From the NCBI GenBank assembly GCA_051362555.1, contig CM120645.1, forward strand, positions 12,834,001 through 12,898,000: a stretch of 64,000 bases of DNA. Reading direction: 5' to 3'. A program made the position numbers and the translations under genes. Below the pieces are notes generated by a model, which saw nothing but the letters and a program-made list of their open reading frames with translations, did not search any database and had not been told where the DNA came from. The stretch is from Lingula anatina. Its lineage: Eukaryota; Animalia; Brachiopoda. Shown here piece by piece: positions 1 to 64,000 of the stretch; within the stretch, counting starts at the first letter, position 1, and every line of letters begins with the position of its first letter.

Positions 1-3000
1 TGGTGTAACGCGGAGGTGTCGCTGAGAACCGCTTTAACGGCCCTGGGCGGCTGGGAGGAGTGGCACTGTTTACTGAATGGAAACGAAATGCAATAGTTCA
101 CATGTACCCCTTATCAGGAAGAAGGTTAAAAGACAAATTAATTTAGAAGGAGGAATATCAGAATTCGTAATGCGTAAACATATTTCAAACCAAAACCCTA
201 AGAATTGATGAATCTATATATGCTTACACCATGGCAGGGATAGCCGACATCGTCCAGATGCACCAATACATTAAAGAAAACACGTCGATTTAAGCATTAA
301 ATATTTTATATTCACATATTTTATATCATATGGTACTCTGATATATAACACTTAAAATTGGACAAACTTTGCAGGGTCTGATGCATTTATACAATCATAG
401 CCTAAAAGGTGTCTCTTTTCATTTTACGTGTAGGCTACCCTTTATCGTTACCTTTGTTTGGAATGTACATGTTTTTTATAGTCTCTTTTGACTTACCGTC
501 TACGTTTGACGAATACAACAACTGTTACAACAATTAATATCAGCACTATCACTCCAGTAACGCCCACACCGATACTGAGACCAATGTTGGGGTCTGTGGA
601 TGCTGCTTGGGTACCATCCCCTGGCAACACCGCTGAATAAAATAAACAGTTTAGCTTTAACTGTTTTATATGCTCCACTAGTTAGCGAACTTTTATTTAA
701 AAAGTACAATCTTTGATTTTGCATAAAAATAAGCAAAGGGTTTTCAGTTTTATTTTTCTGAAATGTAAAGATAAACACTGCACATAATGTAACAATTAAT
801 GTAGAAACAGTATTTCGATCAAAGTTATAACAGTATTGTAGAGGACCACATAGCGTGTCTGAGTGTCAAAGTATTAAAGTGGAGAGTGATTTTATTACAG
901 ACCCCTGTCTGAGTCAAATTGCAGACACCTGTCTGCGTTGATGACCAAGTCAATTTGCATGGGGATTCGAGAGGATACCCATTATTCATATGCCTTAAAA
1001 TTCGTACCTGTACAACTCAGAGAGTCCACCCCAAATCCACCGGTTTCATCACACGTCAAGGTTACACTGGTATTACCATCTCGGAACTGAAATCCTTTTA
1101 TGCATTTGAATTCAACTGATGCCATGAAGAACAGATTCGTACCATCAGAGGTCGTCACTGTATTGTTTAAATGAGGTAAAGTACATGTTCTTTTTATGCA
1201 GTCAGGTATTGGCGGTTCCAGAGTATTTGTCGCAATGCATTGTGACTTAAATGGCACGTCGACCTCAAACCCAGAAAAATGATATCCAGGAATGCAGGAA
1301 AATGTCAAATTCTGCATGTAAACATATGGTCCTTCTGCTGCCAAATTCAAATTCAATTTATTACCAGGAAAACCACACGATATGGGAACACAGCTAGGCA
1401 AACTCTGATCAAATGTACCATCGGCTTGACAAGTTAGGTTCTTGATCATTGACGTGTCGTTGAATTGGAAGCCAGTGTCGCATGTATATGTGACAGTTTG
1501 TCCTTCAAAGGTAACGTAACGCTGTGTTACCTGTCTCAGGTGATCATTTACAGGAAGGACACATGTTCCTGGAAGTAAGGCAAACCTTTTCAAGTTTATG
1601 AAAAGTCCAATAAAAACAGCAGGAATTGTACACATAAATATTACGAGGGTATAATCGTTAGGTGAACATGTAGCAAACTGACGATTAAATGTATAATTCT
1701 AAATCTTTTCTTCGTTTTCTATTTTGATGTCTTTTTGATATCAGACTTACTGGTGCACGTTTTCCTCTCCCCTTCAAACGTTCCTCTAGGACTGCAAGTC
1801 AGTGTGAAACTGTAACCAGAACCATCGCTGAGTTGATACCCACTGTTACAGGTATAGGTAACAGTGCTGCCAAATCTGTAACCTCCAGGTGCCGGAGAGG
1901 GGGCTGCGTTAGGTATAGTCAGGGCAGTGCATTCCACATCTAAAAACAAAGTGTATGTCTGTAATGGAATCCATCAGTCACAATAATGATAAAAAATGAC
2001 AACTTAATTGCACAAAGGACCTTATTTATTGATGGTTTCCACTAACACTTCTATCTTTTATTTATTACTTTCATTTGCATTAGAAGAGGTTTATGATAAA
2101 TGCAAAAGCGATATCTTTGAGGGTCTAGTAGTGCTCCATGTGTATGCTGTTTAATTCTGAAACAGTCGTACCGATTTTTATTTGAATAGTTTGCATCATG
2201 TTTTTCTATCCGAAGCATAACATTGTGAAGACACCTATTTATGTAGAGGATGCATTAAAATACATGGACGTAGGGGCGGCTCCAGAGTTATTTGAAGGGG
2301 GGGTCCGGGGATGGGATGCGAAACCGACCCTCCTCCCCCCTTGGCATGGGGTTCGGGGGCCGCTTAAGGGCCCCGAAAATAATTGGTATTTTAGAGGGCG
2401 AACGGTGCCATTTGGTACGGTTTAGAACTATGATTCATCTAGTCAAAATTATAATTTCAGGACCCCCCTAACCTCCCTTCTAAATCCGCCACTCTGGACG
2501 TATCTAAATAACAATGAAAATCAACGGCCTACTTACAACCAAGACACTGGTCACCGGTACGTCCCAGGTTACACACACACTCCTCTGAAGATATCTGTGT
2601 CAGTGAAGTGTACGTTCTCACACACGTTCCTCCTGTAGAGCAGAGGCAGTTGTAGGAGGGATGGCCTGTAGGAAACATACCAAACCTTTGGTTACTCTTT
2701 TTGGTAATTCAAGAAGTTGCTGGATAGTTAACGTTTATTTGTGTTAACGTAACTTCTGAATGGTATTGGGTATGTTTGATAGGTTTTGACCGTATTCTTT
2801 GACACACCAACATCGTTTTAACTTCCTCAGTACTTTATCTTACTTTACTTTGGGTCTTTATTCACCTCCATGAGATAATATCCTTATTGAGAAATTAAAA
2901 AAAAAATAAATATCTAAATAAAAATAGTGATTAAAAATCATTTTGATTTGCATCTTACCAGGACATTGTTTCATTTGATGGTGACGAACATTGCTTCCAA

Positions 3001-5110
3001 ATCTTAATCGACTGCACGAAGTAGAACTGTAATGGAACCAGCACCACCTCCCATCCCAGTCAACTGCCTCACATGTTGGGTCATAGTTACAGGCCTGTAA
3101 ACAGCGGGATAGTGGCCTATAACCCTTTAGTGCGCCTCCGCTGTGGCTTATATTTTCATATACGTACAACACGTACTCTGACACTAAAACAGAAGATTTT
3201 CAGAATTAATATATATATATATATGTCTGATGAACAGTCAGTTGTCACGTTTTCTACAGTTATAACGAGGTGTACATTATGTAAGCCGTTTAGGTCACAC
3301 CTCTATATTGGAAAAGGAAGTATCTGAAATGGATTTATTTTCAAAGTCAAATTCTTGGTTGAATTCCAGTTGATACTGTGGCCGGTGTCTATTACATGTT
3401 CAGAAACGGCAGAGCTGGTATTGCCAACAGTCACTGATGTTCTGTGTTCGCTTACCCTGGTGTTCAACTGCCTACCTTTCTTACCAATGTAAAAGCAATT
3501 GCAGCCATGACAGTTGATCTTACACATACTGTATATATAGTCCCACAACGCTGTTCTTGAGGGGTCTTGTCCTTTGGTGCCACTAAGTATTGTTTCAATG
3601 TGCACTGGGGTCTGAAAGTCCTTTTGACACTCACCGGATTTTTTCCAAATTATTTTTCATCAGTTTCATCAATTTGCCCCTCATTGTGACTGGTTGGTTT
3701 TTGTTTTGTTGCAGCAGAATATCCCGAAAGACAGTGAGTCCTGTACCCTGGTGGTGAGATTTTGATACATTGGGCATGGTCTCTGTGTAGGTACATCAGT
3801 CTGGGCATTACTCTATAAAACTGTGCGGACCGTTCCGTTTGGCAATGTCTGTCTTTTTCGTGCCATTCTGCCACGGAATAACAATTTTGTAACACACTGC
3901 TTGTCGCATTTCACACACTGCAAAACCGACAAATTCTTCTGTGCAGTAGTTGCCGACATGTGGATACTTTTTTGACAGAACCATACCCTCCTAAAGTCAA
4001 GTTTTGACCAGCTCAAAGGAGCACTACCCAATTAAATCACTGCATATTACGCAATACAGCAGAGCAATAGACATGGTAGTGAGTTAATTGGTAGCGACAC
4101 ACCTTACTACACACGTCTTCTCTATTTACATATCTTATATGAAAAAGGAACTCAAAAAAGAACTCATTTTTACTTAGGCATAAAACATTCCATATTAAAT
4201 GTCTAGTCTGTAGATCCTGCACACTATCTCTGAAGCGCAAGAGATTCCATAACTTCACTAGGTATATGTCGAAACGGGGAGAAGCTGACATTGTAATTAA
4301 ATGATATAAAATGGTAATATGCCATTTTAAGTAGGAAAATAAAAAAGGACATTTGGTTCAGGAGATGGATAAAGAAAGATCACGTTTTTATCCAGTTGTA
4401 ATCTGCAGCAAAAAAGTGTATCAGTAATACTCACTTCCACATACTGGCGGTTCCTTATCAAAAACATCCTCTCGGTCAGTGCACGTGATTGTAAGAGTAC
4501 CGTATATATGGATGTATGGAGGTGCGACACACGTGTAGGTAACACTTTGGTGACTGTTAACACGGGCAGTAAATGGGGTTCGACTTGAATGAGGAACGTC
4601 TGGCACGACACACCCTATAGTACGAAATACCCAAGTGGTCAAAACATTTTTTCTTTGCATGAACAGGTGTCTTTTTTATAAATAGTTGTCTCGTTTTTCT
4701 AATACTATTCGCAGTTAAAGCATTTTATGGATATATATTTATCCTCTTTTCTTTCGGTGTTAACTACACACATTGGACAATAGAAGTGTTACCCCCTGAA
4801 TCAGAGTAATCAAAGTTATTAACCTGAACAGGCGGAATATAAGCGATGTCAGAATATCGATACAGTTGAATTGTTCAGTCAGAACCGTTTCTTTTGTGAA
4901 ATTTGATGTTAATAAAATGATATCAGGAGCACATCATTCCACAGCCATTTATCTCTCCCAAAGTATTGGTTCAGAAGGGGTGACACTTCTATTGTCCAGT
5001 GTGTGTAGTATAAGTGTGACCAGAGACAACTTACCCGCGTCAGTTCCATGTAGGTCAACGACCAAACTGTATATACAGAAAAATACATACAGTTGTAACA
5101 ATTCCTTCAT
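1..5110 (-). CDS. Gene A: sushi-PAN-EGF-4x sushi single-pass receptor with class II tail (3' end runs off window)
   Basis: Exons with GT-AG ends: signal 5110-5035 (MKELLQLYVFFCIYSLVVDLHGTDA), sushi1 4614-4435, PAN 3183-2959, EGF 2665-2537, sushi2 1939-1751, triple-sushi 1568-1008, TM 632-497 (GLSIGVGVTGVIVLILIVVTVVVFVKRR), tail exon 72-<1 (KQCHSSQPPRAVKAVLSDTS, homologous to the start of gene F's tail). Ectodomain introns are phase 1; the TM/tail intron is phase 2. Confidence 0.85.
2273..2494. mobile_element. hAT-like MITE in gene A intron
   Basis: Imperfect termini GGGGCGGCTCC...AATCCGCCACTC, flanked by 8-bp direct repeat TGGACGTA (2265-2272, 2495-2502). Confidence 0.55.
3303..3810 (-). mobile_element. 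Penelope-like retroelement relic (GIY-YIG endonuclease fragment)
   Basis: ORF 3303-3605 reads CKINCHGCNCFYIGKKGRQLNTRVSEHR...SAVSEHVIDTGHSINW, the CxxC-YIG-R-EH pattern of Penelope endonucleases. Degraded; boundaries approximate. Confidence 0.75.
4767..5005. mobile_element. TA-flanked MITE (Tc1/mariner-type)
   Basis: TIR CACACATTGGACAATAGAAGTGTTACCCCCTGAA ... TTCAGAAGGGGTGACACTTCTATTGTCCAGTGTGTG with TA on both sides; related copy at about 37496-37717. Confidence 0.65.
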
Positions 5111-5876
5111 TGTGGCCACTCTTGTCCTTAAATGAGGTAAGTTTACATGAGTGTTCTGAATGCAACCTAAGGCTAACTGACATATTATCTTTAGTTTGTT
5201 CAACTCTCAAAGAAAACGATGTCCGATTCTTATAGATTTAATACATTTATTGGTAAAAAAATCTTGTCTTAGTTTACTTTTAATTCACCATGCAAGATTT
5301 ATCTTTTCCAAATCTTTGATGAAATTTATTTGACCATTCGCTACAAAGAAAAAAAATTGTTAAACGTGGTACAGTCTAGGACATATTCTAGTTTAAGTGC
5401 AAGGCACTTGCATCGAGGAGCTTCGGTTTGTGGCTTGTTCTTGCCCCCCATGGGCTGAAGTCGTCTTTTAACTTTCTGGGAAAAATAAATGGGTTACGAA
5501 GGCAAAGCAATATAGTGTGCGGTATATAATCCCACATGTAGCACTTGACCAAAACACCATTTGAAGTTACCTGTGCAAAATGGGCACATTTTGGGGAGGT
5601 CTGGTGGGGCCCTCTCTGACCGAGCTCTTGAATATGTAAAAACATATTCCTATTGAAATAATATTGGATTTATGAGACTTCATGAGACATGATTTGGTCA
5701 AAGTTGTGCAAAAACAAAATGCCCCCTCCCCCTGCATAATACGTACAGCGTCAGCCCAGCAAAGTAGACTAATATTATCTTAATTTTAATGTACATAACA
5801 TTATTATGTATTTACGTGCAATTCACTGGCGTGTTACAAGTCGTTTTCTTGGTAGCATATGCGTGTGTAAACTTAC

Positions 5877-6690
5877 CTTACTCTGAAACTGGCGCTCGCA
5901 TAGCCAGAATAGCCAGAGTCTTGTGGACGATGTAATGGCGACGAGGTTAAGTTAGTTTCCTGTGTTGATCAGGAAGTATATCACCTTTTACATTTTTTAT
6001 TTCAACGTGACCTAGATTCACGTGCACTATGTACATAAGTTAAACGTCTATACCTGTGCGGCAAGAATACTTGTTGTTTATTAGTGTCTTACCCCCTGTA
6101 GATGGCGTCATGCTAATACAATATTTAAATCCATTTGTACAAAGTAAGGCAGAAGAGTATTACGGCTAACGCAACGAAAAGCATGAAGATTCTAGATATT
6201 ATTTGCTATTTTTAATATGATCTAAATAAAAATATCGAAACTTAAGCTTTTACATTACAAGTTTATCTTTATATTATCAACTTCTACAATATGGACAAAC
6301 AACAGTGCAGTGTCTTCAGTAGTAATAAAATATTACAAGGCAGTGGCAACAGAGGTTGGTACCATTGTTTTCATGTTTATATTTACCCTTTAGTAGCTTT
6401 GTTGTTAACACGGAGTAACACCGTGGGTCGTGTAAAATATAAAATGGGTCACTTCCTTGTTCACAAAACTTCGCAGATACTCACGTAGACCTCGAGCTCG
6501 CCAGACTTTGACAAGTCTTATCTTTTTAAGGTCATTCAACTGGCTACGGTAAGTATTAAACCCGTTACACGTACATGTACTATAATCAGTACACATAAGC
6601 ATCAGAAAAGGTTCCGAAAGAATTGATGTAGATTGATCAGGATTGAACAGTATATTTGATAGTGTAAAAGCGACAAGGCAGGTAAGTGTA
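5877..6690. promoter_or_regulatory. Putative bidirectional promoter / non-coding first exons of the A/B pair
   Basis: Minus-strand donor at 5871-5876 (homolog 42439-42443); CAGGAAGT near 5970; TATAAAATGGGTCACTTCCTTGTTCACAAAAC at 6438-6469; plus-strand donor CAG|GTAAGT at 6681. The block recurs at about 24500-25260, 42440-42920 and 53490-54400. Confidence 0.5.
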
Positions 6691-6748
6691 AATGCTTTGT
6701 ACAGTAAGTGACATGTTCTACAGGATACTTTAACTCACAGTACTTAAG

Positions 6749-9700
6749 TGTTGGGGGTGGTCGGCTCATGCCCTAGTTAGATTCCACTTTACCAAAATAA
6801 CACGATTCAGAGCTGGGCCTCTGAGGACGTGTATTTTGACAGCGCCCCTTGCATAGTTGAGAGCGACTTTTTGAGTGTGTAAGGCTTCTCGCCTTTATTG
6901 TGAGGAAAGATTGTCTCTGATAGGAAGGTAGGTGTCTCACCTACATAGTATCAGATTTATAGATACCGGTCTACATAGCTAGGTGCCCTGAAAAGGGCAT
7001 TTCGTGATTGGCACGATAGAGGCGTCTCGCCTTTCGAGGGAGGGGGGAAGGTGGACTGGTTGCAGAAAGCGCTTTTCGGTCAACAAGTGACCTTCATCAG
7101 CTGCAGAGTCCGAGATAAAAAAAAAAAAGAAAAATTTAGGGACGTAGGGGTTGGTAGGCAAAGGTGTCTCGCCTTTGTTTAGTAAGTTTTCATCAATGGT
7201 GTCTCGCCATTGTGAATGATACGAGCCATCTCGGCTTCTAAGTATCATGCTTTGTTTAATGTGTTTTCATCAATGGTGTCTCGCCATTGTGAGTAATACG
7301 AGCCATCTCGGCTTTATAGTATCATGCTTGATCACAAGTGTCTCGCTTGTGTCAAGGTGGACGGTATGAATTGAGCATGTGAGTGGCTCAAGAGTCGGAG
7401 GTCGACTGAGATTTGTCGAAATTGTGTCAAATGCGAGAACGAGGCCGGGATCTGATTGGTTGTTTTAGTTATGACTTTTGATTGGCTGTTCTCGTGGTGC
7501 ATCTTGATCCTATCTGTTTAGATGTAGTTTGTTTGGTTACATTTTTTTTGCAAGGTTTTTTAACCTCGGATCAAATTCATCAGTATCCTAATTCTGTGCA
7601 TGTGCGTATTAACACTGAGCTGTCGTTGGCTTAGTTGGTCTCTATAGGCGTGTGTTGCTTTAAAAATATAGACCTTGTTTGAAGGGAACACCGACGTTAA
7701 GGGACACTGCAGTGTTGCGTGTTTCCCGTTGGTCCTAAATATGTGTCATTAAAGAACATTGTGATTGGCTGATTGTCAAGCCTTTGTCCGGTGTCTTATG
7801 TCTTGCGAGTCGAAAATGTATGCACAGAATCCTCCGACAAGTGTAATTTTTGGTTCAGTGGGTATTTGTCGGGTTTTCTTGATTACCACTATTGTTACTA
7901 GTGGGTAATAGGAATGTAGGTATCTCGCCTACGTGGTATGTGATTATCATGTGTCCATGTATCTAGGTACATGGATCTTCTTGTCCTTTATGATCCGTAG
8001 GTTAGAGCGTGTTTTGATAAAGCAGAAAAAACCCCGTCCTGCCAGTACCCAAAACACTAGCTACAAGGTAACCAATGTTAAGGGACGGTTCCCGGTACGG
8101 ACAGTCCGACATTGCGGCCGGCCCCAGGGCCAAGTGAATACATGTTGGGGGTGGTCGGCTCATGCCCTAGTTAGATTCCACTTTACCAAAATAACACGAT
8201 TCAGAGCTGGGCCTCTGAGGACGTGTATTTTGACAGCGCCCCTTGCATAGTTGAGAGCGACTTTTTGAGTGTGTAAGGCTTCTCGCCTTTATTGTGAGGA
8301 AAGATTGTCTCTGATAGGAAGGTAGGTGTCTCACCTACATAGTATCAGATTTATAGATACCGGTCTACATAGCTAGGTGCCCTGAAAAGGGCATTTCGTG
8401 ATTGGCACGATAGAGGCGTCTCGTGTTGGGGGTAGTATGTGTTGGGGGTGGTCGGCTCATGCCCTAGTTAGATTCCACTTTACCAAAATAACACGATTCA
8501 GAGCTGGGCCTCTGAGGACGTGTATTTTGACAGCGCCCCTTGCATAGTTGAGAGCGACTTTTTGAGTGTGTAAGGCTTCTCGCCTTTATTGTGAGGAAAG
8601 ATTGTCTCTGATAGGAAGGTAGGTGTCTCACCTACATAGTATCAGATTTATAGATACCGGTCTACATAGCTAGGTGCCCTGAAAAGGGCATTTCGTGATT
8701 GGCACGATAGAGGCGTCTCGCCTTTCGAGGGAGGGGGGAAGGTGGACTGGTTGCAGAAAGCGCTTTTCGGTCAACAAGTGACCTTCATCAGCTGCAGAGT
8801 CCGAGATAAAAAAAAAAAAAGAAAAATTTAGGGACGTAGGGGTTGGTAGGCAAAGGTGTCTCGCCTTTGTTTAGTAAGTTTTCATCAATGGTGTCTCGCC
8901 ATTGTGAATGATACGAGCCATCTCGGCTTCTAAGTATCATGCTTTGTTTAATGTGTTTTCATCAATGGTGTCTCGCCATTGTGAGTGATACGAGCCATCT
9001 CGGCTTTATAGTATCATGCTTGATCACAAGTGTCTCGCTTGTGTCAAGGTGGACGGTATGAATTGAGCATGTGAGTGGCTCAAGAGTCGGAGGTCGACTG
9101 AGATTTGTCGAAATTGTGTCAAATGCGAGAACGAGGCCGGGATCTGATTGGTTGTTTTAGTTATGACTTTTGATTGGCTGTTCTCGTGGTGCATCTTGAT
9201 CCTATCTGTTTAGATGTAGTTTGTTTGGTTACATTTTTTTTGCAAGGTTTTTTAACCTCGGATCAAATTCATCAGTATCCTAATTCTGTGCATGTGCGTA
9301 TTAACACTGAGCTGTCGTTGGCTTAGTTGGTCTCTATAGGCGTGTGTTGCTTTAAAAATATAGACCTTGTTTGAAGGGAACACCGACGTTAAGGGACACT
9401 GCAGTGTTGCGTGTTTCCCGTTGGTCCTAAATATGTGTCATTAAAGAACATTGTGATTGGCTGATTGTCAAGCCTTTGTCCGGTGTCTTATGTCTTGCGA
9501 GTCGAAAATGTATGCACAGAATCCTCCGACAAGTGTAATTTTTGGTTCAGTGGGTATTTGTCGGGTTTTCTTGATTACCACTATTGTTACTAGTGGGTAA
9601 TAGGAATGTAGGTATCTCGCCTACGTGGTATGTGATTATCATGTGTCCATGTATCTAGGTACATGGATCTTCTTGTCCTTTATGATCCGTAGGTTAGAGC

Positions 9701-11212
9701 GTGTTTTGATAAAGCAGAAAAAACCCCGTCCTGCCAGTACCCAAAACACTAGCTACAAGGTAACCAATGTTAAGGGACGGTTCCCGGTACGGACAGTCCG
9801 ACATTGCGGCCGGCCCCAGGGCCAAGTGAATACATGTTGGGGGTGGTCGGCTCATGCCCTAGTTAGATTCCACTTTACCAAAATAACACGATTCAGAGCT
9901 GGGCCTCTGAGGACGTGTATTTTGACAGCGCCCCTTGCATAGTTGAGAGCGACTTTTTGAGTGTGTAAGGCTTCTCGCCTTTATTGTGAGGAAAGATTGT
10001 CTCTGATAGGAAGGTAGGTGTCTCACCTACATAGTATCAGATTTATAGATACCGGTCTACATAGCTAGTAACAATAGTGGTAATGAAGAAAACCCGACAA
10101 ATACCCACTGAACCAAAAATTACACTTGTCGGAGGATTCTGTGCATACATTTTCGACTCGCAAGACATAAGACACCGGACAAAGGCTTGACAATCAGCCA
10201 ATCACAATGTTCTTTAATGACACATATTTAGGACCAACGGGAAACACGCAACACTACAGTGTCCCTTAACGTCGGTGTTCCCTTCAAACAAGGTCTATAT
10301 TCTTAAAGCAACACACGCCTAAAGAGACTAACTAAGCAAACGATAGCTCAGTGTTAATACGCACATGCACAGAATTAGGATACTGATGAATTTGATCCGA
10401 GGTTAAAAAACCTTGCAAAAAAATGTAACCAAACAAACTACATCTAAACAGATAGGATCAAGATGCACCACGAGAACAGCCAATCAAAACTCATAACTAA
10501 AACAACCAATCAGATCCCGGCCTCGTTCTCGCATTTGACACAATTTCGGCAAATCCTCAGTCGACGTCCGACTCTTGAGCCATTCACACGCTCAATTCAT
10601 ACCGTCCACCTTGACCCAAGCGAGACACTTGTGATCAAGCATGATACTATAAAGCCGAGATGGCTTGTATCACTCACAATGGCGAGACACCATTGATGAA
10701 AACACATTAAACAAAGCATGATACTTAAAAGCCGAGATGGCTCGTATCATTCACAATGGCGAGACACCATTGATGAAAACTTACTAAACAAAGGCGAGAC
10801 ACCTTTGCTTACCAGCCCCTACGTCCCTAAATTTTCCTTTTTTTTTATCTCGGACTCTGCAGCTGATGAAGGTCACTTGTTGACCGAAAAGCGCTTTCTG
10901 CAACCAGTCCACCCTTCCCCCTCCCCCGGAAAGGCGAGACGCCTCGATCGTGCCAATCACGAAATGCCCTTGTCAGGGCACCCTAAGTAGATCGGTATCT
11001 ATAAATCTCATACTATGTAGGTGAGACACCTACCTTCCTATCAGAGACGATCTTTCCTCATAAAAAAGGCGAGAAGCCTTACACACTCAAAAAGTCGCTC
11101 TCAACTATGCAAGGGGCGCTGTCAAAATACACGTCCTCAGAGGCCCAGCTCTGAATCGTGTTATTTTGGTAAAGTGGAATCTAACTAGGGCATGAGCCGA
11201 CCACCCCCAACA
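6749..11212. mobile_element. Array of about 1.39-kb LTR-like units (tandem copies plus one inverted copy)
   Basis: Unit starts TGTTGGGGGTGG and ends TGAATACA (TG...CA). Full copies 6749-8142 and 8440-9834; partial copies 8143-8423 and 9835-10067; a more diverged inverted copy at 10064-11212. CCAAT boxes, TATAAA and AATAAA lie on the minus strand of the unit. No internal gag/pol and no TSD seen. Confidence 0.65.
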
Positions 11213-12453
11213 CAACAACAATTAGCCTGAACCGTATACGCATCTCTCTTAAATATTACCAACGTTATAAGGCCTGCAGTGTATGTAATTAGAACTGATT
11301 GCAATTTGTCATTATCTTGCATTACACCACGTACATACCTGAGGCAGAAGGGCGACAGAACGATTGGTCTTCTCTTGTAAGACATTTTAATTACGCGACT
11401 TAAAGGGAGGGGGTGGGTGGAGAGAGAAATCAGTACAACAAAGTTTTATAAATCAAATTTTTTTTACAGTTAGCGTTTTGTTTTGGGCCATTTTTCAAAT
11501 GGAGCAGTATACGGCCTGGGTTGGTTCAATTTAATAGGCCCTAAAGTGTACTTATGATACAGATTTTTTTACTCTCTTTCACGAGGCCATGTTCATGGAG
11601 TAGGGGGAGGGGTGGAATTAAGGTGATACTAATATGTCAAAGACAAGCTTTCAAAGTTCCAATTGCATAAACCATAATAGTACACGTAAGTCACCCAAAT
11701 GCCTTTAATTTGGCAGTGGTGGGTTTGGAAACAAATGACCACAAAGGTTTGGGTGTTCGTCCTTCAAAAAGGACGAACACTCCTTCGGAACACATATTAG
11801 GAGGGTACATGTACGAGTAGCTAGATAAAAATAAGATAACAAAGCAGGCGTGCTACTTTATCAGAACGTACTGATCGAGAAATGTTAATAAGTTACATCT
11901 CGCAGTTGTGTAGTAGTACAGTAATGCTGTTACATGCTGTAGCGCCTGGGATTATTTGCCTCTTTCTTGGTTCAATTAAAAAGTTGGGTTTTTTTTTTCT
12001 ATCAAAGATCTAAGAGGAAATGTCCTGGTGTTTTTTTAATATCAAGGTATTTATTCAATCTTATTTTTTTTACTTTGCTAGCTTCGAAAACTCGTTTTCG
12101 ACAGTAAGTCGGTCAGTCTGTCTGTCGTTTTTAAGTTTGTCTGTTAGCACTCTACAGGCCGCTTTCATTGTCCATTGTTGTGTATATACCATTTGTTCAT
12201 TAATGTATCTATTTATTTATTTATTTATTTGTATTTTATATTTGTTATTCTAATATCACATAAAGTTATACATAGAAAATGGTTGAACTTTTTTGTAACG
12301 TGCTTAAAAATACGTGTTGCTTTGATTATCAGAATTAAACTTCATTTGATAATGAGTCACCCTCTATGGTGATATTATTCAAGCAAAGATCTTTGTTTTT
12401 CGCATCAAGATACTTTAACTTGACATTTATTTCAGGGCAAGGACAACGAGACA

Positions 12454-15400
12454 ATGAAAGGACTGTCGAGCATTGTAAAACCTTTTCTGATATTTTGTTT
12501 ACTTCGTGGTTGGCAAGGGAACCATGCAGGTAAATGGAACAAGTTTTCACACAGGATGTATATGGACACCCCCCCCCCCCAAAAAAAAATATTACAATAA
12601 AACCATCCCTCTCTCCTGATTTATGTATTTTAGCAAATGTAAGTGAGACATTTTTATTCATGTTTCCACCCCCTTTTACATCTTACCAAAATCCTGGATC
12701 ATGCAGTGAATGCGTTTACTTATTTCAAAGATTCAAATTACTATTCTAAAGATGATATAATTTTGCATGGTGGTTGCTGTGTTGAGCCTGAATAGAAACC
12801 TGTCTCATCTCCAGGAAAGTAGGGTCGGCACCAGAATTTACAAAATGGTTATCCCCGTCAATAAACAGATTGATGTAGCTTCTTTCAGTACGTCATATAT
12901 GTGACTAGTTACTTTACTTATCTGTCGTTGCCGTTCCGCCGAACACTGGTGAAACTTGGTTACTAGTGGTATTCTTTTGGAGGAGGCAATGCATTCGCGA
13001 AAAACATCTCGCTAAAATTAGCCAGCTTTTTAAGATAAGATAAGATAAGATAAGATAAGATAAGATAAGATAAGAGTCTATTTAGCCAATTATAAAAATC
13101 GGAAATCATTTTCCTTTTGGAGCAATATACAGAGTAAAATAATAAAATAAAACAATACAATAAGTAGATAATTAAGAATTTAGTTTTGAGATCAAATTAA
13201 AATGCGTCACTGCACTTGGATACACTTGTACAATCATAGGTAAAAAGGGAGTAAAGACAAGGTGAAAGGACGCATCCCTGTGGTGCACCGGTATTTAAGA
13301 CTGTTGTTTTTGAGCTAAAAGGACCGACTTTAACAGATTGTCTTCTATCTAAAAGAAAGTCTAAAATCCAGTCACAAACAAAAACAGGTAGCTTAAGATG
13401 ATTTAAAAGTTTCAAATATTTTTTGGGGCACAATTGTGTTAAAAGCTGAACTGTAGTCAATAAATAAAATCCTTGCATAAGAGTGTTTGTTATCTAGGTG
13501 TTGTTCGTTTATCTTAAACACACATATAGTTTACATGATCTATATCTATTACTTTTTTAAAACTCAGCTTCGACCAAAGTAAATAACTTAATTATCGTGG
13601 AAGGCTTTAAGACAAGACTTTTTGAGATTTATACAACCTCTGATTTTAAGCTTGATTTTGAAAAAAATAAAAGAAAAATTAGTCTACTTTATCATACATC
13701 ACAATTTCAAAAATGAAAAAAAAAAACTCAAAATTTAAAATCAAGTGCTCCATATATGTATATCTATATATAAGGTTTTCTTACCATCATGTGTACTGAC
13801 AGATAATGTGTTTGATAGGGAACCACCAGTATGTGGACGTGAGTATTTCTTTCACTGTGTATATTTTTCCTCAGATATCTATTAAATAAAAATCAAGGGC
13901 TTTCTTTATTAATTTCTTGAGTACTATGGGTATATTTTATCTACATTACATTGTGTAAATATAAAAAAGATACATTTGATTTTTTTAAAAGAAGGTAAAT
14001 CTCTAAACATTGTAAGCTATATATCCGTGCACCGGTGTATTCAGGATTTTACTTGGGGTAGGGTCAAGAGAGGCATGCGTTTGGGGCGGCAAATAATTGC
14101 ATCGATCCGCTTGCTGAACCCTTCCTGGCATAAAACGTACCCCGAGTTTGTTAATACCCCAGGTACCATTTGATTTGGCCACATGCTACTGGATACAACA
14201 TATCATTCAGTAACTACACGTATGTATGACAAGGGAAGTGGTTGGTCGATAGACAAGGCATACTGAATACAACAAATTGACTCGGTTGCATTGAAAATAA
14301 ATATATTTTAGATACTTCCTTTCCCAATTTGGAGTTGTGACTCAAAGGGCTTATATAATGCACACCTCGTTATTACTGTAGGAAACGTGACGGCAGCTGA
14401 CTCTTACCTCATACATATATATCATTTCTGAAAATCTTTTGTTTCAGTGCCAGAATACGTATTGTATCTATATAATAATATAAGCATCAGCGGAGGCTCA
14501 CGGAACACTAATTGGCCATTATCCAGCTGTTTACAAGCTTGTAACGAAGACCCAGCATGTGAGGCAGTTGACTGGGATGGGAGTTGTTGGTTTCATTACA
14601 GTTCTTCGTCGTGCAGTGGATTAGGATTTGTAAGCAATGTTCGGCACTATCAAATGAAACGATGTCCTGGTAAGCAATTGAAACAAAATTTTTGTTCACA
14701 ATTTTTATTCTGTTATTAATTTATTAATATGTTTTATCTTATTAATTTAGTAAGATAAAGTAGTGAGTAAGTAAAAACGGCTTTGGTGTGTCATAGAATA
14801 CGGTCAATATCTATGAAACATACCCAACATCATTTAGAAAGAAGCTACTTACGTAATCACAAATAATCGATAATTATCCAGCAGTTGCCTGTATTACCAA
14901 AAATGTGCGGTTTGATTTTCTACAGGTAATCCCGCCTACAACTGCCCCTGCTCTACAGGAGGAACGTGTGTGAGAACATACACCTCACGGACACAGATAT
15001 CTTTACAGGAGTGTGTGTGTAACCTGGGACGTACCGGTGACCAGTGTCTTGGTTGTAAGTGGGACTTTGGTTTCCATTGTTATTTCTCACACTATGATTG
15101 AGATCGAAACCAAAGCAACGCCTGTAAGAAAAAAACAGCCCTCAAAGAAATCACATGAAATCAAATGAAATAGACAGATAAATAAATAAGGAGTGTAAGT
15201 GGAAATCATCAATATATAAGGTTCTTTGTGCAAGTGTTCACTTTTTTATTATCATTGCGACAAACAGATTTCTTTACAGACATACACTTTGTTTTTAGAC
15301 GTGGAATGCACTGCCCCAGCTATTCCCAATGCAGCTCCCTCACTGGTACCTGGAGGTTACAGAATTGGAAGCAATGTTACCTATACCTGCAACACTGGGT

Positions 15401-18400
15401 ATCAACTCAGCGATGGTTCTGGTACCAGTTTTACACTGACTTGCAGTCCTAGAGGAACGTTTGAAGGGAAGAGGAAAACCTGCACTAGTACGTCTGATAT
15501 CAAGAAGATATCAAACATAGAAAAGAATTAATTTGGGATAATTGATAAGATTTGATACAAATGCGATGAAAACTTTTAAAGAAAAAAATCTTTAAAACTG
15601 ATTGAAAATTAATGCTCATACGACTCCGATGAATTTTCAGCCATTTTTCTTCATTTACCATAAACATATTTGAATTATATTAATAATATCATATCGGTTG
15701 ATATATATCTTGTGATATTTACTTTATTTTCAGAGGATCATTATCATTTTAGCTCTTACATAAAGCTCTAAGAAATGACCAAAATATTGGTACAAGTGGT
15801 AGCTTGCGACTAAGTTGGAGCGTCTTAACTTTTGTGACATGTACAGTTTAAATGGGAATTGTCAGTTAATCAATTATTTGTGCAACCAAGTGCTCGACTT
15901 TTCATCGTCATTGTGACTAATGTTTTTCTTTACATGATGGTTTTTTAAGTTGTGGAATGCACTGTCCTGACTATTTCCAACGCAGCTCACTCTCCAGATA
16001 CCAAAGTATACATATTTGGGAGCAATATTACCTATACCTGCAGCAGAGGGTATCAACTCAGCGATGGTTCTGGTAACAGTTTCACATTGACTTGCGGACC
16101 TAGGGGAACGTTTGAAGGGGAGAGGAAAGCATGCAACAGTTAGTCTGATACTAAAAAGACATCAATGTGAAAAAAGGACAGATTGTGAATCTTAGATGTA
16201 GTAATCAGTCTGCACTAGGTTCATCCTAAATACGATTATGCTTCCGTAATTATTTTGGGCATAATTATTGTTGGTGTTATTGGGCTTTGAATAAACTCTA
16301 ATAAAATGAAGATATTAAAACATATCCCTATTCCAGGAATCTGTGTCCTCCGTGAAAAGGAAGTGAAGTTTGCTACATGTTCACCTAACGATTATACCCT
16401 CGTAATATTTATGTGTACAATTTCTGCTGTTTATTGGACTTTTTATAAAACTGAAAAGATAAATATATTGAAAAGATTTGCCTCACTTCCAGGAACCTGT
16501 GACCTTCCTGTAGGTGATCACCTGAGACAGGTAACACAGCGTTCCGTTACCTTTGAAGGACAAACTGTCACATATACATGTCACACTGGCTTCCGATTTA
16601 ACGACACGTCAATAGTAAAGAACCTTACTTGCCAATCCGACGGTACATTTGATCAGAGCTTACATAGCTGTATTCCCATATCGTGTGGTTTTCCTACTGA
16701 TAAAATCAACCTGAAGGCAGTAGAAGGGCCATATGAATACAAACAGAATGTGACATTTTCCTGCATTCCTGGATATCATTTTGCTGGCTATGACGTCGAA
16801 TCACCATTTACGTCACAATGCATTGCGACTGAAACTCTGGAACCGCCAATACCTGACTGCATAAGAAGAACATGTAGTTTACCTCATTTCAACAATACAG
16901 TAGCACCTCCTGATAGTATGAATCTGCTCTTCATGGCTTCAGTTGAATTTAAATGTATAAAAGGATTTCAATTTCCGGATGGTAATGCGAGTGTAACCTT
17001 GACGTGTGATGAAACTGGTGGATTTGGGGTGGATTCTCTTAGTTGTACAGGTACGGATTTTGAAGGATGTTTGTAAAATAAGTACTACTTATAGCACCCT
17101 GAGAATCAGTGTGATGAGCGCTTTGTCCGCTTGTACATGTACAAAGCAGAGTGAATCTTGTCTGCTAAAATACATGTTACTGGGGAAACGGTATGTGATC
17201 TTGTACGGTATTTAAGGTAATTTTTTCAATATTGTTTGCTAGGTTTAACGTCACACAGCACATTTTTCATACTGGTTTTTGTCTGGAAAGGTATTCAAAA
17301 AACTGGTCGAAGAGTTGATTTATGCATCCTTTTCAAAAGTTTCAAAAGTGGTCGTGAATACATATGAGATATTATATACTACTGTAAAGGTCCCTATTTT
17401 CAGGCAAAATTAGGGCTAAATTTACTTATAAAGAAACTTTGATATCTAGTGGAGCATACAAAATAGTTAAAGCTGACCTAACTATTTCCATTTATCATCA
17501 GCGGTGTTGTCTGATGCTGGTACCAAAGCAGCGTCCACAGACCCTAACATTGGTGTCAGTGTCGGTGTAAGCGTTACTGGAGCAATAGTGCTGATATTAG
17601 TTGCTGTAATAATTGTTGTATTCGTCAAACGAAGACGGTAAGTGTCAACAAACTATGTTTTACGTTTTTTAAAAAATGAAGTATTTCACGTTACACAAAT
17701 TTGCAGATAGCTTTTATCCTTTGGTATATCTACTCTTATGCATTTGATGTAATTTGCTCATAAATGGCGTTTCATTGCGATGAATTAAATTGTCGGTTTT
17801 AGGGTATTTGGGACAATGTTCACACATTTAGATATTTTTATTCTCGCTTTTATTGTTTGTTTGTTATTAACCGGCTTGCTAATGAGTAATACATGTACAT
17901 TTCTCTCTTGGGGAATTTTCAGCATCTTTTTTATTTACTTCATTTGTCTGCTAACGCTTTGGCTAGTAAACGGAACGTTTTTGATTTAGGAAACAGATGT
18001 CAAACTCTAACGCAGATATTGATGTTTCAAGAAACGGAAAGCTCAGCAAAACTTTGTGCACAACATCCAAAGCTTATGTTAACACAAATATCTTCGAACT
18101 ACAGAAAGAATGTGCAATGACAGAACGGTATGATCAGTCAAATAATATGAAACAGAATTATAACAACGAAAACCAGGCCTCTGATGTACTGGACCTATAT
18201 GCCGTGCCAGACAAATCCAGAAAGACCAATAAAGGCAAGAAGCAACAAAATGCCCCCGTAAACTATCCAGACGATGCATATGAATATGTCAGCAAACCTT
18301 CTGCCCAGGCATCCCCCGTTTCACGACAGGATTGCAGCAGCACCCATGGACTTGCAGGGCAGTTTCAAAATGGAGGCTATGCCCAATCTGTCGATGATGC

Positions 18401-18497
18401 TGATGACGTGGAGTTTGTTGAAAATGATATTTATGAAACAGGAGGCGTTGACAACATGGGCCATACATGTGTTGAGTCAGCTGAAAACGACATTTAG
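12454..18497 (+). CDS. Gene B: PAN-EGF-5x sushi single-pass receptor with class I tail (sushi1 exon decayed, sushi2 exon duplicated); about 668 aa
   Basis: Signal 12454-12529 ([25 protein letters not shown]), PAN 14448-14669, EGF 14926-15054, sushi2a 15299-15487, sushi2b 15950-16138, triple-sushi 16493-17050, TM 17502-17637, tail 17990-18497. Sum 2007 nt, in frame if the broken sushi1 exon is skipped. Confidence 0.75.
13027..13500 (-). mobile_element. Non-LTR retrotransposon RT fragment (Rex1/L2-like) with (TCTTA)n 3' tail
   Basis: ORF 13197-13478 reads [16 protein letters not shown]...[23 protein letters not shown]. (TAAGA)n at 13031-13075. Absent at the paralogous intron site in gene G (about 57190). 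Confidence 0.75.
13742..13838 (+). pseudogene. Decayed sushi1 exon of gene B
   Basis: Only the 3' half remains (...GFLTIMCTD / [10 protein letters not shown]|GTGAGT). Acceptor and 5' half are deleted; contains a TAA and a frameshift. Confidence 0.75.
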
Positions 18498-19149
18498 AAC
18501 TCGTCGGTGTAATTTTATTTAAGAAAAGTTGCGGTCCTTTATGTTTTATATTTGAGAACATGTTTAGCTTCCCTGTTATGTAGAGATTTGCTCCACCATA
18601 CAAAATGTTCTTCAGAATGCCTCTAAGCATTTATGCACTGGTAAAATTAAGTTGAGAAGCACTTTTTGGTAAACTTGTGTAAACATATTTAGTTCTGTAT
18701 CCAAAGTTTGACTTATAGATTGTCATAAAACCTGAGCCGTGATGACTTTATTGAAACTTCCTTTACCCTAAAACATTTTGTAAGGTGATTGTACATGATC
18801 ATAGATTTCCTTAAGAGTCAAATATGTAAAAAAATCCTCATTCAGTGATTGCAATTCATATGTTTATAATAAAATGAAAATGTTTTTCAATATTTTAGTT
18901 TATGTGAATTGAATTGAATTTTGCTATTTTTAAATGTGAAAACATTAACTTGAAACTGTTGGACTATGAGACTTCAAAACCAGTCTTGTAGCACTCATTT
19001 TGCACCAACGTACATTTTACATGTATTTTCAAAAAAGGTAATTCCACTTTATATTACCCAACTGTTTTTAAGATTTTAGAAAAAAAAACTTACCAGTTCA
19101 GCGGGGACCCCTGAAGTGTGCATTAGCTAGGTCGACAAAATGTCAATAA

Positions 19150-19345
19150 GGGACCATTCCCAATCATACTAGCAGGATAGATCTATCTCCGAGTGGCTTT
19201 CACTAAATCGCATTCAGTTAAAGCATTTACGAAAGTTAATTACTCCCTTAGCAGCTTCAATTCAGCTTCAGACAGACATTTAAGCCGCTTAAACTGAATG
19301 CAATTTAGCAAGAGTCCCCTTGGAGTTAGATCGGTCCTGCTAGTG
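19150..19345. mobile_element. Imperfect palindromic MITE
   Basis: CTAGCAGGATAGATCTA...CATTCAGTTAAAGC versus GCTTAAACTGAATG...TAGATCGGTCCTGCTAG; related fragment at about 42935-43070. Confidence 0.45.
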
Positions 19346-22300
19346 ACAGGTTTACGGGGACCCGGTCTTAATCTGGTTGAGAGAGTATAGGTCTGTACAA
19401 TGCTTTAGTTGAGATGCCTAAGAGAACCCCCCCATATTTTCTTGATGTGGTACAGTGAAGCAATGCATTATTTGAGACATGGAAGGGTAAAGCTGCTGGC
19501 TTGGCATGGTGGCGTCAATTGTAGACAGATGTACCCAGACTGTTCTCTGCATGTAGTCTAGGACCGAAAAAATAGACATTCCTTTGGATTGAAAATTTTA
19601 AGTCATTTTCCTGATATACACGATAAAACAAGTAAATAATAATAGACAAAAACCTATAAGTATTTCATCATTTGTTGTTTATTCATTTGTCCATTAACAT
19701 TATTATTTATTCAAACAAAACATGTTTACATTATTATAATATAACAGTGGTTCATTTAAAATAATAAGTTATCAGTTATGTTGTAAGATGAACGCACCTC
19801 TGCCTCCACAGGAGCATATTGAGCAGTGGCGGATTTAGAGGGGGAGTCAAGGGGGTCCCGACTCCTCTTCGGTTTCTGAAAAAATATCACACCAATATTC
19901 CTGTCTTGATATTAGAATTGGACAGTGTTTGATCTCCAAAACACCAAAAATATTTCGGGTCCCTCAAACACCCGAACCCCGTGCACAACAAGGGCGTGAT
20001 GGTCGGCTTCGCATCCAAAGTCAATACGATAAATGCACTACTACCATAACCGCAGATAAAAATAGTTTTGTGATTTGTCGCTGATGTACAGTACAGTAGA
20101 ACAAATCCGAAATATATATATAGCCTAATGGAAGCTAAAAGCACAACATGATCTGTTATTAACATGAAACATGCCACAAATTATAAATAACAAATAAATT
20201 TAAACTGAGTGGCATTTTTTTCTTACAAAATTATAATACAAAAAGTGAAATTCTTTGTTACAAGAGTGCAATTTGACTGTTAGTGGAAGAATACATTTCT
20301 AGGACTAATGAGATACAATTTGAAGTTTGCCTCTATAACACATTTTCTATCATCTGCTTTACTCACTCAGACAGTCATAACATTTACATTCCTGCACTTT
20401 TGAAGATTGAAATTTATTGAAAAACATTTTAAATTAAACATTCACGTACCCGTACCACTCGATTTAACCCAAAATATTTGGATTTGTTAAAATGGACCCA
20501 ACGGTGGAAACATTATCAAATGAAAATGCTTCCGCAAGTAAGTCGTCTGCCAAAATGTAAGAATATAATACTTAAGAGCAATGTTTGCTTCTCCCACTTG
20601 TAACCCTGTGATGAAACTGATGTTCCGCGTAAAAGATAATTTATCCTTCATAATAATATATAGGTATAGGTAAAGGTGAGCGTGGCGTAAATGGGTCAGA
20701 ATAAAGGGGGGGGGGGGTAACCTATACATATACAAGTCAGTGGACTCTCTGGTGCATGACACTTGTTCCTGTGCCACGGGGACCCTCTGAAAGCTCTGTG
20801 TTATGCCGTGAATTTCACAGGTAATTAAGTATGACGTGATGCAGTTCGGTCCCTTATCATTCCGCACAGGAGCTTGGATAAATTACGCCTAGTCCTGATG
20901 TATATCAGCGGCTGTTGGTTGTTGTTGATTAGTTTCGTTTGCTGGCATGCTAAGGACAGTGTACACGCTGTCATTAACGTTAACATACTCAGCCACGCGG
21001 CGAGCTGTTGCCAAAGTTTTGGCCTCCAGTGACATATACTCGTGATCCCTACCAGCACTGTCTGGCGGACTCAAACTGTTTTGGTTCAAACCAGAGGTGT
21101 CGCTGTGATCTGTGTTAGCAAACGGCTGAGAAGCAAGGTTCCGTCTACTGAATTAAAACGAAATTCAACAATAAAAATTCTTAATTTTTATCCCAAAACG
21201 TTAAAACGCTGTAAAACATTTATGTAAAACATCATGTATATTTAAATAAGGTCATCGTTGGCTAAGATTAAATTCTAGACATTTTAAAACAGGATCTGTT
21301 TATTTATTATTACAAAAATGCCTTCCGCTTTGATTTTAAGCTTTAAATTTCAAGCTTTATATAATAGAATTTTGGTTTGACACTGTTATTTGTAAAATAC
21401 AATATCCTATTTTAATATTTCAAGCAATATTTTCAATAAAATCTTTAAAATCCTATTCAGTACACGGTTAATTGCATTCCCCAGTTGTCAATGAACTATG
21501 ACTGCGCATGCGTCCAACTGACCTTTTCATGACAACCCCAACAACTCCCACCAAGATCAGAACCACCATTGTAGATATCCAGCCACTGATGGCGACAGCC
21601 ACAGGTACTTGTCCTAACAGATATTTTATTTCATTAAATGTTATAATAGCCAAAAAGCTTGCAAATTATATCTTTTTCTAGTCAGTTCTTTTTTTTTTGT
21701 GTTTCAATCATGTAAGTTGCATTCTCTTTCCTCTCTTACATAATGCCCCAATAATTTGTTTTATTTTCAATCACCATTATCCTATCATTACCTGTCAACG
21801 CTTCTGGTGTGACTTCTTTCCTTTGAATAACTGAAAAGTAAATTACTTCAAATTTATTGCAATTCATTACGAAAGACATTTTATGGCTTTTGTTATATTT
21901 TGTTATATTTTGTTATATTCTCTTATAAAAAGTGTGTGGACCACATTTTAGTTCATTTGTTTACCTAAATGGTGTTTTCCTTATTATTTCTGAAAGTAAG
22001 GCAAATCTTTTCAATATATTTATCTTTTCAAGTTAATAAAATGTCAAATAATAGTAGCAGGAATTGTACACATAAATATTACGTGGGCATAATCGTTAGA
22101 TGAACATGTAGCAAACTGACGATTAAAAATATAATTTAAAATCTTTTTCTCAGTTTTCTATTTTGACGTCTTTTTGACATCAGACTTACTGATGCATGAT
22201 TTCCTCTCCCCTTCAACCGTGCCGCTACGACTGCAAGTGAGTGTGAAACTGGAACCAGAACCATCGCTGAGTTGATACCCTCTGTTGCAAGTATAGGTCA

Positions 22301-22501
22301 TAGTGTTGTTGAATCTGTAAACTTCAGTTGCCTGCGAGGGGTCCGCATTGGGAAAAGTTGGGGCATTACATTCCACATCTAAAGAAAATCAATCGCAACT
22401 ATGATGAAAATCTAACCACTTAGCTTTCCAAAGACACTTAAATCTGCTGTTCTCCATATAAATTGTGTGTAAAAGTAAAGTAGCTTAACCTGAAACACTT
22501 A

Positions 22502-22645
22502 GACCCCATTCCCAGAGACTAGATCGATCCAAACTAGATCGACCTAACTCCCTGGGGGTTCACGCTTTAAGCCAGATTATCTAATAGTAATCTAGTGAGA
22601 CTCCCCACGGGGATAGATCGATCTAAAATCTATGGGAATACGCCC
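22502..22645. mobile_element. PIF/Harbinger-like MITE
   Basis: Inverted termini CCATTCCCAGAGA...TAGATCGATC / GATCGATCTA...TCTATGGGAATA, TTA-flanked; same family as 35347-35544 in opposite orientation. Confidence 0.55.
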
Positions 22646-22699
22646 TTAGTTTTAGTGTTTTCATGTGTTTTGGTATGTTGACCACTTTTTACAGTATCA

Positions 22700-22835
22700 T
22701 GAATAAAGTGGTTTGGGTTCAAGTCCAGTGAATGTGGTGCCCACTGAACGTCACAATTTCTGCTGATCTCTTTCAGCCAGGCTAGGGAGACATTTTATGT
22801 GGTGGGAAGGTCTTGCTGAAACCATCTATCCATCT
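22700..22835 (-). mobile_element. Tc1/mariner transposase relic
   Basis: Minus-strand translation RWFQQDLPTT*NVSLAWLKEISRNCDVQWAPHSLDLNP matches the FQQD...W-x-P-x-SPDLNP catalytic-domain motifs. Confidence 0.65.
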
Positions 22836-24499
22836 GCGTCGTCTAAATAATGTCCAAAATTACCTCACCACTGCCACATAGCGCTCCATATCCACTGTTA
22901 GACATTTTTGTCTGTGAACCAGGAAGCGTGACGCTGAAGTCGGCGGCACATTCACCGTACACAACCCCCCAATTTTGCAGTTGTGGGTGTATCTCAGGGA
23001 TAATGTGTACTAGAACAACCTTCCACCGATTGATGAACAACAATCACAGGTAAAATCAGGGAAATTCCCATGAGGAAGGCGTTCCAATACATGTATTGGC
23101 AATTTTGCACTACGTATGCCAGCACATACTGTATACATGTATGCCTCCAACGCTGCAGTGGCCATTTGGAAAGAACACGAATTCTATGCAAAGCAACCAA
23201 GATAACTGAAACTTTGGTGTATTATCGTACACAATGAAGTTAAAATTGAGCTATTTCCTTGAAGAATTATATAATTTGTTTGATTATTATTATTATTATT
23301 ATTATTATTATTTTGTTTGAGGGGGAGGGCACCCTGTATTCATATTGAATGTAAAAGCAATTTCTATTTGAGCGGTTTTCTATTCGTCTCAGTGAATTTT
23401 GAAACATTAATACAGGGCTTTTCATAAATTCTTGCATCACATTTCCATTGATGAATACACATATATACATTTTTGGTCAGTTACTTCATATTCATCTAGC
23501 CGGTGAATTGTGACACACCACAGTCACGGCGCTGCAATTATAATACCTTTCAGATTTGGACATTGTGTCTAACTTATTAGCACCCATTTTGTGTCCATCC
23601 TCAGTGATTTAAACACAAATAAATAAATAGTAGGTGAACAAAACTTAACATACGACATCGTTTCAATTTGCATCTTACCAGGACACTGTTTCATTTGAAA
23701 GTGACGCAGATTATTGCCAAAGGTAAGGTCACCGCACGAAGTAGAACTGTAATGGAACCAACACCACCTCCCATCCCAGTCAACTGCCTCACATGCTGGG
23801 TCATCGTTACAGGCCTGTAAACAGCGGGATAATGGTCTATAACTCGTCCATGAGCCTCCGATGGCGCTCCTATTCTCATATACATACAACACGTACTCTG
23901 GTACTGAAAGGAAATACTTCAGAAATGATGCTCTGTATGTAATGGTCAAGTTCACATGTCCAATTATGAGTCCGAGGTGTGCAACATACATAAAACTCTT
24001 CATATGTAATTCAAAATTCCACAATATATGAATGGACAACAACACATAGAAATATAATAAATTCTATTTTGCCACTAAAACGGCGGTTATCGCAACTATT
24101 CTGAAATCTGTGCTTACCATCGGACCACGTGGACCTTTATAGGTGGCTACCCTCTGTAATAATCTCTTTCGAAATTTAAAAAAAAAACACTCTTAGAAAT
24201 AAAAACAATGGACTATTTTGGATGTCAGAACGTACATCTTAACCATTAGTTAATATAGAAGACTGTCGTTTAACCCAGGAAAATTCCGTTTACGGTACTT
24301 TTCCCTCGAAAATGAAGAGTTGTTACCACTTTAAGATCGTGTATATTCCAAGTTAAATGCAACCGAATGGAAATTCGAATTTGCATCCTTGTATGAATTC
24401 AGAATAGTCTTGGTTTTGGTCAACCCCTCCCCGGTTCGACCTAGTAAGTGAATAATATAAAATGGTAATATTGCATTTTAAGTAGAAGTAGTGCATTTT

Positions 24500-25260
24500 T
24501 ATAGAGTCACCTAAATCAGGAAGTATATCACCTTTTCCTAATTATTTCAATGCGACCTCGATTCACGGCCACCATGCGATAAGGTAAACGTACTTAGGCA
24601 ATAAAATACACTAGTTTTGCTGTTGATTAGTATTTCATCTGATACCTAGAGTATTCAAATAAATAGTACAAATAAAGACAAAAGAGATAACGCCTTACGC
24701 AACGAAAAGTGTGAAGACAGCGTGTGCTGTGCCTGCATGTTTAGTGAATGTACCGAACCATAAGCTGTTACATTACAAGTTTAACTTAATTATCAACTTC
24801 TGCATTCTGAACAAATAACATTGCAGTGTATTCAACAGTACCAGTAAAATATTACAAGGCAGTGGCAACGGAGGTTGGTCCCATTGTTTTCATGTTTTTC
24901 TTTCCCCTTCAGCAGCTTTGTTGTTAACACGGAGCTACGCCGTGCGTCGTGTTAAATATAAAATGGGTCACTTCCTTGTTCACAAAACTTCGCAGATACG
25001 CACCCAGACCTTACCGCACTTTGACAAGCCTTATCTTTTTAAGATCATTCAACAGAAAGAAAGTGGGCTATAAAAAATTAGGGTTTGTATAATACCTGTT
25101 ACATGTACATGTGCTATAATCAGTACATGTAAGCAGCAGAAAAGCCATGATGTTACGAGAGAATTGATGTGCATTGGTGAGGATTGGATCGAGTCTTTGA
25201 TATAGTAAGAGCGCCCAGGAGGGTAGGTGTAAATGCTTTGTACAGTAAGCGACATGTTCT
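24500..25260. promoter_or_regulatory. Second copy of the conserved inter-pair block (C/D)
   Basis: CAGGAAGTATATCACC near 24517; AAATGGGTCACTTCCTTGTTCACAAAAC at 24961-24988; collinear with 5965-6730. Confidence 0.5.
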
Positions 25261-26986
25261 ACGTACAGGATTCTTTCAATGACAAAAATGTCTATGATAC
25301 ACGTTTAATCACTATTACTGTGGTCAAAATAATCACACCAGCGAGCCTAGGCCGTATTTTTCTCAAGTTTTAATTCAGTTAAATGGCCTACAGTGTATGC
25401 AATTTAAACCGTGAGAATACAGCATGATAACGATTTGTCACTTTCTTGCTTCACGCCACTAAGTTGTGGACTTCTTGACACCACAGTCAGTTGTGGCAGA
25501 AAGGCGACGCAACGATTTGATTGGTCTTCTCTGGTAAGAGACCTTATTTACAAGACTTAAAAGCATGGGAGTGGTGGAAAGATACAACCTGGGCTTATTA
25601 AGTAAAGCCTTTTTACGGTGAGCGTTATGTCTTAGGCCCCTTTTTTCACGTTGCGCAGTACGCAGTCCGGAGCGCGGTTATTTTCATAGGACCTAACGTG
25701 TAGGCTTCCTACGATACATTTTTTTACGCCCTTTCACGATTTGCTCCTTACATTTTAGCCGGAAGTAAATCAATGGGCTGTGTCGAGTGAGGAGGGAAGG
25801 AAGTTTAGGTGACTTACATATTGTACTTCATAGACAAGCTATCGAATTTTCAGTTGTTTAAAATATACCAGCACAGGTAAGTCACTCAATGTCTTTGATT
25901 TGGCAGTGGTTGGACTGGAAACAAGTGACCGTAGAGGGCGAACACTCCTTCGGAACGCCACATATAAGGAGGGTACATGTACTGTAGTAGCTAGATAAAA
26001 AGTAGATAACAAAAAAGGCGTGCTACCTTATCAGAACTTACTCAACGAGAAAAGTTAATAAGTTACACCACTCAGTTAGTAATACAGTAATGCTAATACA
26101 TGCTGTAGTGACTGGGATTATTTGCTTCCTTGTTGTTTCAATTAAAAAGTTGGAATTTTTTCATCGATCTAAGAGGAAATAACCGGTTAGTTTTTAAAAA
26201 TATCTAATTATTTATTCAATCTTTTTTTTAATTTGTTACGATTTCGACAGTATCTCTGTCAGTCTGTCTGTTCGTTTTTAAGTTTGTCTGTAAGCACTCT
26301 ACAGGTTGCAGTTGTGATCATATTACATCAATTTTCCCCTGAAGATCGAGGCACACTGTATCCAAACAAGTACGTGACCGAACTTTTGGGATCAGTCTGT
26401 GCATGTTCAAGAAAGAGGCAGCCGAATCTGAAAACTCATATTCTGGAATCGGAAAAGCTAGACTCGTTTTGTTTGCTGCATTTTGTAGAGCATGTCAAAC
26501 GCAACACTGAAAGTACTGCCCATTAAAATGGTTTAGGAGCTGCGTTATTTCAAAAAGGACATCGTCGCAATGCTCAATGTTGAGCAATGCTCAATGTTGG
26601 TGCCAATTTTACGACCCTTCTAACCCCAGAACTGTCACTGATATGCTTATAGTTACTATTGAACTGGGATAGGAAGTCACACATTGGCAATCTTACTGTA
26701 ACCTTGAATTTGGCATTTGGCCTTCTTTTCACCATGAACTGAATTTTGTAAATTTTCCGGCCCTGGCAGAGATACTTCCTCATCACATTTATGCATACAA
26801 TTACTATTGTCGACAGATAGGAAGTAACACATACGCTTTTATTTAAGTATCTTCAAGCCCACATCTGGATCCGCTTGTTTTTTTCAATCCTTTTTTTTCC
26901 TTGTATTGTCAGGGGTTGTTCTGAAAGTGTTATACATGTAAGTGTGATTTTTCATTTTGTTTAATATATACTATTTATCAATTTTT

Positions 26987-28903
26987 TATTTCAAAAACAA
27001 AAAATACAAAACACTCTCACACCCATATATACATACAAGCTCTATAACGGTACTTAACTGTTAAATTTCCTATCCACAAAATAACTCCCTAATGTTTTCC
27101 ATTTTTTAATAAAACCATCATTATCCATATTTTTGCTATAAGTAAAATAGTCACTTTCCATATATTGATTAATATAACGTTTTACTTTCAGGAAATCTGG
27201 GACACTTTTGGTCATTTTCTGGCAATATATACATTTTTTAACCAAACAAATAATTAAATTTACCAAACTTTGTTTTTTTCCAAATATAATGTCTATTAAG
27301 TTTAATATTTCTTTTATATTAAAATCATTTTCTAACCATTCTCTTACTTGTTCCCAGATTTCTGAAATTCTACCGCATTCCCAAAATAAATGAACAAAAG
27401 TATCCTCCTCTTTTATACAAAATACACATAAATTTGATTCTACTACATTTATCCGAAATAAAAAAGAATTTGTTACTAAGATTCTATGGACCAGTCGATA
27501 TTGAAATCATCAAAGGCTCATATCATCCAACTTCTTAATCGAGTTATTCTTTTCCATCCACCATTTTTCATCGTGGTATACTTTCCCATTTTATTTCACT
27601 TTTTGGTCTAAAATACAAGCTAGTAACAAAGGTATCGTATATAGGTCTTACTCCCTTTTGATTTCTCGTCAGAACTTCTAGAAATTTTGGTCTAAATGGA
27701 ATATCTACTGGTGGATTTCTTTTCAATGTGCTTTATATATTCCTGTCCAAAATTCACAAGATCCATAAAATTGTATGATAATGTATCTAACAACAATTGA
27801 TGCCATGATGTTATACTAATACAGCCCATCATTCTTCTCAACCACGAAATTTTCAAGCTATCAATAAACCATTTGACTGAAATCATACGTAACCCACCAT
27901 GCTGGTAATTTTGAATTAATGTATTTCTTGCTATTCTATCCTTCTTATTGTTCCATATGAATTTAAAAAATGCACTTTCTAAATCCTTTATATGTTCTTC
28001 ACTCAAATTAGGTAGGCTTTTAAACAGATGTGTTAATTTAGACAGCATTATTGATTTAACTACAGTAATTTTTCCTGTAACACTTAATAGTCGCCTTGAC
28101 CAGGACTTCATCAATTCTTTAATGTCCTTTACCTTGTTTTCAAAATTTAATTCAACCATGTTAACCAAGTCTACAGTAAAAATAATTCGAAGAAAAGTAA
28201 ACGGTTCTTGGGACCATTTGATTCCATAGTTCGCATTAAAATTTCTCAATGGTCCAATTTTAATACAGCATGTTTTTTGGTAATTTGGCTTTAAACCAGA
28301 AAACTTAGCAAATTGGTCAATTAGTGAAAGTGTGATTTTTAATAACTTTTCTGTTCCATCCAATAATATTGCAGTATCATCCGCATACTGCATTATCTTA
28401 TATTCTTTATTTTTAATTTTAATGCCCTTGACGGTTCTGCTTTTTCTAAACATAGCACTCATTATCTCTATACGCATAGCAAGAATAAGTATGGCGAGAT
28501 CGGATCCCCCTGTCTGCACCCACGATATATTTTAAAAAAAGATGAGGCATTGCCACCCTGAATCACACATACATGTAGCTTAAAATTAGTAAAAAATATA
28601 TCAATCCACTTCTTTATATTTTCCCCAAAGTTGAAATAACTTAAGACCTTTCTAATAAAATTCCAAGATATTGAATCATATGATTTCTCAAAATCGACCA
28701 TTAAAACTAGGCCTGGTACGCTATTTTCATTGCAAACATGTATGCTATCATATAAAAGTCTTGTGTTCTCACCCAAATATCTACCAGCCATAAAACCCTT
28801 TTGATTTTCGTGTATTAATGTAGGGAGAAACGGTTTGATTCTGTAAGCAATTATTCTAGATAAAATTTTGTAAGTGACGTTTAATAGACAAATCGGTCTC
28901 TCA
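26987..28903 (-). mobile_element. 5'-truncated L1/Tx1-type LINE (ORF2 RT and C-terminal Cys/His motif), frameshifted
   Basis: GRYLGENTRLLYD, VDFEKSYDSISW, RGCRQGDPISPYLF, QYADDT and HLFWEC motifs. 15-bp TSD TATTTATCAATTTTT at 26972-26986 and 28904-28918. Confidence 0.9.
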
Positions 28904-29161
28904 TATTTATCAATTTTTGTTATTTATTCTATTATTACATAAAGATGAACACAGAAATCATTTCTTATAAAGTGGTTCGGCTTTTTTTGTAACGTGCCTA
29001 AAATACGTGCCGCCTTGTTTATTACATTAACCTTCATTTTAGAAGACTGCTACTTGATAATGAGTCACCCTCAATGGTGAGGTTTTTCACGCACAGACCT
29101 TTGCTCAAAATATCAACATACTTTTTATTTACATTTATTTCAGAGCTAGGACAACAAGACA

Positions 29162-29549
29162 ATGAAAGGGCTGTTGAATATTTTAAAATCTTCTCTGATA
29201 TTTTGTTTAATTCGTGGATGGCAAGGAATCGACGCAGGTAAGCGGATCCAGTTTTTAGATACAGGAGGTCCCCCCCCCCCATGCACCCCCATCCCCCCGT
29301 AGCTTCGGAAGTACCCCTTCTATCCCTCCGCCCCCCCCCCATAAGAATAATAAATAAATGAAAGGAGGGACTTGAGTCAAGATCAAACACATTTTTGATC
29401 AAACAAATTCTACAATAAAACCATCCTTCTCTACTGATTTATGTATTTTAGCAAATGTAAGTGAAACATTTTTATTCATGCTCTGATTCTGTTCATTTTA
29501 CCCATGTAAAGTCTACTGAACATTTTATATATGGTAGACTATAAATAAA

Positions 29550-29585
<36 letters not shown>

Positions 29586-32500
29586 GCTCCGGCCCCCTTT
29601 TACATGTTTCCACAATCCTGGATCATTCAGCGCATGTGTTTTACTTATTTCAAAAGCTCAAAAGATTATTGTAAAGATGATTTCATTTCGCATAGTAATT
29701 GATGATGAATCAGACGAGAAACAGGTTTCACCTTGAATTTCTCCAAGGAAGTGGTCGGGACCCCCAAATTTACAAAAAAGTTTATCCCGTCAATAGCCAC
29801 TTCTAGTGTAGCTATTTCAGTACGTTATAAGACGAGTGACTGCTTATCTGCCGAGCACTGACAATTTTCTTGCAGTATTAGTTTGCAGAAGGCGTTGCAT
29901 GCGCGAACAAATATATCTAGCTTGCCCGTAGCTGGGAAGGGGGTTCGAACCAACCGCCCTTTTTGTCGCAAAAAAGTAACCCTTTGCTGAAAGTACACAA
30001 AGGTATCATGGGAAAAGGTCCATTTTCTTCAGGAAAGACCACCGTCTTTGAATTTGCTGGTTACGAAGCTAGTTAAAATTAGATAGTTAGTATATCTTGC
30101 CAATGATATTGTTAATGTGATATCTTTTCTTTTTTGTGCACTGACCAAAGTAAAGAATTAAATTAGCGTTGAAATATTAAAGGCATCTGGCTTTAAGAGA
30201 TATATTCATCTTTTGGCTTCGGGTCTTTTTTGAAAGATATGTCAAATTACATGCAGTCTACATTAAAATGTATCCGAAATCTTCAAAATTGAAAAAAAAA
30301 AATCAAAATGGAAAAGAAATTAACCGTTTTTTTAACATTATAGAATGTGATGTGCCAGAGGTTCCTCATTCAAGTCGAACTCCAACTGGTTCCCTGGTCA
30401 ACAGTCAAGAAACCGTTACCTACACGTGTGCATCCCCTTCATATTTTCATATATATGGTTCTCTTACAATCACGTGTACAGACAGGGAGGATGTGTATGA
30501 TCGGGAACCACCAATATGTGGACGTGAGTATTTCTGTCTTTGTGAATTACTTTCTTAGCAAATATTCTTGAATTTGATGCGCTATACTTTATCTTTGTTA
30601 TAAACGCGAGATATTACTTTTTTCAAATGAATTTATAGCTTTTTACACCACATTTTCGTGAATGTCCGCATAACATCATATTTAGGGTTTAACTTAACAA
30701 TATATTGGCGTGAGAGTGGCATGGGTTTAGAGGGAAATATAAATTAATATCGATCCAATTTTATTTGGCAAACATTTTATGGCTTAAATTAAGATTTGGA
30801 GTGCCCCCTTACAGATATCCATCAAGCAACCAATGTTTCGGGGGAGAAGGGGCATCACGAAGTCAAGAATGCGACTCGGTTGCATTAAAATTGAAATATA
30901 TGTTAATATATTTCTTTTCCAATAAAGATGTGTAACTCAAAGGGCGCATACAGTGCACCCATCATTATTGATGTAGTAAACGTGAGGGCATGTAACACTA
31001 ACAAATATATTGCTGAAAGTCTTCTATTTCTTTCAGTGCCAGAGTACGTGTTGTATGTATATGAGAACAGGGGCGTCAGTGGAGGATCATGGAAGCTTTA
31101 TAAACCATTATCCCGCTGTTTACAGGCCTGTAACGATGACCCAACATGTGACGCAGTGGACTGGGATGGGAGGTGGTGTTGGTTCCATTACAGTTCTACT
31201 TCGTGCGACGACCTTACCTTTGGCAATAATCTGAGTCACTATCAAATGAAACAGTGTCCTGGTAAGATGCAAATTGAAACGATTTATCTGTTATTTTTTT
31301 TTACTTTGTGCTTATAATCTTATTGGTGGAGATGAATAAGGGATTTAAGTAAAGCACGACATAATATTGGGAAAGTAAAAATAAAATACGTATACGAATA
31401 CCTAAAAGAGAGTAGAGTACGAATGCCTAAGAAATATACCCAACACCAGTCAGAAATTAGCTACTAACGTAATCACAAATAATATTTAGTTATCCAGCCG
31501 ATTATTGATACTAGCATATCAACAATTTGTAACATATATACGTTATAATTTTATTATTTTTAGGTCAACCCGACTACAGCTGCCCCTGCTCTACAGGAGG
31601 AACGTGTGTGAGAACATACACCTCACAGACACAGATATCTTCAGAGGAGTGTGTGTGTAACCTGGGACGTACCGGTGACCAGTGTCGTGATTGTAAGTGG
31701 GACTTTGGTTTTCATTGTTATTTGTTACCAATACATAATTGAGATTGTATCCAAGTATCGCCTTACAAAAGATGCGTCCATGTAGTTTGTTGTATGGGCT
31801 TCATAGATATGTGCCTTAATACTGTTAAGCTTTGGATAGAAAAATGTGATGCTAACTATTCCAATAAAAATCGTTTCAGACAATGAAACAGCATACACAT
31901 GGAACACAACACTCAAAGATATCGCTTTTGCACTTATCATTAACGTCTTCTAATACAAATATAATGAAATTAATAAATAACACATGTAAGTGCAACCAAG
32001 GGGTCATCTTTTCATTTTCATTGCGACTGATGGATTTCATTACAGACATGCACTTTGTTTTTAGATGTGGAATGCACTGCCCTGGTTATTCCTAACGCGG
32101 CTCCCTCTCCGGCAACTGGAGGTTACCGATTTGGAAGCTATGTTACCTATACCTGCAACAGTGGGTATCAACTCAGCGATGGTTCTGGTTCCAGTTTCAC
32201 ACTGACTTGCGGTCCTAGGGGAACGTTTGAAGGGGAGAGGAAAACATGCACCAGTAAGTCTAATATCAAAAAGACATCAAAGTAAAAAAAATGAGAATGA
32301 TATTTTAAATTGTCAGTCTGCTATAGGTCGACCCTTGATACGATTAATATGCTTCCGCTATTATTCAGAGCATAATTATTGTCGGTGTTATTGAGCTGTG
32401 AACTAACTTGAATAGACGAAGATATTGAAAAAAATTACTCCACTTCCAGGAACCTGTGTCATTCCTGTAAGTGATCACCTCAGACAAGTTACACAGCGTT

Positions 32501-34447
32501 CCTTTGCCTTTGAAGGACAAACTGTCACATATGCATGCGATACTGGCTTCCAATTCAACGACACGTCACTGGTAAAGAACCTTACTTGCCAATTCGACGG
32601 TACATTTGATCAGAGCTTACCTAGCTGTATTCCCATATCGTGTGGGTTTCCTACTGATAAATTCAACTTGAAGGCAGTAGAAGGACCATATATACACAAA
32701 CAGAATGTGACATTTTCCTGCATTCCTGGATATCATTTTGCTGGCTATGACGTCGACTCACTATTTACGTCACAATGTATTGCGACTAATACTCTGGAAC
32801 CGCCAATACCTGACTGCATAAAGAGAACATGTAGTTTACCTCATTTAAACAATACAATGACAACTTCTGATAGCACGTATTTATTCTTCATGGCTTCAGT
32901 TGAATTCAAATGCATTAAAGGATTTCGATTCCCGGATGGTAATACCAGTGTAACCTTGACGTGTGATGAAACCGGTGGATTTGGGGTGGATTCTCTTAGT
33001 TGTTCAGGTAAGGGTTTTAATGAATATTTATAACGTAATAAGCAGTAGTAACCTGAGAATCAGGTTTTCTGTGCAGAGACGGAAAGGTATTCTAAAACTG
33101 GTAGGTGATTTATAAATCCTTTTCAAAAGAAGTTTGTTAGTCGCGAATGCATATGAAATAGTATATGCCACTGTAGAGGAAATCATTGTAATATAGTTGA
33201 CCTAATTTCAGGCAAAACCAGAGCAAAATTTACTTATAGAGAAACTTCACTATCCAGAAGAAAATATTTAAAGCTGACCTATTTCCTTTTTACCATTCAG
33301 CGGTGTTGCCTGGTGCTGGTACCCAAGCAGCATCCACAGACCCTAACAATAGTAACATTGGTGTTAGTGTCGGTGTGGGCGTTACTGGAGTGATAGTGCT
33401 GATATTAATTGTTGTCATAGTTGTTGTATTCGTCAAACGAAGACGGTAAGTGGCAACAAACCATACTGAGTTGTTTTATTTTATTTCTGTTAAAGTTAGT
33501 GATAGGGACGCACAATACATGTACAGGGTATATGTAAGAATGAAAATAGCGTTTACACTGTATAATAAATGAATGAGAAACTGGAGAAGTTGTCAGCATT
33601 TTACCTGTCGTGCAACAACATTATAAAATATTACACGTCCCACGAACCATATAATTAACACATTCCCTTTAATATTTATCCTTTAATGCATTTGCACTGG
33701 TGCACGTTGATGGTATCATTAAAATGTTTATATATCCGCCATGATCTATAAATTCGTTGGTTTTTAGATTTGTCTTTACATAAATATTGATATTTCTACT
33801 CATCTTTTGTCTTTAACCTACTGGCTTATAATAGATAGGCCTACAGTTCTTACTTGAGGAGTTGCAAGTGTCTTTTTTTTGTTCGATTGATACATTTATT
33901 TATCTTTTTTGCGTTTAACGCATTGATTAGTAAATGGAACATTTTTCGTTTCAGGAAACAGATGTCAAACTCAAATGAAGATATCAATGTATCAAGAAAC
34001 GGAGACCTCAGCAACACAATGTACACAGCACCCAACACATATGTTGACACAAATCCATACGAACTCGAGGGAGAATGTCCAATGACAGACCGTTATGATC
34101 AGTCAAATAATATGAGACAGAATTCTAATAACGAAAACCAGGCCTCTGATTCCAAGATGAACGTACAGGACCTATATGCCGTGCCAGACAAATCCAAAAA
34201 GACCAAAAAAGACAAGAAGCAACAAAATACCCCTGCAAGCTATCCAGACGATGCGTATGAATATGTCAAGAAACCTTCTGCCCAAGCATCTTCCGTTTCA
34301 AGACAGGATTGCAGTAGCACCTATGAACTTGCAGGGCAGTTTCAAAACGGAGGCTATGCCCAGTCTATCGATGATGCTGATGACGTGGAGTTTGTTGAAA
34401 ACGATATTTATGAAACAGGAGGCGTTGACAACATGGGCTATGCGTAA
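29162..34447 (+). CDS. Gene D: sushi-PAN-EGF-4x sushi single-pass receptor with class I tail; about 664 aa
   Basis: Signal 29162-29237 (MKGLLNILKSSLIFCLIRGWQGIDA), sushi1 30344-30523, PAN 31037-31261, EGF 31564-31692, sushi2 32065-32253, triple-sushi 32450-33007, TM 33301-33445, tail 33955-34447. Sum 1995 nt, canonical splice sites, many N-x-T/S sequons. Confidence 0.88.
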
Positions 34448-35346
34448 GATGAGTCAGTTGAAAACGACATTTTTAATTCTTCGGTGTAATTTCATTTTAG
34501 ACCAGTTGCGGTCTTTTATGTTTCATATTTGGAAACCTGCTGATCTCAGTGCTTGCGCTACTGGTATGTTGGGACAAAAATGCCTATTATGGTGATTTGC
34601 TCCAACATACAAAATGTTCTTCATGATGTAAAGTTCAGCTGAGAAGCACTTTCTGGAAAACTTATGTAAGCCTATGTTCTGTATCCAAAGTTTGCTTACA
34701 GCGAAAATCCGTTTTTACCAACGATGATGTATGTGGAGACTAAAAATTCGAAATCACAAATGGACAATAACCTGAAAAACTCCTTGTTAAGATATAGTTA
34801 TGTACTTTTGTATAGAAATAAGCTCTACAATTTTGTGGTGTTCAACGTCAAAGGATTTAGACTAATAGATATCCATAAAAACTGAGCTGTGATGACTTTA
34901 TTGAAACTTTCTTCACCCATAAACATGTTGTATATGGTGATTGTACATGATCATGGATTTCCTTATTAGTCAAATATTTAAATTTTTCCTCATTTAGTGA
35001 TTGTTTCTAATAAAATCAAAGTATACTTGGTAGGTGACTTATAGGTGGAATAGACCGGGTATAAATGACAACATTAGTCTCTATGTTAAATTCATTACTA
35101 CCTTTACCTCAGATGAAAATGAGTATTGTGATATTTTTTACTGATGCACACTATTATACAACAAATCCGAGATATATATTATGCCAATGGAAGCTAAAAG
35201 CAAAACACGTATGTAAATAACATGAAACATTCCACAAATAAATTAAAAATTAGTGGCATGTTGTCTAACAAAAATTAATAAAAACACTTGAAACTTCTTT
35301 GTTGCACGAGTGCAATTCGACTGTTAGTGGAAAAAGACATGTCTAA

Positions 35347-35544
35347 GGCTCTATTCCCATAGATTTTAGATCGATCTATCCCCGCGGGGAGTCTCACTAG
35401 ATTACTTTCAGATAATCCGACTTAAATGTCCGTCCCGCCTACTACAAGCTGTAAATGGGTAATTAATTGACAGCTATTTAGCGTGAACCCCCAGGGAGTT
35501 AGGTCGATCTAAAGTAGGTCGATCTAATCTATGGAAATGGGGTG
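35347..35544. mobile_element. PIF/Harbinger-like MITE with TAA TSD
   Basis: TAA[GGCTCTATTCCCATAGATT...AATCTATGGAAATGGGGTG]TAA; empty paralogous site near 20298. Confidence 0.65.
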
Positions 35545-36149
35545 TAAGACTAATGAGATACAATTTGAAGTGTGACTCTGAAACAAATTTTTGTAACCTC
35601 CTTTACTCACTCAAACAGTTTAGGATTTTCATGCGTGTGCTTTTAAGGATTTGAAACATTTTAACGCACAGCTCGATTAAATCCAAAGAATTTGAATATG
35701 TTAAAAGTCCTCCAACGGTGAAAACATCAAATGAAAATGCCTTTGCAAATAGGTCGACTGTGAATCGTAAGTTTTAAGTACCTTTTACGCAAGACGGGGT
35801 TCGCATTTGCCAAAATATGTTAGTATAATATAATAATATTTTTAGCGGTTTGTTTTGTTCTTGTGATGAAATTAAACTGTCCGTGTAAGGGAGAATTTGC
35901 TCTACAGTAAGATTAGCGTGGCGTAAGTGGGTCAGAATCTAGGGTGGGGCTAACCTGTACAAGTGGGCTCATGATGAGGCCTATCTTCTCCGGGGTCGCC
36001 CTGGTACATGACACTTGTTCCTGCACCAGGGGGACCCTCTGGAAGCTCTGTGTTATGTCGTGCATTTTACAGTTAATTAAGTATGATGTGACGCAGTTTA
36101 GTCCCTTATCACTCCGCACAGGAGCTTGAATAAGTTCCATCTAGTCCTG

Positions 36150-39100
36150 CTATATTACAGCAACTGATGGTTGTCGTTGATTACTTTCGTTTGCTGGCAT
36201 GTCAAGAGCAGTATATGCGCTGTCATTGACGTTGGCATATTCAGCCACGTTGTTATCTGTTGCCATATTGTTGGCCTCCAGTGACATATACTCGTGATCC
36301 GTATCTGCACTGTCTGGAGGACTCAAACTGTTTTGTTTCAAACCAGAGGTGTCGCTGTGATCTGTATCAGCAAACGGCTGAGAAGTGGTATTCCGTCTTC
36401 TGAATTCAAACGAAATTCAACAAGAAAAATTCTTAATTATTACCCAAAAAGTTTAAGAGCTGTAAAACATAACATCATGTATATCTAAAATAAGATCATC
36501 TATGACTAAGAATAAATTTAAGATATTTTTTCATTTAACAGAATCTGGCTATAACAAAAATGCCTTGCACTCTGATCATAAGCTTTATATTTTGGAACTT
36601 TGGTTTTACACTGTTATTTGTCTAATACAATAGCAGCACACGAACAATATGTGGTGCCTCGAAATGAAACCAGACAACTTTTGTGTTTTTAATCTCCAAA
36701 TATTAAAAAAAAATCAATTAAGTTAATAAATAGGCCAGGAACAAGAAATTATTATATAGTATGTTTTATATTAACTATTGTTGAAGATCATAATAATAAA
36801 CGGGTTGCATTTCAATGTACTCCATGCTATGGTCTTTATTTAAAAATAGCAATTTTTTCGAGATTAGATATTGCATCGCATTGTTTGGTTCCATTGCCTC
36901 GCTTTCAAAAATTAGAACAGGCGCTCCAAAACCGGGAGACGAAGTAAAAAAAATATATTGGCCAAGTTCGCCCTTGCACAAGAATGTCCTCGCTGCATTA
37001 TCTGCAATTAACCTTCCTACGATTTTGAATGTATTTTGCTATATCATTTTCAATCTGGCCCATGAAGAATTTTATTAATCAAGAGTGGGGGAGGGGTGAA
37101 AAATCCCCATTGGGGCCACATATAACACTATAAATACAATGGGAATACCCTTAAAATTAAGGTAAAATAAATGTTATTCTAAGGAATTCCGACGGATTTA
37201 CTTCTTACAACATAAAATCAATAGGACATTCCTAATATGAATTTTCAAAAAGACACCAGAGAGCAAATGAAATAAAATCAACAGACGGTAAACATCGCAG
37301 GCTTTGTCAATTTCACCAACTTGTTTATTTCAAACAGCTCACTTTTAGCGCATGCGCAGTTGTTTGAAGCCTGTGTTTACAATATCCTGTTTTAATATTT
37401 CAAACAATATTTTCAAAAAAATTTTTTTTGCAACCCCGAAGCTGCTAGGTGTTAATAAATTATGATTTAGCAGCTTTAGTAGGCGTGTCAGACATCAAGT
37501 GTCACCCCTACTGAACCAATACTTTGGGGGAGATAAATGACTGTGGAATGATATGCTCCTTGTATCATTTTATTAACATCAAATTTCACAAAAAGACCAA
37601 CTATACAATTCCATGGTACAGCGGTTTTATACGCATAAGTCACATTATAAGTAGACCAGGCATTATAACTTTGATTACTCTGATTCAGGGGGTGACACTT
37701 CTATTGTCCAATGTGTGTAGGTATGGGATCCCAGTTCGACTGACCTTTTTATGACAACCACAACTACCCCCACTAAGATCAGTACCACTGTTGTAGATAT
37801 CCAGCCACTGATGGCAACAGCCACGGGTACTTGTCCTAAAAATATTACAGAGATTAAATTTACATTGCAGTTGGGTTTATAGACACTTCTATTTGATTTC
37901 AGTGCATATTATATGCCCAATAAAAGACTACAAGTTATATCTTATCTCAGTTCCTTATTTTGCGTTCCATTCTTTTAAATGCAGCTGGCTTTGCTCTTTT
38001 ACTGAACACATAATGTCCCAATAGCTTGTTTTTTAAGATTGTTTATCATCATTCTCATATTATTACCTGTCAATGCTTCTGGTGTCACTTCTTCTCTTTG
38101 AATGACTGAAAATAACTAAATAAATTATTCATTACGAAGGACATTTTATGGCTTTTGTTGTAATTATACAAACAGTTTTCTCTCATACAAAGTGTGTGAC
38201 CAACTCTTTTCGTTTATTTCGTTTATTTATTTGCTAAAATGCGTTTTATCTTATCATTCATACCAATTTCAAATTTCGCTTCATAATACTTTCAAAAATT
38301 ATTTTCTGACATTTTACGTCCAGTTTTTGCATTTCCCCAATTTTTTGTTTCAAACTGTTCAATTTTCCTAGACATTTTAGCTCTCCCCAATGACTTAGTA
38401 ATTCATATGAATTCATGTAAAATTATAATCCATTACCGAATTTGAGTCACTTTCTTGATGGAGATATAAACCGGTGGATTCCTATTGTGATATTAAAATT
38501 TTTTGAGTGAGTCTAGATATATCATGTCGATTAAAGAAAAATGCTGAAATTTTCCATTTTAAGATAAAGGTCTTAACTACATTGCAATTATTCAATGCAA
38601 CGTGAAAACAAACGAAGGGATGGAAAAAAACGTCACATTTTGTCGGCACACATTTGGACCTTCTACATGTACTACCAAAGTCAAATTGAACTTACCAGGA
38701 GAACCACACGATACGGGAACACAGCTAGGTAAACTCTGGTCAAATGTACCATCGGGTTGGCATGTTAGGTTCTTTACTGTTGAAGTGTCGTTGAATTGGA
38801 AGCCGGTGTAGCATGTATATGTGACAGTTTGTCCATCAAATGTAATGGAACGCTGTGTTATCTGTCTCTGATGATCACCTAGAGGAAGGACTTCACAGGT
38901 TCCTAGAAGTTGAGCAAAACTGTTCAACTTCTATTGCTATAATTTATTGCAGTTTAATAGCCAAATGGTGTTGAGAACAATTATACACCGAATTACCATG
39001 AAAAGCATAACTGCATTAAAGATCAAAGAAAACGTCGACTTCTTTCATAATTTATGTTGTCAATTTTCTATTTGATGTCTTCTTGATTTCAGGCTTACTC

Positions 39101-42015
39101 ATGCATGCTCTTCTCTCCCCTTCAAACGATCCTTGGAGACTGCAAGTCAGTGTGAAACTGGAACCAGAACCGTCGCTGAGTTGATACCCACTGTTACAAT
39201 TATAGGTAATATTGCTTCCAAATCTGTGACCCCCAGTTGGTAGAGTGGGTGCTGCGTTGGAAATAGTCGGAGCAGCACATTCCACGTCTAAAATATAGTG
39301 AATGTCTGTAACGAAATCAATCCATGACAACAATGGTGTAAATGTGTTTCTTCTGTTTTCGTGTCTTTAATGCGTGAAATTCCGAAATGTCTCGTTTAAT
39401 TCTAAAGTACCGCCGTCTGATCTGATAACTACGACGTCTAATCGTGTTTTTAATTTTTGTATAAACCGCCGTCAATATTAGGTACCTATTTCTGTAGCAG
39501 TTGCATATTATACTACTTGCGTATATCTTTGTACAAGAGACGCTTGAAACACAGTCTAGACAAACAACATTGGAAAACGTCCACTTACAACCAAAACACT
39601 GGTCACCGGTACGTCCCAGGTTACACACACACTCCTCTGATGATATCTGTGTTTCCGAGGTGTATGTTCTCACACACGTTCCTCCTGTAGAACAGGGGCA
39701 GTTGTAGGCGGGATTACCTGTAGGAAACATACCGTACCGAAGGTTACACCTTTTGGTACATATATTGAAGGTTATTATTTTTTAACGTAGCTAATTCCTG
39801 GTAGGCGCTGTGACACACCACCGCCAAGACGCTCTAAGCACTAGAGTGATACCACTTTCCGTTCCGGACATTGTCTTAATAACTTTACTTATTCGTCTCC
39901 ATAGCATGTCCGTCGACAAGATTATTGACACAAAGTAAAAAAATTGTATGTGAAAAACCCAAAACACAAAAAATCGCTTCGATTTGCATCTTATAATTAC
40001 CTGTACATTGTTTCATTTGATAATTACGGAGACCAAGCCTATAGTAAAAAACATTGCACGACGTTGAAGAGTTATGGAACCAACAGTCTCCATCCCAGTC
40101 AACTGCGTCACATGCTGGGTCATCGTTACAGGCCTGTAAACAGTGGGATAATGGCTTATGGGTTGTATTTGAGCCTCCAATGATGCCCATATTTTCATAT
40201 GCATACAACACGTACTCTGGCACTAAAATAAAATATTTTAATAAATATGTACATGTAGTAGCCTGATGTTCTTATTATTTTCTATAGTGTTTACAAGCTG
40301 TGTACTACATACACTATTTGAGACACACATCGATATAAATATAGGAAGAGAAAGACACAAAAATGTATTTCAAGTTTTAACTTAAAAGTACAACCATGCA
40401 GTAATTCGCATTCTTGTATTCATTAAGTTCTGACTAACTTACCAGCTAAACACAGTAACTGAACGAAACGAATTGATTGTAGTTAATCCCCTTTACACTG
40501 GTCCGCGTCCTTTCTGCGCCCTTTGTGCGACCATGAAACTAGGCAGGACACCGTTGGACGGTCAGGTAAAACCAAGATTCGGGTGTTCAAAGTACGCACA
40601 CGGGATACAGACGCCTTTACACTGAGGCATTTAATTGTTTTGGCGACCGTCTCAGCGTCCTGACCACATTTTTGAAAGCAGAACACAGAAAGGACGTCGC
40701 CCAGTGTAAAGGGGCCTTTACGTAGCAGGTAGGTTAATCCAAGGAGTTATAACAGAGTTATAACTCCTTGGTTAATCCAAGGGTACATTGTGTGTAAATT
40801 CCTTACGATATACTTTTAACCATGGAATGTTCGCCAAGTGGACCGATGCGAACAACGTTTTCGACCCTTGGTTGCAACACTCACACCAGTCCATACACTG
40901 AGGGAAATTGGGGTGTCATATACCGAGAGCACTAAGATGTTGCGGGCCCTGAGTGCCCAGATTAGCGGAACCCATCAACATTGGCTTTTTGAAATGTATG
41001 GAATATATAATCACGTGGTGGAACTGACCGGACGGCCTTGTGGTGGTGTCCGCCTCTGGAGCGGGGGGACGTGGGTTCCACTCCGTCCGGGGACATATCG
41101 GTCCGTCAAAAACGGTAGGGAGACGAACGCGACAACAATAAGTCTGCACAAGGACCAAAGATGACCACCCGAAACCTTTGAGTATTCTGCTGATAGGTCT
41201 CACTTGGATGACCTGGGTTATCAAGATGCTTTCCCCGGGTTCTGAGGCTGATACCTATAGGTCTCAGTTTGGGGACTACTGCTGGATTCCCCAAAAGGTC
41301 TCTGGATGAAACCCCAATTTTCCTCAGTGTTGTTTTATATGTCAAATCCTAAGTAAACTTGTCTTGCTTCAAATGTTGTGTAAGAAACTATGATTTCATT
41401 TTAAAATAGGAATATTTCGCTTTAATAAAAAAAGAAAAGTACAGCGAATTAAAAAAAAACTAGCAAAGAAAATAATCCACGCAAAAGAAATAGGCCTACT
41501 CACGTCCACATACTGGTGGTTCCCTATCTAACACATCCTCTCTGTCAGTACACGTGATTGTAAGAGAACCGTATATATGGATATATGGAGGAGTAACACA
41601 CGTGTAGGTAACGTTCTGTTGACTGTTAACACGGACAGCAGTTGGAGATCGACTTGAATGAGGCACGTCTGGCACGACACAACCTGAAAGGTTGAAGAAT
41701 CAAGTAATCAAAATACTTTTTACATAAACGGACGCCTTTTTCATTTCTAGATTTGAAATACCAAATCAAAATTAGATCACCAACCTTACTCCAGAACATG
41801 CAAATATTTGTTTTCATACACAGAAAACATTTAAATATATTTGCATACAATTTTATTTGAAATTAAAGAGTCTTTTAGATTCATATTAGTACCTGTCCTC
41901 AAGCTTTTATAGGACTTCACTATATAAGAAACATATTACCTGCGTCAGTTCCACGTATGTCAAAGTTCAAACTGCACATACAGAAAAATACACACAGTTG
42001 TGACAATGTCTTCAT
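36150..42015 (-). CDS. Gene E: sushi-PAN-EGF-2x sushi single-pass receptor, TM type b, class II tail; about 460 aa
   Basis: Signal 42015-41940 (MKTLSQLCVFFCMCSLNFDIRGTDA), sushi1 41683-41504, PAN 40222-40001, EGF 39717-39589, sushi2 39287-39099, shortened sushi exon 38902-38696 (internal GTAAGT donor), mini-exon 38105-38067, TM 37835-37745, tail 36399-36150 (HEYMSL, EYANV, SAYTAL). Sum 1383 nt, in frame. Confidence 0.8.
36633..37377. mobile_element. Unclassified insertion in gene E last intron
   Basis: Absent from the paralogous intron of gene C (about 21400); flanked by duplicated TACAATA. Confidence 0.4.
37496..37717. mobile_element. Second copy of the 4767-5005 MITE (opposite orientation, one end truncated)
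   Basis: Ends GATTCAGGGGGTGACACTTCTATTGTCCAATGTGTG-TA; internal sequence matches the reverse complement of 4870-4990. Confidence 0.6.
40488..40714. mobile_element. MITE with about 28-bp TIRs (Harbinger-like)
   Basis: CCCTTTACACTGGTCCGCGTCCTTTCTG ... CAGAAAGGACGTCGCCCAGTGTAAAGGG. Confidence 0.6.
40740..40770. mobile_element. 31-bp miniature TIR element with 7-bp TSD
   Basis: GTTAATC[CAAGGAGTTATAAC-AGA-GTTATAACTCCTTG]GTTAATC. Confidence 0.55.
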
Positions 42016-42439
42016 TGTACCGTCGAATGCCCTGGAATGAGGTTTGTTGACACGCGTATGACATAGATGAACAGCTTGGTAATCAGATCAGAAGTGGATT
42101 TTTAAATTATGCAGCTGAAGGCTAGTTCTTAAGGAATAAGTGAAGTAAGTTTTGTTATATTGCAAAACGTGTACACAAATGAGGTCAGAGGTCACCTGAG
42201 ATCAAATCTGGGACATTTTTGGGAAAATAGACTGTTGAATTTTCAGCGGTACATAACGGTTAGGAGGTGAGAAAACAAAATAGAACACAGAGCTATGTAA
42301 TACAGGATGTTTCTAGCATAGCATATTCAGGTATCCTCATTTTTATGTTTGTAACATTATAATACATTTACACGCATTTCATCAAATATTTTCGAGTCAT
42401 TTTGTCCGATTGCCTATAATCTGCGTGTATGAACCCTCC

Positions 42440-42920
42440 TTACCTTGAAACTACCACTCACCCAACAATATAGCCTAGGCCTGTATGGTTGATGATTTGA
42501 CAGAGTCCTGGCAACATTAACTAGGGACCTGGCATAACCTAAATCAAGAAGTTATAACCACCGATCGCTTTTTAATTCAATGTGATCCTTTTAATTCAAG
42601 GTGAGATACGTGGTATAAAATATAAAATGGGTCACTTCCTTGTTCACAAAACCCCGCATCTACCCGCTAGGCCTCACCACACTTTGACAAGTCTTATTTT
42701 TAAGGTCATTCAATAGAGAGATATTTGGCTATAGTAAAATTAGGGTTAGTATAATACCTGTTACATGTACATGTACTATAACCAGTACATGTAAGCAGCA
42801 GATAAGCCAAGATGTTCCGAGAGAATTGATGTGCATAGATGAGGATTGAATCGTGTCTTTGATACAGTAAGAGCACCCAAGCAATTAAGTGTAAATGCTT
42901 TGTACAGAAGGCGACGTATT
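42440..42920. promoter_or_regulatory. Third copy of the conserved inter-pair block (E/F), internally shortened
   Basis: Minus-strand donor at 42439-42443; TATAAAATGGGTCACTTCCTTGTTCACAAAAC at about 42621-42652. Confidence 0.5.
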
Positions 42921-43080
42921 TTACTAGATATGTTAAGAGACCATTCCCATCACCCTATCGTACTATCAGGATCGATTTAACTCCGAGGGGATTCTCGATA
43001 AATTTCATTCAGTTTAAACGTGCACGAAAATTAATTACCCCCTAGCAGCTTAAATGGGCGTGACAGACTATTAATCACGA

Positions 43081-44316
43081 TCAGGCCTACCCAAATACTA
43101 GACTCGGCACCGAATGATCCTGAATTCACCGATAGATCGGACCACACTACCCGTTTTCAAGCTGTGCGTCAGTAAGCACTTCGAAGTATCAGACGCGACA
43201 CCGCTATTGCCTAGTACGCGATGGGATAGCGATGAATCTGAGCGGTTTGGAAAGTATAGTATATCTCATCTCAAAATTGGTTCAGGGGTATCAGGCCTTC
43301 CCAACTACCAGACTCGGCACCTACGGGTCCAGAATAAACCGGTATATCTGACCACACTACCCGTTTTCAAGGTGTGTGTCAGATCGCATAAAAGAGTATC
43401 ATACCCTATCACAAATTCTGTAAGCCTACCTGTCATCCGGGTATCGCGCCTCGTTTTCGTCAAGTAGGAGTCGTATGAATACAACAGACGACTCCCTCAA
43501 TCAGGGGGTGGAAACGCGCTACTTATATGATTAAGACGAGCCTAGCCGTCAGTACCGGTTATTGTTTTGTGACCTTGAGGAGCAATTAGGTTTGGTCGTT
43601 GCGGCACGCATCAACAGTAGTTGAACTACCACACCTGGGTCTTTTGTTTTTGACAACTGTTCACTCGTCATCGAGGCGCTTGTTCAAGACTACAGGCTGA
43701 TATCTACTAGTACTACCAGTGGCTTCATTAGTAACGTTCCCACAATACTTAAGTTTTCTGTCCGTGCGTACAAACCCTGAAAAAGGACAGCCTCGCTGAC
43801 GAGAACAATGGACGTTTCTCGCCCCTCTCTAGGATTACCCCTGCCCTCAATCTCGTCCATCCCGGTAGTCACGAAAATATTTAACCCCCGACAGAATATG
43901 CTTCTGCTATCAAAATTAGGTCTACTTTTCTAAATTAATATATAAGTTTGCAAGTTCTTATTTACAAAACATCATTGGCTATGTCCGAACCTAAATTTTA
44001 TGTTAAAAATTGCGGTACTGTCAGATTTTAGCATAAACAGAGAAAATTGCAGCAGCGCATGAATCTAGATGAGATGCACTACTTTCCAACCCCGCTTAGG
44101 ATCATTGCTATCACATCGCGTACCAGGCAAAATCGGTGTGGTGGCTGATACTCTGTAATGCGATCTGACACACACCTTGAAAACGGGTAGTGTGGTCTGA
44201 TAAACCGGTTTATACTGGACCCGTAGGTGCCGAGTCTGGTAGTTGGGAAGGCCTGGGTATGATACCGGTGAATCCAGGATCATTCGGTGCCGAGTCTGGT
44301 AGTTGGGTAGACCTGA
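43081..44316. mobile_element. Foldback-like element with long, internally repetitive inverted arms
   Basis: 43081-43400 (GACTCGGCACCGAATGATCC; ACCACACTACCCGTTTTCAAG twice) is the reverse complement of modules at 44065-44316. Confidence 0.55.
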
Positions 44317-45206
44317 CGATTACTGTTGTCAGAATAATCACCTGACCCGTACTTCTCTCAAGTTTTAATGACGTTATAAGGTCTTCAGTGTTTGTAATTA
44401 GAACCATAATAAGACCATGTGATTACGATTTGTCACTTTCTTCATTCACACCACACAACGATTTGATTGGTCTTCTCTGTTAAGACATCTTAATTACACG
44501 ACTTAAAAGCAGGGGGTGGTGGAGAGATACAACCGGGGCTTGCAAATTAAAGCTTTTTACAGTGACCGTTATGTCTTGGACCCTTTTTTTCACATGGAGC
44601 AGTATACAGTCCGGAGTGCGGTTATTTTAATGTCCTACGGTACTTCCATTATCACATATGTTACATATCACATTAATGTATACAATTATCTAATTTTAAT
44701 TAAAATGCATACAATTACTCCTGTCGACAAATAGAAAGTCACTTATGAGCTTTTATATAAGTATCTTTAAGACCACATCTGGATCCGCTAGATTTTTTTA
44801 TTCTTTATTTATTTATTTATTTTTATTTATTTAATTTTTTTTTTTTTGCTTTTCTTTTCCAGTGGTTGTTTCGAAAGTGTACACACGTCAGTGTGACTTT
44901 TTATTTTATTGTTTATGTACCATTCATTAATTAATGTATTTAATTATTTATTTGTTCGTTTGTTATTTATTCTATTATTACATGAAGATGTACACAGAAA
45001 TCATATCTTATAAAGTGACTGAACTTTTTTGCAACGTGCTTAAAAGTACGTGTTGCTTTGTTTATTACATTTAACCCTCATTTTAGAAGATGTTGTTAGT
45101 TGATAATGAGTCACCCTCTATGGTGATATTATCTAAGCATGGATCTTTGTTTTCCATATCAAAATACTTTTATTGACATTTAATTCAGGGCAAGGACAAC
45201 GAGACA

Positions 45207-48200
45207 ATGAAAGGGCTGTCGAGCATTTTAAAATCATCTCTGATATTTTGTTTACTCTGTGGGTGGCAAGAAGGCAACGCAGGTAAGTGAAACAAGTTTT
45301 CACACAGGATGTACATGTACACCCCAACCCCTAATCTCCCAATGAATAACTGAATAAATAAAAAGCGCGACATGAGACAAAAGATGAACACATTTTCTGT
45401 CCCGTGCCCTACAACCATTCTTATCTGCTGATTTATGTATTTTAGCAAATGTAAGCAAGATACTTTTCATTCATGTTTCCACCCCCTTTTACATCTAACC
45501 AAAATCCTGGATCATGCAGTGCATGCATTTACTTATTTCAAAAGTTCAAAAGATTGTTCTAATTTTGCATCGTGGTTGCTATGTTGAGTCAGATTAGAAA
45601 CCAGCGTAATAGGAATGGAAGTCCTAGGAATGGAAGTCCGGGTTCCCATATGATATTAGTACAGGTTGGGGTTAGTTGGAGTATTGGGGTTAGTATAGGG
45701 ACAAATGTCACCTGTACAAGTAATGGGAAGCGTTTCACCTAACTTTCTGCAAGGAAGCTGTCACGATCCCCAAATTTACAAAATGGCTATCCCCGTCAAT
45801 AAACAGTTTCGATGTAGCTATTTTCAGTACGTTATTACCTCCGCCAAGGAGGTTATGTTTTCACCCCTGTTTGTATGTTTGTCTGTCTGTCTGTCTTTCC
45901 GTCTGTCTGTCATCAACATAACTCAAAAGGTTATGGACCGATTTTGATGAAATTTTCAGGAACCGTAAGAAGTGGGCCAAGGGACAGATGAATAGTTTTT
46001 AGTGGTGATCCGGATCAATAATCAATCAACAATAATAAAAAATTGCTGCCTTGGCGTGGGTCTGCGCTCTCGGAGTGCTTTTCTAGTATATGTGACTAGT
46101 TTCGTTACTTATCTGCCGCTGTCTGTCCTCCGAACACTGGTGATACTCTGGTACTAGTAGTATTCTTTTGTAGGAGGCAATTAATGCATACGCGAAATAT
46201 ACGTCGCTAAAATTAGCCACATCGTTCGTTTATCTTATATTACCCACACATACAGTTAACATGGTCTATATCTATAACTTTTTTGAATTTCATTAACATT
46301 AAAAGCTTAAAGACGTGACTTTTTGAGATTTATTCAACCTCTGATTTTGGGCTTGATTTTGAAAAAAAAAGAAGAAAAAGTAGTCTACGTTCACATATAC
46401 CACAACCTAAAAAATGAAGAAATTAAAATAAAAAATCAATTTGCCAAATCCTTTGTATGTTATAGGTTGTGTTGTGCCAGACGTTCCTCATTCAAGTCGA
46501 TCTCCATTTACTGCCAGTGTGAACAGTCACCAAAGTGTTACCTACATGTGTGTTACTCCATATATCCGCATATACGGTTTTCTTAGCATTATGTGTACTG
46601 ACAAAAATAATGTTTTTGATAAGGAACCGCCAGTATGTGGACGTGAGTATTTCTTTTTATATGGATTTGTACTGCAGATTACTTTTGAATAAAACTCTTC
46701 TTTCTTATTTTCTATTTTCGATGTGACATACTTTATCTTTGCTATGAAAACAAAATATAATTCTATTTTCGAATGAGAATACAACCGTTCCTTACGAAGT
46801 ATTTAAAACGTATTCCTTACACAGGTGTAATAAGAGTTTTACTTTTAAGGCTGGGGCTGGGTGTTGAGGCATGGGTTTAGAGTGAAGACATATTCTCACC
46901 GGTCCGCTGAGCTAACCTTTCATGGCTAGGAGTAGTTTGTGAGGGGTTTACATACAAGTACACAATGATTTATATCACTCACTTATTATGTATAACATGT
47001 GGGGGTGGTTGCACGACACACAGGGTGCACTGATATTGTGAATACAAGATGCATTGAACTTTTTCCATGTCGATACATGTATCTCACTCAAAAAGTGTGT
47101 AGTGCACACCTCGTAATCAATAAATAAAGTGTAAGCACACCATTTCATTTCAGTGCCAGAATACGTGTTGTATGCGTATGTAAATAGAGGTCTCAATCAT
47201 GGCACGTATACCAACGTCAAGCCACTATCCCAGTGTTTAAAGGCCTGTAACGAAACCAACACATGTGAAGCAGTGGACTGGGAAGGCAACTGTTACTTCC
47301 ATTACCGTTCTAAGTCGTGCAATGGCCTTTACTATAGAAATGGTCCGCGTCACTATCAAATGAAGCGATGTGCTGGTAAGATGCAATTTGAAGAATTTAT
47401 TTGTACTAGTAATAACGTTTTTTCAAAATGCCTTACTTTGTACTTATAATTTCATCGATGGATTTGTTATGAGGATGAATAATAAGTTAGACACAATTTT
47501 CAGAAAGTAATATTACTCGTGCTTAAAATGTATAATATACGATATAAACGGCGGTGGCTGTAATTAAATACCAGCATGAACATAACCAGTAACGTCATAA
47601 ATGAGCTAAATACGCAATCAGAAATATTGCGCATGAATCAATAACGCAGTAGCTATAAAGTTTGGTTCGTTTCCTACAGATAATCCCGCATACAACTGCC
47701 CCTGCTCTACAGGAGGAACATGTGTGAGAACATATACCTCACAGATACAGATATCTTCAGAGGAGTGTGTGTGTAACCTGGGACGTACCGGTGAGCAGTG
47801 CTCTGATTGTAAGTCTAACGCTGTTTACCATTGTTGTTTTTCATACTTTATAACTAAGACCGAGATTTAAGTGTCGCCTGCACAAAGAAACAAACACGTT
47901 ACGATGTACACATAAGTTGTTTTATAGCCTACATGAATATGCACCTAAACAATAAATTATGCTACATTTTTTATTAAAAATGTGATGCAAGGTAAAACTC
48001 TTAGGTTCGTTATCAATATAATTAGCCATTTTTTCGTGATGCTTTAAGAAATGATCAATATACAAAAATATACATGTATGGCTACATTTATTTGTCTGAG
48101 CTGGAGCGTCGTTACTTTTACGTACAGTTTTAATGGAAATCCTGAGATTTTTTGTGCAACCAAGCGTCAGCTTTACGTTGCCGCGACTATTTACAAACAT

Positions 48201-50494
48201 ACACTATGTTTTTAGTCGTGGAATGTTCTGCCCCAACTATTCCTAACACAGTTCGCTCACCGGCAACTGAAGTCTACAGATTCAACAACACTGTTACCTT
48301 CACTTGCAACAGTGGGTATCAATTCAGCGATTCCAGTTCCAGCTTCACACTGACATGTAGTCTCAGAGGAGAATTTGAAGGGGAGAGAAAAACATGTATC
48401 AGTAAGTCTGCAATAAAGAAGGCAGCGAGATAGAAAACTAAGGAATAAATTGAGAATTATTAATGAAATCATCACTCTGATGCAGTTTGACATTTTATAT
48501 GGTTATTTCTGTAATTCTTCTGACGGTATTAAAACCTTACGGATTTGAATAAACTTGAGTAGATAAAGAAATTGAAAAAACCCTCCACTTCCAGGAACCT
48601 GTGAATTCTCCCATCTGGGCAATCACCAGAGACAAGTTACACAGCGTCCCGTTACCTTTGAGGGACAAACTGTCACATATACATGCACTGATGGCTTCCA
48701 ACTCAACGATACGTCAACAGTAAAGAACCTCACTTGCCGAACCGATGGAACATTTGACCAGAATTTACCTAGCTGTGTTCCTATATTGTGTGGTTTTCCT
48801 GGTAATATACTGAATTTGAATTTTGCAGAAGGACCATATGTCTTCAAGCAGAATGTGACGTTTTCTTGCATTCCTGGATATCATTTTGCTGGATATGACG
48901 TCGAAGCGTCGTTTACGTCACAATGCATCAGAACAGACACTTTGGAACCACCTGTACCTGACTGCAAAAAAAGAACATGTACTTTGCCTTATCTAAACAA
49001 TACAATGACAACTTCTGATTATACGAATCTATTCTTCATGACTTCAGTTGAATTCAAATGCATGAAAGGATTTCAGTTCCCGGATGGTAGTACCAGTGTT
49101 ACCTTGGCGTGTGATGAAACCGGTGGATTTGGGATGGACACTCTTAGTTGTACAGGTACGAGTATTGAGGGGTATGTATAGTGGGTGTCCACTCCTATCC
49201 CCGTGAGGTTGAATTGGTCAGACCAGGGTGTCATCAACTAAAAAAATAGCATCCACTATAACACCCTTATGGTCAGGGAACGTGTGATCTTGCATAATGC
49301 TCTAAAAGTTTTTGTTGAAATACTTTTACTAGGATACTTGATACTTGTTAAGTTATTACATTATGTGCAACCTGAGTATTTATGCTTAAGAAAATAATTG
49401 AATAATAAAACACTTGGTTAATTAAGGGTTTGGCTATCTAGTAAGGCAAAAAAGTGATATCGTTGTTGTTTTCAGTTTCACCTTCAGGAACGTTGCCTGA
49501 AGCTGGTGCCAAGGCAGCACGCTCAGACTCTAACCTTGGTGTCAGTGTCGGCGTGGGCGTTACTGGCGCGATAGTGCTGATATTATTTGTCATAATTGTT
49601 GTATTCATCAAACTTAGACGGTAAGTGGCATAGAACCATTAACATGTTGTTTTATTCATTCCTATCAAACATAGCGATAAAGGTTTAATGTAGAATAAAA
49701 GAGTGTTTATGGCCGCTGTGACTGAAAACGTGTGATATATTCTAGCAGTATAAATACTACATGCCACACGGTCCATTTCAATCTATAACCATGTTCCTGT
49801 TAGATAAATATGGACATATTCATTTCCATTATGTGAAAATGTTATGTATTTGGCCCATCTTGACGATTTCAGTTATCTCCCCATGATAAATTTTATGTGT
49901 TCTTAGATTTTGTTTTGGGCAATGTTTACACAATTCGAATTAAGATCGATATTTCTCCTTCTACCTCTCGTATGCCTTCAACCTACTTGCTGATAAGTGA
50001 TAAGTGTGAACTATTGTTTTTCGTTTCCATTCAGAAAACATTGCCACGCATCTCAACCGTCCAAGGCCGTTAATGCTGATCACAGCGACATCTCAGAGCT
50101 ATACCAAAACAGTTTGAGTCCGCCAGACAGTGTTGATAGGGATCACGAGTATATGTCACTGGAGGCCCAAACCATGTCAACAGTTAGCCACGTGGCTGAG
50201 TATGCTAACGTCAATGACGGAGATTATACTGTTCTGCGCACTGCAGCAAACGCAGCTAGTAACAGGCACCCAACTCCTGCTAGCGCGGTTAACAGTTCGA
50301 GTTCGCCAAGCAGCGCTGATAGGGAACACGAGTATATGTCACTGGAGGCCACAACTATGGCAACAGATAACAACGTGGTTGAGTATGCTAACGTCAATGA
50401 CAGCGCATATACTGCTCTTTGCATGTCAGCAAACGAAACTAATCAACGACATCCACCAGCTCCTGGAATAGGCCTATATCAGAACGAAGTGTAA
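45207..50494 (+). CDS. Gene F: sushi-PAN-EGF-4x sushi single-pass receptor with duplicated class II tail module; about 651 aa
   Basis: Signal 45207-45282 (MKGLSSILKSSLIFCLLCGWQEGNA), sushi1 46466-46642, PAN 47154-47375, EGF 47680-47808, sushi2 48216-48401, triple-sushi 48595-49155, TM 49476 (or in-frame 49488)-49620, tail 50035-50494. Sum 1956 nt. Confidence 0.87.
45834..46087 (+). mobile_element. Helentron-associated (HINE/DINE-1-like) non-autonomous element
   Basis: Starts ATTACCTCCGCCAAGGAGGTTATG; has a (TGTC)n tract, subterminal inverted CCTTGGCG, a 3' hairpin GCGCTCTCGGAGTGC and a CTAGT end; absent at the paralogous site near 57052. Confidence 0.6.
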
Positions 50495-51380
50495 CTCATT
50501 TAAGCTTATGTGCCTAATGGTACTAGACTAGACTGTCGTATAATACTTCATTTTTGCAGAATGTATGGCATAACACAGGACATGTAGAGAAAACAGGTGT
50601 TATGTGCCCATGTGCCCAAAGTACCTAGTTCTGATCCAACGTGTACAGGATAGCCCTGTCCGAAAATTTGACCCACTTACACCACGCTAACCTTAACCAT
50701 GTGAATATAATGGAAGGCAAAATCTCTTTATTTTTTGTATTTCTTCTTCTACTGACAATGAAATTGTGCTCGTGGAACATAGGAATCTCAAATCTTTTTT
50801 AAAATTCTGATACCCGTATACCCAGTTGTAATATTATTTGTGGTTCATTATTGTGAAATGTTTCATTTTATGAACAGTTCGTGTTTTGCTTTGAGTTTAT
50901 ATCATGCATAATATATTCTTCGGCTTTTTTGTACTATACTGTATGCCAGTAAAATATCGCAATATTTAATCTTCACATCTGAAGTAATGGCAGTAGTTCA
51001 CTTATTATAGAGATTTATATTGTCATTCTTGCTGTCTATTGCACATACATTTATAATATAAGTCACCTACCGGTTCTGTATAATCAAGATGGTTATTTTC
51101 TTATTTTGGAGTTTATTATCAAAATAGAGCAGTTATGCCTATGATAAACCCACATTTTAGCGGCTTTTGCAATATTCCAAGCATATGCTAACATACATTT
51201 ATTTAGATTATAAAAAGATGAGTGATATATCATTTTCTTCGTGTATAAAGCCGGAGAAACAATCGCTATCATGAACTGAGCCCATGAAGTTGCCATTGAA
51301 ATATCCAATGTCCCCATCTCCAAGAACATTTTTAGTTCTCGTTGAGTAGAACATTTTCAACAGAATAGTGATATGTGTGA

Positions 51381-51480
51381 GATAATACACTGTCACCCGA
51401 GCGATATATGCCATAACACCTCGAGCGTTAGCGAGAGGTGTTCATGGCATATATATTGCGAGAGGGGGACAGTGTATTAT
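51381..51480. repeat. Imperfect palindrome / hairpin
   Basis: ATAATACACTGTC...ATATATGCCAT..ACACCTC versus GAGGTGTTCATGGCATATAT...GACAGTGTATTAT. Confidence 0.55.
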
Positions 51481-51879
51481 TTGACATACATACCGAGAAA
51501 AAATTCAGTCATTTCATCCTAAAACACCCCCCAAACCGAATAAAGTGACCCTATATCACGCTCTAGGGATGTTATATGAAATAAACTCGTCCACGTGCGC
51601 TGGTCACCTCTCCCAAAATTCTTACGTAATGTCTGACCAATTTGGTCAATTTTTGCTAAATACTTGGCATGGACGTTCAACTGGCGTGAAAAGTATTTAA
51701 TCAATCGTCGACATTGACCATGCGCGTCTCAGCTGAGCCACACCTAGCTGGACCTGCTGCAGAAAAAAGGTCCCAAGGCAAAACCTCTACTTTGAAGTGA
51801 CATTTCTGATAAACAAGGAGCGTCAGACCGGAATATAGTCAAACTAATTTTTCACAAGTGCAAAGGAGAAAGAAATTTA

Positions 51880-52200
51880 TTTTTTGGTGATATTTCTGAC
51901 AACAACAGTTTCGGAATATAGTCAAAATCAAACGGATGTTTATTACAAGTTCACGAGAGTAATAATTCTAGTTTTTATAGTTATTTCTGACGACGAGGCG
52001 GTTACGGAATATAGTCAAAAACAAACGGATGTTTATTTCAAGTTCCCGGGAGTAATAATTCTAGTTTTTATTGTTCTTTCTGACGACGAGGCGGTTACGG
52101 AATATAGTCACAATCAAACGGATGTTTATTTCAAGGCCACAGGAGTAATAATTCTACGTTTTGGTGACATTTTTTACTACGAGGCGGTTTCGGAATATAC
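51880..52200. repeat. Minisatellite, 93-bp period, about 3.5 copies
   Basis: CGGAATATA recurs at 51912, 52005, 52098 and 52191 with CAAACGGATGTTTATT and GAGTAATAATTCTA in each unit. Confidence 0.8.
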
Positions 52201-53489
52201 GTGTGCTAGTTTCAGAGCATGGAGCATGCTACATGTAATTACAAGTTCAAAGGGGGAAATATTTGATTTTTACCGATATATCTGATAAAGAGGAAGAATG
52301 AACAGCTTAAAAACAAAAGGTAAATAACACAACCCTCGTTAAAAAGTTATAGATTTACAAATAATCTGTACGCACGTGTGGCTTAAATGTAAACTAAATC
52401 CCGTTTTCAAACCATATCCATATGATAATGTAATAAAATTATAAATAATAATTGTTAAACGTGAAATGTTTATGCTAATTTTTTAAGAGTGTGAGAGATT
52501 TTAAATTTGTCAACTGGTAGATATATAACACAAGCAACGTCAGTATTCTCGTGATGCCAAGAAGGTCTCATGATCAATCTGTCTTTAACTTCCAGCATTT
52601 AAGAGACCTCGACTGATTTAACCAAGATGTAGTCGTGGAATTTTAGACTACATCGAGGTTAAATCCGAGTATTCCGAGAGACGCTACGCAGAAATGTCGA
52701 GTGAAGCGAGATATTTTTGGATAGCGGCGTGAGGTTGCCCTCGATCTTCACTGAAGCTTGTCTAAATGGACAGGCTTCAGTGATCATCATATCGCCACGG
52801 TCACATAACATCCCTAGGTATGTATATAATAATGATACATTCAGGAAACTAATGAAACTGTGCCGCGGAGTGATACATGTGGATAGTGAAGGCTGGATGG
52901 TGCAAATATATGACGATGAAGGATAGAGTTCGATCTAAAAGTGACAAATAAAATAATTAAGTTACATACTTTAAAAAAAGTTTTCTTTGCCATATTTGGG
53001 TTACATATTGTAAACATTCTGCTTATGACGTGGCTAACATCATACACATTCTTTGTCAAGTTTTCATAGAACCAATTCACCTTCATCTATTATCTTATAT
53101 CATCCACCACTTTTAGTTCTTGCACTTCTCACACAGGTTCTGCTCCGTTAGTTTCCTTGATGCATTATAATCCAACATTATTCTGTTGGGCATTCGAATT
53201 CCTCCAAGGCAAGAAAATCAAGCAATGGGTCGGAAAAGGTCTTAAAATCGCTGTTTTACCAAATACATGTATATGTTGGCATATGTAACATGTTGAACCA
53301 TTTTCGAAGGTCGCAAACTTCAGAGGATATTTACGGGGGGGGGGGGGGGTGTAGAGGGATTTTAAAATTCTTAAAAAAAACACTGTTGTACCGCTTTAGA
53401 TCAGTTACATAATTTTTCTTGGGGAAGTACAAACGTTAGTATCGTCATCCCCCCCCCCCACACACACACAAACAATATCGCGCACAGTT

Positions 53490-54400
53490 ACTTCTATCCG
53501 GAAGTATGTCGCATGCTTTTTATTTCAATGTCAGCTCGATTCACATCCACCACGTACAGTGTACGCATGCGGTAAATATACCCTCTAACAGGGCGACTGA
53601 AAGATTTTTACGGATATTCACAGATGTCTCTAGCTAGATAGATTGTCATTTTCAACTGAAGTCACTGACTTGAGCTTAAAATGACAATCTATCTAGCTAG
53701 AGTCATATCTGTGAATATCCGTAAAAATCTATCAGTCGCCCTGGTAGAGGGTACGGTAAATATACGTCTGTTGTAAATTAACATCGGCATGTGAGATGGC
53801 GTCATGCTAATACAATATTTAAATCCCTTGAAGGTGCAAATTAAGACAAAAGAAATGACGGCTTACGTGACGAAAAGTGTGAAGACAGTATGTGCTCTCA
53901 AATAAAAGTACCTGTAAAGAACATTAATCTGTTACATTACAAGTGTAACTTTATATTATCAACTTCTGCAATCTGAACAAACAACAGTGCGGTATCTTCA
54001 TATATTACAGGACAGTGGGTACCATTGCTATTCATGTTTACCTCTCCCCCTTAGCAGCTTTGTTGTGAACACGGAGCTACACCGTGCGTCGTGTAAAATA
54101 TAAAATGGGTCACTTCCTTGTTCACAAAACTCTGCAGATACGCACCTAGGCCTCGCCACACTTTGACAAGCCTTATCTTTTTAAGGTCATTCAACAGAGA
54201 GAAATTTGGCTGTAGGAAATCTAGGGTTAGTATAATACCTGTTACATGTGTGCTATAATTAGTACGTGTAAGCAGCAAAAAAGGCAAGATGCCCAGAAAG
54301 AATTGATGTAGATTGATCAGGATTGAATCGTGTCTTTGATAGTGTATGAGCTCCTAGGCAGGTAAGTGAAATTGCTTTGTACGGTAAGTGACATGTTCTA
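53490..54400. promoter_or_regulatory. Fourth copy of the conserved inter-pair block, upstream of gene G (no minus-strand partner)
   Basis: CCGGAAGTATGTC near 53498; TAAAATGGGTCACTTCCTTGTTCACAAAAC at 54101-54130; donor CAG|GTAAGT at 54361. Confidence 0.5.
53579..53753. mobile_element. Foldback MITE with 9-bp TSD (Mutator-like)
   Basis: Near-perfect 175-bp palindrome TACCCTCTAACAGGGCGACTGA...TCAGTCGCCCTGGTAGAGGGTA, flanked by CGGTAAATA (53570-53578, 53754-53762). Confidence 0.75.
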
Positions 54401-55916
54401 TTTAGCCTGAACCGTACATGTATTTCTCTCAAATTTTACCGACGTTATAATGCCTACAGTGTATGTAATTAGAACCGTAAGAAGACCGCGTCATTACGAT
54501 TTGTCACCAACCTACCTGTGGCAGAAGGGCGACACAACGATTAGATTGGTCTTCTCTGGTGAGACATCGTAATAACACTAGGCAGGGTGGAGATACCAGT
54601 ACAACCTAGGTTTATAAATTTTAAAATCCTTTTTACGGTGAGCGTTATGTCTTGGGCCCGTTTTCTAGTAAGGTAGTATACGGACTGGACATGTTCAATT
54701 TAATATGTATTTACGGTACGGGTTTGTTTTTTACTCTCTTTCATCAGCCTACCCACAAGTTCAATTCCTACTGTTTAGGGGGAGGGGAATGGAGTTTAGG
54801 TGACTCTCATACGAAATAGACAAGCTATCAAATTGTGGCTTACTTAAAACATACTGGTACAGGTGAGTCGCTTAATTAAATGTCTTTGATTTGGCAGTGG
54901 TGGGTTTGAAAACAAATGACCAGAGAGGACGGACACTCCTTCGGAACACCACATATAAGGAGGGTGCATGTACTAGTAGCTAGATAAAAAGTAGATAACA
55001 AAAAGGCGTGCTACCTTATCAGAACTTACTCAACGAGCAGTGTTAATCAGTTGCATCACGCCAGCCGTGTAGTATTACGGTAGTACTAAAACATGCTGTA
55101 GTGCCTGGGATTATTTGCTTCCTTGTTGATTCAATTAAAATTTTAGATTTTCTTCTATCAAAGATCTAAGAGGAAAATGCCTGGGTGATTTTTAAAATTA
55201 TTTAATTATTTATTCAAACCTTATTTTTTTAATTTGTTTCTTGTGAAAAACTATCGTTTTCGACAAATATGCAGTATAGCCTACTGCAATTCTACTCCAA
55301 AAGTACATAGGTTTGTACAGAGAGGAGCATTAATGCAGTAGATTAGCAGCATGATAGAAGCATGTTTCAAATATGCTAATTAGCTCCCAAATCGAAGCAG
55401 ATTTGAAGCATGTTTGCAGTATGATTGCAGTAGTCTACCGCGGTTTGCAGTATGATTGCAGTAGTCTACTGCGCTGGAGTATCTACTGCGTTATATTGCG
55501 GGTGATTTTAACGTTTGACCTTCTTTTTACCATGAATTGAACTTTGCAAATTTTCCAGCCATTATATCGCCAAAAATGGCAGAAAACTTCCATTATCGCA
55601 TATGTAACTTATCACAATTTTTGCATACAAATACTCTCGTCAACAGATAGGAAGTGACACGCAAATTTTTATATCAGTATCCATTAGACCACATCTGGAT
55701 TCGCTTTTTTTTCGTTCTTTTTTATTTTTTGCTCTCATTGTTAGTGGTTGTTTTGAAAGTGTTCATACGTCAGTGAGTTTGATTTTTCATTTTATTGTTT
55801 AACTACCATTAATTATTTATTCATTTATATATATGATATTTATTCTATCATAACATAAAGCTGTACATAGAAACCATTTCTTATAAAGTGGTTTGGCTTT
55901 TTTGCAACATACTTAA

Positions 55917-56251
55917 AGGGATAATAACTGTTTGTTTTGGCCAAAAATGAATTTTCCTGGAGAAAAAATAAATTCCTTATACTTACCAATGGTTAATAAA
56001 TCTATTTCTTCATTCAAAGTTAGACCCTGTTTTTTTCTTCTAAAAAAAGGTATTTTTTTTATAATCTCTTAAGAGATTATAAGATTGTTTAGCTATCTAT
56101 GAGGGTCACTTGGTCTGATGACAGGCTCAGTTATCAGAATGATAGCTATAACTGCCGTTTTTGTGGTAAAGCAGAATATATTATATTTCTTTGAGTTGTT
56201 TGCAATGTTTTTATTGTGATATATAGATCTCATACGAAGTGTCATTTCCCT
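55917..56251. mobile_element. TTAA-flanked MITE (Kolobok-like)
   Basis: TTAA[AGGGATAATAAC...GTCATTTCCCT]TTAA; absent at the paralogous site near 45040. Confidence 0.6.
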
Positions 56252-56426
56252 TTAAAAACGAGTATTGCTTTGTTTATTACATTTAACACTCATTTCAGAA
56301 GACATTGCTAACTGATAATGAGTCACCCACTATGGTGATACAATGTATTATATAAGCATGGATCTTTGATTTCTATATCAAAATACTTTTTATTGACATT
56401 TAATTCAGGACAAGGACAACGAGACA

Positions 56427-59400
56427 ATGAAAGGGCTTTCGAGCATTTTAAAATCATCTCTGATATTTTGTTTACTTCGTGGATGGCAAGAAAGCGACGC
56501 AGGTAAAGGGAACAAGTTTTCACACAGGATTTACATGTACACCCCAACCCCTAATCTCCCAATGAATAACTGAATAAATAAAAAGCACGACATGAGACAA
56601 AAGAGGAACACATTTTCTGTCCTGTGCCCTACAACCATTCTTATCTGCTGATTTATGTTTTTAGCAAATGCAAGCAAGATACTTTTCATTCATGTTTCCA
56701 CCCCCTTTTACATCTAACCAAAATCCTGGATCATGCAGTGTATGCATTTACTTATTTCAAAAGTTCAAAAGATTGTTCTAATTTTGCATCGTGATTGCTA
56801 TGTTGAGTCAGACTAGAAACCAGCGTAATAGGAATGGAAGTCCTAGGAAAGGAAGTCCGGGTTCCCATATGATATTAGTACAGGTTGGGGTTAGTTGGAG
56901 TATTGGGGTTAGGATAGGGACAAATGTCACCTGTACAAAGTAACGGGAAGCGTTTCACCTTACTTTCTGCAAGGAAGCTGTCGCGATCCCCAAATTTACA
57001 AAATGTTATCCCCGTCAATAGACAGATTCGATGTAGCTATTTTCAGTACGTTATATATGTGACTAGTTTCTTTACTTATCTGTCGATGTCTGTCCTCCGA
57101 ACACTGGTGCTACTCTGGTACTAGTGGTATTTTTTTTTTTTTTTTTTTTGTGGGAGGCAATGCATATGCGAAAAATATGACGCTAAAATTAGCTAGATTG
57201 TTCGTTTATCTTACCCACACATACAGTTAACATGATCTATATCTATAACTTTTTTTAATTCAACTTCGACCTAAGTATGAAATTGATTTACATTAATAGC
57301 TCATAGACATGAATTTTTGAGATTTATTCAACCTCTGATTTTGGGATTGATTTTGAAAAAAAAAGAAAAATTAGTCTTTGTTCACATAAACCACAACCTA
57401 AAAAATGAAAAAAATTAAAATTAAAAACCAATTTACCAAATCCTTTGTATGTTTAAGGTTGTCTCGTACCAGACGTTCTTCATTCAAGTCGAACTCCATC
57501 TAATGGCGGTGTGAACAGTCAAGATATGGTTACCTACACGTGTTTAGCACCATATATCCATATATACGGTTTTCTTAGCATAATGTGTACTGACAAAAAT
57601 AATGTTTTTGATAAGGAACCGCCAGTATGTGGACGTGAGTATTTCTCTTTATATGGATTTGTACTGCAGATTACTTTTGAATAAAACTCTCATATTTTCT
57701 ATATATTTTCTAATTTTCTATTTTCGATGTGACATACTTTATCTTTGCTATCAAAACAAAATATAATTCTATTTTCGAATGAGAATACAACCGTTCCTTA
57801 CAAAGCATTTAAAACGTATTCCGCACACAGGTGTAATGAGAGTTTCACATTTAAGGCTGGGGCTGGGTGGTGAGGCATGGGTTTCAGAATGAAGACATGT
57901 ATTCTCACTGGTCTGATGAACTAACCTTTATGGTTAAAAGTGGAGGTGAGGGGTTTACATACAAGAACGCAATGATTTATATCGCTCAGTTATTATGTAT
58001 GACATGTGAGGGAGGTTGCACGACACCCAGGGTGCACTAAAATTGTGAAGACAAGAATGCGGCTTGGCTGCATTGAACTTTTTCCATGTCGACACATGTA
58101 CATGTATCTGACTCAAAAAGTGTGTACTTCACACCTCGTAATCACTCAATAAAATGCAAGCACATCATTCCATTTCAGTGCCAGAATACGTGTTGTATGC
58201 GTCTGAAAATAGAGGTCTCAATCATGGCACGTATAAGGGCGACAAGCCACTATCCCAGTGTTTAAAGGCCTGTAACGAAACCAACACATGTGAAGCAGTG
58301 GACTGGGATGGCAATTGTTACTTCCATTACAGTTCTACGTCGTGCAGTGCCCTTTACTATAGAAATGGTCCAAGCAACTATCAAATGAAGCAATGTACTG
58401 GTAAAATGCAATTTAAGGAATTTATTTGCACTAGTAATGGCGTTTTTTCAAAATGCCTTGCTTTGTACTTATAATTTTATCGATGGATTTGTAACGGGGA
58501 TGAATAATAAGTTAAACATAATTTTCAGAAAGTAGTATTACTCGTGCTTAAAAACGTATAATATACGATATTACCGGCGGTGGCTGTAATAAAATAATTA
58601 CATGAACATAACCAGTAACGTCATAAATGAGCTAATTACACAATCAGAAATATTGTGTATGAATCAACAACGCAGTAGCTATAAACTTTGGTATGTTTCC
58701 TACAGGTAATCCCGCCTACAGCTGTCCCTGCTCTACAGGAGGAACGTGTGTGAGAACATACACCTCACTGATACAGATATCTTCAGAGGAGTGTGTGTGT
58801 AACCTGGGACGTACCGGTGACCAGTGTCTTAGTTGTAAGTCTGACACTGTTTTCCATTGTTTTTTATTTTCATACTTTATAACTAAGACCGAGATTGCCT
58901 GCACAAAGAAACAAACATGTTACGATGTACATATAAGTTGTTTTATAGCCTACATGAATATGCACCTAAACAATAACTTATGCTACATTTTTATTAAAAA
59001 TGTGATGCAAGGTAAAACTTTTAGGTTCGTTATCAATATAATTAGCCATTTATTCGTGATGCTCTAAGAAATGGTCAGCATACAAAAATATATGTATGGC
59101 TACATTTATTTGACTGAGCTGGAGTGTCGTTACCTTTAGGTATAGTTTTAATGGAAATCTTTAGAGTTTTTATGCAACCAAGCGTCAGCTTTACGTCGCC
59201 GTGACTATTTACAAAAATACACTATGTTTTTAGTCGTGGAATGTTCTGCCCCAACTATTCCTAACACAGTTCGCTCTCCGGCAACTGAAGTTTACAGATT
59301 CAACAACACTGTTACCTTCACTTGCAACAGTGGGTATCAATTCAGCGATTCCAGTTCCAGCTTCACACTGACATGTACTCTTAGAGGAGAATTTGAAGGG

Positions 59401-60266
59401 GAGAGAAAAACATGTATCAGTAAGTCTGCAATAAAGAAGGCAGCGAGATAGAAAACTAAGAATAAATTGAGAATTATAAATGAAATCGTCACTCTGCTGC
59501 AGGTTGACCTTTTATTTGGTTGTTTCCGTAATTCTTCTATTATAACTTACACGAATTTGAATAAACTAGAGCAGATAAAGAAATTGAAAAAAAATCTCCA
59601 CTTCCAGGAACCTGTGAATTCCTCCATCTGGGCAATCACCAGAGACAAGTTACACAGCGTCCCGTTACCTTTGAGGGACAAACTGTCACGTATACATGCA
59701 CTGAGGGCTTCCAATTCAACGATACGTCAACAGTAAAGAACCTTACTTGCCGAGCCGATGGAACATTTGACCAGAATTTACCTAGCTGTGTTCCTATTTC
59801 TTGTGGTTTTCCTGGTAATAAACTGAATTTGAATTTTGCAGAAGGACCATATGTCTTCAAGCAGAATGTGACGTTTTCTTGCTTTCCTGGATATCATTTT
59901 GCTGGATATGACGCCAAAGCGTCGTTTACGTCACAATGCATCAGAACAGACACTTTGGAACCACCTGTACCTGACTGCAAAAAAAGAACATGCACTTTGC
60001 CTTATTTAAACAATACAGTTACAACTTCTAATAGTACGAATCTATTCTTCATGACTTCAGTTGAATTCAAATGCATGAGAGGATTTCAGTTCCCGGATGG
60101 TAATACTAGTGTAACCTTGACGTGCGATGCAACCGGTGGATTTGGGGTGGATTCTCTTAGTTGTACAGGTGCGGGTTTTTAATGAATATTTATAATGTAT
60201 AAGTACAAGTACCCTGAGAATCAGAGCACCCTGAGAAGGTAACGGAATAAAGGCAACGTGTTTGTC

Positions 60267-60307
<41 letters not shown>

Positions 60308-61623
60308 AATAAGCGCTTTGTCCGCTCTTTAGTTAAAAAATACACTGGAATAAGAACTCAGGGTAGGGTATGTTATCCTGTACGTTTATTTTGTATTCTT
60401 TAAAATATTGTTCGCTTTGTGTAACGTTACAAAGCTAATGGCGTCTACTTACCATTAATACAGGTTTTGTGTGCAAAGGTGGAAAGGTATTCTAAAACTG
60501 GCTGAATTAGGGTTGATTTATGAATCCTTTTTTAAAGAAGTTTGTTAGTCGTGAATACATATGAAATGCTATGCAGAGGTGTCAGAAAATACTTGTGAAG
60601 TAGTTCACCTATTTTAGGCACAATTAAGGCTTAATTTTCCCATAAATAAAAATACGCTATCTGTTATCCATAAAAACATAGAAAGTGGTTTAAGGTAACC
60701 TGTTTATTTCCTTATTATCATTCAGCGGTGTTGCCTGGGGCTGGTACCCAAGCAGCGTCCACAGATTCTAACATAGGTGCCAGTGTCGGTGTAGGCGTTA
60801 CAGGAGCAATTGTACTGATATTACTTGTTGTAATAGTTGTTGTATTCGTCAAACGTAGACGGTAAGTGTCATCAAAACGAGTTGTTTTATTTCATTTCTG
60901 TAAAAGCTAATGATAGGCCTGGGTCTCACCAATACCATATAACCATATAATTAACACATTTTCTTTGATATTTAACCTTTTATGCATTTGATGCACATTG
61001 ATGGTATCATTTAAAATGTTGTATGTATATCCGTCATGATCTATAAATTCGTTGGTTGTTGGATTGGTTGGTAAATGGAACGTTTTTCCTTTCCTTTCAG
61101 GAAACGTATGGCAAACCCAAATGAAGATATCGATGTATCAAGCAACGGAAAGCTCAGCAACACAATGCACACAACATCCAATACTCACATTGACACAAAT
61201 CTGTACGAACTCGAGGGAGAATGTCCAATGGCAGACCGGTATGATCAGTCAAATAATATGAGACAGAATTCTAATAACAAAAACCAGGCCTCTGATGTAC
61301 AGGAACTATATGCCGTGCCTGACAAATCCAAAAAGACCAAAAAAGGCAAGAAGCAACAAAATACCCCTATAAGCTATCCAGACGATGCATATGAATATGT
61401 CAGCAAACCTTCAGCCGAGGCATCTTCCGTTTCAAGACAGGATTGTAGTAGCACCTATGAACTTGCAGGGCAGTTTCACAATGGAGGCTATGCCCAGTGT
61501 ACTGATGATGCTGATGACGTGGAGTTTGTTGAAAATGATATTTATGAAACAGGAGGCGTTGACAACATGAGCCATGCGTATGTTGAGTCAGCTGAAAATG
61601 GCATTTATAATTCGTCGGTGTAA
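56427..61623 (+). CDS. Gene G: sushi-PAN-EGF-4x sushi single-pass receptor with full-length class I tail; about 669 aa
   Basis: Signal 56427-56502 ([25 protein letters not shown]), sushi1 57458-57634, PAN 58179-58400, EGF 58706-58834, sushi2 59234-59419, triple-sushi 59608-60168, TM 60726-60861, tail 61101-61623 ending ENGIYNSSV. Sum 2010 nt. Confidence 0.88.
60269..60306. repeat. (GT)n microsatellite
   Basis: Direct reading; other simple repeats are (ATT)n at about 23283 and 29550, and (GT)n plus poly-G at about 63088-63127. Confidence 0.9.
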
Positions 61624-62159
61624 TATCATTTTAGAACAGTTGCAGTGCTTTATGTTTCATATTTGGAAATCTGTTTATCTCAATGCTTGTGTTAGTAGTA
61701 TGTTGGGACAAAAATGCCTATTATGGTGACTTGCTCCACCATACAAAATGCTCTTCATAATGTTAAGTTCAGCTGATAAGCACTTTCTGGTAAATTTATG
61801 TAAACCTATTTAGTTATGTATCCAAAGTTTACTTACCGTGGAAATCCATTTTTACCAACGATGATGTATGTGGACATTAAATTCGGAATTACAAATGGAC
61901 ATTAAGCTGAAAATGTCCTTTTCCAGATATAGTTATATACCTTTGTATAGATAGAAGCTCTTAACTCTCCTTTTCTGGTTTTCAGCGTAAAGAGATTGAG
62001 ACTAATAGAAAAAATATGAGGTGTGATGACTTTATTGAAACTTCCTTCACCCTAAAACATGGCGTATGGTGATTGTACATGATCATAGATTTCCTTAGTA
62101 GTCAAATATTTGAAATTTTCCTCATATAGTGATTGTTTCTAATAAAATTAAAGTATACG

Positions 62160-62840
62160 TACGTGGTAGGTTACTTACAGGTGCAATAGACCGGGTATAA
62201 ATGACAACATTATAGTCTCTCTGATGAATTCGCTGATGAGTATTGTGATATTTTTTACTGATGCACAGTATAATACAAGAAATCCGAGATATATATTATG
62301 CCTAATGGAAGCTAAAAGCAAAACACGATGTGTAAATAACATGAAATATTCCACAAATGATAAATAACAAATAAATTTAAATTTAGTTGCATATTTTCTC
62401 ACAAAAATTGATAATAAAAAACTTGAAACTTCTTTGTTACATGAGTGCAATTCGACTGTGTGTTTCTACAACAAATTTATGTAACCTCCTTTACTCAATC
62501 AAACAGTCATAGAATTTTCACGCGTGTGCTTTTAATGATTTTAAACATTTTAACTCCTACATTAACGCACAGCTCGATAAACCCAAAATATAAATATGCC
62601 GAAATTGTTAGTATAATATTTCAAATCAACGTTTGTTTTGTTCCCCTTTTCTAACCGTGTGACAAAACTGGAGGTCTGTTAAAGGAGAATTCGCTCTAGG
62701 GCGGGACTAACTTGTACATGTTCAATTCAGTGGGTTCGGACCTATCTGATGCGGGGTGGACTCTCTGGTATATGAGGGGGCCCTCTGAAAACTCTGTGTT
62801 ATGCCGTGGGTTTCACAGTTAATTAAGTATGATGTGACGT
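62160..62840 (-). pseudogene. Orphan 3'-UTR-like remnant of an eighth, minus-strand class II gene
   Basis: Collinear with 20060-20840 and 35030-36095, the regions downstream of the C and E stop codons. Homology ends at TTAAGTATGATGTGACG just before the expected tail exon. Confidence 0.55.
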
Positions 62841-63092
62841 ATGTTAAGATACTCCATGGTATATTACCACTTCATAGGATAAGAATTACTACTTCATGAT
62901 AGAAGGCGACTTCATTGGTTAAAAAATAAGGACCCTTAGGAGACTTCGTAGTATATTACCACTTCATGGTACATTGTATCCAAACATGTTTCAGTTCTGG
63001 TTGGATGCGGAAATTAGGCGTAAAGGTCGATATGATGTTTCATTCTAGACCATGATTTCCAGAGTGACGCGCGTATTTGAAATGGGGTGTGT

Positions 63093-63123
<31 letters not shown>

Positions 63124-64000
63124 GGGGATAACATTACTCACTCACATGATAGTGCGTATTTTATCTCGTTGTAGTTTAATGAAGCTGTTATTTTCAGATG
63201 TTCTCGTAGATACCCGTGAGATTAACTTCTATAAATAAAGTACTTTATTTCAAGAGCTCCGGTCCAGTGACGGAAAGCATAAAGCTAGTTTTTTTGTTTT
63301 ACCCATTTAGTTTTGAGATTTTTTAGATTTCAGGACGATGAAAAACTGACAATATTTGGACGTTGAATCATGATGGGTCTAAGGCACTAGATGTATAAGA
63401 CAAACGAAGTGTATAAATGAACACATTGCCTGCCTTTAAACTAGGGCATAAAACTGACCATGTGTGGTTTGATTGACGGCGCAGGTTTATAGATGTGGCT
63501 AGTACACAGTAGCAAGAATGTATGTCCTTCCACTGTAGGTAGAGAACTCTACTAGGCAGAGAGGTTTTAATTTTGTTCCACACTAAGTGTACATTAATAT
63601 CTTTAACAAACAGTCTATTCCATTATTCGTGTTATAGAAGTATCTCTTTTGTAACTATGACATAAACGTTATGACTTGCAATAACAAGCTGTAAAAATAG
63701 GCTTTTCTATTGATATGCAACATATAAATGTTTCGAAAATATCTCGGTCGTTTGACCTCCTGGCCTATATACTTAATGAAAACGCTTAGGTCGGAAAGTC
63801 TGAAATCTGAATCATTTGAAACGGTCAACTGTCCAGATAGATGTTGGGGAGAATGAAATGCCGGGGATTCATAAAACTGGTGTAGAGCCGCATTTTGCAA
63901 CCAAAGAAAATCGTGAAAACGAATTTTTCAACCAGAACGCATTTTGCAACCAGAATTTTTTCTTAGTCAATAAATAGCTAGTGTGAATTTCTATAGAGGT

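What the first reader, a model, noticed from the sequence alone, without database searches (positions are those of the whole stretch)
1..61623. Candidate invertebrate paired-receptor cluster: sushi-PAN-EGF-sushi ectodomains on two alternative signalling tails
Seen: seven paralogs share one ectodomain plan but carry one of two non-homologous tail exons. Class II (C, E, F; A by homology of its first 72 nt) has DHEYMSL, EY[A/V]NV and SVYTVL/SAYTAL, the last matching the ITIM consensus S/I/V/L-x-Y-x-x-L/V/I. Class I (B, D, G) lacks an ITIM and has LYAVPDK (YxxP), DDAYEYV and ENDIY (NxxY). Established: similar ectodomains with different tails, clustering and rapid birth-and-death define vertebrate paired receptors (KIR, LILR, Siglec, PILR). 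Inference: an independently evolved recognition system (immune or allorecognition) on a domain architecture I do not recognise as a named family.
Basis: partly seen in the sequence, partly recalled or inferred. Interest (0 to 1): 0.88.

Follow-up and report, generated by a model that had tools for sequence, protein, structure and literature searches.

The report
Brachiopod receptors with swapped signalling tails
A lamp shell (Lingula) carries a cluster of seven related cell-surface receptor genes that share and exchange their outer parts but end in one of two unrelated tyrosine-rich inner tails, which likely makes them an independently evolved 'paired receptor' system for recognising foreign or non-self surfaces, although opposite signalling and an immune role are untested.

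Summary
The cluster is real and comes from the brachiopod Lingula. Seven paralogs (A-G) encode signal peptide, sushi, PAN-like, EGF, sushi repeats, TM and one of two unalignable tails. Six have open spliced models (A is cut by the window); C lacks its signal-peptide exon and is a probable pseudogene. RNA covers both tail classes, and RefSeq holds both classes as mis-named 'SVEP1-like' or uncharacterised proteins. New evidence for pairing: F and G are 89-98% identical over ectodomain exons and introns but carry different tails; ectodomain trees reject grouping by tail; each class I gene's closest PAN exon is its adjacent class II neighbour; and between two assemblies F's tail differs at 1 of 152 residues but its PAN at 14 of 72. 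Against: the ITIM is only the relaxed S-x-Y-x-x-L form (7-26% by chance per tail), there is no ITAM or charged TM residue, class II also carries YxN sites, positive selection is not shown, and cell type and ligand are unknown. Verdict: works like paired receptors (about 0.55), on a scaffold and in a phylum where my searches found no description; membership is untested.

The parts
1..5110 (-). Gene A (class II tail, cut by window edge): SP 5110-5035, sushi-1 4614-4435, PAN 3183-2959, EGF 2665-2537, sushi-2 1939-1751, sushi-3-5 1568-1008, TM type 1 632-497, tail 72-<1
   Evidence: GT-AG model open for 522 aa; tail start matches class II
12454..18497 (+). Gene B (class I tail): SP 12454-12529, broken sushi-1 remnant 13748-13838 (skipped in phase), PAN 14448-14669, EGF 14926-15054, sushi-2 15299-15487, extra sushi-2 15950-16138, sushi-3-5 16493-17050, TM 17502-17637, tail 17990-18497
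   Evidence: open 668-aa model; remnant; no RNA laid on B
20889..23903 (-). Gene C (class II tail), probable pseudogene or reduced gene: PAN 23903-23679, sushi-2 22378-22190, mini-exon 21830-21792, TM type 2 21613-21523, tail 21147-20889; no SP, sushi-1, EGF or sushi-3-5 exon
   Evidence: remaining exons in frame; missing exons not found by nhmmer; PAN exon 92% identical to D
29162..34447 (+). Gene D (class I tail): SP 29162-29237, sushi-1 30344-30523, PAN 31037-31261, EGF 31564-31692, sushi-2 32065-32253, sushi-3-5 32450-33007, TM 33301-33445, tail 33955-34447
   Evidence: open 664-aa model; RNA depth on exons and tail in X7-X9
36150..42015 (-). Gene E (class II tail, short ectodomain): SP 42015-41940, sushi-1 41683-41504, PAN 40222-40001, EGF 39717-39589, sushi-2 39287-39099, sushi-3 38902-38696, mini-exon 38105-38067, TM type 2 37835-37745, tail 36399-36150
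   Evidence: open 460-aa model; RNA joints 41505/40222, 38696/38105, 38066/37834 in X7, X8, X9
45207..50494 (+). Gene F (class II tail with the motif unit duplicated; chimeric): SP 45207-45282, sushi-1 46466-46642, PAN 47154-47375, EGF 47680-47808, sushi-2 48216-48401, sushi-3-5 48595-49155, TM 49476-49620, tail 50035-50494
   Evidence: open 651-aa model; tail 151/152 identical to XP_013384001.1; G-like up to about 49140
56427..61623 (+). Gene G (class I tail): SP 56427-56502, sushi-1 57458-57634, PAN 58179-58400, EGF 58706-58834, sushi-2 59234-59419, sushi-3-5 59608-60168, TM 60726-60861, tail 61101-61623
   Evidence: open 669-aa model; RNA joints 58834>59234, 60168>60726, 60861>61102
5968..12158 (.). 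Shared divergent intergenic block between A and B (homologous blocks at 24515-26305, 42609-44631, 53794-55265), here split by a 4.5-kb repeat insertion
   Evidence: 71-85% identity between the four blocks

Best explanation
This is a Lingula gene cluster of type I membrane proteins whose ectodomain exons are exchanged between neighbours while two unrelated tyrosine-motif tails are kept, and it likely works as a paired-receptor system in which a variable PAN-like domain would bind a foreign or self surface ligand and the tail would decide the cell's response. Shown: an ancestral head-to-head gene pair (minus-strand gene with class II tail, plus-strand gene with class I tail) repeated three to four times; mosaic genes (F is G-like to the end of the sushi-3-5 exon and then carries an A-type class II 3' end); the PAN exon is the most variable exon; both tails are transcribed. 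Inferred from known motif preferences (recalled, not tested): after clustering, Src-family kinases phosphorylate the tails; class II (EYMSL..EY[A/V]NV..SxYTxL, two YxxL about 25 residues apart, doubled in F) recruits an SHP2/Corkscrew-type phosphatase and Grb2, damping or tuning the response; class I (LYAVPDK, YEYV, ENDIYE) recruits Crk/Nck-type SH2 adaptors and a PTB adaptor to drive actin remodelling, adhesion or engulfment. Gene conversion would keep the two outputs pointed at similar ligands, as in Siglec-11/16.
For: F vs G: SP to sushi-3-5 exons and introns 89-98% identical, falling to about 70% at the end of that exon, tails unrelated. Trees of PAN, sushi-2, sushi-3-5 and joined ectodomain exons all reject a class I clade (p-AU 2e-5 or lower in 5 of 5 ectodomain sets; the TM set did not reject, p 0.40). 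For 3 of 3 class I genes the closest PAN exon is the adjacent class II gene (B-A 84%, D-C 92%, G-F 91%); C/D differ at 18 of 225 PAN bases but 35 of 189 sushi-2 bases (Fisher p 0.0018, one of 21 pairs tested), while same-class B/D differ most at PAN (51 of 222 vs 84 of 876, p 5e-7). F vs RefSeq XP_013384001.1: tail 1 of 152 residues different, PAN 14 of 72 (p 5e-7), sushi-2-5 17 of 247, against 1.6% genome heterozygosity (PMC4595640, passage). Both classes in an independent assembly, a class I and a class II model on contigs of equal length twice. RNA depth on both tails in X7 and X9. Class I motifs LYAVPDK and DVxFVxNDIYE survive in a distant Lingula paralog (XP_013389593.1; 0 of 1000 shuffles), and the class II three-tyrosine unit is kept in 6 of 6 copies, one with G for E before the middle tyrosine. 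PAN/apple fold is top in all fold searches, among them parasite lectins.
Against: No test of binding partners, cell type or signalling direction. ITIM match is the relaxed form and arises by shuffling in 7-26% of tails; class I tails have a similar chance (21-25%) and simply lack it. No ITAM in any tail and no charged TM residue in 7 of 7 genes. Class II has YxN sites usually read as activating; NxxY/YxxP tails can be inhibitory (CD200R/Dok, recalled). The same words occur in unrelated sushi-TM proteins, and a sponge protein has YAVP and an ITIM in one tail. pN/pS over all PAN pairs is 0.75 in the variable loops and 0.45 in the core; 1.27 for loops in the three neighbour pairs, on few sites and loops chosen after seeing the alignment. 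PAN-specific homogenisation is clear in only 1 of 3 pairs and that pair includes C, which lacks a signal peptide. Conversion between close inverted neighbours happens without any function. The PAN model is poor (pLDDT 52, best Z 3.6).
Confidence: 0.55

Rival explanations
1. Non-immune adhesion or cell-contact receptors (mantle, neural, gamete or larval recognition) in which the two tails give different but not opposing outputs.
For: Sushi, EGF and PAN are general extracellular modules; sushi and PAN domains are listed in phosphate-shell proteomes (PMC13425148, passages); exon coverage was seen in 3 of 6 runs laid and almost none in X1, X4, X5, which shows restricted expression of unknown kind; TM type 1 has GxxxG repeats suited to dimers.
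Against: None of six family accessions was found in that paper's supplement (it may use other ids); single-pass receptors with long phosphotyrosine tails, exon shuffling, pseudogenes and between-assembly PAN divergence fit host-pathogen pressure better than a structural role (inference).
Confidence: 0.25
2. A neutral birth-and-death tandem array: two old paralogs with different tails were duplicated as a unit, and proximity-driven gene conversion and unequal crossing-over made the mosaics; the 'pairing' is a by-product and the proteins act independently.
For: Repeated intergenic blocks show unit duplication; B, C, E carry deletions; no significant dN/dS above 1; F/G nonsynonymous PAN divergence (15.5 of 168 sites) is about the intron level (6-10%); A/B PAN is not unusually close (ratio 1.37, p 0.09).
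Against: Six open reading frames with purifying selection on most exons (mean dN/dS 0.35-0.66); tail motifs conserved across distant paralogs; F-type chimera present in two assemblies with an almost invariant tail. Relaxed constraint with conversion is also what was reported for the real pair Siglec-11/16 (PMC5701461, passages).
Confidence: 0.2

Closest known systems
Vertebrate paired receptors, especially Siglec-11/Siglec-16 (PMC5701461, passages)
   Same: Head-to-head neighbours a few kb apart, ligand-binding exon homogenised by gene conversion, different signalling ends, pseudogene partners.
   Different: Ig-superfamily lectins; the activating member has no tail motif and uses an ITAM adaptor. 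Here the scaffold is sushi-PAN-EGF-sushi, both members have long tyrosine-rich tails, there is no charged TM residue, and function is untested.
Botryllus Fester family / FcoR (PMC12582321, passages)
   Same: Invertebrate clustered receptors encoded as gene pairs; tails with ITIM and other tyrosine motifs; copy-number variation by pair.
   Different: Ig-superfamily; receptor and signalling co-receptor are separate genes; hemITAM present; tied to a known allorecognition locus. No sequence or architecture match was found here.
Hydractinia Alr family (bioRxiv 10.1101/2022.03.04.482883, passages)
   Same: Clustered single-pass proteins with related ectodomains and unalignable tail groups, some with ITIM of the same relaxed definition.
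   Different: V-set/I-set Ig and Fn3 ectodomains, true ITAMs, colonial animal with proven allorecognition.
Drosophila Draper-I / Draper-II, CED-1, MEGF10 (PMC8092387, passages)
   Same: A protostome precedent for one ectodomain with an activating (NPxY, ITAM) or an ITIM/Corkscrew tail.
   Different: Splice isoforms of one EMI-EGF gene; here tails are fixed per gene, NxxY not NPxY, no ITAM.
Biomphalaria polymorphic transmembrane clusters PTC1/GRC and PTC2 (PMC10635097, passages)
   Same: Lophotrochozoan clusters of single-pass genes with hyperdiverse ectodomains.
   Different: Other domains; linked genetically to parasite resistance; the passages read describe no two-tail design.
SVEP1 (RefSeq name of XP_013399600.1 and XP_013384001.1)
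   Same: Sushi and EGF modules.
   Different: No VWA or pentraxin domain, about 650 aa, single-pass with a cytoplasmic tail: the name is an automatic mislabel.

Membership tests
Paired receptors (functional class) | High ectodomain similarity between members with different tails | tested here: met
   F/G 89-98% nt over ectodomain exons and introns; tails unalignable
Paired receptors (functional class) | Clustered genes with ectodomain exchange by conversion or recombination | tested here: met
   AU tests reject grouping by tail; C/D PAN 92% vs sushi-2 81%; F breakpoint
Paired receptors (functional class) | Inhibitory member has an ITIM | tested here: inconclusive
   Relaxed S-x-Y-x-x-L in C, E, F and two RefSeq proteins, but chance 7-26% per tail
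Paired receptors (functional class) | Activating member has an ITAM or a charged TM residue for an ITAM adaptor (vertebrate type) | tested here: not met
   No ITAM pattern in any tail; no K/R/D/E inside the TM of 7 of 7 genes
Paired receptors (functional class) | Both classes expressed | tested here: met
   RNA depth on both tail exons in X7 and X9; spliced joints
Paired receptors (functional class) | Overlapping expression in the same immune cells | not testable with these tools
   Bulk runs with tissue not given
Paired receptors (functional class) | Opposite signalling and shared ligand | not testable with these tools
   Needs pull-downs, chimeras and binding assays
SVEP1/polydom | VWA and pentraxin domains, secreted, very long | tested here: not met
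   Pfam finds only sushi at significance in P0001 and P0002; TM and tail present
PAN/apple domain | PAN fold with its cysteine pattern | tested here: inconclusive
   Pfam PAN_1 E 0.026 and 0.0042, below cut-off; the leading VIA rows are PAN/apple proteins, best Z 3.6, rmsd 2.9, 51 aligned; Foldseek best E 0.42; Atlas structure TM 0.55-0.68 to PAN clusters
Fester/FcoR and Alr allorecognition families | Ig-superfamily ectodomain | tested here: not met
   Exons score as sushi, PAN-like, EGF; no Ig family hit

The most novel reading that the evidence does not exclude
Brachiopods evolved their own paired immune-receptor system on a PAN-lectin/sushi scaffold: divergently transcribed gene pairs put a phosphatase-recruiting tail and a Crk/Nck/PTB-recruiting tail behind the same, conversion-matched ligand-binding PAN domain, with no ITAM, Ig domain or DAP12-type adaptor, so that activating-versus-inhibitory pairing arose independently in lophotrochozoans with a different activating chemistry.
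Probability: 0.35. Interest if true: 0.85.

Novelty: new variant of a known kind. Interest (0 to 1): 0.62.

Why it matters
Paired activating and inhibitory receptors are well described in vertebrates, with candidates in a tunicate and a cnidarian, all on Ig scaffolds (Ly49-type lectins aside, recalled). A lophotrochozoan case on a sushi-PAN-EGF scaffold, with the same conversion signature as Siglec-11/16 but without ITAM or adaptor coupling, would show the design is a repeated solution rather than an Ig-family legacy. F and G are a ready-made natural experiment: almost the same ectodomain, different tail.

Tried and rejected
No whole genome is held for this window, so family size and flanks beyond the window were not counted. 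No RNA holder was listed by index; raw-read runs of the same species label were laid instead. The TM-to-class-II-tail junction was not among the displayed read joints (48 and 23 rows hidden); it rests on in-frame GT-AG sites and two RefSeq models. B and C were not covered by any lay. Alternative splicing between tails: rejected, one tail exon per gene. Assembly artefact for the F/G chimera: rejected, the F-type ectodomain with a class II tail and the G-type with a class I tail are both in RefSeq. Tail homology between classes: none; a distant paralog XP_013388999.1 has a tail with words of both kinds but only marginal scores (17-530 of 1000 shuffles). Positive selection: not shown. Homologues of the PAN exon outside Lingula: none (3 hits each, all Lingula), none among the 166 proteins held when scanned with a PAN profile except four Lingula records (only the best 150 of 1538 hits were listed, and those are dominated by sushi repeats), none in PDB by sequence; the Atlas lists a mollusc PAN/sushi cluster at score 0.81, a lead only. 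Atlas neighbours of the class I tail (SCIMP, LIME1, GAPT, poxvirus A36; scores 0.77-0.86) are below the bar, a lead only. No Rfam match. No earlier scan notes. Literature searches that found no description of this family: (0 papers; 25 of 348 listed, none holds 'ITIM'), and term look-ups in the two Lingula genome papers.
Full report
Observation. Self-comparison and exon searches give seven paralogous units, A to G. Snapping exons to AG/GT gives open spliced models for A (522 aa, cut by the window edge), B (668), D (664), F (651), G (669) and E (460 with a mini-exon found in RNA). Internal exons are phase 1-1, so they can be lost or duplicated in frame. The plan is not uniform: B has a broken sushi-1 exon and two sushi-2 exons, E ends after sushi-3, and C lacks signal-peptide, sushi-1, EGF and sushi-3-5 exons, none of which nhmmer could find, so C is a probable pseudogene although its remaining exons are in frame. 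The two tails are unrelated: in 9 of 9 cross-class comparisons the score is matched by 122-970 of 1000 shuffles. Each gene has a single tail exon.

Source and relatives. The closest proteins are from Lingula anatina: XP_013384001.1 (F-like, class II), XP_013399600.1 (A-like, class II), XP_013383993.1 (G-like, class I) and XP_013399599.1 (class I). They are named SVEP1-like or uncharacterised; Pfam finds no VWA or pentraxin domain. A class I and a class II model sit on contigs of the same length in both cases (31,596 and 490,344 bases), so the two-class layout is also in an independent assembly. Two distant Lingula paralogs exist on other contigs: XP_013388999.1 (PAN-EGF-sushi-TM, tail with words of both kinds) and XP_013389593.1 with its longer cluster member (PAN-sushi-TM), whose tail keeps LYAVPDK and DVxFVxNDIYE and beats 1000 of 1000 shuffles against class I tails but not class II. 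Outside Lingula the full-library search returned 1538 hits, of which the 150 listed are sushi-repeat matches apart from the Lingula proteins; PAN-profile searches found only Lingula proteins. This is weak evidence of restriction, as brachiopod relatives are poorly sampled.

Domains. Sushi domains 2-5 pass Pfam; sushi-1, EGF and PAN are below cut-off. The PAN call is backed by a low-confidence model (pLDDT 52) whose best structural matches are PAN/apple domains, including Toxoplasma MIC4 and Sarcocystis SML-2 lectins and the HGF N-domain (best Z 3.6, rmsd 2.9, 51 aligned; Foldseek E 0.42 at best), and by the Atlas structure search. Glycan binding is therefore a possibility, not a finding.

Genome layout and exchange. 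The genes stand as divergent pairs A-B, C-D, E-F, then G, with a homologous intergenic block repeated four times. There are two signal-peptide exon types (A,E and B,D,F,G) and two TM types (C,E and the rest). The simplest history (inference) is an ancestral head-to-head pair, class II on the minus strand and class I on the plus strand, duplicated as a unit and then shuffled. F breaks the rule: it has the plus-type signal peptide, is 89-98% identical to G in every exon and intron up to sushi-3-5, drops to about 70% at position 49140, and continues with a TM-tail intron and tail closer to A. Trees of five ectodomain sets all reject a class I clade (p-AU 2e-5 or lower); the TM set does not. For 3 of 3 class I genes the closest PAN exon is the adjacent class II gene (noticed after the fact; about 0.005 if the three were independent draws of 1 in 6). 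The effect is PAN-specific for C/D (18 of 225 vs 35 of 189 differences, p 0.0018, about 0.04 after 21 tests), ectodomain-wide for F/G, and not significant for A/B. In the PAN tree A+B has support 95/91 and F+G 100/100, but C+D only 47/5.

Variability. PAN is the most variable exon among paralogs (65% mean amino-acid identity vs 72-86%), concentrated in two loops. Between F and its RefSeq counterpart the tail differs at 1 of 152 residues, TM at 2 of 47, sushi-2-5 at 17 of 247 and PAN at 14 of 72 (p 5e-7 and 0.003); genome-wide heterozygosity is 1.6% (PMC4595640, passage). This fits diversifying pressure or conversion from other paralogs; I cannot separate them. dN/dS is below 1 for every internal exon on average (0.35-0.66), and the loop value of 1.27 for neighbour pairs is on few sites and post hoc.

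Expression. Of nine listed runs six were laid. In X7, X8, X9 exons are covered; in X1, X4, X5 almost not at all. Class II tail bin 49909-50509: depth about 10 in X7 and 3 in X9; class I tail bins: about 20-28 in X7 and 18-21 in X9. Joints match the models: EGF to sushi-2 (15 reads), sushi-5 to TM (34), TM to class I tail (7, X9), and for E sushi-1 to PAN (11), sushi-3 to mini-exon (12), mini-exon to TM (17). Most reads differ from the window by several percent, so they come from other alleles or paralogs and cannot be assigned to single genes. No TM-to-class-II joint was among the displayed rows. Tissue is not given.

Tails. Class II repeats a unit of three tyrosines (EYxSL, EY[A/V]N[V/A], xYT[A/V]L), kept in six of six copies (one has G for E before the middle tyrosine) and doubled in F and XP_013399600.1. 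The relaxed ITIM matches in C, E, F, but shuffled tails give one in 7-26% of cases. No tail has an ITAM and no TM has a charged residue. Class II also has YxN sites. Among 14 non-family sushi-repeat hits with a predicted TM and tail, 7 have YxxP, 7 NxxY and 3 an ITIM-like word (one of the 14 may have a false TM call), so the words alone prove little; their conservation is the better evidence. The assignment of effectors (SHP2/Corkscrew and Grb2 for class II; Crk/Nck and PTB adaptors for class I) is from recalled motif preferences and is untested.

Comparison. The definition of paired receptors and the Siglec-11/16 head-to-head conversion case are from passages of PMC5701461; that paper also reports relaxed rather than positive selection on converted exons. 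Invertebrate precedents seen in passages: Botryllus FF/FcoR gene pairs with ITIM and hemITAM (PMC12582321), Hydractinia Alr tails with ITAM or ITIM (10.1101/2022.03.04.482883), Draper-II binding Corkscrew through an ITIM (PMC8092387), Biomphalaria PTC1/PTC2 (PMC10635097). All use other ectodomains. Searches for a description of this family found none (supplement search of PMC13425148 for six accessions); subscription journals are not covered, and a 2018 survey of Lingula immune genes is recalled but was not seen.

Verdict. The anatomy and evolutionary behaviour are those of paired receptors, on an undescribed scaffold in a brachiopod. It meets the genomic criteria, fails the vertebrate-type activating criterion, and the functional criteria cannot be tested here, so it is reported as working like paired receptors (0.55), not filed as a member. 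Rivals are a non-immune contact receptor family (0.25) and a neutral mosaic array (0.2). Novelty: new variant of a known kind. Interest 0.62.

Noticed in passing
window 6745-11214: Nested non-coding repeat between A and B: two 1.6-kb direct copies 99.8% identical (6745-8376, 8436-10068) plus an inverted 1.15-kb copy at 96%, with internal 77-nt tandem units and no clear protein ORF; a recent non-autonomous transposon cluster or a local assembly duplication.
   Followed up: partly
window 27057-28923 (-): Broken non-LTR retrotransposon (RVT_1 E 1e-22, zf-RVT) in several frames between C and D.
   Followed up: no
window 56500 > 46464: 26 RNA reads join a G-like signal-peptide exon to an F-like sushi-1 exon, suggesting another mosaic allele in the sampled animals.
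   Followed up: no
window 38696-38710 (-): E uses a new splice donor inside the sushi-3-5 exon, leaving one unpaired cysteine just outside the membrane, a possible covalent dimer site.
   Followed up: partly
window 53794-55265 and 62776-62839: The divergent intergenic block is present upstream of G without a minus-strand partner gene, and a short match to the C/E 3' flank lies after G: traces of a lost class II partner.
   Followed up: partly
window 34445-34447, 18495-18497: D and B class I tails end 14 and 5 codons earlier than G, dropping the last tyrosine; the G-like RefSeq protein has the D-type end, so tails also shuffle within a class.
   Followed up: partly
P0106 (XP_013388999.1), P0111/P0153 (XP_013389593.1): Distant Lingula paralogs on other contigs; P0153 looks like two tandem PAN-sushi-TM genes fused by the annotation, so a second cluster may exist.
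   Followed up: partly
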